A DNA stretch of 64,000 nucleotides from a virus (Duplodnaviria; Heunggongvirae; Uroviricota; Caudoviricetes). Both the position numbers and the translations under genes were made by a program. This document shows positions 1-64,000 of this stretch, one piece after another; within the stretch, counting starts at the first letter, position 1; the number at the start of each line of letters is the position of its first letter. Below the pieces are notes generated by a model. The model was given only the letters and a program-made list of their open reading frames with translations. It made no database searches and was not told the origin of the DNA. The stretch covers positions 114,756 to 178,755 of the IMG/VR virus record IMGVR_UViG_3300032030_000012; one strand, 5' to 3'.

Positions 1-196
1 ATATTGTTTATATAATGTTGTCATTAATTCTATAACTCTTTTTCTAATATTATAATTATTAGCTGATAATTTTTCAATATGATTAATAGTCAAAATTTCA
101 TCATCATGACTAACTACCATAGCAATATTAGAATATCCATGTATATCTATAGTTAAAACAATATTAGGTTCAATTTTCTTTTTTCTACTCACTATT
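1..196 (-). CDS. hypothetical protein, 5' portion (GTG start near 196 after GAGGAGG RBS; continues beyond window start)
   Basis: Open minus-strand frame 196->1 preceded by strong RBS gaggaggataaataGTG; not in ORF track because it is truncated. Confidence 0.3.
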
Positions 197-300
197 TATC
201 CTCCTCATCTTTTAGACGAAAATAAAAATTTAACCATCTATAGATTCTTTCAGGACCAATAGTTAATCTTCTAGGTAATAAAAATTGATACCACCAACCG

Positions 301-594
301 CTATTGTGTCTTTTGAATAGACTCATCTTCTTCATCCTCCTCATTCAATGTATTAGATATATCTCTTAATACAGTAAAAGGATTCATGCCTTCTTTGTAG
401 TTTCTATGATGATGTTCTATCATACATAATCTATTTTTAACATGTGTAAATTCTTTATTTTTACTAATTAACTGTTCATATAATTTTTTACATTTAATTT
501 TTGATCTTATAAATAATATTAAAAATGTTAATGCTAATGCAGATACTCCAATTATTATAATTAATTCTTTATTCATTATTATCCCTCTTAACAA
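301..594 (-). CDS. hypothetical small membrane protein (one TM helix)
   Basis: ORF track; hydrophobic stretch LIIIIGVSALALTFLILFI; probable true start MNKEL at 576. Confidence 0.5.
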   Translation of the reverse strand: MLRGIIMNKELIIIIGVSALALTFLILFIRSKIKCKKLYEQLISKNKEFTHVKNRLCMIEHHHRNYKEGMNPFTVLRDISNTLNEEDEEDESIQKTQ

Positions 595-640
595 AAATAG
601 CTATCAATACAGATTTATAGAATACTGATAGCTATTAAAG

Positions 641-811
641 TTATTTACTTTCTGGAAATAGATATGGATCTAATCCATGTTTTTTAGTTTTTTGTATTTC
701 TAAATTATGTAATTTCCAGCAATAATTTCCATATCCTCTTTCCTTTGCTATATCGTTTTTTAATATTCTATTGCATCTTTGACATCTTTGATATTGAATT
801 TTAGTTTCCAT
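641..811 (-). CDS. small Cys-rich hypothetical protein (CxxC), about 56 aa
   Basis: Unlisted ORF METKIQYQRCQRCNRILKND...; RBS agaggtagagattatATG. Confidence 0.35.
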   Translation of the reverse strand: METKIQYQRCQRCNRILKNDIAKERGYGNYCWKLHNLEIQKTKKHGLDPYLFPESK

Positions 812-836
812 ATAATCTCTACCTCTTTTTAATAGA

Positions 837-2468
837 TTACATCATACCTGGTAGCGGACCTGAAAGTTGTAAAACATTTTGGTCTTTCTCAGGCTCGTCA
901 ACTATTAAACCTCCCATTGTAATAACTGTTGATGCTATTGATGTTGCATTTAAAATTCCATATCTATCTACTTTAGCTGCGTTTATAACTCCAGTTTCTA
1001 CTAGATTTTCATATTCTCCAGTTAAAGCATTAAATCCTAATTGTTTATTATAACAATTTGCTACTGTCATAGGACCATCAAATCCAGCATTTTCTGCTAT
1101 TTGTCTTGTTACAGATTCTAATGAATTATATACTATTCTTTCACCTAAAGTTCCTTCTCTTTCTGGAGCATTGATAACAGCTGATAAGAAACTATAACCT
1201 CCACCTGGAACTATACCTTCCTCCATAGCAGCTTTAACAGAATTAATAGCATCTTCAATTCTTAATTTTTTATCTTTTATTTCAATTTCAGAATTTCCAC
1301 CAACTTGAATAACAGAAATTCCAGAAATTAAATTAGATATTCTTCTTTTATATTGCTCTCTATCAGATTCTTCAGGTATGTTTTCCATTATACCTGTAAT
1401 TTCTTCTACTCTAACTTCTCTCTCATCTTTTAAATCAATTCCAGTTGAACTTGCATCTTTAAATTTTAAAACAGTATCATCAGGAGTAATTATAGCTTCT
1501 TCTACCTCTCCTAACATAGATATGTCAAAATCTCTAAAGGTTCTTCCAATATCTCTTCCCATTAAAGTAGCTCCAGTAGCAATACAAATATCTTCTATAA
1601 GATTTTCTCTTAATTCTCCAAATCCAGGTAATCCTATTATTGAAACATTTAAAGGAGCTCCTTTAGCTTTATTTACTAAAATCATGTTTAAAGGCTCAAA
1701 ATCAATATCATTACATATGATTAACAATTTTAATCCTTCTTTAACAACTGTATCTAAAATAGGTAATATATCTGTAACACTATCTATTTTATCTTTAGTT
1801 ATTAATACTTTTGCATCTACAATTTCTGATTTCAAATTAATTCTATCATTTAATAAATAATTACTTAAAGTACCATTAGCTAATTTCATACCTTGAATAT
1901 TATCTAAATGATCTTTTCCTGTTTTACTATCTTCTACAATAACAGATCCAAATTCTCCAGCATTTGCAAAAGCATCTGCTATTAATTTTCCTGTCTCTTC
2001 TGAGCCTGAAGAAATGGTTGCTACTCTTTTTATAGCTTCATTATCTTTAACAGGTATTGCAATTGATTTCAAATAATCACTTATTTCTTCACTAGCTTTA
2101 ATCATGTCTTTTTGTATTTGAACAACATTAACATCTTTATGTTCTTCTTTATATTCATCAAAATATTTATGAATCATTTCTTGAGCTAATATAGTAGTTG
2201 TAGTTGTTCCATCTCCTGCTACTAAATTTGTTTTATTAGCTGCTTGTATAATAAGCTGTGCTCCGGCATCTTCTGCATTATCTTTTAAATGAATAGATTT
2301 AGCAATTGTAACACCATCGTTTGTTATAATAGGAGCTGAAACAGCTTCTCTTATTAAAACATTTCTACCTTTTGGTCCAACTGTAGTTTTAACAATATTT
2401 GCTACTGTATCAATACCTTTGACTACTAAATCTTTGGCCTCATTATCATATTTAATTATTTTATTCAT
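837..2468 (-). CDS. groEL: GroEL chaperonin (Hsp60)
   Basis: 543 aa with GroEL hallmarks: VGPKGRNV, AGDGTTTTTILAQ, C-terminal GMM. Confidence 0.95.
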   Translation of the reverse strand: MNKIIKYDNEAKDLVVKGIDTVANIVKTTVGPKGRNVLIREAVSAPIITNDGVTIAKSIHLKDNAEDAGAQLIIQAANKTNLVAGDGTTTTTILAQEMIHKYFDEYKEEHKDVNVVQIQKDMIKASEEISDYLKSIAIPVKDNEAIKRVATISSGSEETGKLIADAFANAGEFGSVIVEDSKTGKDHLDNIQGMKLANGTLSNYLLNDRINLKSEIVDAKVLITKDKIDSVTDILPILDTVVKEGLKLLIICNDIDFEPLNMILVNKAKGAPLNVSIIGLPGFGELRENLIEDICIATGATLMGRDIGRTFRDFDISMLGEVEEAIITPDDTVLKFKDASSTGIDLKDEREVRVEEITGIMENIPEESDREQYKRRISNLISGISVIQVGGNSEIEIKDKKLRIEDAINSVKAAMEEGIVPGGGYSFLSAVINAPEREGTLGERIVYNSLESVTRQIAENAGFDGPMTVANCYNKQLGFNALTGEYENLVETGVINAAKVDRYGILNATSIASTVITMGGLIVDEPEKDQNVLQLSGPLPGMM

Positions 2469-2787
2469 TTATTTTACCTCCAACTTCACTATCATATATC
2501 TTATAAAGTTCAGTCTGAATATACTCTCTAAATTCCTTATTTGATGGATGCGCTATATCAGAATATTCAAAAGTTTCACTATAACTATCTCCATTAGATG
2601 TATATTTTTTCACTTTTTTATTTGGAAAACTAATTATTCTTCTATCTTCAAGTTGTACTAATCTAATATCATGTACAATAAAACAATCATTAAATTGTAT
2701 ACTTGCTATTCCTAATAAACTAGATTCAGGATTATTGTTTTTCTTTATTCTTATACTTGTTATTTTCATTTCATTCATGTTAGTCAT
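2461..2787 (-). CDS. spoVG: SpoVG-like protein
   Basis: 108 aa; core IQFNDCFIVHDIRLV...DIAHPSNKEFREYIQ matches SpoVG (VHDIRV...DIAHPIN) conservation. Confidence 0.75.
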   Translation of the reverse strand: MTNMNEMKITSIRIKKNNNPESSLLGIASIQFNDCFIVHDIRLVQLEDRRIISFPNKKVKKYTSNGDSYSETFEYSDIAHPSNKEFREYIQTELYKIYDSEVGGKINE

Positions 2788-3091
2788 TGTCTCCTTCTAT
2801 AATTAATAATATCATTGATTCTGATAATATTGTATAATCTTTATTACCATCATTATAGTTATCTCCCTGCATTTTTGAAAAAACTATTTTATCTCCAACC
2901 TTTACTTTTAAAGGCACTATTTCACCATTACTTAATAATCTTCCTTCACCAACTGCTACGACGGTTCCTACCATTGTTGAATTATTTGATAAACTCATAT
3001 TTTTAGTATATGATAATCCTGATGATGAAGTGATTTCTTGTTTATCATTCAACTCTACCACTATTTTTTCGTATAAAGGCCTCAAGTTCAT
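2780..3091 (-). CDS. groES: GroES co-chaperonin (Hsp10)
   Basis: 103 aa; MNLRPLYEKIVV...VGEGRLLSNGEIVPLKVKVGDKIVF matches GroES pattern and mobile loop. Confidence 0.85.
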   Translation of the reverse strand: MNLRPLYEKIVVELNDKQEITSSSGLSYTKNMSLSNNSTMVGTVVAVGEGRLLSNGEIVPLKVKVGDKIVFSKMQGDNYNDGNKDYTILSESMILLIIEGDND

Positions 3092-3371
3092 TTTTTAATT
3101 CTTCCTCCTTTTCTTTCTTAGTTTTTTTAGACTCATCAGGTGCTTTTCTAGAGGCATCTCCAAAAACGATAGAATGAGCTGTATAATACTTTTTATCTTT
3201 ATCTCTAACAAAACCTTCATCTATTCCATCAGAAATTCTCAAAGCATCTTTATAATCGTTGAAATATTTAATTCCATTCATCATTTTGGAGATGCAATTT
3301 CTACCTGTTTCTTTATAATAACCTACAAGTTCACCTGTAGTTTTATTAAAGATCTTTATATAATATTGCAT
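3045..3371 (-). CDS. hypothetical protein
   Basis: ORF track; 3' end overlaps groES start by 47 nt. Confidence 0.45.
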   Translation of the reverse strand: MQYYIKIFNKTTGELVGYYKETGRNCISKMMNGIKYFNDYKDALRISDGIDEGFVRDKDKKYYTAHSIVFGDASRKAPDESKKTKKEKEEELKNELEAFIRKNSGRVE

Positions 3372-3401
3372 TTTTATCTCCTTTATATTTTTTATAACAA
3401 C

Positions 3402-3749
3402 TTAACTTGTATATTTAATAAAAGCATATATAAAATTACCTTCTATATTACTGATTCCGAAATCAATTATTTTATAATTATTCATAACTAATTCTTTCAT
3501 TTTATTATTCATATAGTCACTTAAACTCATTTCTTGGTATCTTAAATCAGCAGCTTTGATTAAAATAATTGATGGGCAATTTATTACTATTTTATCATTA
3601 TCCATTCTTTCGAATTCTTCTTTTAACTTACCTGTTATTTTTACTAAATTTTGATTAATAGCTGATGAAACGTTGTAACTTTGTTGATTAGAAATATTTC
3701 TAATATTTTCACAGACTTTTAACATATTATCAATATCACTTTTGCGCAT
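3402..3749 (-). CDS. hypothetical protein
   Basis: ORF track. Confidence 0.5.
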   Translation of the reverse strand: MRKSDIDNMLKVCENIRNISNQQSYNVSSAINQNLVKITGKLKEEFERMDNDKIVINCPSIILIKAADLRYQEMSLSDYMNNKMKELVMNNYKIIDFGISNIEGNFIYAFIKYTS

Positions 3750-4292
3750 TTAATCTTCCTCCTCTACTAGATTATCAAGTACTTTTAATATTATATCAAT
3801 TTTCTTATCTTTCTGGACTTCATTTAATTTTCGAACTAAATCTAAATTTTGTTTATTTATTTTATGTTTATTTGTTTCTATTAAAGCTTCTTTAGCTAAA
3901 TTAATTTTATCTTGTTTTACAGATATAAATATAGTATTTTTTGTAGCAACTTCTATATTATCTATAATCACTTCTACATCAAAACAATTTGTATAATCAT
4001 CTATATCTAAAAAATAATCTAAATATAACCATAAAATCCTATTAGATTTTATAGATAATTTTAAGCCTTCACTAGCAAGTCTACTTGCTAAATTCTTTCT
4101 ATAACTTAAATGATTTCGAGGTTTATATCCAATACTAAGTAGATATGATTCACATTTTTTAATTGCAGAAGATTGAATTCTATTAATCATTGTAGAAGTA
4201 TGAGCAACATTATTTCTATCTAATCCTCTTTCAATTTTTTCAGCCCATTTATTATAAGATTCATCATATTTTAATTCTATTTGTTTTCCCAT
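3750..4292 (-). CDS. hypothetical protein
   Basis: ORF track. Confidence 0.5.
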   Translation of the reverse strand: MGKQIELKYDESYNKWAEKIERGLDRNNVAHTSTMINRIQSSAIKKCESYLLSIGYKPRNHLSYRKNLASRLASEGLKLSIKSNRILWLYLDYFLDIDDYTNCFDVEVIIDNIEVATKNTIFISVKQDKINLAKEALIETNKHKINKQNLDLVRKLNEVQKDKKIDIILKVLDNLVEEED

Positions 4293-4354
4293 AGATTATC
4301 CTCCTCATCATTTAGATAAGGTTGTTGTCAAGTATAAGTGTCCCTCAGTAACCA

Positions 4355-4633
4355 TCATTTATCTAATCTCTTTATCATTTCTTGTATAGTTTCTCTTCTG
4401 TTCTTAAATTTATATAAATCTACTAAATCTTCATTATTTAGTAATAAAAATTTTCTTTCAATTATATTAATCATAGTATCAAGTTGAGTTTCAACTCTTT
4501 CTAGTTTTTTCATAGTAGATTGACCCATTAGTTTTGTATAAGACTTATTATAAAGTATAGCATAATTTAAATCGGCTAAATTTTTAATATCACAAGCTAG
4601 TTGTTTAATTATTAAATTTTCCTCATTCTCCAT
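4355..4633 (-). CDS. hypothetical protein
   Basis: ORF track. Confidence 0.5.
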   Translation of the reverse strand: MENEENLIIKQLACDIKNLADLNYAILYNKSYTKLMGQSTMKKLERVETQLDTMINIIERKFLLLNNEDLVDLYKFKNRRETIQEMIKRLDK

Positions 4634-4651
4634 ACTTTAATCTCCTAATAT

Positions 4652-5161
4652 TTAATTTCCAGTAGAACCAAATCCACCAGCTCTTTCAGCTGTTATTTCT
4701 TCTTCATTAGTTACAGTATAGTATTTCTCGAATATTCCTTGACCTAATTTATCTCCTGCTTCGATAACAGTATCTTCATCTGTAAAATTATAAAACATAA
4801 ATCCAATTTCTCCGTCATTATCTAAATTTCCATAATAATCAGCATCTACTATACCAACACCATTAGCTAAAAATATTCCTTTCTTTTTAGGATTAGAAGA
4901 TCTATTATATAATTTTAAAGCCATATCGCTAGGAAATTGAGCTTTAATTCCTGTTTTAATTAATTTTAAACTATGTGCTGGTATTACTGTTTCTAAAGGA
5001 TTATAAAAATCATATCCAGCAGAAAATTTAGTACTTCTTTCAGGTAATCTTCTATAAGGACCTCCTTCACTAGCTTCTCTTAACAATCCTGTAAACTCAA
5101 ATTTAATTGGTGTAGGTTTAATATAAACATCACTTGTTGGACCTTCACAATTATCATACAT
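4652..5161 (-). CDS. dut: dUTP diphosphatase (trimeric dUTPase)
   Basis: Motifs AGYDF, RSS, GVGIVDADYYG, C-terminal RAGGFGSTG. Confidence 0.85.
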   Translation of the reverse strand: MYDNCEGPTSDVYIKPTPIKFEFTGLLREASEGGPYRRLPERSTKFSAGYDFYNPLETVIPAHSLKLIKTGIKAQFPSDMALKLYNRSSNPKKKGIFLANGVGIVDADYYGNLDNDGEIGFMFYNFTDEDTVIEAGDKLGQGIFEKYYTVTNEEEITAERAGGFGSTGN

Positions 5162-5402
5162 TTTTATTTCCTCCTTTAATTTTATTATATATTTTATAAA
5201 TAATAGATAGAGGTATTAATATAATCCATCCTAAAGAACAAGTGAGTAAAAATAAAACTTTAACTTCTCCATAAATAATTTGTCCTTCAGGATCATTTTT
5301 ATCTTCTGATATAACTATGTATAACATTACTATCCCATATATAAAACCTATTAAAATATAAATTAATCCTCCAACTATTAAATTCATCATCTTTTGAATC
5401 AC
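5154..5402 (-). CDS. hypothetical membrane protein (2 TM)
   Basis: ORF track; hydrophobic. Confidence 0.5.
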   Translation of the reverse strand: MIQKMMNLIVGGLIYILIGFIYGIVMLYIVISEDKNDPEGQIIYGEVKVLFLLTCSLGWIILIPLSIIYKIYNKIKGGNKNV

Positions 5403-5608
5403 TCCTTTTTGTTTTGCTCAATTATCTTTATGCATTCATTAAATTTTTCTTTCACTTGTTTATCTTCCTCAGTTTCTTTCTTCATAAATTCTAATATCGA
5501 ATTTACTTCGTGTCTTTCAATTGTTTTAAATATTATCTTAATAATAGCTATAATTATAACTAAAAATATTATACCAAGTATGATAAAAAGTGCATATTCA
5601 CTTCCCAT
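5399..5608 (-). CDS. hypothetical membrane protein
   Basis: ORF track; N-terminal TM. Confidence 0.45.
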   Translation of the reverse strand: MGSEYALFIILGIIFLVIIIAIIKIIFKTIERHEVNSILEFMKKETEEDKQVKEKFNECIKIIEQNKKE

Positions 5609-5640
5609 AGCCTTCTAACTCCTTCTGTAATATTGTCATA

Positions 5641-7593
5641 CTAATAAGATTTAACTCTACTTAATCCATTTTTATCTTTAATAACAGTAATAACAGAATC
5701 ACAACCAATAGGAATTTCTTTATGAGATACCATATAAATACTTTCTAATGTTTCTAACTCATTATTAATTAAATCTATTACTTTAGTTTCTGCTTTACTA
5801 TCACAATATCCTAAAATCTCATCTAATATTATCATATTACAATTCATATTACCAATCATTCCAGCTAATGATTTTTGAGCTAATAATAATGCAATATTAA
5901 CTCTTGTTTTTTCTCCTCCTGATAATGATTCATATGTAGCATTTCCTAATTTAATATCTAACTTTGTATCATCTTCAGAAATAGAAATAACATCTCCTTC
6001 ATTACTAAATAATTGATTTGAATATTCACTTAGAACCTTATTTAAATATTTTAAGCTATTTTTTAAAAGATAAGTTCTAAACTCTTTAGTTATTAATTGA
6101 AGCATATGTTTTATAGAATTAATTGTATTATCACATTCGGTTAATTCTAGTTGTTTATTATTATATAAGTCATCTATATTTAATAATTGTTTATCTATAT
6201 CTTCAATCATTTTTTCAAATTCTTCTTTACTAGCAACTTCAGTCTTTAGAATTTGTTCTTTTTTACTTTGTAAAATATTTATTTCATGTTGAATACTCTC
6301 TTTTTTATTAGTTTCTAATTTTACATTATTCATTAATATTTTTCTTTGATTTTCTTCATTTTCTATATTTTTATTTCTATTTTCTACATTTTTATTTATT
6401 TCTTTTGCTTTATTTTCAATTTCATCTTTTTTAGCCTGGATATCTTTTAATTGTTTTTCATACTCATTAATATTAGAATTACAATCATTAATAATATTAT
6501 TTAAATTATCTATTTCACTATTTTTCTCTTTTATAGTACTTTGCAAATGTTCATCATTAAAATTATCATATTTTCGACCACATGTTGGACATGTATCAGA
6601 ATTTTTTATCTTATCAATCTCTTTATTAATTTTTTCTATTTCTTCTTCTTTTAAATGTATTAATAATTTATCTTTATTAATATCAGCTTCTATTTTTGAC
6701 AATTGATTATTAACATCTAAAAGTTGTTTATCTACTTCTGTTTTTGCATTTAAATCATCTTGACTTTCTTTTCTCAAATCTTCTATTTGTTTTTCTTTTT
6801 CAGACACAGCTTGATTTGCCTCTTCAATTAATATATCTTGATTTGATAATTCTTGTTGTTTACCTTCTATATCCAGTTCAATTTGCTTTAAATCTCCTAA
6901 AGCTTTTAATCTTTCAATTTCTTCATCTATAGCTTTAATTTTTTCATTTAATTGAGATTTCTGATTTATTAAAGCAGATTTTTTTCCTTCCATTTGATTT
7001 ATATCATTTACAATATCTACTCGATCTGCTTCATATTTTATCTGCTGCTCTTTTACTTTTTCTTTAAAATTATTTATTGTATTATCTGTATTTGTTAATA
7101 CTTCTAGTCTTTCTCTTCTAGCTGTTGGTTGTAATGATGCTAAATTTGTTACTGCATTCTGAGATAAGAAAATCGTATCTAAAAATATACTCTTTGATAT
7201 ACCTAAAAGATTTAATATTAGTTTATTAGTATCGGTTTTATTTCTTGCAGATATATCTATATTATCTTTATATAATAATACTGAAGATTTACCATTTTTA
7301 CCTTCCCTATAAATTGTATATTTCACACCATCTATTTCAAGTTCTAATTTTAATTTATATCCATTACCTATAATTCTATTTTCTACATCTTTTTCACCAG
7401 AACTTGTTTCTTCAAATAATGAGTATATTATACCTTCAAATATTGAAGATTTTCCTGAACCGTTAGATGTAGCATTATCTTCATATTCATTAATACCTTT
7501 TACAATGACTGTTCCTTGATTATTTAAAATGATCTGTGCTTTATCGATAGATCTAAAACTCTCTAATTCAATTGATAAAAATTTTAAATTCAT
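5641..7593 (-). CDS. sbcC: SbcC/Rad50-like recombination ATPase (T4 gp46-like)
   Basis: Walker A GSGKSS, long coiled coil with CPTCG zinc hook, signature LSGGEKTRVNIALLLA, Walker B MIILDE. Confidence 0.85.
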   Translation of the reverse strand: MNLKFLSIELESFRSIDKAQIILNNQGTVIVKGINEYEDNATSNGSGKSSIFEGIIYSLFEETSSGEKDVENRIIGNGYKLKLELEIDGVKYTIYREGKNGKSSVLLYKDNIDISARNKTDTNKLILNLLGISKSIFLDTIFLSQNAVTNLASLQPTARRERLEVLTNTDNTINNFKEKVKEQQIKYEADRVDIVNDINQMEGKKSALINQKSQLNEKIKAIDEEIERLKALGDLKQIELDIEGKQQELSNQDILIEEANQAVSEKEKQIEDLRKESQDDLNAKTEVDKQLLDVNNQLSKIEADINKDKLLIHLKEEEIEKINKEIDKIKNSDTCPTCGRKYDNFNDEHLQSTIKEKNSEIDNLNNIINDCNSNINEYEKQLKDIQAKKDEIENKAKEINKNVENRNKNIENEENQRKILMNNVKLETNKKESIQHEINILQSKKEQILKTEVASKEEFEKMIEDIDKQLLNIDDLYNNKQLELTECDNTINSIKHMLQLITKEFRTYLLKNSLKYLNKVLSEYSNQLFSNEGDVISISEDDTKLDIKLGNATYESLSGGEKTRVNIALLLAQKSLAGMIGNMNCNMIILDEILGYCDSKAETKVIDLINNELETLESIYMVSHKEIPIGCDSVITVIKDKNGLSRVKSY

Positions 7594-7988
7594 TTATTGT
7601 ACTCCTTTTCAGTATATACTCTTTTATGATTATCTGCTAAATAATCTTCAGCATTCTTGTATGAAATATAATCATCACTTGCTTGACATAACTTATCTTC
7701 ATCCATTTTTAATTCAATTAAAGCTAAAATACTGTAATTAGCTAAATCCATTAAAGTATCTTGAACTTTTTCATCTTGAACTAAATTATCTTTATTATTC
7801 AAAGTTAAATTTGTAACTCTATTTAGTTTATCAGATAATCTAACTAAAAAAGAAGTTAATCCAAATTTTTCATAAGTATCTGTAACAGAACTACCATAAT
7901 CTCTATTCTTTCTAATATATAAATCATGCATTTCATCTAGTAGTTGTTTATGAATAGATTCTCTTTTTTGATATTCACTTTCTGTCAT
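7590..7988 (-). CDS. possible MazG-like/DUF1599 all-alpha NTP-pyrophosphohydrolase-like protein
   Basis: Motifs RKNRDYG...KFG...DKLNR...DLANY; assignment made from memory. Confidence 0.35.
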   Translation of the reverse strand: MTESEYQKRESIHKQLLDEMHDLYIRKNRDYGSSVTDTYEKFGLTSFLVRLSDKLNRVTNLTLNNKDNLVQDEKVQDTLMDLANYSILALIELKMDEDKLCQASDDYISYKNAEDYLADNHKRVYTEKEYNK

Positions 7989-7989
7989 A

Positions 7990-9051
7990 TTAATTCACCC
8001 CTTCTAATACTTTATCATAATAAGCTCTAGGTAATTTTAAATCTGTTATATCTAAAAAATCTTTAAATGATTGTTTTATATCTATATTTGATTGTAAATT
8101 TAATAATGATTCTGAATTATCATCTAATTTTTCTTCTTTAGAAACTTTAACACTTAATCTATTTGAAATAATATACTCATTATTATCAGTTAAAAATTGT
8201 TTAACAGCTTCTTTTAGTTCAAATGGACAAGTAATATGTAATATGTATTTATAACTTTTATTGAGTTTATTCAAGAAATTTTCTAATTCAGATATATTAG
8301 ATTCAATATTAAATTTTCTAAATAAAGGACAAATAGTAGGTTTAAATGTTTTAAGATCTAATGTTTCAGTATCAAAAATATAACATTGTGGAACCGATTC
8401 TTCATCATCACTAAAACTATGAGTTGATATAGAACCTACATTTATTACATTTCCAGATATACTAGATTTATGAATATGACCATTAAAAACAAGTTTATAT
8501 TTATCTTTTAATATATTAGGATCAATTCCTTCAGGTAAAGCAAAATTACCTCTAATAATACTTCCTTGAATATCTTGATGAGAGAATAAAAAATCTCCTT
8601 CAGGAAATTCTAATATATCTTTATGATTACAATATGGTAAAAATGCTAATTTAATATTATCTTGTACATTAGTAAATAATTTAGGATCTACAGTACAAGC
8701 TTCTGATATAACTGTAATATTATTTATATTACTTAAAATCTTAATAGCATTAAATTCTTGATTTATCATTTCATGATTTCCTACTAATACTAAATGAGGA
8801 ATATTAAACATTCTAAAACATTTAAAAAATTCAGATGCAACATCTATATCATAAGAAGTAATAGTATGTTGATCAAATGTATCTCCTAAATTTAATATCA
8901 AATCAGGTTTTTCTTGATCAATAATGTTTTCTAAATATTTACCTGTTTCTAATATCATTTTCTGTCTATATGTATATTTATCATCATTTCCTATAGGCAT
9001 AATAGAACTTGTTCTACTAATATGTAAATCACTATATATAAAAATCTTCAT
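7990..9051 (-). CDS. sbcD: SbcD/Mre11-like nuclease (calcineurin-like phosphoesterase, T4 gp47-like)
   Basis: IYSDLH...NLGDTFD...LVGNHE...GHIH motifs. Confidence 0.85.
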   Translation of the reverse strand: MKIFIYSDLHISRTSSIMPIGNDDKYTYRQKMILETGKYLENIIDQEKPDLILNLGDTFDQHTITSYDIDVASEFFKCFRMFNIPHLVLVGNHEMINQEFNAIKILSNINNITVISEACTVDPKLFTNVQDNIKLAFLPYCNHKDILEFPEGDFLFSHQDIQGSIIRGNFALPEGIDPNILKDKYKLVFNGHIHKSSISGNVINVGSISTHSFSDDEESVPQCYIFDTETLDLKTFKPTICPLFRKFNIESNISELENFLNKLNKSYKYILHITCPFELKEAVKQFLTDNNEYIISNRLSVKVSKEEKLDDNSESLLNLQSNIDIKQSFKDFLDITDLKLPRAYYDKVLEGVN

Positions 9052-9084
9052 GAATATATTCTACCTCCAATTATTATAACAACT

Positions 9085-9124
9085 TTTGAGTAAAAGAATG
9101 ACAGGGTTAGTACAACCCTGTCAT
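9085..9124 (-). terminator. rho-independent terminator after prs
   Basis: 9-bp stem atgacaggg/ccctgtcat followed by a T-run on the minus strand. Confidence 0.55.
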
Positions 9125-9167
9125 ATTGAAAGATCTGTCGATTAGTTAGCTAGTTACTTGTTGAAAA

Positions 9168-10109
9168 TTACTTGTCGTACAAAAAGAGATTCCCCAGTGG
9201 GTAGCCTTCATTTACTCGCTTGATAGCATCAGCAAACAAAGGAGCGATAGACAGTACTTCAATCTTTGGTTCCTGTTGATAAAAAGGTACAGTGTTTGTT
9301 ACAACGATCTTCTCAGCAGCTGATTCTCTAAGACGTTCTACAGCCTTATCAGCAAAGATAGCATGAGTAGCTCCAGCATAAACAGCTTTAGCTCCTTTTG
9401 CACTGCAAATATTAATAGCTTCTACCAAAGTACCACCTGTACTAATCTCATCATCAAAGATTAAACAAGTTCTTCCTTTGATATCTCCTACAATATCTAC
9501 AGCTTTCGCACTATCACTATTGTCTTCACGTTCCTTATCGATCATAGCAATTGGACAACCTAAAAGCTTTTTATACTTATGAGCTTTTTTAGTTGAACCC
9601 GCATCAGTTGCTACTACAGTGATATCTTCAAGATGAAGTGATTTGAAATAATCAGCTAACATGTAAGTTGCTGTTAAAACATCACACCCAATATCAAAGT
9701 ATCCCTGAATAGCAGGATTATGAAGATCGCAAGTCATAATACGATCTGCTCCAGAAGCTTCGATCAGTTTAGCCATTAACTTTGCAGTTATAGGTACTCT
9801 AGGCTGATCTTTTTTATCAGAGCGAGAATACATGTAGTAAGGTAATACAACGGTAATGCGACGTGCGGAAGCTCTTTTTGCAGCTTCTACTGCAATTAGA
9901 AGTTCCATGACCCTTTCGTTGACAGGCGGTTCAGTTGTTTGAATGATGAAAATGTCTTGCTCCCTAACACTCTCGAGAAACTGAACGAAATTGTTATCGT
10001 TCTTGAACTTGAATGAGTTCATCTGTCCTAACGGAAGATCGAGACACTTACATACCTCCTTAGCAAACGGTACAGCACTGTTACAAGCGAAAATCTTTAT
10101 GTCTTTCAT
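9168..10109 (-). CDS. prs: ribose-phosphate pyrophosphokinase (PRPP synthetase)
   Basis: 313 aa full-length Prs (DLHNPAIQGYFD, VVATDAGSTKKA, DDEISTGGTL); locally GC-richer than neighbours. Confidence 0.9.
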   Translation of the reverse strand: MKDIKIFACNSAVPFAKEVCKCLDLPLGQMNSFKFKNDNNFVQFLESVREQDIFIIQTTEPPVNERVMELLIAVEAAKRASARRITVVLPYYMYSRSDKKDQPRVPITAKLMAKLIEASGADRIMTCDLHNPAIQGYFDIGCDVLTATYMLADYFKSLHLEDITVVATDAGSTKKAHKYKKLLGCPIAMIDKEREDNSDSAKAVDIVGDIKGRTCLIFDDEISTGGTLVEAINICSAKGAKAVYAGATHAIFADKAVERLRESAAEKIVVTNTVPFYQQEPKIEVLSIAPLFADAIKRVNEGYPLGNLFLYDK

Positions 10110-10197
10110 TTCTGTAGACCTCCTTCTAATATTTATAACAAATTAAAAAAGAAATTGATATATCAATCAATTTCTTTTCTTTTATATTTTATCTTTT

Positions 10198-11118
10198 CTA
10201 ATTATTTTCATTAGTATTTGTATCTTCAGTATTAATTTCATTATCTTGATTTTGTTTATTTTCTTGATCTGCTATATAATTTTTAATATCTCTAAATGAT
10301 TTGAATTCTTGATGTGTAAATCCATCTCCCAAATCTATATCATAATAGGTATAATCAGGAGTAAATGATCTATAAAGAGTTTTACCTCCTTTTGGTGAAT
10401 ATCCATCTGTTGTAGCTTTATCTGAAGCCCACATTCCATTTGCACATCCTGAAGCACCTACTTTAAAACAACAATATTTATCACAACCTATTGACATTGC
10501 ATCTTGTAAAAATTTTCTCATTTGATTTAATCTTGTTGGAGAGATATATTCAGGCCACCAATCAAATATTGATAATTGATTATAAACATTAGAAATTTTC
10601 CATTTAGCTCCTGGATAATTACCATTGCTTAACATATCATCTATATTTCTTATTACATTAGCTGGTACTGTATTTGAATAATCTACTGATTCAAATTTAT
10701 TGGTTTTATTTATTAATTTATTTTCATCTAGATATTCATCATCATTATATTCTTCATCGTCTTCAAAATCTGTATTAAAATCTTCTTTAGAATATCCACA
10801 ATCATAAGTTTGTCCAGGGCCTTCTATAGATATTAATATAGTATTACCCATTCCAGGATCTTCAGCTTCTTCATCAAATATTTCTTTTAGTCTATTTATT
10901 TTAGTTAAATCATCTTGATCAGGTAATTCTTCATAAATATCATTTAATTCATCTTCATCACCATTTAATATATTTGTAAAAGCATATTCAAAAGCTTCTA
11001 TATCTAATGGGTATTCTCTTTCTTCTACTATCCAATCTTCAATTAGATCTCTTCTTGTTTGAGGTCTACGTTCTGCACAAGCAGTATTTAAAAAATATGT
11101 AAATTTATATTTAGCCAT
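10198..11118 (-). CDS. hypothetical protein (acidic)
   Basis: ORF track. Confidence 0.5.
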   Translation of the reverse strand: MAKYKFTYFLNTACAERRPQTRRDLIEDWIVEEREYPLDIEAFEYAFTNILNGDEDELNDIYEELPDQDDLTKINRLKEIFDEEAEDPGMGNTILISIEGPGQTYDCGYSKEDFNTDFEDDEEYNDDEYLDENKLINKTNKFESVDYSNTVPANVIRNIDDMLSNGNYPGAKWKISNVYNQLSIFDWWPEYISPTRLNQMRKFLQDAMSIGCDKYCCFKVGASGCANGMWASDKATTDGYSPKGGKTLYRSFTPDYTYYDIDLGDGFTHQEFKSFRDIKNYIADQENKQNQDNEINTEDTNTNENN

Positions 11119-11133
11119 TTTAATTCTCCTTCC

Positions 11134-11469
11134 TTATATTTCTGAAAGATAAGCATAAACAGTTTGCTTAGATCTTTCTTGTTGAGGTAATTTAATATCA
11201 AAAGTCACTTCAAATTCTATATCATCTAAGTTTCTTGCTGTTTCCATTGTTTCAACAGTAGCATTATCTATATTTTCAAAATAAGTTTCTTGTTCAAGAT
11301 TTTTCTTTAAATTATCTAAATTCTCATAAGTCTCTTTGAAAGAATCATAATTACTTTCATATCCAGAACCTACGAATTTAACTCCATATTGTTTTTCACA
11401 ACCTAACAATTCATATAAATTATTTAACTCATTTACCTTCTGAAATAATGTTTCTAAGACTATTACCAT
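11134..11469 (-). CDS. hypothetical protein
   Basis: ORF track; TAATATTTTAC motif upstream. Confidence 0.5.
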   Translation of the reverse strand: MVIVLETLFQKVNELNNLYELLGCEKQYGVKFVGSGYESNYDSFKETYENLDNLKKNLEQETYFENIDNATVETMETARNLDDIEFEVTFDIKLPQQERSKQTVYAYLSEI

Positions 11470-11496
11470 GCTTAATTCTCCTTATATATTTACTAT

Positions 11497-11507
11497 TAAT
11501 ATTTTAC
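11497..11507 (-). promoter_or_regulatory. conserved phage promoter-like motif TAATATTTTAC (coding strand GTAAAATATTA)
   Basis: Exact copy about 30 nt upstream of the start at 11469. Confidence 0.45.
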
Positions 11508-11527
11508 TAAATTAAGAAAGAAGTTCT

Positions 11528-13423
11528 TTAATTAGAACTTCTATTTAAAAGTAACCTGATAGTAGTTTCACTAGCTACATTAAGAGTATTGATATCATCT
11601 ACTGTTTCTCTATTTCTACATCTAGATATTCTAAGTAGATATAAATTCTTTTTAGGTCTAGTTAAAGCTACATATTGTAAATTTCTTTCTTGTTGCTGAG
11701 CATCTTCAGTTTGAGAACCATATACATAAGGAAATCTAGGATAATCATAAATATATACATTATCAGCTTCTCCACCTTTCATCATATGTATAGAAGATAA
11801 AATAGGAGCTTCTTTATTTATATTTCCTTTTAAGAAAGAATCTATATATACTTCTAAATCTTTTACAAGTATAGAACTACAATTTTCTTTATAATTATTA
11901 ATCAAAGATTCTACTACATCATAATATTCAGCAAGAACATTATCTTGCATACCATCATATACAAAAGAATAATCTCCTTCTTCTTTATATTCTTTCATGC
12001 AATCTAATAAATAATCAACAGTATAATTAGATTTAGAAATAGGTTTCTTTAATGTCTTAGCATTTTTAACTAATCTTTTAAAAGTATTTTGCATATATTC
12101 CCTATCAGATTTAGATATTTTCTCATCACTTTGTTTCCAATCGATATTTGCTTCTTCACATAATCTATATAACTCTTTTTCAACATTTAAACATTGATTA
12201 TATCTTTTTATATATTCTTTAATAACTCTTTTAATTTCATTTACAATAGTTGTTACCATTTCAGTATTTTTAAATTTAACTGAAATCTTATCATCAAGTA
12301 CTAATTTTTTATATAATCTAACTAAATCATTATTTCTTCTTGCAAGAATTACATCATTTGCTTTAATATTTTTAGTTAAATCAATTTCATCTAAAAATTT
12401 AACTTCTCCTTTATCATCTCTTTTATGGTTCCAATCGATTTCAGGTACTATATCTTGAGCTACTTTAATTACATTTTCAGGACATCTATAACAAATATTT
12501 AAAGGTAATTCATTTAAAGCAAAATTCTTTTTTAAATTTTTAATAGATTTAGTATCAGCTCCAGCAAAAGCATAAATACTTTGTTTTTCATCTCCTACTG
12601 CAATTAATCGAGTATCAAAATTAATAAGTAGTTTTAAAAATAATTGTTGTAATACTGATAAATCCTGAGTTTCATCAACTAATACAAAATCTAAATATTG
12701 ACGAGTAGTCCAAGGAACATTCATTTTATATAAACAAGGAAAATATATCATATCAGTATAACCAACTCTATAAATAGGTTTTCCAAAAGAATCTAGTTCA
12801 GGATTTTCAAATTCATATTTAATTTTATCAATTGCTTCTTCTATAACTTCAGGAAATTTTCTTAATCCTAAATCATCCCAATTTTTCAAATTCCAACATA
12901 AACGAGGAGCTAGTTTATATATCTCATCATAATCATGATAATTAACATTATATAATCTAGAATAATTAACCATTTGAGATATTTCTCTTAATACATCTCC
13001 AAGTAAATCTTTAAAATCAGAATCAGATAATTCAGCATTAGCTATTCTGAATTCAGTATCACATTTTTGAGCAAATGAATTTTGTACCCATTCTTTAATC
13101 CTATCATCATGCTGATCTACTTCAATTATATAATTCTCTCCATGTTTCTTATATAAATAAGATCTTAAAAAAGTTAATCCTAAACTATGTAGAGTTTTAA
13201 TTTGTACATTATCAGAAATAATTCTAGTTTGTAACTCTTGTACAATTGATTTATTAAATGCTAAAAATAAACATTTTTTATCTTGAGCAATAATTTTATC
13301 AGCTATTAAACATAATGTAGATGTTTTACCAGATCCAGCTTTTGCATCTACAAGTAAATTTCCATTATTACTATCTATATAATTCAAAATATTTTTTTGA
13401 TAATTACTTGGTTCAAATGACAT
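11528..13423 (-). CDS. UvrD/PcrA-like superfamily-1 DNA helicase
   Basis: Walker A AGSGKTSTL, VLVDETQD, YRCPENV, VALTRPKKNLYLL. Confidence 0.85.
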   Translation of the reverse strand: MSFEPSNYQKNILNYIDSNNGNLLVDAKAGSGKTSTLCLIADKIIAQDKKCLFLAFNKSIVQELQTRIISDNVQIKTLHSLGLTFLRSYLYKKHGENYIIEVDQHDDRIKEWVQNSFAQKCDTEFRIANAELSDSDFKDLLGDVLREISQMVNYSRLYNVNYHDYDEIYKLAPRLCWNLKNWDDLGLRKFPEVIEEAIDKIKYEFENPELDSFGKPIYRVGYTDMIYFPCLYKMNVPWTTRQYLDFVLVDETQDLSVLQQLFLKLLINFDTRLIAVGDEKQSIYAFAGADTKSIKNLKKNFALNELPLNICYRCPENVIKVAQDIVPEIDWNHKRDDKGEVKFLDEIDLTKNIKANDVILARRNNDLVRLYKKLVLDDKISVKFKNTEMVTTIVNEIKRVIKEYIKRYNQCLNVEKELYRLCEEANIDWKQSDEKISKSDREYMQNTFKRLVKNAKTLKKPISKSNYTVDYLLDCMKEYKEEGDYSFVYDGMQDNVLAEYYDVVESLINNYKENCSSILVKDLEVYIDSFLKGNINKEAPILSSIHMMKGGEADNVYIYDYPRFPYVYGSQTEDAQQQERNLQYVALTRPKKNLYLLRISRCRNRETVDDINTLNVASETTIRLLLNRSSN

Positions 13424-13649
13424 AATATTTACAACTCCTTTATTTTATACTATTTATAACAACTCATATTATTAAATTTGCTACTACTATTATATTACAG
13501 TTTTGAAAAAATGGAACGAGATTTATTAAAATAAATTTAGGAAAATTTTTGGATCTGAGCAATCCATTGAAATAAAAAGCTTCGAATACAGTTTTTTAAG
13601 AATTTTTGGACAAATAGTCAGTATATTTATAAGGCAAAACTCTATATAC

Positions 13650-13770
13650 TCTATATAATGATATAGTCATATACTTATATAATGATATCACTCAATTCTC
13701 ATTTCTGTTTCAGATTCAGATCTCTTTATCAAATTTCAGATTCAATTATCTGTTTCAGATCTGTTCTGGA
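13650..13770. repeat. iteron-like short direct repeats (tatataatgatat x2; tgtttcagat x3)
   Basis: Seen directly in the ORF-free region. Confidence 0.5.
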
Positions 13771-13794
13771 AATGATTTTTGACAGATTTGTTAA

Positions 13795-14400
13795 ACACCA
13801 CCAGACAACCGATTTATAACACGGACAGCATCCACTTCGTGTGACGCTCGTGTTTTGGAAGCAGAAGTCACCTTACCCTCCTCTCTAAAATCAATAAAAA
13901 ATTGACGTTAGAGATGAGAGTAAAGTGCCCGAAAAAATAGTGAGAACCTGGCTGGGGTGCTCACTAGAACAATTTTCATAACGCGTGATTACGCGCTTCG
14001 TATAGCTTTCGGCCACATGCTAGATACTACTTCCTCACCAAGACTCGCTTATATGAGGGTCCTATAAAGATTTTACAAGTAAGTCGGTTACTGTGATTAT
14101 ATATCTTACTTGTAGTAATTTGTATTTCGTTTCTAGTTACCTGCTATCATCTATTTACTTGATTCATACTGTGTTCAAATATATTGGAAATTACATTTGA
14201 ACAACTGAGGTAATTAATATTTGCTTATGAACTTTCTATATATGCATCGCACGAGGACGGGATTAAATTTGTTCGCAGCTCGCGAGATGACTCTTTAACA
14301 GCCGACAAAACAGCACAACCGAACCGCGCCTGGTACTTGGAGATCGAACTTAGACAAGTTGAAATACCTTTCCATCGGTCAAATTCAATTATTATTATTT
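13795..14400. other. GC-elevated ORF-free core with many local hairpins (candidate structured RNA or acquired fragment; class unknown)
   Basis: No ORF of 60 aa or more in six frames; GC visibly higher than flanks; stems such as gtgag...ctcac and gcgtgattacgc. Confidence 0.3.
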
Positions 14401-14944
14401 ATATAAAAATAGTATCGCAACTTCTATATAAACTTTAATAATATCTTTTATATCTCCCTTAACGTTGTGTTGCCAGTTATTTATTCAATCTAAATAGATT
14501 AAGTAGATTTCCTATCAACTACTCCTCAATATGCTTTCCCATATATCTTGATTATGCTGTATGAAATTATATTAATATTTCATTCCCTATAATCTTGTTT
14601 TGAATCAATTATAGTTTAAATAGAACTACTTTAAAAATATAGTTTATCTGATGTGTTATACAAACCGTTACAAGAGTTCCTTTTTATAAATGTATACCTC
14701 GACTCTTTTGCACGTTAATTTTTTACTTTATAGATTTTATCCCAGGGCAAGGGACACCAGATTTCTGTGATCAGCCTAAGAGGCATTTCCGTTACGAGTT
14801 ATTCTAAAGGAGGGATTAGCTTAAATATCAAAACTTATTTATCTAATTTTCATATGACGCTCTAGAACCTACTTTTAATGTTATATAAAACTATCTATAT
14901 CTGGTCATAGATAGAATTTTAATTTACTAGATATTTATAACATC

Positions 14945-14993
14945 TTTTTAAAACAAATTAATAATCATGTGAAATTTTTATCACATGATTATT
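14945..14993 (-). terminator. rho-independent terminator after the 5'-3' exonuclease gene
   Basis: 13-bp perfect stem aataatcatgtga/tcacatgattatt with 8-nt loop and downstream T-run on minus. Confidence 0.6.
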
Positions 14994-15009
14994 ATAACAT
15001 CTTAATTTT

Positions 15010-16116
15010 TTAATTTTGATTAAATCTTTCAAATAATCCTCCACGAATAATTTTATTATCTTCTCTAATTGGTAGAGATTTATCAAGATCTTCTATTTTT
15101 AAATGATCTATAAGATGAGAAATTCTATTATATAAAGCTTCTACATCTAGAGTTTTAATTTCTAAATCATCTAGAATAGAATAAATCTGAGGTCTATTAT
15201 TATTTTCAAAAGGCATACAGTTACTATAAATAGTTGTTTTAATATTATTGATTACATCATCAGTAATATCATCATCAATTAATTTCAAGTTTGTAAGTAA
15301 TATATTAGTTAAAAATTGATCTTCATTAAAATTAAGATAAGCTTTTCTTTTAGGTACATCCATTTCTTTACATGCTTTATCTAATTCTTCTTCTGTTTTA
15401 GGAAAAGCTCTTTCTTTATCTATCAAAGAACTAAATAACTTATATAAACCAGGAGCTGTTTTTTCTCCTACTTGAAAACATGCAGAAGGAATATTATCTG
15501 AAGGATCTCCTACAATACACTTACAACCTATATATTCATCTATATTCATATTCTTTTCTTTAAGAGTATTTATATCCCACATTTCTTCTTTCATAGGTCT
15601 TCTTACTTTACATCTTCTATTATCATCTTCATATACAAGTTGTATTAAATCTTTATCATCTGAAACAACAATACTATTTCTACTCATTTTAGAAAGAATG
15701 CAAATTAAATCATCACCTTCCCAATCATTAATTCTAATTGTAGGTATTCCAAATAAAGGTAATAATTGCATTAAATCATTTCTTTGAGTACTATATTCTC
15801 TTCTAAATTCCAAATCAAATAATTGTTCTTCAGTTAAATCTTCATCTTTACATTCAAGTAAAGCTTGTCTTTCAATATTCTTTTTATAATTAGGATATAT
15901 TTCAAGTCTTCTTCTTGATAATCCTCCATCAAATATTACAACTGGATAGAAATTCCAATCCTTAGATTCTTTAATAATAGATCTAAGCACTCCATATATT
16001 CCACCTGTTCTTTTACCTTTAGAGTTTATCATTTCCCATTGATTTGGTTGACTAAGATTTCGATGTAGTAAATATGATCCATCAAATATTAGAACTCTAT
16101 TAAAGTTAATATCCAT
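15010..16116 (-). CDS. 5'-3' exonuclease / flap endonuclease (PIN-like, T4 RNase H / Pol I 5'-exo family)
   Basis: N-terminal VLIFDGSYLLHRN, acidic clusters, helix-hairpin-helix-like region. Confidence 0.75.
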   Translation of the reverse strand: MDINFNRVLIFDGSYLLHRNLSQPNQWEMINSKGKRTGGIYGVLRSIIKESKDWNFYPVVIFDGGLSRRRLEIYPNYKKNIERQALLECKDEDLTEEQLFDLEFRREYSTQRNDLMQLLPLFGIPTIRINDWEGDDLICILSKMSRNSIVVSDDKDLIQLVYEDDNRRCKVRRPMKEEMWDINTLKEKNMNIDEYIGCKCIVGDPSDNIPSACFQVGEKTAPGLYKLFSSLIDKERAFPKTEEELDKACKEMDVPKRKAYLNFNEDQFLTNILLTNLKLIDDDITDDVINNIKTTIYSNCMPFENNNRPQIYSILDDLEIKTLDVEALYNRISHLIDHLKIEDLDKSLPIREDNKIIRGGLFERFNQN

Positions 16117-16243
16117 ATTTAATTCCTCCTAAAATCAATTTTAATAGCTTTTTTATCATTAAGCATAAAATAATATATCTTTAATTAAAACAACTTAATA
16201 TATTATAAATATGCTTCAATTAAAGATATATATTATAACATTT

Positions 16244-16876
16244 TTATCCTTCATTTTGCTTATGTTGATAAACAAGTCTATTTCTTATCTCCTTTATAGC
16301 TTTCATAGGATAAATTTTATATTTATCACATAAAATTCTTATTTGTTCATCTGTTTTAGAATTATATATAATATCATCTTTAGCTTCTCTAGATAGAATT
16401 ATTTGTTTTTTAGAATTAACTTTAACATGTTCATTTTCTGTAACATATACATCTATACCAAATTTATATATTCTTTGTTGTGGAATTTCTACTTCTTTCT
16501 TTTTAGGTTTAATAGTTCTTTCTCTTTTTATATTTAGATTAAAGTGATCTTTTGCAGCATTAATTACATTATTTAAATCTTCAATTGATATAGTAGCTAC
16601 ATAATTATATAAAGATCTTTGATCTCCTGTATGTAATGTATCTAATTCTACATACATATAATCATTATTAACTTTAATTCTATAAAATGATCTTTCTCCA
16701 TATTCAGTAGGTTTTACTTTCAAATAAGTAAATTTTTGTCTTTGAAATTCATCCGTAAAAGCTGATAAAATTAAAACATAACCAGAACCAGCGCTCATAC
16801 CTTCATAATGTTCTTCATATTGATTTATACTTTTAACTGACCATATAGTTCCTCTTTTTAAATAAATATTCCACAT
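16244..16876 (-). CDS. hypothetical protein
   Basis: ORF track. Confidence 0.5.
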   Translation of the reverse strand: MWNIYLKRGTIWSVKSINQYEEHYEGMSAGSGYVLILSAFTDEFQRQKFTYLKVKPTEYGERSFYRIKVNNDYMYVELDTLHTGDQRSLYNYVATISIEDLNNVINAAKDHFNLNIKRERTIKPKKKEVEIPQQRIYKFGIDVYVTENEHVKVNSKKQIILSREAKDDIIYNSKTDEQIRILCDKYKIYPMKAIKEIRNRLVYQHKQNEG

Positions 16877-16891
16877 AATAAAACCCTCTAT

Positions 16892-17458
16892 TTATACAAT
16901 TCTGTTCATTTTAACAAGTAATTTTCTATCTTCTTCAGGTAATTCTTCTTTTTCTATTAATTCTTGTAATTTTTCAGTATCTCTATATTTCCAATCCATA
17001 ATTTCGTAAATTGAAAAATATGATAAAATTTTAAATTTATCTTTGCCTTTTTCTAAATTATTTAGAAATAAAGCCACTTGTGTTTTTAATCTATTTGTAG
17101 GTACATTATATCTTTTACTAATTTCTTGTATTCTTAGATCTACAACTTCATTATTGCCTTCATTTAAAAATATATCAAATACTTCTTCCATGAATGCAAT
17201 TGCTACTTTTTCAGACCAGTCATTTTTACCTCTTTTATAATTAATGTCTTCAAGAGTTTTAACTATAGTTCTTCTTACAGAAATGTTAGAAAAATAAGAT
17301 GTTGTTATAAACAAATCTTTATCTTCTTCACAAACAACATTAGGCTGAAAATGACCATAGGTTTGAATATAGTCTTCTAAAGATATTCTCTTTAATAACC
17401 TCCTTCCTAATTTTTCAAATTTGTTAGAAAATCTGTTAATTGTTTTACAACTATCCAT
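16892..17458 (-). CDS. hypothetical protein
   Basis: ORF track. Confidence 0.5.
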   Translation of the reverse strand: MDSCKTINRFSNKFEKLGRRLLKRISLEDYIQTYGHFQPNVVCEEDKDLFITTSYFSNISVRRTIVKTLEDINYKRGKNDWSEKVAIAFMEEVFDIFLNEGNNEVVDLRIQEISKRYNVPTNRLKTQVALFLNNLEKGKDKFKILSYFSIYEIMDWKYRDTEKLQELIEKEELPEEDRKLLVKMNRIV

Positions 17459-17473
17459 TTTTCTATACCTCCT

Positions 17474-17743
17474 TTAAGTTAATTTAATATATTTATATTT
17501 CTCCTTTTGTTTTATAACACTTTCATTTAAAGCTCTACCTTTACTCTCTGATTGCATTAAAGTATTATAAACATCAGGTTCAACATCAAAATATAAATAA
17601 CTAGAGTTACCTTTAAATATAACTCTTAATACTTTTTTATTTTCATCATATCCCATAGCTACTAAGTTTGATGAAAACACTCTTTGCATTTTTATATTAG
17701 TTACAATTTCTTTTATTTGTTCTTGACTTATTTCCATTTTCAT
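17474..17743 (-). CDS. KTSC-domain-like small protein
   Basis: MGYDENKKVLRVIFKGNSSYLYFDVEPDVYNTLMQSESKGRALN resembles the KTSC domain pattern. Confidence 0.45.
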   Translation of the reverse strand: MKMEISQEQIKEIVTNIKMQRVFSSNLVAMGYDENKKVLRVIFKGNSSYLYFDVEPDVYNTLMQSESKGRALNESVIKQKEKYKYIKLT

Positions 17744-17749
17744 TCTCCT

Positions 17750-18301
17750 TTAACTAAAATCTCCTGATGAAAATCTATATCCATCTACATTTCTGCAATA
17801 ATGAAAATTATCTGGATTTTCAAGGTTTCTTTTATCTTTCTGTTTATCATCTATTATTTTTAACATTTCTTTAGGAGTAAGTTTTTCATTATATTCATTT
17901 ATAATAATTTTATCTTTCATATTATCCTTATTAGTTATATAATTTTTAAATTGCTCATATGAATGCCATTCATCTTGGTCTTGAAAATTAAATAACCACC
18001 CCCAAGAAGATTTTCCTATATGTTTAGCTTCTCTTTCATGAATAGATAAAGGATAATCTAATCCATATCTTAAATCAGATGCTATCCTATCTAACATTTC
18101 TTCTATTTTATCATTAAATGATTCTTTAATGGTTTCTAATTTATTCTCATCTAAAACTTTTATTATATCTTCATATTCTTCATTTATTAAATCTTGTATT
18201 TTTTGTTGAATAGAATCCACATTTTTAGATCTTAATAATTCATCTATTTTTTGATCTAACTTAAATTTTTTTCGATTCATAATATAATAATTAGTTCCCA
18301 T
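17750..18301 (-). CDS. hypothetical protein
   Basis: ORF track; preceded by terminator, TGnTATA -10 and RBS. Confidence 0.5.
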   Translation of the reverse strand: MGTNYYIMNRKKFKLDQKIDELLRSKNVDSIQQKIQDLINEEYEDIIKVLDENKLETIKESFNDKIEEMLDRIASDLRYGLDYPLSIHEREAKHIGKSSWGWLFNFQDQDEWHSYEQFKNYITNKDNMKDKIIINEYNEKLTPKEMLKIIDDKQKDKRNLENPDNFHYCRNVDGYRFSSGDFS

Positions 18302-18329
18302 ATTTTAAAAACCTCCTATATACTATAAC

Positions 18330-18370
18330 AACTTGAAAAAATAAAAGTCTATATATGAATATAGACTTTT
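18330..18370 (-). terminator. rho-independent terminator
   Basis: 12-bp stem aaaagtctatat/atatagactttt plus T-run. Confidence 0.6.
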
Positions 18371-18389
18371 AATAAAATAGTATAGGAAT

Positions 18390-18560
18390 TTACATAGTAG
18401 GGTCTAGTAAAGGACGATCATATTCATATTTAACACAATACATACTTGTTTTATCACGGTATACATTTACAGTAAATATATTCTGACTACACTCATTTCT
18501 AAAAACACAATATTTACAAATTGATTTATTATATAATTCTTTATCCTTATTCTCACCCAT
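18390..18560 (-). CDS. small Cys-rich hypothetical protein (56 aa)
   Basis: Unlisted ORF MGENKDKELYNKSICKYCVFRNECSQ...; RBS aaggagaatctattATG. Confidence 0.3.
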   Translation of the reverse strand: MGENKDKELYNKSICKYCVFRNECSQNIFTVNVYRDKTSMYCVKYEYDRPLLDPTM

Positions 18561-18580
18561 AATAGATTCTCCTTTATCAG

Positions 18581-18826
18581 TTATATTTTTAATAGCTCTG
18601 ATATTAGAGATTCTATTGAATTTTTTAATGAATCATAATCTTTATGATTTTTTAATATATCTTTTAATTGAGCTGCAACAGCATCTTTTCTAATTGAAAA
18701 TCTTAATAATTCTTCATTTTTAACAAATTGATCTCTAACAACAGTTAGTTGATGTACTAATTTGTTACCTTCTTCAATAATATCTTTATCTACTTCCATG
18801 ATAACACTCCTTATATTGCTCTGCAT
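18581..18826 (-). CDS. hypothetical protein (likely true start at 18800, after RBS AAGGAGTG)
   Basis: ORF track. Confidence 0.5.
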   Translation of the reverse strand: MQSNIRSVIMEVDKDIIEEGNKLVHQLTVVRDQFVKNEELLRFSIRKDAVAAQLKDILKNHKDYDSLKNSIESLISELLKI

Positions 18827-18981
18827 TTTTTAATCTTAGAAAGTGGAAATCCTCTTCTATAAGCTTCTTTCTTTTCTTTAATTTTAGCGAGTCGTTCCTT
18901 GTACTTTAAATAAGTTTCACAGGTTGCATGACAACCAGGCTTTCTATTTGTACAATTATAACAACTTGCTCCAGACAACAC
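18811..18981 (-). CDS. small zinc-ribbon-like hypothetical protein (GTG start, 56 aa)
   Basis: Unlisted ORF ...SCYNCTNRKPGCHATCETY...; GAAGAAGGTGG RBS directly after a TAATATTTTAC motif. Confidence 0.3.
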   Translation of the reverse strand: MLSGASCYNCTNRKPGCHATCETYLKYKERLAKIKEKKEAYRRGFPLSKIKKCRAI

Positions 18982-18997
18982 TGACCACCTTCTTCAT

Positions 18998-19008
18998 TAA
19001 TATTTTAC
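18998..19008 (-). promoter_or_regulatory. conserved promoter-like motif TAATATTTTAC
   Basis: Exact copy upstream of the small ORF 18811..18981. Confidence 0.45.
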
Positions 19009-19013
19009 AATTA

Positions 19014-19040
19014 AAAAGAGATGAATTAATTCATCTCTTT
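19014..19040 (-). terminator. perfect 13-bp palindrome at the tdk stop (possible terminator or regulator site)
   Basis: aaagagatgaatt|aattcatctcttt. Confidence 0.35.
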
Positions 19041-19565
19041 ATAACATTTATGACATAGGGCTAGATATTCATCATTGCCAACTAATATATCGTTATTTTT
19101 ATTATTTTTACAATAAGTATATATAGCAGGATTACCACACTTATCACATTTAGCTTCTAGATATTCTACTTCATCAGCTAAAGCTAATAATTGAGGCATA
19201 TTACCAAAAGGCTTTCTTTCAGATGTTAAATTTAACCCTGCTATATAGAATTTTTTACCATCATCAATAAAACTATTTAATATTATATGTAAATCTTGTC
19301 CTTCTAAAAATTGAAATTCATCTATGAAAAATATATCTACAAGATCTCTGTAAGGTAATAGATCATAAATAGTTTTTATATTCACGCAAACTATTTTATC
19401 TCCATCACGACTAACAACTTCTGTTTCAGAAAATCTATTATCTATATAAGGTTTAAACATCATGCATTTATATTTTGTAGTTTCTTTTAAATCTTCATAT
19501 ATAGATATTAATCTAGATGTTTTACCACTTTTCATAGGTCCTGTAAAAACGTTTATTAATCCCAT
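19026..19565 (-). CDS. tdk: thymidine kinase
   Basis: P-loop GPMKSGKTS, FIDEFQF, C-terminal CDKCG...CHKC zinc motif. Confidence 0.9.
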   Translation of the reverse strand: MGLINVFTGPMKSGKTSRLISIYEDLKETTKYKCMMFKPYIDNRFSETEVVSRDGDKIVCVNIKTIYDLLPYRDLVDIFFIDEFQFLEGQDLHIILNSFIDDGKKFYIAGLNLTSERKPFGNMPQLLALADEVEYLEAKCDKCGNPAIYTYCKNNKNNDILVGNDEYLALCHKCYKEMN

Positions 19566-19566
19566 A

Positions 19567-21432
19567 TTATACTAAATCTTCTCCTTCTATATTTGTCAAA
19601 TCTACTTGAGGAGCTAATTCAGGTTCTTCTGTTTCTTCAGTAGAAGCTGGAGCTTCTTCATTATCTAAATCAATGTCAAAATCAAATTTTGTTGAAGGAC
19701 CTCCTCCAGCAGATAATTCATGTTCATCATCTGGTTCTGATGCATTTCCTTCAATAGGATTTCCTGCATCATCAGTTTCAGTTTCTAATTCTTTTAAATG
19801 CTCATTAATAATATCTACTATATCTTGTTGATTTAGATATTTACTTAACCATTCTAAGATCATATCAAGTTTAACTTCTTCATCAACATTTTCTAATCCA
19901 TTCATCAATGATAAAATATCATTAACATTTCTGATTTTAGTTTGTAATAATTCATCACGTCTATTATCCTCTACTGTAATAATTGGAGTTAATTTAACAT
20001 CAAAATTATTTACAACTTTCTTTCCTAGACCATCACCTAATGCAAATATATTAATAAGATTTTTTAAAGCAGATGTTAAAGCTACTTGACCTCTTTTAAT
20101 ACGTCTAGCATAAGTAGTGTTCATTTCTGTTAAAGATCCTCCATTAGAAAGACCAGAACCATCCATATCAGCACCTAACATAGCTTTAGGTATTAATAAA
20201 GATCCATATACTTTGTTTTCAGAATCTTCAACATCTCCAAGATTTCCAATATCTACATCTCCACCTATATTAACAGTTGATATAGTACCTTTTCCATCTT
20301 TAGTTGTAGTATAAATAATATTTTCAATAGGTTGAGCTCCAGCTCTACTTTGTATAGTTCCAGCTTCTTTATTAAGAATAATTTGTTGTTCAATCTGCTG
20401 TTTAATTTCTTGAAGTTTTCTTCTTTTTTGAGCTTCAGGCATATCACCTAATTCAACTTGAATTACTCTTGTTATAGAAGATTTTGTTATTCTTTCAAGT
20501 AAAACTGATTCTTCTTTTAATTTTAATGTTTGATAAGCTCCATATACATTTTCTAATACTGATTGACCTGTTTTAACTTGAAAAGATAAAGCAGCGCCTG
20601 TTCCTTCATAAGCAGATCCATCTATTGTTCCATCATCTAAAGTTTTATCAACTTCTGTTTCTTTTATTAATTGGAATTTTTCAGGAAATCTATTTATATT
20701 AGGAGATAAACAAATATGTATAAATTTTGTTGGATTTAATATATTTATATCTGTTACAGATCCTGAATATAAATATGTATTATTTTCTAATGTATTTTCC
20801 ATATCATCATGTGATCTTATGAATCCAGCTGTTTTACCTCTATATTGTAAATCATAAACTTCAGCTGAATTAGGAACTTTTTCTATATATCTTTCTAGTT
20901 TAGCTCCTTTAATTGTTTTTTGAGTTCTTACATGAGGATCATGTTTTGTTGGTTCTAATATTAAAGATGGTTTAGTATCATTAACTGATGTATTTTCAAA
21001 TGTTTCTAGATATACATCTCCATATAACCACATACAATAAGCCCATGACCAAATATTTTGTTCAACATTTAAATCATCTAAAAGTTTATTACCATAAGCA
21101 GCTACATCAGAATCTTCTGATTCTACCCAAACAATTTTACCATCTGAGTTATATTGAACTGTATCATTAGCATACATTTCTACAGCAGCACCAATTCTAC
21201 CATCTGCTACCATTTCTTCAAATACTTTATATTTAGTATTACGGTCACCTTTTAGAGTAGTAATTTTAGTTAAATCACTAAGATCAATTCTTTTTCCAGA
21301 TTCTGTAGCTGTTTCCATCTGATTAGGAAGTGAATGTCTTTCATCAGTAAATTCAGTTACATCTTCAGGAGCTTGTTTAGGTATTACTCTTACTCTAAAG
21401 ATTCCTTCTCTTAATCTATCAAATACACCCAT
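19567..21432 (-). CDS. putative portal protein
   Basis: 621 aa; size and very acidic C-terminal tail typical of portals; assignment not verified. Confidence 0.4.
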   Translation of the reverse strand: MGVFDRLREGIFRVRVIPKQAPEDVTEFTDERHSLPNQMETATESGKRIDLSDLTKITTLKGDRNTKYKVFEEMVADGRIGAAVEMYANDTVQYNSDGKIVWVESEDSDVAAYGNKLLDDLNVEQNIWSWAYCMWLYGDVYLETFENTSVNDTKPSLILEPTKHDPHVRTQKTIKGAKLERYIEKVPNSAEVYDLQYRGKTAGFIRSHDDMENTLENNTYLYSGSVTDINILNPTKFIHICLSPNINRFPEKFQLIKETEVDKTLDDGTIDGSAYEGTGAALSFQVKTGQSVLENVYGAYQTLKLKEESVLLERITKSSITRVIQVELGDMPEAQKRRKLQEIKQQIEQQIILNKEAGTIQSRAGAQPIENIIYTTTKDGKGTISTVNIGGDVDIGNLGDVEDSENKVYGSLLIPKAMLGADMDGSGLSNGGSLTEMNTTYARRIKRGQVALTSALKNLINIFALGDGLGKKVVNNFDVKLTPIITVEDNRRDELLQTKIRNVNDILSLMNGLENVDEEVKLDMILEWLSKYLNQQDIVDIINEHLKELETETDDAGNPIEGNASEPDDEHELSAGGGPSTKFDFDIDLDNEEAPASTEETEEPELAPQVDLTNIEGEDLV

Positions 21433-21448
21433 TTAGCATACTCCTTTA

Positions 21449-21592
21449 TTATTCTTCTAATTTTTTTCTGTAAGGATATTTTTCATCTAATTTTGCTTCT
21501 TTACGTTCTATATAATCAATAATTAATAATATATTTTTAATTAAACCTGTAATAAAATAAGAAAGTAACAATATAATTAATAAAACCCACAT
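21449..21592 (-). CDS. small membrane protein (47 aa)
   Basis: Unlisted ORF MWVLLIILLLSYFITGLIKN...; RBS aaaggaggatattataATG. Confidence 0.35.
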   Translation of the reverse strand: MWVLLIILLLSYFITGLIKNILLIIDYIERKEAKLDEKYPYRKKLEE

Positions 21593-21606
21593 TATAATAT
21601 CCTCCT

Positions 21607-22068
21607 TTAATCTTCATATAATATTTGTAACAACTCTCTAACTTCTTTTGCACATTGTAACAAATCTGTAGGATTAGTATATAATGCATAATTAGTTAAA
21701 GCTTCATTTAATCTGTTTATATTCATAGCAGATGCAAATAAAATTCTTTCTTGCTCATTAGATATTTTAGAATAAGAAATTAAAATTTTAGTTACCAAAG
21801 AACTAATAGCTATAGCTATTTCTTCAATAGCTAGATCTTTATTTCTTAAATTTCTATATAAAGGATTTTTATTTCGGGATGAATATATAACATTATAAGT
21901 ATCATATATTTGTAAAAATTCTTTATCATATTTGTTAATTAATGAAATAACTTCCATAGGAACTACTTCACTTCTAACAACTCTTTGTACTTCTCTACCT
22001 AATTTTAGGTTTTCTCTTTCTTCAATATCATAAAGTTTTTGAATAATATCTTTCTTTGTAATAATCAT
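21607..22068 (-). CDS. hypothetical protein
   Basis: ORF track; TAATATTTTAC motif upstream. Confidence 0.5.
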   Translation of the reverse strand: MIITKKDIIQKLYDIEERENLKLGREVQRVVRSEVVPMEVISLINKYDKEFLQIYDTYNVIYSSRNKNPLYRNLRNKDLAIEEIAIAISSLVTKILISYSKISNEQERILFASAMNINRLNEALTNYALYTNPTDLLQCAKEVRELLQILYED

Positions 22069-22100
22069 AGGAATATCTTTCCTCCTCTCTACCTCTACAA

Positions 22101-22111
22101 TAATATTTTAC
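22101..22111 (-). promoter_or_regulatory. conserved promoter-like motif TAATATTTTAC
   Basis: Exact copy upstream of the start at 22068. Confidence 0.45.
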
Positions 22112-22151
22112 AGATAAAAATAGCATCTAAATTAATAGATGCTATTTACAC

Positions 22152-23006
22152 TTATACTATTTCACCATTTATTTCATCAACTTTATCAATAACTTCCTGA
22201 TCTATATCTTTTCCTGGATCTAAATCTTTAAGTTCAATAATTCTATCTCTTATTTCCATTACAGCGGCATCTACCAAAGCTTGTGTTGTATCAGATCTAC
22301 CATATTCATATATAGCAGGTGATTTTAAAGTATTACAAGCAGCCCTTAAAGTAGGATATAATTCTGCAAATCTATCTAATAACTCATTCATAGATTCTCT
22401 TAAATCTACTTTATCTAATTCTTCATAAGGTTGGTTTTGAGAATCAACAGAAATAACAGATATAGTCCAGTTGACTTCAATAACACTGTCTGCATCTTTT
22501 TTAATAGGTTCAAAAGTTATTCTAAATAAACAGTTATTACCATTTTCTCCTGAGAATAATCCGGCTTCTGCTATTTTTTCTCCTTGATATAATTCTTCAG
22601 GTAAATATGTAACAATAACAAGTTGTACATAACTTTGAGTTGATCTATTAACTATTGTATTTCTCTCTGGTAAAGCTATTCTAGGAGATAATTCACTTAA
22701 TAACCTAGTATCATTAATTGATACTTCTGTAGTTATACCAGGAGGAGTTTGTGAAGTAGCAGAATTAGTACCTAGACCAAGATATCTAGGAATCCAATCA
22801 TATGATACTAAATAAGATTGTGTAGGATTAAATTCACCATTTAACCATTTAACTAATCCCATTAATTGCATCTTTAAACATCTGTTATGACCTCTACGCT
22901 CTTCAATAATTGCACCTGTATATTTATTTCTTTTAGTAACTTTAACGTTAACACCTACAGAGAATCCTGCATCTTCTATGCTAAAACTTCCATTACTCAT
23001 GTCCAT
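22152..23006 (-). CDS. hypothetical (structural?) protein
   Basis: ORF track. Confidence 0.5.
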   Translation of the reverse strand: MDMSNGSFSIEDAGFSVGVNVKVTKRNKYTGAIIEERRGHNRCLKMQLMGLVKWLNGEFNPTQSYLVSYDWIPRYLGLGTNSATSQTPPGITTEVSINDTRLLSELSPRIALPERNTIVNRSTQSYVQLVIVTYLPEELYQGEKIAEAGLFSGENGNNCLFRITFEPIKKDADSVIEVNWTISVISVDSQNQPYEELDKVDLRESMNELLDRFAELYPTLRAACNTLKSPAIYEYGRSDTTQALVDAAVMEIRDRIIELKDLDPGKDIDQEVIDKVDEINGEIV

Positions 23007-23031
23007 TTTCCTTTCATATTATTTATTCAAT

Positions 23032-23181
23032 ATCTTCGCGGTTATAAGATTCTTGGAATATAACTCTATCTGCTCCAAATATTTCTTTAAGTTTTTGTCT
23101 ATTAATGACTACTACATACTTTCCTGAATCATCATAATATCCATAGCTTAAAATGTCGTCTTTCTTAATCATATCACTCAT
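23032..23181 (-). CDS. small hypothetical protein (49 aa)
   Basis: Unlisted ORF MSDMIKKDDILSYGYYDDSGKYVVVINRQ...; RBS ggaggtag; TAATATTTTAC motif 30 nt upstream. Confidence 0.35.
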
Positions 23182-23214
23182 AACTTTCTACCTCCAACAA
23201 AAACTTATTTCTAA

Positions 23215-23225
23215 TAATATTTTAC
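23215..23225 (-). promoter_or_regulatory. conserved promoter-like motif TAATATTTTAC
   Basis: Exact copy upstream of the small ORF 23032..23181. Confidence 0.45.
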
Positions 23226-23284
23226 TATAAAAAATAAAACTATATTTCACAATATAGTTTTATTTTCATATACATTTTTATAGA

Positions 23285-23962
23285 TTACCATACTTGATTA
23301 TGATATTGATTATGGGTTCCTTTATTAATAGCTGTAATATGATTAATATTTTCAACTTCAGCAAATCCAACTTTATCTTTATTACTAACTTCGTATCTTG
23401 TACTATCATAAGGAAATTTAGTATGATATTCATATGAATGAACTTGAATTCCATCTATTGTTTGAATAATTTCAGCAGGTACAAGTTCAAGACCACATCC
23501 TGCAGGTCTAACTACTTCTATAAGATCTCTAACCTTAGATAAATTAGCTGGGAAATAAATATATATTTTAACTTTATTTCCATCTTTTTGATACTCAATA
23601 TTAAACATGGACAAAGCTTCAATTTTATCTATTTCACCTAAAGCATTAACAGATAAAGCTGTAGCAAGTCTCATACCTAATTTAGATCCTCTATTTCTAA
23701 TCATATCAGGATAATGTTTAATTATAATTCTATTAGAATCATATGATTCTGAATAATCATATTTATATCCTACATATGAAGCAAGTAAAGGTAATAAATG
23801 ATTTGGACAAGAATCAAAATCAATTAAACTTATCCAATAATCAGCATTTGTTTTAAAATGATTTATTAATAAATCAAATAATTTACAATATGCCTGTACA
23901 TCTCTACTTTGTCTCATAATATAAGGTATAAATGTTTTACTTTCTAATACATTAGTTGACAT
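23285..23962 (-). CDS. hypothetical protein
   Basis: ORF track. Confidence 0.5.
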   Translation of the reverse strand: MSTNVLESKTFIPYIMRQSRDVQAYCKLFDLLINHFKTNADYWISLIDFDSCPNHLLPLLASYVGYKYDYSESYDSNRIIIKHYPDMIRNRGSKLGMRLATALSVNALGEIDKIEALSMFNIEYQKDGNKVKIYIYFPANLSKVRDLIEVVRPAGCGLELVPAEIIQTIDGIQVHSYEYHTKFPYDSTRYEVSNKDKVGFAEVENINHITAINKGTHNQYHNQVW

Positions 23963-23973
23963 TTATTTCTACC

Positions 23974-24741
23974 TCATTTCTTAAATCTATGTAATAACAT
24001 ATTTATAAATCTTAATATTTTTTGCCATATAGTTTGATAAGTATCTATTGTATTTTCTTTTGTTGAAATAGCCCAAGCTGAATCAATAGGATAATCATAA
24101 GGAAGTATAGCTTGACCTTTATCTCCCCAATATTTACCCCAGCTATTTTGAATTATGTAACCATAGGGATTATAACCACAAATTATAATCATATGATATC
24201 CTTTTAATTCACCTTCAGGTTCTTTAATAATATAATTTAAATCATAATCTAAATCATTATAAACTGGAATTGAAATAGGTACTGGAGTATTTTGAAGAAG
24301 ACACTTTTTTATTTCTTCTTCAGTATAAATTCTAGCATATGATTCTATTTTATATTTTTCAGCAATTGGTTTTAATTTATCTATATTCTCATCAACAATG
24401 TCTTTAATTTCTTTCATTTCTTTATTGTGATCAAAATTATCTCTAGGAACATCTCCTATCTTTTGTAAAGTTTTTAATGCTTCTCTAGGATACATTCCTT
24501 GTTCTTGATTATAAGTTATAGGTCTATATCCATATATAAATCCTGTAGACATTTTTTCATTATTAAATTTTTCTAAAAATGTAGCTAAAGAGTGAGCTAC
24601 ACAAGAATTAACAATACCTTGATCTTTAACCTCAGATATTGTTAATTCATATTTCTCAGGAAATTTTGGAGCAGAAACTATTTTCGATTTAAACTTATAA
24701 TCCCTTTTATCTGGTATCTCTTTCTTACTTCCGTAATACAT
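23974..24741 (-). CDS. papain-family (C1A-like) cysteine peptidase
   Basis: QGIVNSCVAHS (Gln/Cys), GYHMIIICGYN (His), NSWGKYWGDKGQAIL (Asn/Trp): the full catalytic signature of papain-like proteases. Confidence 0.7.
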   Translation of the reverse strand: MYYGSKKEIPDKRDYKFKSKIVSAPKFPEKYELTISEVKDQGIVNSCVAHSLATFLEKFNNEKMSTGFIYGYRPITYNQEQGMYPREALKTLQKIGDVPRDNFDHNKEMKEIKDIVDENIDKLKPIAEKYKIESYARIYTEEEIKKCLLQNTPVPISIPVYNDLDYDLNYIIKEPEGELKGYHMIIICGYNPYGYIIQNSWGKYWGDKGQAILPYDYPIDSAWAISTKENTIDTYQTIWQKILRFINMLLHRFKK

Positions 24742-24764
24742 AAGATTTCCTCCTCTTAAAGCAA

Positions 24765-25553
24765 TTAACTTATTGTTAGAATAGTTTCTATCTTAATTTT
24801 TTTATCATGTAAACAATGCTCTACTTGTTCCATATTAACTAAGTTTTTATCTACAAATTCTATAACAATAAAGCCTACAATAGATCCTTCATTATTTTCT
24901 ATAGCAATTCCATATACAGCTTGAATATTTCTACTTAAAAAATATTCATACATTGTAGTATCTTTATCTTTTAATTCATTTATATCATCAATATAACATT
25001 TACCATCTTTTATTAAACTTTCACACCAGTATGAGAAAAATGATCTAAATAAATTTTGAAAATCTGGCATTATACCAGCAAATCCAGGACCAGGACATTC
25101 ATTAGTCATAGACATTTTTAAAAAAGACAAGCCATTCATATCTCTTCCACCATTATGAAATCTAACTAATGCTACTCTAGCAGAATTAGTTTTTTGTTGA
25201 GTTCTTTTTAAACAAGCATTAATTTGAGCTTCTTTTTCTGATAACGTATTATTATCTTCTGCAGAAAGTGTATGACTTGTAACTCCATTTATAATATGTT
25301 TTGTTAATTCTTGAAGTTGTTGTTGTAATAATTTTTGATTTTCTTGATTCTGTTCTATAACAGTTTTAAACATTTCATCACAACGTGCATCAGATTTATT
25401 ACTATGTTTATTTGTAGTATCTATTAATTCTTTTTCTCTTTCAATAAATCTTTTTAAAGCTAAAATAGCAAATAGGACTAAAAATATCGCAGCTAATCCT
25501 AATACACCAACTTCTAAATATGGTTTTATAAGGTCTAAAAATCCTACTTCCAC
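24765..25553 (-). CDS. membrane-anchored hypothetical protein (lysis-region)
   Basis: N-terminal TM GVLGLAAIFLVLFAILAL; coiled coil. Confidence 0.45.
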   Translation of the reverse strand: MEVGFLDLIKPYLEVGVLGLAAIFLVLFAILALKRFIEREKELIDTTNKHSNKSDARCDEMFKTVIEQNQENQKLLQQQLQELTKHIINGVTSHTLSAEDNNTLSEKEAQINACLKRTQQKTNSARVALVRFHNGGRDMNGLSFLKMSMTNECPGPGFAGIMPDFQNLFRSFFSYWCESLIKDGKCYIDDINELKDKDTTMYEYFLSRNIQAVYGIAIENNEGSIVGFIVIEFVDKNLVNMEQVEHCLHDKKIKIETILTIS

Positions 25554-25792
25554 TACTCCACCTCCTGTTGTTCTTTTAATTCATCTAATTCAAGTTCTAT
25601 ATTTAATAATCTTCCTTCAATTTTTTCAATTCTTTTTACATCTCTTTGAACAACCATATTCTGTTTCAATAATGTATATGAGCTGAATAATAGGTTAGAT
25701 AACAGTAATAAACCAGCAATAGTTCCTACTAAAATTATAAAACCATCAGATTGAATAAATTTTCTTAATCTTTCTTTTACCATACTAACCAC
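25553..25792 (-). CDS. holin-like or spanin-like small TM protein
   Basis: 79 aa, one TM plus C-terminal coiled coil; sits in the lysis region; TAATATTTTAC motif upstream. Confidence 0.35.
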   Translation of the reverse strand: MVSMVKERLRKFIQSDGFIILVGTIAGLLLLSNLLFSSYTLLKQNMVVQRDVKRIEKIEGRLLNIELELDELKEQQEVE

Positions 25793-25807
25793 CTCTTAGT
25801 CTTTCAA

Positions 25808-25818
25808 TAATATTTTAC
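25808..25818 (-). promoter_or_regulatory. conserved promoter-like motif TAATATTTTAC
   Basis: Exact copy upstream of the start at 25792. Confidence 0.45.
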
Positions 25819-25877
25819 ATAGAAAAAGAGATAGAAATTTTCTATACGTTCTTTCTACCTCTTTTAATTTAATCTTA

Positions 25878-26162
25878 TTATACATTTTCACCATTTATAT
25901 TTTGTATTTGACTAGCAACTCCAGCCAATTCAGCTTCAATATTTGTAACTCTATTTGTTAAATTACTAATATTAGTATTGCTTGCATTTATAGAATTATT
26001 AATATTACTAATATTTTGAGTATGGGTATTAACTGTATTCATTGTATTAACTAAATTAGAGACTGGAATATTAGTTGCTTCTAAAACATGACTATTATTT
26101 AAAGTCATAATATTTCCAATATTTTGATTTTGTAATTGGATATCTTTATAAAAAGTTGCCAT
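25878..26162 (-). CDS. Asn-rich coiled-coil protein (tail fiber/assembly-like)
   Basis: ORF track; compositional repeats. Confidence 0.4.
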   Translation of the reverse strand: MATFYKDIQLQNQNIGNIMTLNNSHVLEATNIPVSNLVNTMNTVNTHTQNISNINNSINASNTNISNLTNRVTNIEAELAGVASQIQNINGENV

Positions 26163-26175
26163 TTTAAATTACCTC

Positions 26176-28362
26176 CTATATCATATCTTCCATATAATCT
26201 TTTTCAAGTGATGAGCTATCATAATAAAAGTATTGTGTATTTAAATTTCTATATACTGCTATTGAAGTTTCATTATGTGTATAAGAAACTACAATATCAC
26301 TAGTTAATGGTGCTGTAAATTCCATTTCAACTAAACCTGTGATATAATCTATATGTCCTTTTCTAACTAAAACGTTATCACTATTATAAATATCACCGTT
26401 ATTATTATCTCTTAAAGTAGTTTGTCCATTGTTAATTCTTATTATAGCAGATCCTGGTAATATTGATGGATGTTCTAAATAAAAACTATATTTTAAATTA
26501 AGACTAGGATCAGGATCATCTAATATAGGAATTATTTGCTCATATAAACCTGTTAGTTGTTCTTTAGTAATTTCTTCTCCTTCATAATTTACATATTCAA
26601 TAGGTTCTAGATCTACCATTAATATTCTACTATCTACATCAAGAATTGTTTCAATAACTTCTTTATAATTTATTAATGTATTGAAATTAACTTTCTCTAA
26701 AGAATATTTATATCTCAAATTATTATTTATAGTTACTATTATATTTTGTAATTCATCTCTTGATAAAGGAACTTTTGTAAAGAATGTTCCTCTTACTGTC
26801 CAGAAATATTTTTTAATTGATTCAAGATCTACAATAATTGATAAAGGTAATATTTTATAATCATCTAAAGCTGTTATAATAGCATTAGAAAATGTTTCTA
26901 TATCTTCATCTTGGGCTACTTCAGATCTTAATATATATAATTTAACTACGAAACTATCCAAGGTTTCTATTTGACTTACTTTTTGTACCCCAATGAATCC
27001 TGAGTGTTCATAATCACCATTGAAATATGCAGTGAAACAATCTAAATCATCTTCATCAACTCTACCATCTTGATTTGCATCCGCAAGTTGTTGTTGATAT
27101 TCTGTTAAAGGATGAGCTTTTCTATCTTGAATAAATAATGCTACTGCATTCATATCATTTTCATCTATTATTTCACTATATACTACTTGACCATCAACTG
27201 GTTTAGATGTTCTATCCATATTAACATTACCAATTGTCCAAGATACTTCCATACCAGGATCATTTGTTAAGTCTGTTGCTCTAACATTTGCTACTCCCCA
27301 TTCTCTTAATGTAGCTCTTTCAAAATCAGCAAGTGTAATAAGAGTATCCATTGTATTCAAAAACTTAACTGAATTTTTTCTAGCTTCATCTGGAGTTTCT
27401 GGATCATATCCTTCTGAACTATCGTAGTTAGTAAAATGAATAAATCCACTAACATTATATACTGTATTTATATTAGATCCATCTCTGGCCCATATATTTC
27501 CAGTAACTTTCTTTATAGTATTTTCATATATTTGGCCACTTTGACCTTTAGATAATAAATAAAATAATTTAAATCTATTTACATTAAAATTATTCCAATA
27601 ATCTACTAATTCAATATAAGGTCTATCATTAACATCTACACCGAATTCAAATAATCTACCTACATTAGATGTTAAATAAATATTATCTCTTAATTCCCAA
27701 ACTTCATTTTGATCGTCAATAAGAATAATATGATCTTGATCTACATTATCATCAGGTAAATAAATCCTATTATTTATTACATCATCAGCTGTATAATTGT
27801 ATCCGTAAATTGAATGCCAAGGTCTTCCAGCTTCTGGATATGGATTAGCTGAAGTTCTAACAGGTGTTACAGGAATACCTTGAGTTAGAGTAACAACTGT
27901 TTCTAGTCCGTTATTATACATATTAGATGGTAATTCATATGCTTTAGTCATATTACAATAAACGGTTTCATTATCCTCAGTTGCAAAAGTACAAAACATT
28001 GGTAATGTAGCAGCTTGAGTATAAGTATTAATAACATTAACTTGTACTTCAGCTGATTTGTACCATCTCATTTTATATCCAATTAATCTATAAATAGCTG
28101 CTGCATTTTTTCTTTGAGTAACAGAATCAGGATATACTTCTAAAGACTGCATATCTTGAGTATAAAATAACATATCACCTACAATAGCCATCAATTTAAC
28201 TAATATCATACCAGGATCATTTGTATCAGTACTTACCCATTTTTGAGTTATACCAGGTATAGAATTTATTAAATCGTCTAAAATATTGACATAATCTTTA
28301 TCTGTATAATCAATTCTTACAGCACTATAATCTTTCTTTTGAACTTGATTTATACTTGCCAT
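26176..28362 (-). CDS. baseplate J-like (gp6-like) protein, with one dockerin/EF-hand-like loop DANQDGRVDEDDLDCF
   Basis: Size and position next to the gp25-like gene. Confidence 0.45.
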   Translation of the reverse strand: MASINQVQKKDYSAVRIDYTDKDYVNILDDLINSIPGITQKWVSTDTNDPGMILVKLMAIVGDMLFYTQDMQSLEVYPDSVTQRKNAAAIYRLIGYKMRWYKSAEVQVNVINTYTQAATLPMFCTFATEDNETVYCNMTKAYELPSNMYNNGLETVVTLTQGIPVTPVRTSANPYPEAGRPWHSIYGYNYTADDVINNRIYLPDDNVDQDHIILIDDQNEVWELRDNIYLTSNVGRLFEFGVDVNDRPYIELVDYWNNFNVNRFKLFYLLSKGQSGQIYENTIKKVTGNIWARDGSNINTVYNVSGFIHFTNYDSSEGYDPETPDEARKNSVKFLNTMDTLITLADFERATLREWGVANVRATDLTNDPGMEVSWTIGNVNMDRTSKPVDGQVVYSEIIDENDMNAVALFIQDRKAHPLTEYQQQLADANQDGRVDEDDLDCFTAYFNGDYEHSGFIGVQKVSQIETLDSFVVKLYILRSEVAQDEDIETFSNAIITALDDYKILPLSIIVDLESIKKYFWTVRGTFFTKVPLSRDELQNIIVTINNNLRYKYSLEKVNFNTLINYKEVIETILDVDSRILMVDLEPIEYVNYEGEEITKEQLTGLYEQIIPILDDPDPSLNLKYSFYLEHPSILPGSAIIRINNGQTTLRDNNNGDIYNSDNVLVRKGHIDYITGLVEMEFTAPLTSDIVVSYTHNETSIAVYRNLNTQYFYYDSSSLEKDYMEDMI

Positions 28363-28389
28363 AAAACTCTACCTTTCTTTAATATCTAT

Positions 28390-28400
28390 TAATATTTTAC
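28390..28400 (-). promoter_or_regulatory. conserved promoter-like motif TAATATTTTAC
   Basis: Exact copy upstream of the start at 28362. Confidence 0.45.
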
Positions 28401-28402
28401 AT

Positions 28403-28804
28403 CTATTCAGAATATGGTTTATCTGGATTATCTTCAGAAGTTATTTCTAAATTATATTGATTTATTTGACCAGTTTCTTTAATTTCATACATTATATAAA
28501 TATTAACAATTTGATCTTCGAATTTAATTATAATGTCATCTCCTCTAACTATTATTCTAGGTTCATATTTATCAATAGCTTGCATTATATCTTCTTTTAA
28601 CAAAGGTTCAATTATTACTCCATTATATCTAAATATTCTATCTAAAAGGAAACAACCATATTCAGGATCTCCTAATAATTCTCCTGGTCGAGTTCTTAAT
28701 AATAACCCTAAACATTCATTTATAGATTTTGTATTTTGAGAAAATTTTACATCTCTAGATGTTCTATCTACTATTTGTGGAAATGAAAAAGTGGATTGTC
28801 TCAT
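28403..28804 (-). CDS. baseplate wedge protein gp25/GPW-like
   Basis: 133 aa; LLRTRPGELLGDPEYG motif typical of gp25/W. Confidence 0.65.
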   Translation of the reverse strand: MRQSTFSFPQIVDRTSRDVKFSQNTKSINECLGLLLRTRPGELLGDPEYGCFLLDRIFRYNGVIIEPLLKEDIMQAIDKYEPRIIVRGDDIIIKFEDQIVNIYIMYEIKETGQINQYNLEITSEDNPDKPYSE

Positions 28805-28818
28805 ATTTTTCCTCCTTA

Positions 28819-49265: not shown

Positions 49266-49422
49266 AATATCTTTATTCTCCTTTCATAAATATTGTTAAT
49301 TCGCACAAAATCATAGTTTAAATCAATTTTTATAGTTATTTAATATAATTCTGCCTATGAATATAAAAACAGAGTTAATCTTTAAATATTTGAGACAAAC
49401 CAATATCTTTGATTAACTCTGT

Positions 49423-49433
49423 TAATATTTTAC
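49423..49433 (-). promoter_or_regulatory. conserved promoter-like motif TAATATTTTAC
   Basis: Exact copy about 160 nt upstream of the start at 49265. Confidence 0.4.
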
Positions 49434-49455
49434 GTTCAAAAATCTTAAAATCTAT

Positions 49456-49495
49456 AAAAAATAAAAAAGCCCGAGAGAAAATCTAAAAACTCTCG
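49456..49495 (-). terminator. rho-independent terminator
   Basis: Stem cgagag/ctctcg with 12-nt loop and T-run on minus. Confidence 0.55.
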
Positions 49496-49754
49496 AACTT
49501 AAACATAAGGATAAATGAAATGAATGTTTAAAAAATATAAACACGAACTATTTATATAGGCCTATTGAGGATTCTAAAACAACTAATCATAATCCTCTGT
49601 AGAATGGACATTACCTTCATATAACATATCTCCCGTACTCATTCGCTGTTATATATATCTACATGATTTTTAATAAGATTAACTATGAGTATATAAGTTC
49701 TTATCTTATTTTAGTTGATTTAAGTATTATTGTAACCTAATACTTTAAGGCAAA

Positions 49755-49823
49755 GAGTAATTAAGGATTCGAACCTTATCTCCTCCGTCGAGGTATTTTT
49801 ATTCCGATTAAACTATCTTACTC
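49755..49823 (-). other. tRNA-like fragment / degenerate tRNA (perfect T-arm taagg-TTCGAAT-cctta and 6/7-bp acceptor; no clean D or anticodon arm)
   Basis: Seen directly; I could not fold it as a canonical cloverleaf. Confidence 0.3.
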
Positions 49824-49839
49824 ATATATTAATAACATC

Positions 49840-50016
49840 TTATCTTCCGAAAATTATTGTTTTTATAGATTCACTAATACAAAACCCTAAATAAGCTGTA
49901 CCCAATAAAATTAACAAAGGTAAAGATATTATAAAAGACACTAAACTCATTAATAGTATCTCTATAAAATAAAATATATTTACTAATATATCTAATAAAA
50001 ATTTCACATACATCAT
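49840..50016 (-). CDS. small hydrophobic membrane protein (58 aa)
   Basis: Unlisted ORF MMYVKFLLDILVNIFYFIEILLMSLVSFIISLPLLILLG...; RBS agagga. Confidence 0.3.
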   Translation of the reverse strand: MMYVKFLLDILVNIFYFIEILLMSLVSFIISLPLLILLGTAYLGFCISESIKTIIFGR

Positions 50017-50211
50017 TCCTCTATTTTATAATCAAATTCATATACTATAAATCCTTTATCTTGAAGATTATTATAAATCTGCTCTAAGGTTAAGGCTTTA
50101 ATTTCAGGAGATATAGATTTTACTTCTTCTATATCATAAAAACTAAATACATACATACAACTTGCTTTAATAGCTTCTTTAACATAATATTCAGCTCTTT
50201 TATTAGGATTA

Positions 50212-50415
50212 TCATATCCGTAATATAGCTTCTACTTCTACTTGATTATCGTCTTTAGTATTACATATAACATTCATTTTAGTAATTCTATTTATATTTT
50301 CATTTGAAAAATATTTAGCTGGATTATTAAATTGTTTTGCAGTATAAAACCCAATAAAAAAAGCTATAATAAAAATAAGTATTAGTGATAATATTAATAA
50401 TATCTTTTTCTTCAT
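50212..50415 (-). CDS. signal-peptide / lipoprotein-like small protein (may continue by +1 shift into 50013..50231)
   Basis: ORF track; N-terminal KKKILLILSLILIFIIAFF. Confidence 0.45.
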   Translation of the reverse strand: MKKKILLILSLILIFIIAFFIGFYTAKQFNNPAKYFSNENINRITKMNVICNTKDDNQVEVEAILRI

Positions 50416-50435
50416 AATTATCTACTCCTTATTTA

Positions 50436-50834
50436 TTATAACTTCTTTAAAAGTTTATTTGCTTCTCTTAATATAATTCTTCTTTCATTAGTTAATCTAA
50501 CAAATTCAATACATTCTTCTAAATCAGAAAATATTTGATGCTCAAATCTATTTATAAGTTTATCTTTTGATGGAACTTTAATGGCATAATGCCATAAGCC
50601 ATTTTCTGTAGGATGAAAAACTTCATATATTCTGATAATTTCTCCAGTAGCTACAATAGCTTCTAATCCAGATCTTTCTGGTAACATTTTATTATCATAT
50701 GTATATATTTTATCTCCTATATTAAATTTTCTTTTCTTATTTCTATAACAATCTTTACAACAATATTTACTAACCCAATTTGACCAAGTATCTTCATATT
50801 GTTGTTTACAATATCTACATGTTCTTAATGACAT
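50436..50834 (-). CDS. hypothetical protein with N-terminal zinc ribbon
   Basis: CRYC...CCKDC. Confidence 0.5.
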   Translation of the reverse strand: MSLRTCRYCKQQYEDTWSNWVSKYCCKDCYRNKKRKFNIGDKIYTYDNKMLPERSGLEAIVATGEIIRIYEVFHPTENGLWHYAIKVPSKDKLINRFEHQIFSDLEECIEFVRLTNERRIILREANKLLKKL

Positions 50835-51041
50835 TTAATAACCTCGTTCCATATTATAACTAATATTAAAATTATTATTACCTTTTTTCTTTATATTTAA
50901 TAACAATTCTAAGTCTTTATATAACTGAGCAGCTTCTTCATCATTTATATGAAAATGTGAAAATCTACAATCATTATTACCTTTTAAATTTAGAAATATA
51001 ACTCCTTCATCTATAGTAGTACCCATTTCATATTTTATCAT
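50835..51041 (-). CDS. hypothetical protein
   Basis: ORF track. Confidence 0.4.
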   Translation of the reverse strand: MIKYEMGTTIDEGVIFLNLKGNNDCRFSHFHINDEEAAQLYKDLELLLNIKKKGNNNFNISYNMERGY

Positions 51042-51043
51042 AT

Positions 51044-51787
51044 TTAATTTCCTTTCTGTTTATTATTAAATTTAATTACATCTTTTATTAGTTCTATATT
51101 ATATTGATTTGCTATTGCAGGTACATCTTTATTTAAACAATGACTATCCCAGAAAGGAGTATCTTCATATACAAAAGTATGTGAAGGATTTACTCTAGGA
51201 TCTAAAACAAATAATTCTCTTACTTCAGAATAATTAATATCTTCTTCCTTACATATATTATAGAAAGCTTGACAGAAACTTACTTTTGTAGCTAAAAAAG
51301 AATTCTCCATGAATTTTACAGTTTCAGCTACTTTAGATTCTACGGATCTAAATATATGTCTTCCATCATAACAAGGTAATAATATTTGAATTATATCATT
51401 ACAATCTTTTTTATTACCTCCTAAAATTGTAAAATCAAAATAATAATTATTACAATGTTTAGTTCCTCCATAATATTCTGGACTAAAAACAATTCTTTTA
51501 TTTGTTTCTTTAATCAATTTATCAACAGTACCTACAGGACAAGTTGATTTAATACAATAAATTTCACAGTTATAATCATTTATACAATTTTTAACTTCTG
51601 TTATATCTAATACATTATCTTTTAATGGAGTATCAACACATATAAATCCTAAATCATATCTAATATCTTTTATAGTATTTACTTCTGGTTTATATTTATC
51701 TACAATATCAGGATTTAAATCTTTTAATTCATTTGCTAAATTATGACCAACTACTCCATATCCAATTATTAATACATTTTTCACCAA
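51044..51787 (-). CDS. UDP-glucose/GDP-mannose dehydrogenase-family protein, truncated (NAD-binding plus central domain, no C-terminal UDP-binding domain)
   Basis: IGYGVVGHN Rossmann motif, FICVDTP, ENSFLATKVSFCQAFYNICK; TTG start. Confidence 0.6.
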   Translation of the reverse strand: MVKNVLIIGYGVVGHNLANELKDLNPDIVDKYKPEVNTIKDIRYDLGFICVDTPLKDNVLDITEVKNCINDYNCEIYCIKSTCPVGTVDKLIKETNKRIVFSPEYYGGTKHCNNYYFDFTILGGNKKDCNDIIQILLPCYDGRHIFRSVESKVAETVKFMENSFLATKVSFCQAFYNICKEEDINYSEVRELFVLDPRVNPSHTFVYEDTPFWDSHCLNKDVPAIANQYNIELIKDVIKFNNKQKGN

Positions 51788-51821
51788 TAATATCTACCTC
51801 TTTCGTTAAAGTATTATGTAT

Positions 51822-51832
51822 TAATATTTTAC
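51822..51832 (-). promoter_or_regulatory. conserved promoter-like motif TAATATTTTAC
   Basis: Exact copy 35 nt upstream of the TTG start at 51787. Confidence 0.45.
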
Positions 51833-51839
51833 TTATTTT

Positions 51840-52214
51840 TTAACATTGCTTAATTATAGTATTGGTATATCTTCTTAATAATTCAGTCATATTTTTTCTA
51901 CCTACAGGATTAGATGTATGAATTCTAAATTCATTACAAGATATATTATTTTCTATAATATATTTACAAATATCATATCCAGTCTTTTCTTCCCCTAAAT
52001 CATGATCTAAACATATTATATCATATTTAAATCTATGTAATTCATGAATAGCTTCATTATAAGATCTAGCTATAAATGTATGATATTCTCCTATATAATT
52101 ATTAGGAATTCCTCTTAAATCATCTATCCATAATAAATATTTTTTAGGTTCTTTCTTTTTAGCTATATGATCTTCATACCATTTCATAGCAAAATAATTA
52201 TCAAAATTACTCAT
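51840..52214 (-). CDS. stand-alone receiver (REC/CheY-like) fold protein, hypothetical
   Basis: LLWIDD...ICLDHDLG...IHTSNP spacing resembles the receiver-domain acidic pocket. Confidence 0.3.
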   Translation of the reverse strand: MSNFDNYFAMKWYEDHIAKKKEPKKYLLWIDDLRGIPNNYIGEYHTFIARSYNEAIHELHRFKYDIICLDHDLGEEKTGYDICKYIIENNISCNEFRIHTSNPVGRKNMTELLRRYTNTIIKQC

Positions 52215-52776
52215 CTTGAATTATATCTCCTTTTTCACGGTCTCCAAATTTCCATTCAGCATTTACATATCCGTTTTCTATTTTTACATCTATACCTATT
52301 ATATTAAATAATATAGCACTATCTGATTCTAAAAATTCTTTTATTTGTTTATATACTTTATTCTGTTTTTGCATCAATAAACAATCTTGAACTTGCATAT
52401 CATCAGCTACTTCCATTATAGTTTTACCATATTCTATAGCTTCTTTTTTATTTGAAAAAATATAATCTTCTTTTACATCACAGAATTTATAAGGTTCATC
52501 TAATTTATTATATGAAATTCTATATGTTTTTACTCTTCTAGAACTATATGTAAAAATTCGTCCTTGTAATACTTCTAACTTATCTAAAGATCTATTATAA
52601 TGTAAAAACCATATAGCATCTCGGATTTTATATTTGGTTTTAGACTCACATTCATTACATAACCAACCTGCTACATAATTGCTCATATCAGAATATTCAT
52701 CTTCTTCTCTACCACAATAAACACATTTCTTATCAAAATAACCATAACATTTACCTAATTTTAATGGATTACTCAT
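52207..52776 (-). CDS. hypothetical protein with zinc ribbon (CVYCG...CNEC)
   Basis: ORF track. Confidence 0.5.
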   Translation of the reverse strand: MSNPLKLGKCYGYFDKKCVYCGREEDEYSDMSNYVAGWLCNECESKTKYKIRDAIWFLHYNRSLDKLEVLQGRIFTYSSRRVKTYRISYNKLDEPYKFCDVKEDYIFSNKKEAIEYGKTIMEVADDMQVQDCLLMQKQNKVYKQIKEFLESDSAILFNIIGIDVKIENGYVNAEWKFGDREKGDIIQDE

Positions 52777-52785
52777 TTTTATTAC

Positions 52786-53085
52786 CTATCCTATTCCAAA
52801 TCCTACTTGATTTCTATATTGTTCAGGTCTTCCTTCCATTCTAATATATTCTTCATTTAAGTCATCCCATTTATACCAAACAGGATCTTGATCATATTGA
52901 TATAGTCCTTCTTCAACATTTTCTATAACAGCATAGTCATAACAAGTTTCCCAAATATCACAAGCATTATCTAATACAGCTTCTTCTGCTTTTTCAAATG
53001 TTGAATAATATCCCACACATCTCATATCTCCATCTTTAGAATCAACTGTTGTAATAAAATACATATTACTTACCTCCATACCCAC
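52786..53085 (-). CDS. hypothetical protein
   Basis: ORF track. Confidence 0.5.
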   Translation of the reverse strand: MGMEVSNMYFITTVDSKDGDMRCVGYYSTFEKAEEAVLDNACDIWETCYDYAVIENVEEGLYQYDQDPVWYKWDDLNEEYIRMEGRPEQYRNQVGFGIG

Positions 53086-53464
53086 ATAAATCTAAAAATC
53101 CAATAAGATCTAAATCTTTATATTCTTTTTTCTCTTTCCAAAACCATTGCATAAAATCATCATGATTTATTAATTTTTCAGAATCACATAAACCTTTAAA
53201 ACATAAACAAACATATGTATTAAGATGCTGAAAAATTCTACCTATGTAGTCAGGTATATTAGATTCAGATAAAAAAGATGACATATTCTTTTCAAATAAT
53301 AAAGTATCTTTTCTGATATCTTCTATTATGTCAATAATTGCTAATCCTTCTTCTATAAAATCATCTCTTGTTAACATATCTATATCTACCCCCCCGTATA
53401 AATAAAATGTAAGAGGTTTTAATTTTATTTTCAACGCAGGTTCCTCTACTTCATACTGACGCAT
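53066..53464 (-). CDS. hypothetical protein
   Basis: ORF track. Confidence 0.5.
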   Translation of the reverse strand: MRQYEVEEPALKIKLKPLTFYLYGGVDIDMLTRDDFIEEGLAIIDIIEDIRKDTLLFEKNMSSFLSESNIPDYIGRIFQHLNTYVCLCFKGLCDSEKLINHDDFMQWFWKEKKEYKDLDLIGFLDLCGYGGK

Positions 53465-53485
53465 ATCTGGGAGCTACCCAGCCTC

Positions 53486-53559
53486 TGGCTCCTCAGATAA
53501 GATTCGAACTTATAATAAACGGTTAACAGCCGCACGTGATACCCTTTCACCACTGAGGA
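53486..53559 (-). tRNA. tRNA-Asn (GTT)
   Basis: Manual cloverleaf: acceptor tcctcag/ctgagga, D gtga/tcac, anticodon loop cTGTTaa, T-arm ataag-ttcgaat-cttat, encoded CCA. Confidence 0.8.
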
Positions 53560-53562
53560 ATA

Positions 53563-53994
53563 TTAAATATTTATAATAGCTTCAAATGAATTTATTTCAT
53601 AATAAATAACTCTTTTAGATTGATTATTTTTAGTAGGCGTATATCTAATTACTACTTCATTTTTATTATAATCATTATTTTTATATAAAAATAATTTATC
53701 TTCAGTTATATTATAAAAAGCATAATAATCAATTTCATCTTTATAAAAGAGTTTTTTATATCCTTTACCGTTATTATTTTTAGTATTAGAAAAAGAATAT
53801 AAAGGAAAACTACAAGTACCATTCTTTTTTAAAGAAGCAGATTTTACTTGAATTTTATTAAGCTTATTATTAAATTCAGCTATTATATCAGCTCTCTCAT
53901 TATCTCCAAAAGGAATATAAACAGGAACATTTAAAGATATAAATTTACATAAAGTTTTTATTTCTCCTAAATTTCCTTTATTTTTAGAATTCAT
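53563..53994 (-). CDS. possible PD-(D/E)xK-type nuclease (homing-endonuclease-like position inside tRNA island)
   Basis: GNLGE ... GDNERADIIAE ... IQVKS spacing; weak. Confidence 0.3.
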   Translation of the reverse strand: MNSKNKGNLGEIKTLCKFISLNVPVYIPFGDNERADIIAEFNNKLNKIQVKSASLKKNGTCSFPLYSFSNTKNNNGKGYKKLFYKDEIDYYAFYNITEDKLFLYKNNDYNKNEVVIRYTPTKNNQSKRVIYYEINSFEAIINI

Positions 53995-54149
53995 TTAATC
54001 TCCCTTTCAAAAATATTGAATGAGTATATTTTAGTAGCAAGTTTTTTACTTCTACACGGCACCTAATACTCTCTTATGCTCAGTCCATATTATTCTTCTT
54101 ATCCCTTATGAACTAGGGATATGTAAGCTTACAAGTCCTTTATAGGACT

Positions 54150-54223
54150 TGGCTCGGGAAACTAGACTCGAACTAATAATACAGGAGTCAAAGTCCTGTG
54201 TGATACCATTTCACCATTCCCGA
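54150..54223 (-). tRNA. tRNA-Gln (TTG)
   Basis: Acceptor tcgggaa/ttcccga, D gtga/tcac, anticodon stem cagga/tcctg, loop cTTTGac, CCA encoded. Confidence 0.8.
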
Positions 54224-54331
54224 ATATAAGTATGAGTAGGCATTGACTCGTACATGCGTCCACATACTATCGCACTTAATAGGTTGTTTACCGACCTACT
54301 CATATAAAACAGAGATGCTATAGTCATCTCT

Positions 54332-54405
54332 TGGAGGTACAGATTGGAATCGAACCAATGATCGAGCTTTTGCAGAGCTTTGTCTTGCCACTTGACTACT
54401 GTACC
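54332..54405 (-). tRNA. tRNA-Cys (GCA)
   Basis: Acceptor ggtacag/ctgtacc, anticodon loop cTGCAaa, T-arm attgg-ttcgatt-ccaat, CCA encoded. Confidence 0.8.
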
Positions 54406-54438
54406 ATATATCAGAGAGTATCTCTACTCTCTATTTGA

Positions 54439-55926
54439 CTATAATTCTTTTGGTTTTGTTAAATCTTCTTTTTTATCTTCAACAGATTTTGCTCCTAGTT
54501 TACCTACAGCATATCCTGCTACTATTGATTTTAAATCTACTCCTAAACTATCTTGAGCTACTTTTAATATCTTATCTATTTTTTGAGTTCCACTTTCTAT
54601 TAATTGAGTTGATTGATCTCCATACATTGTAATTGAATCTACATTTGATAATGGAGTAGATACTTCTTTAGCTATATCGGGAAGTTTATTTATAATCATT
54701 TCTACTACTGAAGCTTGTTGCATTTTAGCTTGTGCTTCTGCTTTCTTTTCGATACCTTTTGCTTCTGCAATACCTTTTGCTTCAATACCAGCTGCTTCAG
54801 CTTCTAATTTTGCTTTTATACCATCAGCCTCTGCTACTGCTTTAGCTCTTATAGCTTGAGCTTCTAATTCTGCTGCTTCTTTATTAGCTTTTGCTATTTC
54901 TATTTTAGCTTGAGCTTCTTGTTTTGCTTTTTCTAGATCAGCTTGAGCATTTTGTATTGTAACTTGTTTTTGAGCTTCTGCATTAATTTCTGCTTTATAT
55001 TTATCTGCATCAGCTTGTTTTCTAACTTCTGCATCTAATTGTTTTTCTCTTAAAGCTACTTCTTTTTCTTTTAATTCAGTTTCTTTTTCTGTTTTAGCTA
55101 TTTCAGCAAGAACTGTGTTTTCATTTATAAGCTTTTGTCTTTCAGCTTTTTGTATTTCATAAATAGTATCAGCTTCTGCTTTTTTCTTATCTTGTTCAAT
55201 TTGATATTCATATTGTTTTAAAGCTAACTCTTTATTTTGTTTTGCTATTTCAGCTTCTGATGCTGCTTTAGCTTCATTACCTTCTCTAGCTGCAGCTGCT
55301 TGTGCTACTTGAACATCTCTTTCAGCTTGGGCTTTTGCTATTTTAGCATCTTTTTGAATCTTTGATAAATTATCAATACCTAAATCATTAATAGCATTAT
55401 TCTCATCTGTACAAGATTGTACATTTAAGTTTACTATTTCTAATCCTATTGCTTTAATATCGTCTTTAGCATTTTCTTGAATTTTAGTTGAAAATAATTG
55501 TTTGTTATTAACTAAATCTTTAAGATTCATTTGACCAATTATTTCTCTCATGTTTCCTTCAAGAACTTGTTGAACATTTCTTGCAATATACTCAGGATTT
55601 TGATTTAGGAAATGTCTTGCAGCTACCTGTATTAATTCAGGGTTGTTAGGTATTCTAACATTTGCTACAGCATCTACATCTACATTAATAAAATCAGATG
55701 TAGGAACTCTTGATGTCTTAACATCAATTTGAATTAACTCTAAAGTTAATTTATCCACTCTCTCAAAGAATGGGATTCTTAATGTTGCTTTACCTATTAT
55801 TACTCTAGGTTCTTTTTTAAGACCTGATATTAAATATACCATATCTGGTGGACATTTAACATAGCTCATGAAAATTAAACCTATCAGCAATATTACAGCA
55901 ACAGCGATAATGATTGCTAATACCAT
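54439..55926 (-). CDS. SPFH/band-7 flotillin-like membrane protein
   Basis: N-terminal TM, SPFH core, long Ala/Glu/Lys-rich coiled coil (flotillin/YqiK architecture). Confidence 0.8.
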   Translation of the reverse strand: MVLAIIIAVAVILLIGLIFMSYVKCPPDMVYLISGLKKEPRVIIGKATLRIPFFERVDKLTLELIQIDVKTSRVPTSDFINVDVDAVANVRIPNNPELIQVAARHFLNQNPEYIARNVQQVLEGNMREIIGQMNLKDLVNNKQLFSTKIQENAKDDIKAIGLEIVNLNVQSCTDENNAINDLGIDNLSKIQKDAKIAKAQAERDVQVAQAAAAREGNEAKAASEAEIAKQNKELALKQYEYQIEQDKKKAEADTIYEIQKAERQKLINENTVLAEIAKTEKETELKEKEVALREKQLDAEVRKQADADKYKAEINAEAQKQVTIQNAQADLEKAKQEAQAKIEIAKANKEAAELEAQAIRAKAVAEADGIKAKLEAEAAGIEAKGIAEAKGIEKKAEAQAKMQQASVVEMIINKLPDIAKEVSTPLSNVDSITMYGDQSTQLIESGTQKIDKILKVAQDSLGVDLKSIVAGYAVGKLGAKSVEDKKEDLTKPKEL

Positions 55927-56102
55927 TTATCTCTACCTCCAAATAAATAATATTTGTCTGTCTCTCCAGACTGTCACGTTGCTTCTTAATGTACTTCTTG
56001 CTCAACACAACGTTTGAACGAGACAAAGTTGCCGTGTACACCTGACCTGTAGAAATATCTGAGTTTCACTACAGAGAGGACTCAAACGCTCATACCTCAT
56101 AC

Positions 56103-56176
56103 TGGCAGGAGTGGTAAGAATTGAACTCACATTAACGGTTTTGGAGACCGTAGTCCTACCATTGAACGACACTCCT
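56103..56176 (-). tRNA. tRNA-Trp (CCA)
   Basis: Acceptor aggagtg/cactcct, anticodon stem acggt/accgt, loop cTCCAaa, T-arm gtgag-ttcaatt-ctcac, CCA encoded. Confidence 0.8.
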
Positions 56177-56244
56177 ATTTAATTTCGTCAAAACACAAGA
56201 TAGTTTCAAATGTAATGACGAAATATTAAGACTATTTTTCTTCC

Positions 56245-56331
56245 TTTAGGAAGATGGTGGAGAAAGAGGGTATCGAACCCACTCGGGCCAAATGACACGT
56301 GATTTACAGTCACGCCCCGCTCCTTACGGGA
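56245..56331 (-). tRNA. tRNA-Tyr (GTA), class II with long variable arm
   Basis: Acceptor ggagaag/tttctcc, anticodon stem cgtga/tcacg, loop cTGTAaa, T-loop ttcgata, CCA encoded. Confidence 0.7.
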
Positions 56332-56337
56332 CTACTT

Positions 56338-56424
56338 CTCCATATACTGGCGCCTTGGTGAAGTGTCGATCTCCATACATTTCTGTACCACTTGTTTTCA
56401 AGACAAGGTTTGGGGCCGCCCAAA
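56338..56424 (-). tRNA. tRNA-Ser (TGA)-like class II tRNA with unusual potential 6-bp D-stem/4-nt loop
   Basis: Acceptor gccttgg/ccaaggc, anticodon stem cttgt/acaag, loop cTTGAaa, 5-bp variable arm, CCA encoded; its 5' end coincides with the predicted start site of the promoter at 56431..56440. Confidence 0.55.
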
Positions 56425-56430
56425 GTACCA

Positions 56431-56440
56431 AGGCATATAT
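56431..56440 (-). promoter_or_regulatory. extended -10 (TTGTTATAAT) promoter of the tRNA operon
   Basis: Seen directly; predicted start about 56424. Confidence 0.5.
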
Positions 56441-56451
56441 ATTATAACAAA

Positions 56452-57027
56452 TTAATTATCTTCTTTTAATAGATCAGTTCCTTGTATTTCTTTTCCATTT
56501 TCATCATATACTGTAAAGTAGTTAAGTAGATCTAATCTATTCATCAATTTTAAAAACATTATTAGTTTTTTAGAATCTACTCCTCCTTTTGGATCTAAAC
56601 AACTATTAAAAGCATATAACAAAATGATATTATAATCATTATAAATTAAATCATCAAAAGTACCACATTTTCTATCTTTATGTAATGTAGAATTCCAAGA
56701 AGTTCTTTTTTCATACATATCTCTTCTCTTTTTCCAATCTTTATGATTACACATAAAGTCTTTACATACAAAAGGTCTAACAGGATATATATTACATTTT
56801 TTATTTTTACTATCATAGAAACAACATTGAGCTATAAGTTGATTTTCATTAATAATTCTATTAGTAGGTTTAATATTATTTACTTTCACATAATCTTTTA
56901 TTAATCTTAATTCTTCATCAGTGAATGGAATAAATAATCCACAACAAGATCCACATCTACTACATTCACCATTACATGTCATATCATTTATTACTCCAGG
57001 TTTTGCTTCATTTTTATTAATTAACAT
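56452..57027 (-). CDS. YkgJ-family (CxxCxxCC) putative Fe-S/zinc-binding protein
   Basis: CNGECSRCGSCCG motif. Confidence 0.55.
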   Translation of the reverse strand: MLINKNEAKPGVINDMTCNGECSRCGSCCGLFIPFTDEELRLIKDYVKVNNIKPTNRIINENQLIAQCCFYDSKNKKCNIYPVRPFVCKDFMCNHKDWKKRRDMYEKRTSWNSTLHKDRKCGTFDDLIYNDYNIILLYAFNSCLDPKGGVDSKKLIMFLKLMNRLDLLNYFTVYDENGKEIQGTDLLKEDN

Positions 57028-57209
57028 TTTATTACTCCTTATATCTACCAGTTTCTACATCTATATATAATTGTCTTAATTCTTCATTATCCATATCATC
57101 TGAATGAGGTATATTATGATCTCTTAACCAACATTCTAATGTTCTTCTTTCATTTTCATATCCAGGTAAAGACCATAATTCAGCATTTTCACTCATAAAG
57201 TCAACTCCT

Positions 57210-57557
57210 TTAAATTTTAGTTATTATAGGACAATATCTAGTTTGATAATTAATTTTATACATATTATTAATATAAATAGCTTTAAGATTACCTGTCCTA
57301 GTATAATCTTCTTTTAATTCATTTATTTCTATATTTAAAATAGTTTTATCTAACTCATCTCTATAAGTAAGATAAGGATTATAAGTACCTTCATTTACTT
57401 TTTTAATAGCTCTATCATATTCTTTTTGAAACTTATCTATAATAAGTTGAGGTGCTTGTAATTCTTTTAATTTAACTATTCCATTTTCTTTTTCTTTTAA
57501 TTTTTCTTTATGTTGATTTATCAATAAATCTTTTATAGTCATAATAAATACCTCCAT
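57210..57557 (-). CDS. hypothetical protein
   Basis: ORF track. Confidence 0.5.
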   Translation of the reverse strand: MEVFIMTIKDLLINQHKEKLKEKENGIVKLKELQAPQLIIDKFQKEYDRAIKKVNEGTYNPYLTYRDELDKTILNIEINELKEDYTRTGNLKAIYINNMYKINYQTRYCPIITKI

Positions 57558-57608
57558 ATCTATTATAACATATTTTTTAAAAATAGTAACGTGATTTATA
57601 TAAATTTA

Positions 57609-58076
57609 TTAATCTTCTTCAGCTGAAAAATATATATCTTGTTTATCCATTTCTTCTTTTTCATATTTTCTTAATTTAGTTATTATATCATCATATATAT
57701 CTACCATTACATTAGAATCTATTTCTTGATTCATAGTAGTATCTCTACCTAAATATTTATACCAAGATATTTCTAAATCCTTCATATTAGCTTTAGATTT
57801 ATCTACATAATATTTAAAATTATATTTTTGACATTCATCATCATTCCAATTATAAGCTTCTACCTCAAATACATTATCTAACTTAAATTTATTTCCAGTA
57901 TTACTAAAAGGACTGTCCCATTCTTTATGAGTTATATTATGCATAATCCTATTTAATTCATTATCAATACTATCAAGTAATGCTATAATATATTCAGGAC
58001 ATTTGTATCTTTGTATAGCATTTGGATTAAACATCATATTTCCTAGTTCTAGATTTTCTATATTTGATTCTTCCAT
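57609..58076 (-). CDS. hypothetical protein
   Basis: ORF track. Confidence 0.5.
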   Translation of the reverse strand: MEESNIENLELGNMMFNPNAIQRYKCPEYIIALLDSIDNELNRIMHNITHKEWDSPFSNTGNKFKLDNVFEVEAYNWNDDECQKYNFKYYVDKSKANMKDLEISWYKYLGRDTTMNQEIDSNVMVDIYDDIITKLRKYEKEEMDKQDIYFSAEED

Positions 58077-58123
58077 TTATATCTACCTCTTTTTCTGTTT
58101 AGAGAGATGAAAATATCATCTCT

Positions 58124-64000: not shown

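Follow-up and report, generated by a model that had tools for sequence, protein, structure and literature searches.

A conserved phage gene cluster with a SpoVG-family gene between groES and groEL homologues

Chaperonins encoded by phages form a small class that is under active study, and their usual clients are large structural proteins. To our knowledge, almost all of the biochemistry on phage chaperonins concerns those that are free of a co-chaperonin, such as gp146 of Pseudomonas phage EL. The virioplankton operons of Marine et al. 2017 (PMC5649160) encode a Group I chaperonin with its co-chaperonin in the order groES then groEL, often preceded by a gene for a small heat-shock protein. They were found in marine viromes; their GroES has a variant mobile loop and their GroEL stands apart from the cellular clades. 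Operons of this kind are common in viromes (PMC5649160), so that an earlier note on the present locus, which called phage groES and groEL genes uncommon, is correct for cultured phages but not for viromes. The chaperonins of EL, OBP and Bacillus phage AR9 are GroEL-like ATPases of large or jumbo phages that are presumed to fold phage proteins (PMC7185714, PMC9598537). They are very divergent and lack a co-chaperonin. The T4-like viruses T4 and RB49 supply their own co-chaperonins, gp31 and CocO, which are without the roof hairpin of GroES and depend on the GroEL of the host (PMC5649160).

Cellular SpoVG is a general RNA- and DNA-binding regulator, which is found in non-sporulating bacteria as well (PMC4959528, PMC3688583). 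It binds RNA in Listeria (PMC4959528) and in B. subtilis (bioRxiv 10.64898/2026.04.02.716078), and a basic doublet (K50-R51 in S. aureus, R53-R54 in Borrelia) is essential for DNA binding (PMC3688583). Homologues, presumably early regulators, are also carried by phages, among them the C. perfringens podophages phiCPV4 and CPS2 and phages of the gut virome (PMC10294663).

The locus described here lies in a 64-kb stretch of DNA (the window, which is the whole of the sequence analysed) of a T4-like myovirus with 27% GC. The window carries genes for the portal, tail sheath, a T4 baseplate protein, tail lysin, SbcCD and a helicase as well as seven tRNA genes, and the related contigs in IMG/VR are viral and 56-214 kb long; the phage origin of the DNA is thus confirmed. 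The neighbours of the cluster encode dUTPase, SbcCD, Prs, a helicase and a 5'-3' exonuclease. The groES, spoVG-like and groEL reading frames named in the earlier note are present on the minus strand, and the conserved unit extends beyond these three to at least five genes (Table 1). It resembles the operons of Marine et al. in gene order but has spoVG, and in some members an additional small reading frame, between groES and groEL, an orphan reading frame (up108) in place of the small heat-shock protein gene, and an origin in gut and other host-associated or anaerobic metagenomes. No such cluster is described in the papers found in a literature search on SpoVG, GroEL and phage. Phage groES-groEL operons and phage spoVG genes are each known, whereas their conserved combination appears to be new.

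Table 1. Genes of the cluster, with positions in the window
Feature	Position	Strand	Description
orf115, hypothetical	3402..3749	-	upstream of up108; same relative position in most relatives
up108	3045..3371	-	orphan ORF, 108 aa; directly upstream of groES; strong Shine-Dalgarno sequence AAAGGAG ahead of ATG
groES / Cpn10 co-chaperonin homologue	2780..3091	-	103 aa; matches Pfam Cpn10 and PDB GroES chains
SpoVG-family gene	2461..2787	-	108 aa from ATG 2787, or 105 aa from ATG 2778; matches Pfam SpoVG
groEL / Cpn60 Group I chaperonin homologue	837..2468	-	543 aa; matches Pfam Cpn60_TCP1 and PHROG 5725
DUF6011 small Cys-rich protein	641..811	-	56 aa; directly 3' of groEL; matches Pfam DUF6011

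The junctions between the genes are tight. Overlaps of 8 nt and 47 nt had been assigned to the three central genes. The 8-nt overlap is found between spoVG and groEL, where the start of groEL lies over the stop of spoVG (ATGAATAA), and between groES and spoVG if the latter begins at ATG 2787. The 47-nt overlap, however, is that of groES with up108, a fourth gene. If spoVG begins at ATG 2778, a gap of 1 nt (TAAcATG) separates it from groES. This downstream start is more likely, because most homologues begin with MKITS, because the resulting 12-nt spacing from the Shine-Dalgarno sequence is the same as for groES, and because an ENA gene call gives a protein of 105 residues. The Shine-Dalgarno sequence of groES is AAGGAGG (3110..3104, 12 nt from ATG 3091). 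Those of spoVG (GAAGGAG, 2797..2791) and groEL (GGAGG, 2481..2477, 8 nt from its ATG) are situated within the 3' ends of groES and spoVG, respectively. Ten diverged loci share this layout, having GGAGG in the last codons of the upstream gene and a start codon between -14 and +7 nt from the stop, which strengthens the earlier proposal that groES, spoVG and groEL are translationally coupled.

An Rfam scan of positions 1-6000 (E<=0.1) returned nothing, and hence no known leader or riboswitch in the junctions. Within the same 6000 positions there is no terminator-like site between genes on the minus strand, the sole one being located inside up108; promoter-like sites are fewer (39) than in shuffled sequences (46), which makes that scan uninformative. 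Of the flanking genes, only the one 3' of groEL has a recognizable family (DUF6011; E=1.2e-6, 28.4 bits, cut-off 26.6). Profile searches matched up108 neither to HSP20 nor to any other family, and orf115 has no match in Pfam or PHROGs. The latter is possibly a further member of the transcription unit.

The earlier note would have abandoned its assignment of the two small reading frames had profile searches failed to support it; both score well above their Pfam cut-offs. GroES matches Cpn10 (PF00166) with E=1.8e-21 and 76.4 bits (cut-off 21.1) over profile positions 1-92 of 93, and aligns at full length with GroES chains in the PDB (E=2.3e-18 to 5e-15). Its mobile loop is four residues longer than that of E. 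coli GroES. The glycine of the loop is invariant and is followed by a tripeptide, which reads L-S-Y in the window protein and has the clade-wide pattern L-[TSVE]-[YFVW]. The middle residue is thus often polar, whereas the GroEL-binding tripeptide is canonically made up of three hydrophobic residues; a polar variant of similar kind occurs in 23% of viral GroES sequences (PMC5649160). Throughout the clade the protein retains the roof hairpin G-x-G-R-L-[LM]-x-[ND]-G, which aligns with GNGRILENG of E. coli. In this the protein differs from gp31 and CocO, and the phage differs from T4 and RB49 in having a GroEL of its own.

GroEL matches Cpn60_TCP1 (PF00118; E=2.6e-53, 181.9 bits, cut-off 34.3) and PHROG 5725, "chaperonin groEL" (E=2.6e-116). 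Its best match in the PDB is Thermus thermophilus GroEL (E=2.6e-112, residues 1-532), while the chain of EL gp146 (6tmt) is matched at E=7.7e-28. The nucleotide-binding and catalytic motifs AGDGTTTTT, ITNDGVTI and RIEDA are invariant across the clade. When the window protein is aligned with T. thermophilus GroEL, its apical-groove equivalents of L234, L237, L259 and V264 (E. coli numbering) are hydrophobic, whereas Y199 is replaced by T and F204 by L. The C terminus (...NVLQLSGPLPGMM) is without GGM repeats. By its sequence the protein is a Group I chaperonin of the co-chaperonin type, unlike EL gp146. A canonical-looking groES is located 326 nt upstream of groEL in the same operon, which places the phage outside the co-chaperonin-independent class.

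The SpoVG-family protein matches its Pfam profile (PF04026) with E=7.6e-21 and 74.5 bits (cut-off 29.6) over positions 1-81 of 82, and the PDB entries 2i9x, 2i9z and 2ia9 at E=1.5e-10. The AF2 model has a pLDDT of 89.4. Its ten best Foldseek matches in the PDB are all SpoVG chains (probability 1.0), with TM-scores of 0.60-0.72 normalised to the query and 0.68-0.89 normalised to the target; the next match has E=0.6. The model indicates that the SpoVG fold, a beta-sheet core with a C-terminal helix, is retained. Besides family and fold, the protein shares with cellular SpoVGs (S. epidermidis 2I9Z, B. subtilis 2IA9, and those of S. aureus, Listeria and Borrelia) the K/R-K doublet, the DI(A/V)HP motif and the C-terminal helix. 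Residues K56-K57 align to K-R of S. epidermidis SpoVG, the equivalent of S. aureus K50-R51. In the clade K57 is invariant, all members but one have K or R at position 56, and the DIAHP...FR helix is conserved, with H-P...F-R invariant. The differences from cellular SpoVG are the low identity (~30-35% overall, ~33% to the SpoVGs retrieved from bacteria), the beta-hairpin that precedes the helix, which is ~12-14 residues longer in the subclade of the window, and the groESL context, which is unlike any host locus.

All three proteins fall below the NCBIfam equivalog cut-offs, so that their sequences do not guarantee that they function as the cellular proteins do: GroES scores 69 against 120 and is below every such cut-off, SpoVG 60.3 bits (window) or 67.3 bits (L020 type) against 108 for NF009749, and GroEL 455.5 bits against 582.1 for TIGR02348. 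GroEL does, however, exceed the subfamily cut-offs of NF009487 (464.7 against 352) and NF000592 (456.4 against 397).

The order up108-groES-spoVG-groEL-DUF6011 is found in every relative fetched (L001-L023, L096, L097, L123, L124), with GroEL 59-68% and SpoVG 33-66% identical to the window, and the DUF6011 gene 3' of groEL in every locus. By tblastn, orf115 has matches of 34-41% identity at the same relative position in L002, L007, L013, L020, L023 and L096. Such a layout, kept across the whole clade, suggests a fixed co-expression unit. The clade consists of phages of ~160-215 kb from gut and other metagenomes and is abundant. One SpoVG cluster accounts for 297 blocks of the collection, on contigs of up to 196 kb, and the GroEL of the window shares at least 67% identity with each of more than 120 GroEL clusters. 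DNA and protein searches of 50,697 deposited phage genomes gave no cultured relatives, the best identities being <=38% for GroEL, <=37% for SpoVG and <=40% for GroES.

Several of the matches to GroEL, GroES or SpoVG among the deposited phages resemble host contamination, and of the IMG/VR matches to GroEL with <=40% identity, many are groEL genes of a host situated at one end of a predicted prophage. The cluster could on these grounds be taken for host DNA at a prophage edge or for a mis-binned bacterial contig. It is, however, embedded in 64 kb of same-strand phage genes of uniform GC content (22-33%), relatives carry it in the interior of viral contigs of up to 214 kb, and the flanking up108 and DUF6011 genes are specific to the clade. 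GroEL is at least 59% identical within the clade and <=40% identical to cellular sequences. The phage context and this identity gap rule out such an artefact, to which we assign a negligible probability.

Estimates of dN/dS for the least diverged pairs, which are rough because dS is near saturation, are 0.10-0.14 for spoVG, 0.12 for groEL and 0.07-0.19 for groES, and indicate purifying selection on spoVG as on groES and groEL. These values, together with 17 invariant columns across 26 sequences, rule out that spoVG is a decaying insert.

The explanation that we favour, and hold to be probable, is that (orf115)-up108-groES-spoVG-groEL-DUF6011 is a conserved, co-transcribed and translationally coupled operon, which would provide the phage with a chaperonin and, independently, with a nucleic-acid-binding regulator. 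The operon would be placed in the early or middle region for nucleotide metabolism and replication of a ~200-kb T4-like myovirus, whose uncultured clade probably infects Bacillota. GroES and GroEL would together make up a Group I chaperonin that is specific to the phage and folds its proteins. The SpoVG homologue would be a regulator binding RNA, ssDNA or DNA, produced together with the chaperonin in a fixed ratio; it may act post-transcriptionally or on DNA, on targets of the host or of the phage, and would not be a physical part of the chaperonin. Its gene may be an ancestral insertion into groESL, retained through its use of the expression signals of the operon. The independence of SpoVG from the chaperonin is argued because other phage SpoVGs occur in early or replication modules without chaperonins (L121, L122 and the C. 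perfringens podophages; the other phages known to carry spoVG are of 18-35 kb, with a SpoVG 28-34% identical to that of the window), and because a 73-aa reading frame or a ~210-nt spacer separates spoVG from groEL in some members. On the other hand, the invariant position of spoVG over such deep divergence could instead reflect a direct functional link with the chaperonin.

The targets of the regulator could lie in a single host pathway. SpoVG owes its name to a defect at stage V of sporulation in Bacillus (PMC3688583), and a survey of gut phages counts spoVG as a phage-borne sporulation-related gene and proposes post-transcriptional interference (PMC10294663). The earlier note suggested that SpoVG may let the phage manipulate septation or sporulation, a role that is proposed by analogy. 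The phage protein might mimic that of the host and hold back asymmetric septation or sporulation, so that the cell stays vegetative while the lytic cycle runs. In favour of this, contigs of the clade are binned into "uncultured Clostridia" or "Bacilli" MAGs (a contig scan, which is weak host evidence), and the nearest cultured relatives by portal infect Bacillota. However, the ~50 window proteins scanned against Pfam and PHROGs (~40 of the 52 ORFs that reach 120 aa) include no other sporulation gene, SpoVG controls many traits unrelated to sporulation in the non-sporulating Listeria, Staphylococcus and Borrelia (PMC4959528, PMC3688583), and the phage protein has a low identity to bacterial SpoVGs, a sub-equivalog score and a clade-specific hairpin extension. 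We regard interference with sporulation, which amounts to the regulator model narrowed to one defined target pathway, as unlikely.

A partnership with the chaperonin is suggested by the gene order itself: spoVG lies between groES and groEL in all members of the clade, even where GroEL identity is as low as 59%, with translational coupling on either side and a selective constraint comparable to that on the chaperonin genes. Binding to 5' UTRs is reported for cellular SpoVGs, and in Borrelia the 5' UTR of the protein's own gene is among those bound (PMC11086051). The protein might therefore be an autoregulator that acts on the operon mRNA and sets the output of GroES and GroEL, or an adaptor that brings nascent or RNA-associated clients to GroEL. 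Against this, the literature searched gave no precedent for an interaction of SpoVG with a chaperonin, SpoVGs of phages and bacteria elsewhere are not linked to groESL, and an additional reading frame may intervene before groEL. Across subclades SpoVG also diverges much faster (33-43% identity) than GroES and GroEL (57-61%), and its conserved residues are those of nucleic-acid binding, with no new surface among them. Such a partnership seems to us quite improbable. A more ambitious version, which we would call a long shot, makes the SpoVG-like protein a third, RNA-binding component of the chaperonin system that couples translation of certain phage mRNAs to folding by GroEL and GroES, or exerts feedback on the operon. 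It would explain both the fixed place of spoVG between the two chaperonin genes in the whole clade and the remodelling of its beta-hairpin.

On the favoured reading of an independent regulator as on the others, the clade offers a complete phage GroES/GroEL pair in abundant, gut-associated phages of ~200 kb, with a SpoVG-family regulator in the same unit. A synthetic operon is open to tests in B. subtilis or E. coli, for which the phage itself need not be cultured. Should SpoVG be no more than co-expressed with the chaperonin, it would be a clean case of a phage mimic of a global post-transcriptional regulator in early infection, and the clade would supply a compact, diverged set of SpoVGs for defining the binding targets of the family. 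A functional tie of SpoVG to the chaperonin would reveal an accessory logic new to Group I chaperonins.

The gene block lies on the minus strand and consists of groES, spoVG and groEL homologues, preceded by the orphan gene up108 and followed by a gene of the DUF6011 family (see table). An earlier note had described a GroES-SpoVG-GroEL cluster, and three consecutive minus-strand ORFs are present at the coordinates it gave. All three widely exceed the curated Pfam thresholds, and the identity of the two small ORFs, GroES and SpoVG, is therefore upheld. A profile search of PHROGs labels groES as co-chaperonin GroES and groEL as chaperonin GroEL.

Features of the gene block, of related loci (where a locus is named) and of the surrounding phage DNA
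Feature	Position	Strand	Description	dN/dS (rough)
up108	3371..3045	-	orphan 108-aa gene; 47-nt overlap with groES	0.10-0.18
groES (Cpn10 homologue)	3091..2780	-	103 aa; Pfam Cpn10, 76.4 bits (cut-off 21.1)	0.07-0.19
spoVG (SpoVG homologue)	2787..2461	-	108 aa; Pfam SpoVG, 74.5 bits (cut-off 29.6)	0.10-0.14
groEL (Cpn60 homologue)	2468..837	-	543 aa; Pfam Cpn60_TCP1, 181.9 bits (cut-off 34.3)	0.12
DUF6011 gene	641-811	-	small Cys-rich protein; directly after groEL throughout the clade	
Extra 73-aa ORF	L020 3787-4008; L023 ~3788-4000		between spoVG and groEL	
Tad3 (Pfam PF25185) match	L003 2638-3342; L007 2571-3044		2-3 genes upstream of groES	
DUF1599 gene	7590-7988	-	between SbcC and SbcD homologues	
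Prs homologue	9168-10109	-	full-length; between SbcD and helicase	
Papain-family cysteine protease	23974-24741	-	Peptidase_C1, E=3e-11; adjoins P2-I-like tail/baseplate gene	
cREC_REC gene and dehydrogenase ORF	51044-52214	-	side by side	
Seven tRNA genes	53486-58715	-	Asn, Gln, Cys, Trp, Tyr, Ser, Pro	
SPFH/flotillin gene	54439-55926	-	Band_7 and Flot; NCBIfam FloT E=3e-76, under equivalog cut-off	

As read from the sequence, groES (stop TAA 2782..2780) and spoVG (ATG 2787) overlap by 8 nt, as do spoVG (stop TAA 2463..2461) and groEL (ATG 2468; ATGAATAA). The 47-nt overlap given in the earlier note is that of up108 with groES and does not occur at the junctions among groES, spoVG and groEL. 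The start of spoVG is more likely to be ATG 2778 than ATG 2787, because the SD sequence GAAGGAG 2797..2791 lies 12 nt from the former, the spacing also found for groES (AAGGAGG 3110..3104), and 3 nt from the latter. Moreover, most SpoVG homologues begin with MKITS, and 105 aa is both the length of most members of the protein's own 90% cluster and that given by one independent gene call. With this start the groES/spoVG junction reads TAAcATG. The groEL SD sequence (GGAGG 2481..2477) is situated inside the final spoVG codons, 8 nt from the ATG. In 10 diverged loci the spoVG SD lies inside the acidic C-terminal codons of groES, that of groEL or of an extra ORF lies inside the final spoVG codons, and start codons fall at -14 to +7 nt relative to the preceding stop. 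No known RNA element or intergenic terminator was detected in the gene block. This compact, same-strand, conserved arrangement with embedded ribosome-binding sites is characteristic of an operon whose genes are transcribed together and coupled in translation. The DUF6011 gene may be in the same transcription unit as groEL.

The SpoVG protein matches three solved SpoVG structures at ~30% identity in a sequence search. Its AlphaFold model has a pLDDT of 89, and the significant Foldseek matches are SpoVG chains only. The protein scores below the NCBIfam equivalog cut-off. A Lys-Lys doublet aligns with K50-R51 of S. aureus SpoVG, both of which are needed for DNA binding (PMC3688583), and the DI(A/V)HP...FR helix is conserved. 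In the window's subclade 12-14 extra residues lengthen the beta-hairpin before the helix, unlike in bacterial SpoVGs and in the most divergent subclade (L020-L023), where SpoVG has 92 aa.

Among solved structures, the window GroEL is matched best by that of T. thermophilus GroEL (E=2.6e-112, residues 1-532). Numerous Hsp60s of bacteria and mitochondria rank next, whereas the co-chaperonin-independent gp146 of phage EL matches at only E=7.7e-28. The window protein keeps the motifs for nucleotide binding and catalysis as well as most of the apical hydrophobic residues, with Thr at Y199 and the GGM tail absent. NCBIfam GroEL subfamily cut-offs are reached and the equivalog cut-off is missed. Two clade homologues (P0126, P0133) are ~870 aa long and contain a LAGLIDADG_3 (PF14528) domain, a sign that an intein or homing endonuclease may have inserted into phage groEL. 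GroES aligns to GroES chains over its full length, with the mobile-loop Gly invariant and the roof hairpin kept. Compared with that of E. coli the mobile loop is extended, and the tripeptide in it, L-[TSVE]-[YFVW], resembles the polar variants reported for viral GroES (PMC5649160).

Relatives were collected from IMG/VR, a 5.8-billion-protein collection and GTDB genomes. These searches yielded a well-populated clade, with 28 SpoVG clusters (52-90% identity), more than 120 GroEL clusters (67-100%) and 68 up108 clusters; the contigs that bear them reach ~215 kb. A single SpoVG cluster has index entries in 297 of the collection's blocks, human-gut metagenomes among them. Every fetched locus has the order (orf115)-up108-groES-spoVG-groEL-DUF6011, orf115 being the ORF 5' of up108. 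Among IMG/VR sequences, the GroELs of the clade are 59-68% identical to that of the window, and the next ones drop directly to 40% or less; the latter come from host groEL genes at prophage edges. This gap indicates that the clade is a discrete, old viral lineage. Even in the L020-L023 subclade (GroEL 59%) spoVG lies between groES and groEL, here separated from groEL by a 73-aa ORF with overlapping stop and start codons. This ORF has no family match and is absent from the window. In another locus, L001, a ~210-nt spacer (4790-5000) separates the two genes. The dN/dS values, obtained by the Nei-Gojobori method from the two least-saturated pairs, are rough (dS 0.7-2), but suffice to call spoVG a maintained gene.

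The up108 product has no family match in Pfam, PHROGs and NCBIfam profile searches, and its moderately confident AF2 model no convincing structural neighbour. A search of 1.84 billion proteins gave no more than 15 representatives. Every member of the clade has the gene, which did not occur elsewhere in the sequence space searched. Farther upstream, the window ORF 3750-4292, at the position of the relatives' gene with a Tad3 match, has no significant Pfam match.

The GroES/GroEL pair would form a phage-specific Group I chaperonin folding phage proteins. SpoVG, to judge from its counterparts in Listeria, B. subtilis, S. aureus and Borrelia (PMC4959528, PMC3688583, bioRxiv 10.64898/2026.04.02.716078), would be a regulator that binds RNA or DNA. 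Independent action of SpoVG is favoured, because other phage SpoVGs sit in early/replication modules of small phages without a chaperonin, an extra ORF can split spoVG from groEL, the conserved part of the protein is its nucleic-acid-binding apparatus, and from one subclade to another the SpoVG sequence has changed more quickly than those of GroES and GroEL. A direct link with the chaperonin is a minority hypothesis, to which the unbroken positional conservation of spoVG lends support. The role in septation or sporulation proposed in the earlier note is a possible special case of regulation by SpoVG that nothing here specifically supports; no other sporulation gene occurs among the window proteins scanned.

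The window is phage DNA. It encodes portal, tail sheath, T4-type baseplate protein and tail lysin, as well as SbcCD, helicase, thymidine kinase and dUTPase; 50 of the 52 ORFs of at least 120 aa are on the minus strand, and GC is 22-33% throughout. Among cultured phages, the portal has its closest relatives, at 26-31% identity, in T4-like myoviruses that infect Streptococcus, Listeria and Bacillus. These relatives, the binning of clade contigs in MAGs as 'Clostridia' or 'Bacilli', the strong GGAGG SDs and the low GC are the only leads to the host, and all are weak pointers to Bacillota.

The window also carries a ribose-phosphate pyrophosphokinase (Prs) homologue, a gene of nucleotide/NAD-precursor metabolism, and a DUF1599 ('nucleotide modification associated domain 1') gene, hinting at DNA base modification. 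The cREC_REC (cyclic-phosphate processing receiver) protein gene is beside a truncated-looking UDP-glucose/GDP-mannose dehydrogenase ORF with a TTG start. Interspersed with the tRNA genes are those for a PD-(D/E)XK endonuclease, a CxxCxxCC protein and flotillin, an unusual phage cargo.

Marine viromes have been documented to contain groES>groEL operons of viruses frequently (PMC5649160), phage GroELs that lack a GroES have been characterised biochemically (PMC7185714, PMC9598537), and spoVG genes are on record for C. perfringens podophages and for phages of gut viromes (PMC3362512, PMC10294663). The literature searched does not describe a phage groESL operon with spoVG inside it, nor was any cultured phage with this arrangement found among deposited genomes. 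As its components are known separately, the operon is a variant that appears new and not a categorically new system; it is of interest for being conserved and abundant, and it lends itself to experiments.

Follow-up and report, generated by a model that had tools for sequence, protein, structure and literature searches.

The prs gene and its transcription unit

On the minus strand of an uncultivated, very AT-rich jumbo phage lies prs, a complete gene for a class-I-type ribose-phosphate diphosphokinase (PRPP synthetase) of 313 amino acids (Table 1). The phage belongs to a group of approximately 200-kb, T4-like genomes with 21-28% GC, and the window, i.e., the whole 64-kb stretch of its DNA that was analysed, encodes a T4-type portal, a T4 baseplate protein, thymidine kinase, dUTPase, a GroES-SpoVG-GroEL cluster, and seven tRNAs. 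Around prs there is a recombination block with a 5'-3' exonuclease, a UvrD-like helicase, an Mre11-like phosphoesterase/nuclease, and a Rad50-like ATPase. A preliminary description of the locus had placed the gene in a nucleotide-metabolism/recombination block with dUTPase and thymidine kinase nearby, and both the block and the two enzymes were found. The immediate neighbours of prs are the Mre11-like gene downstream and, upstream, orf306, which encodes a variable, acidic protein of 306 amino acids with one homologue that weakly matches the ArdA anti-restriction domain. The idea that prs is functionally linked to orf306 or orf111, the ORFs upstream of it, was considered and dropped, since no family match was found for either ORF and their homologues are modular and unannotated.

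Table 1. Features of the prs locus and two nucleotide-metabolism genes of the window (positions are those of the window)
Feature	Position	Strand	Remarks
dUTPase gene	4652-5161		
Mre11-like gene	7990-9051		
Promoter-like element TTGTTATAAT, then GGAGG	9073-9082	-	Precedes the Mre11-like gene; ends the prs unit
Terminator-like hairpin	9098-9124	-	12 bp, 3-nt loop, then T-rich tail (TCTTTT) to ~9088
prs CDS	9168-10109	-	ATG start, 313 aa, complete; class-I-type ribose-phosphate diphosphokinase (PRPP synthetase)
Shine-Dalgarno sequence AGGAGG	10119-10124	-	9 nt upstream of the prs ATG; read directly from the sequence
Putative extended -10 promoter-like element TTGTTATAAA	10132-10141	-	23 nt upstream of the prs ATG
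Hairpin and U-run	10145-10180	-	Ends upstream orf306; -14.5 kcal/mol, z = -4.8
Thymidine kinase gene	19026-19565		

At about 83% identity, the region recurs in metagenomic contigs of 205-210 kb, including those of L001 and L119, and a 140.8-kb IMG/VR contig, 3300031760_000008, is 98% identical to it, ending about 700 nt before prs. No nucleotide-level relative of the phage was found in INPHARED, no close Prs in IMG/VR by either single-sequence or alignment-based scanning, and no IMG/VR relative of the Mre11-like gene. Rfam searches of the window and of its ORF-free region returned tRNAs only.

The gene is bracketed by two terminator-like structures. The downstream hairpin is the sole terminator-like match in positions 8500-10700, where shuffled sequence gives 0.4, and its energy of -16.8 kcal/mol lies far below that of shuffles (z = -5.8). 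Four of its base pairs carry compensatory changes across four phages (the window and relatives L006, L001, and L008), and 95.8% of the cells in the hairpin alignment are paired, versus no more than 52% once the pairing partners are shifted out of register. A deeply diverged lineage, L118, has a hairpin of different sequence at the same place 3' of its prs. The claim that the gene possesses its own terminator hairpin is therefore upheld by structure-level evidence, the hairpin with its T-run being what an autonomous transcription unit, or "moron"-like cassette, carries at its end. The upstream hairpin is conserved in L006 and L001, and L118 possesses an analogous one 3' of its UvrD-like gene.

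The Shine-Dalgarno sequence is identical in the window, L006, and L001; in L008, whose start codon lies later and whose alignment here is unreliable, a separate AGGAGG stands closer to that codon. Further upstream lies TTGTTATAAA, a putative promoter whose TTGTTAT core does not vary among the relatives. As TTGTTATAAT, this motif also precedes the Mre11-like gene, and four phages show hardly any variation there in the sequence AAGTTGTTAT.ATA..TGGAGGTAGA. Matches of this type occur 20-30 nt upstream of several minus-strand gene starts, and their enrichment across the window is weak (51 matches versus 37 +/- 5). Because of its two hairpins, the TTGTTATAAA element, and the AGGAGG, prs looks like a self-contained transcription unit.

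The encoded protein matches Pribosyltran_N (PF13793; 151.8 bits), Pribosyl_synth (PF14572; 81 bits), and Pribosyltran in Pfam, so that an N-terminal Prs domain and a C-terminal phosphoribosyltransferase-type domain both lie above the curated thresholds. It also passes the cut-offs of NCBIfam models NF002320 (348.8; cut-off 297) and TIGR01251 (347.6; cut-off 113), and these matches, together with the intact ORF, corroborate the complete 313-residue ribose-phosphate pyrophosphokinase reported in the preliminary description. Full-length matches were obtained to solved bacterial ribose-phosphate pyrophosphokinases, namely 7pn0 and 5t3o (296 bits), presumably Thermus thermophilus Prs, and 1dkr (260 bits), presumably the Bacillus subtilis enzyme. 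The protein contains FKNDN (position 35), YSRSDKK (94), DLH (128), TDAG (168), DKER (191), and DDEISTGGT (219). The DLH histidine, the K-x-R catalytic flexible loop (DKER), and the ribose-5-phosphate loop DDxxxT(G/A)GT (DDEISTGGT) of class I enzymes are all present and align with 7pn0 and 1dkr; the roles of these residues are taken from the literature.

Relative to bacterial class I Prs (EC 2.7.6.1), the phage protein thus has the same full-length two-domain architecture and catalytic motifs, sharing the variants FxNDN and Y(A/S)RSDKK with 7pn0, and differs in being phage-encoded rather than cellular. Some twelve residues with a conservation of 90% or more in the cellular sister group are also replaced in the phage clade (e.g., R144V, K158L, Y177H, and R193E). 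The C-terminal SVSxLF of 1dkr and 7pn0, presumably a contributor to the allosteric site of Prs, is PLG(N/D)LF here, reading PLGNLF in the window's protein, so that the allosteric regulation of the phage enzyme may differ. PLG(N/D)LF is also found in L005 (P0006) and L010, the two cellular relatives whose sequences were read. With a dN/dS of 0.064 between the window and L001, comparable to the 0.068 of GroEL, prs is held under strong purifying selection. In at least three assemblies of related genomes (L119-L121), prs is split through the loss of one nucleotide from an A-run. The loss is either genuine, making a pseudogene allele, or a homopolymer error; unless it is the latter, prs may be dispensable in some settings. 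Judging by homology, the phage protein is probably a functional, canonical PRPP synthetase.

Cellular ancestry and age within the phage group

The best matches to the protein among 5.8 billion sequences split into two groups. In every case where the flanks allowed a reading, the proteins of 313 amino acids, with 77-96% identity, proved to be phage-borne (L006, the contig with 96%, has too little flank). Proteins of 315 amino acids reach at most 72% and have a cellular gene context in both members examined, P0006 and P0010. The 80 nearest genome-resolved homologues, at 58-70% identity, all come from uncultured, low-GC (25-33%) metagenome-assembled genomes of animal guts, nearly all of them labelled Clostridia or Clostridium, with three from other Firmicutes (Erysipelotrichaceae, Lachnospiraceae, and Eubacteriales). 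In a neighbour-joining tree, phage Prs formed a clade in 60 of 60 bootstraps, nested among the Clostridia-type sequences; its immediate cellular sister is weakly supported in this distance-based phylogeny (37-42 of 60). Since the phage copies form a clade nested inside cellular Prs, the gene is host-derived, and its viral context and nesting are those of an auxiliary metabolic gene of host origin. The phylogenetic search for a donor that the preliminary description had suggested therefore leads to low-GC gut Clostridia, with the exact sister weakly supported.

The preliminary description had further proposed that the gene was acquired from a host relatively recently. Nesting in cellular Prs sustains the host origin, and synteny, synonymous saturation, and a cellular identity of at most 72% speak against the recency. 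The gene is located between UvrD-like and Mre11-like genes not only in the window, L001, and L008, where orf111 and orf306-like ORFs separate it from the UvrD-like gene, but also in the deep lineage L118, where it lies directly between the two. The L118 flanking proteins are only 50.5% (UvrD), 67% (Mre11), and 52% (Rad50) identical to those of the window. Three deep lineages are about equidistant in their flanking proteins (0.50-0.69 identity), and two of the three possess prs. In the third (L093 and L094), the UvrD-like gene is directly followed by the Mre11-like gene, and an alignment-based scan of the two IMG/VR source contigs found no Prs relative on either. This lineage either branched off before prs was gained or lost the gene. 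Occupation of the same locus in deeply diverged lineages indicates that prs was in place at or near the base of the group.

Third positions of prs are saturated between the window and L118, with an identity of 0.435 that lies below that of any flanking gene, and the two copies share 27 GC-ending third positions versus 23.8 expected by chance; such overlap between copies had too little power to separate a relic of donor composition from an equilibrium. A recently transferred gene would be absent from close relatives and have a near-identical donor; here, relatives down to 50-69% flank identity carry the gene, and the best cellular identity is 72%. Taken as a whole, the gene is an old, conserved resident of this phage group. 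An ancestor of the approximately 200-kb, AT-rich phages would have captured prs from a low-GC gut or rumen Clostridia lineage, the gene being inserted between the UvrD-like and Mre11-like genes as a self-contained unit with its promoter-like element, ribosome-binding site, ORF, and terminator, and it would have been retained at that locus ever since under strong purifying selection.

Base composition of prs

The GC content of prs is 38.7% versus 27.1% for the window, with values of 0.51, 0.363, and 0.290 at first, second, and third codon positions, respectively. For the 68 ORFs of the window, mean GC is 0.263 and mean GC3 is 0.104 (sd 0.039), the second-highest GC3 after prs being 0.202. In a 1-kb profile of the 64 kb, the top is shared by positions 9001-10000 (36.8%) and 37001-38000 (37.5%); the other GC peaks (36.5-38.5 kb and 54-56.5 kb) consist of ORFs with ordinary GC3 (0.085-0.10) or tRNA genes. 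From the synonymous codon usage typical of the phage, prs departs further than any other gene, and by a wide margin (z = -8.3). The preliminary description had noted that the gene is GC-richer than its flanks and had suggested comparing windowed GC and codon usage with the rest of the genome; the comparison reveals a deviation that was, if anything, understated, and the gene is indeed of atypical composition relative to its recipient genome.

It is at the two ends of the gene that the excess peaks, with a GC3 of 0.50 over codons 1-70 and of 0.44 over the final 30. C-ending codons make up 0.35 of the two-fold pyrimidine class versus a background of 0.07, G-ending codons 0.44 of the two-fold purine class versus 0.11, and GC-ending codons 0.15 of the four-fold class versus 0.04, so that the enrichment, expressed as odds, is of a similar factor across all codon classes. 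Every phage prs copy examined shows the GC3 excess (0.20-0.29).

The preliminary description had read this composition as evidence of recent acquisition, a use that does not survive comparison with the putative donors. All 80 of the nearest cellular prs genes have a lower GC3 than the phage copy (0.08-0.25; mean 0.139), and their GC3 is not raised relative to their own genomic neighbours. Codon usage of phage prs is no closer to that of the donor clade than to that of the phage: the donor-versus-phage log-likelihood ratio is 0.007, versus 0.148 +/- 0.088 for genuine cellular prs. The composition is thus atypical of the phage without being donor-like. Two observations had been named in advance as speaking against recent acquisition, namely nearest homologues that are all phage-borne and a composition without deviation; the first was made wherever flanks were readable (77-96% identity), and the second was not, as the composition still deviates.

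Models in which the excess is a decaying relic of the donor point in the same direction. Calibrated on flanking genes, such decay implies a GC3 of about 0.3-0.46 at the split of the window and L001 and of 0.6-0.7 at the split of the window and L118, and a two-state, non-stationary maximum-likelihood decay to background needs 0.62-0.95 at the crown root. Ancestral values of 0.6-0.95 are hard to reconcile with a donor clade of 25-33% GC. Decay was rejected with homogeneous sites and was only marginally worse than the free model with gamma rates (2dlnL 3.5-7.7); a GC-richer donor outside the sampled set therefore retains some plausibility.

Several other routes to the cause were tried and abandoned. 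Parsimony polarisation of third positions gave 10 AT-to-GC gains versus 1 in the opposite direction on the window branch, and was discarded because a Rad50 and Mre11 control showed the same bias at equilibrium (22 versus 3). A mosaic structure or gene conversion as the source of the GC-rich first 70 codons was rejected on finding that nucleotide identity to relatives is uniform along prs, and a windowed comparison with sampled cellular prs found no segment unusually similar to cellular sequence. Finally, translational selection was set aside on three grounds: the excess appears in all codon classes and is not specific to two-fold codons; phage structural genes, including those presumed to be highly expressed, have low GC3; and cellular prs is not enriched in GC3 relative to its neighbours.

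The proposal that prs came recently from the current host, its raised GC being donor composition that has yet to drift down, has several points in its favour: prs deviates in composition more than any other gene of the window, descends from a cellular gene, is missing from the related L093/L094 lineage, and has a dS of 1.06 that exceeds the 0.38-0.86 of flanking genes, as expected of a gene out of compositional equilibrium. This reading is nevertheless improbable, given the synteny in lineages with flanking proteins only 50-69% identical, the saturated third positions, the modest best cellular identity, the uniformly lower GC3 and different codon fit of cellular prs, the ancestral GC3 that neutral decay would require, and the absence of any segment with unusual similarity to a cellular sequence. 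The same compositional contrast with the surroundings, together with the 98% identical contig that ends shortly before prs, might be taken as signs of a host fragment mis-assembled into a phage contig. The junctions on either side of prs, however, are found again in assemblies made independently from separate samples and sources (L001-L004, L008, L118, and L119), and the phage-type promoter-like and ribosome-binding sequences are conserved; replicated synteny refutes such an artefact, and its probability is negligible.

From these sequence comparisons it is concluded that the GC excess has long been peculiar to this gene in the phage copies and was not inherited from any sampled donor, and the leading guess at its cause is a gene-specific selective or mutational regime. 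A more specific version, in which a gene-specific force actively maintains the synonymous GC excess in a genome otherwise at a GC3 of about 0.1, as opposed to a fading donor signature, is put forward only tentatively and is more doubtful than not. Candidate forces are selection on the stability or translation of the mRNA for this single early enzyme, or selection for a DNA/RNA dissimilarity from host prs that avoids recombination or cross-regulation. If this were true, a single captured gene would have been kept by the virus at a compositional equilibrium of its own throughout a deep radiation.

Function and relation to known systems

PRPP synthetase converts ATP and ribose-5-phosphate to PRPP and AMP, with phosphate as an activator and ADP as an inhibitor. 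During infection, the phage enzyme would be expected to enlarge the pool of PRPP available for nucleotide salvage and de novo synthesis, and this supply is the simplest reading because the phage also carries thymidine kinase and dUTPase. A search of the 64-kb window, covering its ORFs outside 26-39 kb and 43.7-50.9 kb, found no PRPP-consuming enzyme (phosphoribosyltransferase or Nampt). The ORFs in those two intervals are presumed to be structural. Overall, we assign a probability of roughly 0.7 to the reading that prs encodes a functional, canonical Prs, captured from Clostridia by the ancestor of the phage group and long kept, with a GC excess of long standing and a probable role in enlarging the PRPP pool.

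Two other readings of the protein's function derive from phage NAD+ pathways. Adps, the ADP-ribose pyrophosphokinase of NARP1, has a PRPS-like fold, is annotated in the PRPS family, and works with an adjacent Namat gene, its donor and regulatory loops having been remodelled (PMC13586617; bioRxiv 10.1101/2024.02.11.579819). The present protein, likewise phage-encoded and of the same fold and family annotation, could in principle be of that type, and it has a PHROG 619 match (151 bits) and weak matches that include phage pyrophosphokinase genes adjoining nicotinamide phosphoribosyltransferase (e.g., in Shigella phage Silverhawkium). It is highly improbable, however, that it is an Adps rather than a PRPP synthetase: identity is about 25% to such a pyrophosphokinase of a putative NARP1 locus versus 58-72% to Clostridia housekeeping Prs, the NCBIfam subfamily cut-offs are passed, and the DDEISTGGT and DKER loops are canonical, matching solved bacterial Prs. 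The neighbouring genes encode the 306-residue protein without a family match and the Mre11-like nuclease, and no Namat (Nampt-like) gene was found beside prs or elsewhere in the window. Alternatively, a genuine Prs might serve mainly in counter-defence, providing PRPP for Nampt-type NAD+ salvage, which in NARP2 begins from PRPP (PMC13464706), or for nucleotide re-synthesis once NAD+, ATP, or dNTPs have been depleted by systems of the host. Phages are known to rebuild depleted metabolites, and the gene lies near orf306 with its weakly ArdA-like homologue, but the window yielded no gene for Nampt, NMNAT, or any other NAD enzyme, Prs itself has no defence-related signal, and nucleotide salvage is the simpler reading given thymidine kinase and dUTPase. 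A mainly counter-defensive role is accordingly judged unlikely, less so than recent acquisition. Such a role would be compatible with the preferred reading and does not compete with it exclusively.

The canonical Prs reading adds a bacterial-type PRPP synthetase to the auxiliary metabolic genes of phages, in an unstudied, AT-rich group of phages of uncultured gut or rumen Clostridia, and carriage of the gene suggests that PRPP supply is limiting for these approximately 200-kb viruses. The case also calls for caution, in that a compositional island had been read as a recent transfer that synteny, synonymous saturation, and donor composition all contradict. Why one gene should keep its GC3 offset throughout a deep phage radiation is a small, tractable question on viral codon composition.

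Bacterial-type prs genes in large phages are already known from annotated records. For example, Microcystis phage MaAM05 and the "megaphage" records LR756501 and LR756503 also possess a bacterial-type Prs as an auxiliary metabolic gene; with an identity of only about 40% to the present protein, these are independent acquisitions from other bacterial lineages. A second parallel is seen in cyanophages, where psbA and similar host-derived auxiliary genes display patchy G+C that has been attributed to exchange with host copies. Like phage psbA, phage prs is old, host-derived, and compositionally distinct, its excess being unevenly spread and highest in codons 1-70 and the last 30. Unlike phage psbA, it contains no patch unusually close to sampled cellular prs, and the cellular genes are more AT-rich than the phage copy.

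Variable genes and a possible split prs allele in the recombination block

The genes surrounding prs differ among the related phages. Between UvrD and prs, the window carries orf306 and orf111, both of which are missing from the deep-lineage phage locus L118 and from L093 and L094, the two IMG/VR loci of the lineage that lacks prs. The orf306 product is acidic and modular; its length is 521-523 aa in the phage loci L006 and L119, the gene is split in L001, an IMG/VR contig break falls within it, and one homologue gives a weak match to the ArdA anti-restriction domain. Taken together, orf306 and orf111 mark a variable spot directly upstream of prs. The DUF1599 gene likewise represents a presence/absence polymorphism within the block, since it is missing from L001 and found in the window, L008, L118, and L119.

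In some relatives prs itself also appears split. In L119 (3001-3941), as well as in L120 and L121, the gene is divided into ORFs of 182 aa and 125 aa through a 1-nt deletion within the run ACTAAAAAAGCT (A6 to A5; equivalent window position ~9585-9590). The split form is found in at least three assemblies, in related genomes at 93% nucleotide identity, and the deletion is either a real frameshift allele or a homopolymer error. If the allele is real, it would imply that prs is dispensable.

Features of the window discussed in the text
Feature	Window position	Description
GroEL, SpoVG, GroES	837-3091	phage-encoded cluster; GroEL of 543 aa
DUF1599 gene	7590-7988	“nucleotide modification associated domain 1”; between Mre11-like and Rad50-like genes
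orf306	10198-11118	function unknown
orf111	11134-11469	function unknown
ORF-free stretch	13424-15009	1.59 kb; GC 30%
Peptidase_C1	23974-24741	papain-family cysteine protease domain; structural region
Dehydrogenase-like/cREC_REC/endonuclease cluster	51044-53994	adjoins tRNA cluster
tRNA cluster	53486-58715	seven tRNAs
SPFH/Band 7 protein	54439-55926	flotillin-like, 495 aa; among tRNA genes

An ORF-free stretch and other genes of the window

One stretch of this otherwise tightly packed genome holds no ORF of at least 46 aa on either strand. It is 97.7% conserved in the IMG/VR relative L092, and its place in L001 is taken by an unrelated 537-aa ORF. An Rfam search of the stretch returned no match and no notable repeats were seen in it; it may encode a non-coding RNA or be the decayed remains of an insertion.

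Elsewhere, the chaperonin cluster is conserved in L001 and L118, and its GC3 of 0.08-0.20 is mostly ordinary for the phage, in contrast to that of prs. L118 encodes a flavin-dependent thymidylate synthase (ThyX/Thy1; 8309-8977) immediately following dUTPase, and no Thy1 match was obtained at the corresponding place in the window. Beside the tRNAs, a UDP-glucose/GDP-mannose dehydrogenase-like protein is clustered with a cyclic-phosphate processing receiver (cREC_REC) domain and a PD-(D/E)XK endonuclease, and the SPFH/Band 7 protein is high in alanine and glutamate. The Peptidase_C1 family also occurs near prs in the cellular locus L091.

Residues of the Prs subfamily

Regulation may be different in the subfamily that includes the phage Prs copies and the cellular L005 (P0006) and L010, because two altered regions, residues 35-39 and 304-309, take part in ATP binding and in forming the allosteric site. 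Among the sequences read, all of these proteins carry FKNDN or FANDN at the former, whereas the solved bacterial structure 1dkr has FSDGE; at the latter they carry PLG(N/D)LF or PMGDLF, in place of the SVSxLF of both 1dkr and a second bacterial Prs structure, 7pn0.

What the first reader, a model, noticed from the sequence alone, without database searches (positions are those of the whole stretch)
11497..51832. Phage-specific 11-15-nt promoter-like motif repeated at least 13 times, mainly upstream of late genes
Exact TAATATTTTAC (coding-strand GTAAAATATTA, extended consensus nTGTAAAATATTA[A/T]TAGnAA) occurs at 11497, 18998, 22101, 23215, 25808, 28390, 35741, 39158, 40801, 42975, 48971, 49423 and 51822. 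Near-variants occur at 45341, 46578, 58910 and 63706. All lie in intergenic DNA, on the same strand, usually 25-45 nt upstream of an RBS plus start codon. The chance expectation for an 11-mer at this base composition is under one copy in the window. The motif is distinct from the host-like TGnTATAAT elements found before early genes (for example 9070, 10118, 13451, 16236, 18327, 39224, 56431). That pattern suggests a phage-encoded sigma factor or activator dependent late (or middle) promoter class.
Basis: seen in the sequence. Interest (0 to 1): 0.6.

Follow-up and report, generated by a model that had tools for sequence, protein, structure and literature searches.

The report
Phage late promoters read by phage sigma
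An uncultivated rumen phage of about 200 kb carries one invariant 11-base signal in front of its virion, tail-fibre and lysis genes. It is most likely the late promoter read by the phage's own sigma factor, so this is a new example of a well-known kind of phage gene control.

Summary
TAATATTTTAC (GTAAAATATTA on the coding strand) occurs 13 times against 0.49 expected. Every copy is intergenic and on the coding strand. Other pieces of the same phage raise the count to about 26, and relatives whose proteins are only 52-75% identical raise it to 40.

The copies sit in front of portal, baseplate, tail, major-capsid, protease, tail-fibre and lysin genes. Half of them directly follow a terminator hairpin. 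The conserved block is GTAAAATATTA-n-T-R-R, with no -35 element. A Shine-Dalgarno site can start 2-3 nt after the block. I therefore read TAAAAT as the -10 hexamer, G as -13, ATTA as the discriminator and R as +1.

Genome walking found a conserved 205-207-aa sigma-70-family protein in this phage family (Pfam Sigma70_r2 above cut-off; PHROG "RNA polymerase sigma factor"). It is unrelated to T4 gp55. One orthologue comes from the same four samples as the window phage. Its gene follows a TGTTATAAT element, and its stop codon overlaps an exact GTAAAATATTA.

Verdict: a phage sigma-dependent late promoter class, a new member of a known kind. Start sites, timing and the sigma-motif pairing remain untested.

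The parts
11497..11507 (-). Late-promoter copy (GTAAAATATTAATAG). It lies before the 111-aa and 306-aa genes (11134-11469, 10198-11118) and follows the terminator hairpin at 11542-11519.
18998..19008 (-). Late-promoter copy before the small genes 18811-18981, 18581-18799 and 18390-18560. It follows the terminator at 19040-19015 after the thymidine kinase gene. The SD site starts 6 nt after the motif.
22101..22111 (-). Late-promoter copy before the 153-aa and 47-aa genes and the portal gene (19567-21432). It follows the terminator at 22147-22118 and is conserved at the orthologous site in relative L122.
23215..23225 (-). Late-promoter copy before the 52-aa and 282-aa genes (23023-23181, 22152-23000). 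It follows a hairpin plus T run. A copy also precedes the orthologous 51-aa gene in L122.
25808..25818 (-). Late-promoter copy before the 76-aa membrane protein, the 262-aa protein, the papain-like peptidase (23974-24741) and the P2 gpI-like baseplate gene (23285-23962). It follows a hairpin plus T run.
28390..28400 (-). Late-promoter copy before the 728-aa structural-region gene (26176-28362).
35741..35751 (-). Late-promoter copy before the 638-aa dockerin-repeat protein gene (33707-35623), with a 117-nt leader.
39158..39168 (-). Late-promoter copy before the 1100-aa gene (35824-39126).
40801..40811 (-). Late-promoter copy before the baseplate hub gene (39964-40770).
42975..42985 (-). Late-promoter copy before ORFs 42616-42942 and following. 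It follows the terminator at 43018-42997 after the tail tube gene.
48971..48981 (-). Late-promoter copy with a 185-nt leader. It lies before the 75-aa, 191-aa and 151-aa genes and the head-tail adaptor gene (46584-47336).
49423..49433 (-). Late-promoter copy followed at once by a 54-nt hairpin plus U run (49369-49422). Further downstream is the acidic 92-aa protein gene (48987-49265).
51822..51832 (-). Promoter copy before the UDP-glucose dehydrogenase-like gene (51044-51787).
46577..46587 (-). One-mismatch variant (TTAAAATATTATTAA) before the 400-aa gene (45347-46549).
45340..45355 (-). Insertion variant (GTAAAATAAATATTAG) lying 15 nt before the tail sheath start codon (43741-45324).
58918..58928 (-). 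Variant GTAAAATAATAATAG followed by an SD site and ATG, upstream of tRNA-Pro and tRNA-Ser.
63707..63717 (-). Variant GTAAAATAATATTAG before the 188-aa gene (63112-63678).
9073..9081 (-). Context, not part of the motif family. This is one example of the second promoter class, TTGTTATAAT (extended -10), here before the SbcD-like gene. Others are at 10118, 13451, 16232, 18327, 56441, 57562 and 62011 (-) and at 39224 (+).

Best explanation
The motif is the core of a phage-specific late promoter class.

Inferred layout on the coding strand:
- G at -13
- TAAAAT as the -10 hexamer (-12 to -7)
- ATTA as an invariant discriminator (-6 to -3)
- n and T at -2 and -1
- a purine at +1
- no -35 element

Proposed cascade:
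1. Early in infection, host sigma-A RNA polymerase uses the phage's extended -10 promoters (TGTTATAAT). One of these drives a phage gene for a 205-aa sigma-70-family protein with a clear region 2 and a divergent C-terminal domain.
2. This phage sigma replaces sigma-A on the host core enzyme.
3. The new holoenzyme starts transcription at the roughly 26 or more identical motif copies. Each sits just downstream of the terminator of the preceding unit and just upstream of an SD site.
4. This switches on capsid, portal, tail, baseplate, tail-fibre and lysis genes.

Shown:
- the motif's copy number, strand and position
- its conservation in relatives
- the gene classes downstream of it
- the lack of a -35 element
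- the existence, conservation and promoter context of the sigma gene

Inferred:
- the start site
- late timing
- that this sigma, and not another factor, reads the motif
For: Counts. There are 13 exact copies against 0.49 expected, all intergenic and on the coding strand. Window-phage loci hold 26 non-redundant exact copies and the family holds 40, with none on the other strand.

Downstream genes:
- portal, sheath, tube, baseplate and tail lysin
- major head protein and head protease in L135
- tail fibres and lysins

Promoter anatomy. Twenty of 40 copies directly follow a hairpin plus T run, against 5 of 60 random positions. The -35 match is no better than random. An SD site can begin 2-3 nt after the 11-mer. 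In L140, L141 and L142 a tRNA gene begins 8 nt after the motif.

Conservation. The motif is kept at orthologous intergenic sites in L122, whose portal is 55% identical, while the flanks diverge.

Sigma gene:
- L156:16429-17052 matches Sigma70_r2 at 29.6 bits, above the cut-off of 24.
- It matches phrog_351 'RNA polymerase sigma factor' at E 3.8e-11.
- PDB matches are to sigma region 2 and to SigA.
- Syntenic orthologues of 62-77% identity are in L157, L158 and L159.
- L159-L162 come from the same four samples as the window phage.
- In L159 the sigma gene has TTGTTATAAT upstream, and an exact GTAAAATATTA overlaps its stop codon.
Against: - There are no transcript data, so neither start sites nor timing are known.
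- The sigma gene is not in the window. It is linked to the window phage only through shared samples and synteny, not through a continuous contig.
- The sigma seems to keep a region 4-like C-terminal domain, yet no -35 block is conserved. What that domain does is therefore unclear.
- Some motif copies precede non-structural genes (11497, 51822, and the gene after sigma), so 'late' may really mean 'middle plus late'.
- Parts of the genome remain unsampled and could encode a second sigma or another factor.
Confidence: 0.72

Rival explanations
1. Host sigma-A holoenzyme reads the TAAAAT hexamer. A phage-made activator or appropriator, not a new sigma, makes initiation independent of -35 and specific for the flanking G and ATTA. 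This would resemble T4 AsiA/MotA or Thermus phage P23-45 gp39/gp76.
For: TAAAAT matches TATAAT at 5 of 6 positions, including A-11 and T-7. No direct evidence ties the phage sigma to the motif.
Against: The motif lacks both the TG extension that the phage's own sigma-A-type promoters use and any -35 or upstream box where an activator could bind. Invariance extends into the discriminator, which sigma and core read, not upstream activators. A conserved phage sigma gene exists in the family, and no other target motif for it was seen.
Confidence: 0.1
2. A T4-type late system: a gp55-like minimal sigma reads the motif, with a gp33-like co-activator and the sliding clamp as activator. This would fit the T4-like portal and baseplate genes.
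For: - The portal is Pfam Portal_T4.
- The promoter is a single block without a -35 element, strictly conserved like TATAAATA, and shares AAATA with it.
- The family encodes a clamp and clamp loader close to the sigma gene.
Against: - The T4 gp55 sequence and a gp55-family HMM found nothing among 626 ORFs of the family loci (best E 0.07-0.3).
- The family's sigma has a canonical Sigma70_r2 region and no similarity to gp55 (hhalign probability 0.3%).
- The consensus differs from TATAAATA at 3 of 8 aligned positions and is longer.
- The clamp is of the beta (DnaN) type, not gp45.
Confidence: 0.06
3. A phage-encoded RNA polymerase reads the motif. It could be single-subunit (T7- or YonO-like) or multisubunit (phiKZ- or AR9-like).
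For: Very strict, long, single-block promoters are typical of phage polymerases. Several large ORFs (1100, 804, 798, 655 aa) have no family match.
Against: No RNA polymerase family hit appeared in Pfam or PHROGs for any ORF scanned. No credible catalytic DxDGD motif was found. The 655-aa and 804-aa proteins are acidic and low in complexity. A sigma gene implies that the host core enzyme is used.
Confidence: 0.04
4. The motif is not a promoter. It could be an RNA processing or stability signal, or the operator of a DNA- or RNA-binding regulator placed at the start of late transcription units.
For: The position just upstream of SD sites would also suit a translational or processing signal. Several copies are followed by 5' hairpins.
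Against: Half of the copies lie just downstream of intrinsic terminators, outside the preceding transcript, so a new start is needed there. One copy lies 8 nt before a tRNA gene. No other candidate promoter is conserved in these gaps. The internal TAAAAT and the spacing to the SD site fit promoter geometry.
Confidence: 0.05

Closest known systems
phiEco32 gp36-dependent middle/late promoters (single element tAATGTAtA)
   Same: - A phage-encoded sigma-70-family protein redirects the host core enzyme.
- The promoters are a single, highly conserved -10-region block without a -35 element.
- In phiEco32 the start site is 6-8 bp downstream (PMC8948821). The spacing inferred here is the same.
   Different: - The sequence differs (GTAAAATATTA-nTRR) and the block is longer.
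- The host is a low-GC Firmicute-type organism and the phage is a roughly 200-kb myovirus.
- This sigma appears to keep a region 4-like C-terminal domain, whereas gp36 lacks region 4 homology.
- Nothing has been tested biochemically here.
T4 late promoters (TATAAATA; gp55, gp33, gp45)
   Same: - Dozens of near-identical copies of one short -10-region element with no -35 (PMC2988020).
- The copies lie before virion genes.
- The phage has a T4-type portal and baseplate genes.
   Different: - No gp55 homologue was found, and the family's sigma is a canonical Sigma70_r2 protein unrelated to gp55.
- The consensus differs.
- All copies here have one polarity.
Bacillus phage SPO1 gp28 and gp33/34, and Salmonella phage 7-11 gp47 promoters
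   Same: A cascade in which an early, host-read promoter drives a phage sigma gene, and that sigma then reads phage-specific promoters before later genes. (The SPO1 case is from my own knowledge. The 7-11 case is from PMC8948821.)
   Different: Those promoters are bipartite, with conserved -35 and -10 blocks (for example GTAAtg-16-aCTA). Here no upstream block is conserved.
Host-type extended -10 promoters (TGnTATAAT)
   Same: These are also -35-independent, with a near-consensus -10 hexamer. This class is used by the same phage for its non-structural genes and tRNAs.
   Different: The late motif has no TG at -15/-14. It has an invariant G at -13 and ATTA in the discriminator instead.

Membership tests
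Phage-sigma-dependent promoters (sigma-70 family, single -10-region element) | The phage genome encodes a sigma-70-family protein | tested here: met
   A 205-207-aa protein matches Sigma70_r2 at 29.6 bits (cut-off 24) and phrog_351 at E 3.8e-11. It is conserved and syntenic in four family genomes. One of these comes from the same four samples as the window phage. The gene is not inside the window.
Phage-sigma-dependent promoters (sigma-70 family, single -10-region element) | A conserved element at a fixed short distance upstream of transcription start sites | not testable with these tools
   There are no transcript data. Indirect evidence only: an SD site can begin 2-3 nt after the 11-mer, and a tRNA gene begins 8 nt after it. 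This places any start site at or just after the motif.
Phage-sigma-dependent promoters (sigma-70 family, single -10-region element) | Over-represented, strand-specific and intergenic, upstream of middle or late genes | tested here: met
Phage-sigma-dependent promoters (sigma-70 family, single -10-region element) | The holoenzyme carrying the phage sigma initiates at the element | not testable with these tools
   This needs in vitro transcription or genetics.
T4-type late promoters | Consensus TATAAATA | tested here: not met
   The motif is GTAAAATATTA. In the best register only AAATA is shared. TATAAATA itself shows no comparable intergenic pattern: 9 of its 33 coding-strand copies are intergenic.
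T4-type late promoters | A gp55 homologue (with gp33) is encoded | tested here: not met
   phmmer and a gp55-family HMM searched against 626 ORFs gave a best E of 0.07-0.3. The family sigma compared with the gp55 profile gave a probability of 0.3%. The genome was not fully sampled.
T4-type late promoters | No -35 element | tested here: met
Host sigma-A extended -10 promoters | TG at -15/-14, one base upstream of the -10 hexamer | tested here: not met
   Positions upstream of the G are not conserved (0.2 bits). The phage's other class, TGTTATAAT, does meet this feature.
Bipartite phage-sigma promoters (SPO1 or 7-11 type) | A conserved -35 block at fixed spacing | tested here: not met
   No conserved column and no enriched k-mer were found between -42 and -12. 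The TTGACA match is no better than random.
Phage RNA polymerase promoters | A phage-encoded RNA polymerase | tested here: inconclusive
   No polymerase family hit and no catalytic motif were found in the sampled ORFs. Parts of the genome were not sampled.

The most novel reading that the evidence does not exclude
The phage sigma may read an unusually long single block (-13 to +1, including an invariant discriminator) without any -35 contact, on DNA whose guanines may be replaced by 7-deazaguanine derivatives. The family carries QueC, QueD, QueE and FolE genes next to its polymerase gene. The single invariant G of the motif could then be a modified base that marks phage DNA as the only template for late transcription. 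That would be a self-recognition mechanism comparable to the uracil requirement of the AR9 polymerase (the AR9 point is from my own knowledge).
Probability: 0.06. Interest if true: 0.75.

Novelty: new member of a known kind. Interest (0 to 1): 0.36.

Why it matters
- The motif gives a simple sequence rule for splitting the genes of an abundant, uncultivated rumen phage family into temporal classes. The family has genomes of about 200 kb and is found in well over a hundred assembly blocks.
- It pairs a compact sigma with a strict 11-15-nt promoter. That pair could serve as an orthogonal expression module in low-GC Firmicutes.
- It shows that a phage with T4-like virion genes need not use the T4 gp55 system.
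- It does not reveal a new principle of regulation.

Tried and rejected
- **Near-identical DNA in GenBank phages:** none.
- **Generic sigma-70 promoter scan:** not enriched over shuffles in this 27% GC DNA and therefore uninformative.
- **Sigma, gp55 or RNA polymerase inside the window:** Pfam and PHROGs on all ORFs found nothing.
- **The 188-aa HTH-like protein (16892-17458):** no hits, and it is absent from relative L122. Dropped.
- **Conserved 149-, 228- and 371-aa trio upstream of DnaB:** no similarity to gp55. Dropped.
- **Crude sigma region-4 HMM hits in L135:** these turned out to be HNH homing endonucleases.
- **Pfam scan of 96 ORFs through an alignment:** the output shows only the top 25 families, so it was uninformative for sigma.
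- **Large acidic 655-aa and 804-aa proteins in L151:** not polymerases.
- **Streptococcus phage vB_SagM-GXN1, the closest cultured portal relative:** does not have the motif.
- **Full-text search for the motif string:** only unrelated primers.
- **Rfam on the window and on the ORF-free 13.4-15.0 kb stretch:** only tRNAs.


Full report
**Observation**

The 11-mer TAATATTTTAC occurs exactly 13 times in the window, at the coordinates given, and always on the + strand. Dinucleotide-preserving shuffles give a mean of 0.49 copies and never more than 3. Nearly all genes run on the - strand, so on the coding strand the motif reads GTAAAATATTA. All 13 copies lie in the 13% of the window that is intergenic, and none lies on the other strand. 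By my estimate, the chance of that placement alone is about 0.066^13.

- 46577: TTAAAATATTA
- 58918 and 63707: GTAAAATAATA
- 45340-45355: an insertion variant, GTAAAATAAATATTAG, lying 15 nt before the sheath start codon

At 10 sites the motif starts 27-45 nt before a start codon, with a strong Shine-Dalgarno (SD) site in between. Three sites have leaders of 117-185 nt.

**What the window is**

The DNA is 27% GC. The window encodes:
- a T4-type portal (Pfam Portal_T4)
- tail sheath and tube, gp25-like and other baseplate proteins, a baseplate hub and a tail lysin
- GroEL/GroES, SbcCD, a UvrD-like helicase, an RNase H-like exonuclease, thymidine kinase and dUTPase
- seven tRNAs

No GenBank phage is close at the DNA level. 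The portal is at best 31% identical to those of Streptococcus, Listeria and Bacillus myoviruses. Near-identical sequence is found in rumen metagenomes, for example a 140.8-kb IMG/VR contig. Relatives have contigs of 170-210 kb.

**Anatomy of the motif**

I collected 40 non-redundant exact copies: 26 from pieces of the window phage and 14 from relatives. They give GTAAAATATTA-n-T-R-R.
- Nothing upstream is conserved. No column and no k-mer stands out between -42 and -12.
- The best TTGACA match at 16-18 nt spacing is no better than at random positions.
- Twenty of 40 copies lie 4-25 nt downstream of a hairpin followed by a T run, against 5 of 60 random positions. Each copy therefore opens a new unit just after the previous unit's terminator.
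- The SD site can begin only 2-3 nt after the 11-mer (L033:4587, L033:2476, L122:9321).
- In L140, L141 and L142 a tRNA gene begins 8 nt after the motif.

Any start site must therefore lie at the 3' edge of the block. The only layout that fits this is inferred, not shown:
- TAAAAT as the -10 hexamer
- the invariant G at -13
- ATTA as the discriminator
- the conserved purines at +1

**Which genes follow the motif**

Inside the window:
- the portal operon
- baseplate and tail genes
- the 1100-aa, 728-aa and 638-aa structural-region genes
- the head-tail adaptor operon
- variants before the sheath gene and the 400-aa gene

In other pieces of the same phage:
- the head maturation protease
- the major head protein, preceded by two copies (L135)
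- at least six tail-fibre genes
- two lysin genes (L027, L030, L147, L149)

A few copies precede genes that are not obviously structural (11497, 51822). The variant GTAAAATAATA lies before non-structural genes at 63707 and L151:8160.

**A second promoter class**

An unbiased k-mer count of intergenic DNA gave one other enriched word, TGTTATAA. In context it reads (T)TGTTATAAT/AAA/AGT, which is a classical extended -10 element. It occurs:
- before the SbcD-like, PRPP synthetase-like, helicase and RNase H-like genes
- before a tRNA cluster
- before several blocks of small genes
- before the single + strand gene

A generic two-hexamer sigma-70 scan is not informative in DNA this AT-rich.

**Conservation**

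Relative L122 (portal 55% identical) keeps the motif at orthologous intergenic sites, while the neighbouring hairpins and spacers have diverged. Loci whose DnaB is only 52-62% identical also carry it. The most similar cultured phage by portal, Streptococcus phage GXN1, lacks it and has a different repeated intergenic word. The signal is therefore specific to this family and under selection.

**The trans-acting factor**

Nothing in the window matches a sigma factor, gp55 or an RNA polymerase.

I walked outward from the window in these steps:
1. Beyond the window start lie the ligase, DnaB and primase genes (L129, L133).
2. In relatives the order continues with DNA polymerase A, a QueC/QueD/QueE/FolE cluster, a beta-type clamp, a resolvase, a UvsY-like protein, RecA and three clamp-loader subunits.
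3. After one unknown ORF comes a 205-207-aa protein.

That protein is a sigma-70-family member on these grounds:
- It matches Pfam Sigma70_r2 over the whole region-2 model at 29.6 bits, above the curated cut-off of 24.
- It matches PHROG phrog_351 'RNA polymerase sigma factor' at E 3.8e-11.
- Its best matches among solved structures are sigma region 2 and B. subtilis SigA. A second stretch aligns to the SigA linker just before region 4.
- It is syntenic and 62-77% identical in four genomes.
- It has no similarity to T4 gp55.

The orthologue in L159-L162 comes from ERZ27257202, JGI 3300031992, JGI 3300028833 and SRR9006805. Those are exactly the four samples in which contigs of the window phage were found. 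It is therefore most likely the window phage's own sigma, although I could not join the contigs.

Its promoter context fits a cascade:
- In L159, TTGTTATAAT and an SD site precede the gene, and an exact GTAAAATATTA overlaps its stop codon and precedes the next gene. L156 shows the same arrangement.
- L156 and L158 also have CTAAAATATTA just upstream of the sigma gene. That would allow autoregulation.

**Mechanism**

The best-supported reading runs as follows:
1. Host sigma-A polymerase reads the extended -10 promoters, including the one driving the sigma gene.
2. The phage sigma then directs the host core enzyme to the GTAAAATATTA-nTRR promoters. These lack both the TG extension and a -35 element and so should be poor sigma-A targets.

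I put about 0.9 on the motif being a promoter class for virion and lysis genes, and about 0.7 on this sigma being its reader.

Rivals are given lower weights for the reasons stated with each:
- sigma-A plus an appropriator
- a gp55-type system
- a phage polymerase
- an RNA-level signal

**Comparison with known systems**

- **phiEco32.** The closest functional parallel is the gp36 sigma, which reads the single element tAATGTAtA with starts 6-8 bp downstream (PMC8948821).
- **T4.** The late promoters have no -35 and are read by gp55 with gp33 and the clamp (PMC2988020). This is the closest parallel in genome style. However, its defining features, the TATAAATA consensus and a gp55 homologue, were tested here and not met.
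- **SPO1 and phage 7-11.** These promoters are bipartite, and this one is not.

**Verdict**

It is a new promoter consensus and a new sigma in an uncultivated phage family, so a new member of a known kind. Interest is moderate: useful for annotation and as a possible orthogonal sigma-promoter pair, but not a new principle.

Noticed in passing
window 33707-35623 (-): A 638-aa protein in the tail/baseplate region carries four Dockerin type I repeats (E 8e-27) and weak EF-hand hits. A weak dockerin hit also appears in the 728-aa protein (26176-28362). The phage virion protein might dock on host cohesins, which hints at a cellulosome-bearing Clostridia host.
   Followed up: no
window 837-3091 (-): The phage encodes GroEL (543 aa) and GroES, with a SpoVG homologue (2461-2787) between them.
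   Followed up: partly
window 13424-15009: A 1.6-kb stretch has no ORF and is locally richer in GC. It contains TGTTATAAT followed by a terminator-like hairpin (14994-14959) and a motif variant at 14716. No Rfam family matches. Relative L122 has an unrelated 758-aa ORF at this position.
   Followed up: partly
window 49345-49422 (-): The late motif at 49423 is followed at once by a 54-nt hairpin plus U run (-17.2 kcal/mol, z -3.1). This could be a short late RNA or a promoter-proximal terminator. Similar hairpin-plus-T-run structures follow the motif at L149:1251 and L122:8265.
   Followed up: partly
window 40828-42957 (-): Four overlapping, fragmented ORFs (113, 316, 99 and 217 aa) lie between the tail tube and baseplate hub genes, with no family match. 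This may be a frameshifted or interrupted gene.
   Followed up: no
L135:17036-17572 and L135:19908-20429: The near-identical strain in the 140-kb IMG/VR contig carries two HNH homing-endonuclease genes in the tRNA region that the window lacks. In relatives the DNA polymerase A gene is split by HNH and GIY-YIG genes.
   Followed up: partly
L153, L155, L156, L157, L158, L159 (downstream of the DNA polymerase gene): A cluster of QueC, PTPS (QueD), radical-SAM (QueE), GTP cyclohydrolase I and Vut_1 transporter genes, plus an unannotated 310-350-aa protein. This is the pathway to 7-deazaguanine, which suggests modified guanine in the phage DNA.
   Followed up: no
L134 and L146 (Streptococcus phage vB_SagM-GXN1, PQ819873.1): This cultured distant relative has its own repeated intergenic word, TAAACGGTTATA: 11 intergenic regions in the first 50 kb and 5 in the structural region. 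It probably marks a different phage-specific promoter.
   Followed up: no
window 39224-39747 (+): The only + strand gene (39271-39726, 151 aa) has its own TGTTATAAT element. It ends at a bidirectional terminator (39718-39747) shared with the converging - strand gene.
   Followed up: no
L156:16378, L158:18947: A variant of the late motif, CTAAAATATTA, lies just upstream of the sigma gene in two relatives. This raises the possibility of positive autoregulation of the sigma gene.
   Followed up: no

Follow-up and report, generated by a model that had tools for sequence, protein, structure and literature searches.

A candidate structured non-coding RNA of about 1.1 kb in a gene-free island of an AT-rich jumbo-type phage

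To our knowledge, very few large structured RNAs exist outside rRNA, RNase P, tmRNA and the self-splicing introns. GOLLD, ROOL and OLE have recently proved to form unprecedented RNA-only assemblies. GOLLD (RF01998) is an RNA of phages and prophages that is longer than 800 nt, consists of several domains with a variable linker, was recognised through covariation and has an unknown function (PMC12286853). ROOL (RF03087), likewise large and structured, occurs in phages and prophages of rumen and gut samples; pseudoknots are predicted for it, and it has no known protein partner (PMC12286853).

Here we describe a gene-free island flanked by a helicase and an exonuclease gene in a 64-kb stretch of DNA (hereafter the window) from an AT-rich jumbo-type phage. 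The island most likely encodes a folded non-coding RNA of about 1.1 kb on the minus strand that belongs to no catalogued family, as judged by comparison with homologous islands. GOLLD and ROOL are the closest to it in style and appear unrelated to it by covariance model. Like GOLLD, the predicted RNA is phage-encoded, very large and multi-domain, and it has variable internal linkers. However, it is about 300 nt longer than GOLLD, gives no match to its covariance model, and lies between replication genes in a slot that it shares with a protein gene. With ROOL it has in common that it is large, structured and phage-borne and contains a candidate pseudoknot, but it is about twice as long, lies in another genomic context and likewise has no covariance-model match. 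Furthermore, GOLLD and ROOL typically stand beside tRNA islands, whereas the tRNAs of the window are found at 53.4-58.7 kb, about 40 kb away from the island.

The island does not code for protein

The island and its two neighbours are arranged as follows.

11528..13423, minus strand: UvrD-like SF1 helicase, the low-coordinate neighbour of the island
13424..15009: gene-free island
15010..16116, minus strand: 5'-3' exonuclease/FEN, the high-coordinate neighbour of the island

The window carries genes typical of tailed phages (portal, tail sheath, a GroEL-like chaperonin) and seven tRNAs, and nearly all of its genes, including both neighbours of the island, are on the minus strand. As had been recognised in the original prediction, the island is situated among replication genes: the SF1 helicase and the FEN/RNase H-type exonuclease flank it, and Mre11/Rad50-like genes lie further downstream. 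The earlier observation that the island is without an open reading frame of 60 aa or more also holds, as the longest one is 45 aa, and reading TGA or TAG as sense extends this to no more than 95 codons and yields no gene-sized frame.

A short real gene with homologs, which would have spoken against an RNA, was searched for in the homologous islands described below. They have no open reading frame in common and show no codon periodicity. The variable ungapped columns of the homolog alignment (n=523) are distributed over the three codon phases as 167/180/176 (p=0.78), whereas the same count for the helicase, which served as a control, is 226/172/144 (p=7e-5). A 1-nt indel separates the window from a near-identical contig (L005) in an A-run within the GC-rich core. 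A small peptide starting from the GGAGG-GTG site at 13876 was considered and rejected, because the nucleotides of this site are conserved and the amino acids are not. In terms of an open frame, codon-phase bias and conserved translation, under the standard or a recoded reading, the island does not behave as a protein-coding gene, and we conclude that it encodes no protein.

The core of the island is richer in GC than the rest of the phage, as had been noticed at the outset: GC content is 0.44 at 13800-14000 and 0.40 at 14200-14400, the mean of the whole window being 0.27. The cumulative GC skew has no turning point at the island.

The search for known RNA families employed the 4,227 families of Rfam 15, both at the gathering thresholds and at E<=10. 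At the gathering thresholds, the whole window returned only six tRNAs. At E<=10, the island and its homologs in contigs L025 and L033 gave scattered miRNA, snoRNA and lncRNA noise, in which no family recurred. The covariance models of GOLLD, ROOL, OLE, HEARO and raiA had no credible match to the island in the three lineages. There was no covariance-model or ARAGORN match to tmRNA, RNase P, 6S or rRNA fragments, and the models Intron_gpI, Intron_gpII and group-II-D1D4 gave zero matches at E<=10. An intron-encoded protein was not found either, and both flanking genes are intact and of full length in comparison with their relatives. The Infernal/Rfam scan that had been proposed as a check thus bears out the earlier impression that the island resembles neither tmRNA, RNase P and 6S nor group I and group II introns. 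We also found no description of an RNA of this kind in the literature.

Homologous islands and the predicted fold

Relatives of the window were collected by searching 5.8 billion proteins with the helicase as a query, which produced a graded series of relatives whose contigs were then fetched. Six homologous islands from metagenomes were obtained, and the helicases next to them are 68-99% identical to that of the window. Among the source samples are JGI 3300031760, Logan DRR595522, ERR15157046 and SRR28154239, and ENA ERZ27291644. Contig L005 (140.8 kb) is the only near-identical one in IMG/VR and JGI; its island is 97.6% identical to that of the window, from which it differs by 33 nt of extra repeat units, the 1-nt indel and a few substitutions. 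The helicase search recovered complete islands in L020, L024, L025 and L033 and a partial one in L031. Identity to the window is 86.8% for the island of L024 and 95% for that of L020, and recent recombination may contribute to the latter value, since the two sequences remain 99-100% identical over the first 200 nt of the helicase gene. The islands of L025 and L033 are 62-65% identical to that of the window over the RNA region, and their helicase and exonuclease genes have 70-76% nucleotide identity. Conservation in related phages, another check that had been suggested, is therefore found, and it is accompanied by compensatory changes.

All homologs of the island reside in syntenic phage contigs. 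When 81 fetched loci and the window were searched with nhmmer and a covariance model for a second or distant copy, only the known islands and the partial one in L031 were returned. The RNA is single-copy and, among the fetched loci, absent from the neighbourhoods of those relatives that carry a protein gene at this position. Scans of IMG/VR with four exact motif patterns retrieved only the one near-identical contig, and a blastn search with the full island against 50,697 GenBank phages gave no match. A 20-base motif that is invariant in all island copies was absent, in one scan, from the 185,579 bacterial and archaeal species genomes of GTDB. This absence and the restriction of the homologs to syntenic phages argue against the earlier suggestion that the island is a host-derived fragment. 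Scanning GTDB with the helicase pointed to a single short contig in the bin of a Romboutsia MAG; this is only a weak hint at the host.

The predicted RNA and the structural elements that are referred to below are the following.

13802..14927, minus strand: putative large structured non-coding RNA of about 1,125 nt (six-sequence alignment A5, covariation, strand preference)
14797..14873, minus strand: helix of the 5' domain that encloses an inner hairpin (A5 columns 83-98 with 146-159)
14173..14203, minus strand: 12-bp hairpin that has another sequence in each lineage but the same shape (independent folds)
14074..14114, minus strand: helix of 10 bp that closes the invariant loop AUAUAUAAU...GUAACCGA (both sides changed in 5 of the 10 pairs)
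13818..13854, minus strand: two-tier 3' hairpin, with the sequence of the inner stem wholly replaced in L025 and L033
14726..14733 (5' strand) with 14062..14069, minus strand: candidate long-range helix LR1, 8 bp, 665 nt apart
13802..13809 (3' strand) with 14136..14143, minus strand: candidate long-range helix LR2, 8 bp

The consensus fold, calculated with RNAalifold on the six-sequence alignment A5, contains 261 pairs in about 38 helices. Its first conserved hairpin occupies 14914..14891 and its last conserved helix strand ends at 13802. The limits of 13795..14400 originally assigned to the structured core were too narrow, as the conserved structured region extends to about 14915. In the proposed fold 92.7% of the cells are paired, in comparison with 38-45% when the partners are slid by 1-3 columns and 87.6% in shuffles, and 50 pairs are changed on both sides and still paired, as opposed to 6-11 in the slid and 20.8±3.3 in the shuffled controls (none of 500 shuffles reached 50); the contrast with the controls is inflated because the structure was derived from the same alignment on which it was scored, and the cell counts overstate the number of events because L025 and L033 share many changes, the covariation base being about four independent lineages.

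Orthologous variable segments that were folded independently for each lineage give the same hairpins despite their differing sequence. The hairpin at 14173..14203, for example, folds identically in the window, L020, L024, L025 and L033, and its loop AAUUUCCA is conserved. The two-tier hairpin at 13818..13854 is a second such case. The helix of the 5' domain comprises 13 pairs, 4 of which are changed on both sides, with 98.7% of the cells paired. Between the helices lie stretches of 9-20 nt that do not vary even among lineages with only 62-65% identity. An independent validation came from a covariance model of a 142-nt block covering the helix at 14074..14114. Contig L031 was left out when this model was built, and the model found it at 95 bits; in 417 kb it found nothing beyond L031 and the known islands.

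The fold has a strand preference, whereas the original prediction had assigned the feature to no strand. The minus strand folds better than the plus strand by 20-44 kcal/mol in each of the six sequences, and the alifold energy is -150.6 for the minus strand and -128.3 for the plus strand. G-U pairs make up 13% of the consensus cells, and 200 G-U cells become mismatches on the opposite strand. The 3' half is more stable than shuffled sequence (z=-4.1, 20 shuffles), and the 5' half (14930..14400) has no thermodynamic signal above it (z=+0.55). The local stems that had been named earlier, gtgag...ctcac at 13931-13955 and gcgtgattacgc, are indeed present, and both are confined to the window's own lineage. 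With about 38 helices, 50 compensatory pairs, conserved unpaired blocks and no coding capacity, the predicted RNA has the characteristics of an "ornate" RNA.

The conserved blocks of the island occur together and in the same order in all lineages, and the conservation is continuous. The central long-range helices proposed by RNAalifold show almost no covariation, are nearly invariant and compete with a well-supported local hairpin, and we place no weight on them. A scan for long-range stacks that pair in every lineage gave two further candidates connecting distant parts of the RNA. In LR1, a U-A pair is swapped to A-U in L025 and L033, and LR2 has a C-G to G-C swap in the same two contigs. In the parallel-register control, the stacks with a covarying pair did not exceed 6 bp, in comparison with 8 bp for LR1 and LR2. 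As the two helices cross each other, either the structure is a pseudoknot or one of the two is spurious.

Predicted transcription unit and downstream repeat tract

The following elements surround the RNA.

14959..14994, minus strand: predicted terminator hairpin of the exonuclease operon, a perfect 14-bp inverted repeat with an 8-nt loop (arms 100% complementary)
14991..14999, minus strand: predicted promoter P1, extended -10 box TGTTATAAT, which overlaps the 5' arm of the terminator hairpin
14933..14942, minus strand: predicted promoter P2, extended -10 box TGTTATAAAT (motif and conservation)
13700..13775: short degenerate repeat tract of ATCTGA/TCAGAT units spaced 13-26 nt apart (repeat analysis)
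13639..13702: TATA-rich tract with an 8-nt periodicity that includes TATATAATGATAT twice (repeat analysis)
13452..13461, minus strand: predicted promoter of the helicase gene itself, TGTTATAAAT, 38 nt upstream of the helicase ATG

The hairpin at 14959..14994 is located 15 nt downstream of the exonuclease stop codon. Its arms are kept in L005, L020 and L024, with the loop inverted in L024, and both L025 and L033 have a different canonical hairpin followed by a T-run at this position. We read the hairpin as the terminator of the exonuclease operon. It had been described before as a strong terminator at the 3' edge of the island. The hairpin itself stands, but its placement does not: as all the genes are on the minus strand, it marks the upstream end of the island's transcription unit.

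The promoters are predicted from the motif TGTTATAAW (TGTTATAA), an extended -10 box that has 18 copies on the minus strand of the window versus 5 on the plus strand. Twelve of the 18 minus-strand copies are intergenic, with several positioned 28-38 nt upstream of start codons and one before a tRNA. The sites in the island are at 14999 and 14942, which form a tandem, and at 13461 and 13821. The tandem pair is kept in all island-bearing relatives directly after the exonuclease terminator hairpin, and the extended -10 motif predicts that transcription of the island RNA starts near 14927. The copy of TGTTATAA at 13821 was rejected as an internal promoter, for it exists only in the lineage of the window, is lacking in L025 and L033, and falls within a conserved RNA motif. 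We found no promoter or terminator conserved within the RNA of about 1.1 kb, no conserved terminator that would mark its 3' end, and none between the RNA and the repeat tract. Since the helicase has its own promoter at 13452..13461, the RNA unit is not needed as a helicase leader, and the island, bounded by a terminator and the promoter of the next gene, appears to be a separate minus-strand transcription unit. The order of the elements (terminator, promoter pair, conserved blocks over about 1.1 kb, repeat tract, helicase promoter) is kept across the homologs.

A closer look at the repeats shows that TATATAATGATAT has exactly two copies, at 13652 and 13676, in agreement with the original prediction. 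Three copies had been reported for TGTTTCAGAT, of which only those at 13706 and 13751 exist in the island; the presumed third copy, aatttcagat at 13731..13740, has two mismatches, and the repeat actually consists of a shorter unit, TCAGAT/ATCTGA. Taken by themselves, the short repeats are only marginally above chance, as a 13-mer with one mismatch was matched by 5 of 100 shuffles. The number of units is variable: L005 has gained 33 nt, and the tract also differs in L020, L024, L025 and L031. The units of L025 and L031 are analogous but different, and L033 has almost none. Despite the marginal repeat statistics, the tract is real, as it gains units in a relative that is 97.6% identical. It fits protein-binding sites next to an unwinding-prone region and, equally well, a slippage-prone spacer.

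A slot shared with a protein gene and the possible roles of the RNA

In other syntenic relatives, the slot between the exonuclease and the helicase holds an ORFan of 504-537 aa, which is followed by a spacer of about 550 nt with small GC hairpins. Some of these relatives have a helicase that is 85% identical to that of the window, and the RNA and the ORFan states are scattered across the helicase lineages. The slot appears exchangeable between the RNA and the protein gene. The ORFan evolves fast, with only 29-31% identity between lineages, has no family in Pfam or PHROGs, and no copy of it was found in the 64-kb window. We also considered the island as a decayed copy of this gene and rejected the idea because tblastn with the slot ORFans against the island gave only noise. 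A modest AlphaFold model of the ORFan (pLDDT 65) contains two winged-helix modules, and hence we read it as a DNA-binding protein, which could be a regulator or an origin-binding initiator.

The reading with the best support is that the island encodes a large structured phage RNA of a new family. The conserved homologs, the compensatory changes, the preferential folding of the minus strand, the conserved terminator-promoter unit and the missing coding signal all point to the large structured non-coding RNA that was among the roles first suggested, and a packaging or terminal-repeat role, which was suggested together with it, found no support. We hold with moderate confidence that this is a stand-alone gene of about 1.1 kb whose product is a trans-acting folded RNA. 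The tandem extended -10 promoters would start the transcript near 14927 in the same orientation as the adjacent replication genes, and the folded RNA would then, by analogy with GOLLD and ROOL, act as a scaffold, as part of an RNA-protein particle or as an RNA-only assembly. The repeat tract downstream would be a separate element at the level of DNA that precedes the helicase operon and either binds proteins or unwinds easily.

Could the signal instead arise from several independent small RNAs, or from DNA? Four conserved GC-richer blocks (about 14914-14660, 14614-14435, 14390-14220 and 14115-13802) are separated by variable AT-rich linkers, most of the well-supported helices are local, and the central long-range pairs do not covary, all of which would suit a cluster of structured RNAs that are transcribed or processed separately. 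However, no conserved promoter or terminator stands between the blocks, the one internal TGTTATAA at 13821 being limited to the window lineage. The blocks co-occur in a fixed order in all lineages, and two 8-bp helices between them each have a compensatory swap and are longer than the stacks with a covarying pair in the parallel-register control. GOLLD and ROOL, too, have internal linkers that are variable or disordered (PMC12286853). We therefore regard such a cluster as quite improbable. An element acting as single-stranded DNA, with hairpins that serve as packaging or primosome signals, would produce the same covariation as an RNA, for hairpin covariation alone does not separate the two. 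An inert remnant would be a decayed gene or a foreign fragment retained through hitch-hiking, and the identity of L020 that runs into the helicase gene is what one expects of a recombination block. However, G-U (in DNA, G-T) pairs account for 13% of the cells, and the minus strand is favoured by 20-44 kcal/mol in all six sequences. Both the dedicated terminator and the promoters are conserved, and block conservation with compensatory changes at 62-65% identity is not expected of decay. There is no translated similarity to the slot ORFan, the invariant motif had no copy in the scanned bacterial and archaeal genomes, and the full island is unmatched in GenBank phages. Altogether, a DNA-level element or an inert piece of DNA is very improbable.

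The main rival to the trans-acting RNA is a replication origin that is driven by RNA. An origin was also among the roles first suggested; the repeat tract may or may not be one, and the RNA itself could be linked to it. Transcript-primed origins are known from ColE1 (RNA II), T7 (phi1.1A/B, with tandem promoters) and T4 (oriF and oriG), and the ColE1 origin depends on a folded transcript of about 550 nt. An iteron origin combines at least three direct repeats, each of about 17-22 bp and in phase with the helix, with the initiator that belongs to them and with an AT-rich unwinding element alongside; plasmid RepA/RepE/Pi and lambda O are winged-helix initiators. At the island, the tandem promoters would fire a structured transcript into the repeat and TATA-rich tract, where a persistent RNA-DNA hybrid would form and be processed to a leading-strand primer, and the relatives would use the double winged-helix ORFan as an initiator together with their own hairpin-rich spacer. 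The slot lies among replication genes, and the two promoters upstream of the RNA are directed, as in the transcript-primed origins, towards an AT-rich region beside such genes. Downstream of the RNA, with no terminator in between, lie the repeat tract and the AT-rich tract with its 8-nt periodicity. The ORFan, the protein alternative of the relatives, is missing from the 64-kb window. The relatives in which a double winged-helix protein precedes a repeat- and hairpin-rich spacer resemble iteron origins, and so does the window with its repeat tract followed by an AT-rich one. However, the window has neither this protein nor any other identified initiator, and its repeats of 6-13 nt are degenerate and irregularly spaced rather than iterons of 17-22 bp; moreover, they differ between lineages and are almost absent from L033. 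So elaborate an RNA, with 1.1 kb, about 38 helices and numerous invariant single-stranded blocks, is more than a primer calls for: the predicted RNA is twice as long as RNA II, and its unpaired blocks are far more conserved than a pre-primer requires. We saw no conserved G-rich or C-rich element that would stabilise a hybrid and identified no antisense regulator, and the cumulative GC skew does not turn at the island. Winged-helix folds are no less typical of transcription regulators, the pLDDT of the ORFan model is only 65, and a shared slot does not prove an equivalent function. On balance, we consider an RNA-driven origin rather unlikely, although it is the rival to be taken most seriously.

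As a family of large RNA unrelated to GOLLD, ROOL and OLE and longer than GOLLD, the RNA of the island would extend a short list, and its carriers are a widespread group of AT-rich gut and rumen phages of about 200 kb. It is also conceivable, if unlikely, that the RNA functionally replaces the double winged-helix protein, so that the two are interchangeable modules that start or license replication or control the adjacent operon. If this were true, a folded RNA of 1.1 kb would do the job of an origin-binding protein. In a related and similarly unlikely reading, the RNA would be a new ribozyme, or a particle that assembles itself from RNA and is larger than GOLLD. The sister phages that have a gene for a DNA-binding protein in the same slot constitute a natural experiment, and the alternation of RNA and protein at one locus makes the function experimentally approachable, which is a handle that GOLLD and ROOL lack.

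The exonuclease–helicase interval in relatives

The terminator hairpin that follows the exonuclease gene (window 14959..14994) recurs in the island-bearing relative L024 (250-285) with identical arms, but its 8-nt loop is reverse-complemented. An inverted loop between identical arms is a signature of inversion mediated by a palindrome.

In a more distant clade, whose helicases are 46-49% identical, the interval between the two genes is occupied by a 660-bp spacer (contig L010, 7330-7992). The same spacer is found unchanged in L009, and patches of it, conserved at 76-89% inside the clade, are also present in L012, L037 and L039. A C-rich run and a GGAGGAGGAGGAGAAGGAGGAG run lie within its GC-rich core of approximately 270 nt. 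The spacer, which matched neither the island profile nor Rfam, may represent a further structured element of smaller size.

In the relatives that carry the winged-helix ORFan in place of the island, small conserved GC hairpins (AAAGCUAAAGCUUU, AGAUCUAAAGAUCU) lie between the ORFan and the helicase gene. At the core of these hairpins is AGATCT, which is reminiscent of the ATCTGA units in the window's repeat tract.

Spacer GC hairpins, by relative:
L026: 5680-5870
L032: 5520-5600
L006: 7690-7800

Other genes of the window

Features along the window:
837..2468, minus strand, full-length GroEL-like chaperonin (PHROG 5725, E=3e-116)
39271..39726, plus strand, 151-aa ORF
53486..58715, minus strand, seven clustered tRNA genes (Asn, Gln, Cys, Trp, Tyr, Ser, Pro)

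The segment 9088..10130 is coding and has an unusually high GC content of up to 0.44. Synteny with relative L018, which carries a Pribosyl_synth gene, indicates that the 313-aa ORF at 9168..10109 probably encodes a ribose-phosphate pyrophosphokinase.

The 151-aa ORF is the sole sizeable plus-strand ORF within a gap between minus-strand genes, and all remaining plus-strand ORFs of at least 80 aa in the window overlap minus-strand ORFs. Just upstream of it, at 39224, lies one of five plus-strand copies of the TGTTATAA motif. Small ORFs are scattered among the tRNA genes, and a putative TGTTATAAT promoter immediately precedes tRNA-Tyr at 56449.

Helicase inteins and a possible host

The UvrD-like helicase of the window is 631 aa long and free of inteins. 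In several relatives (L002, 5995-8901; L020, 6001-8793; proteins P0027-P0041) the helicase is interrupted by an intein, and the 968-988-aa forms contain a LAGLIDADG endonuclease domain. Another helicase relative, 53% identical, is encoded on a 5-kb contig (L034, CALESE010000015.1) that was binned with the MAG of an uncultured Romboutsia, a weak hint that the hosts are low-GC Clostridia.
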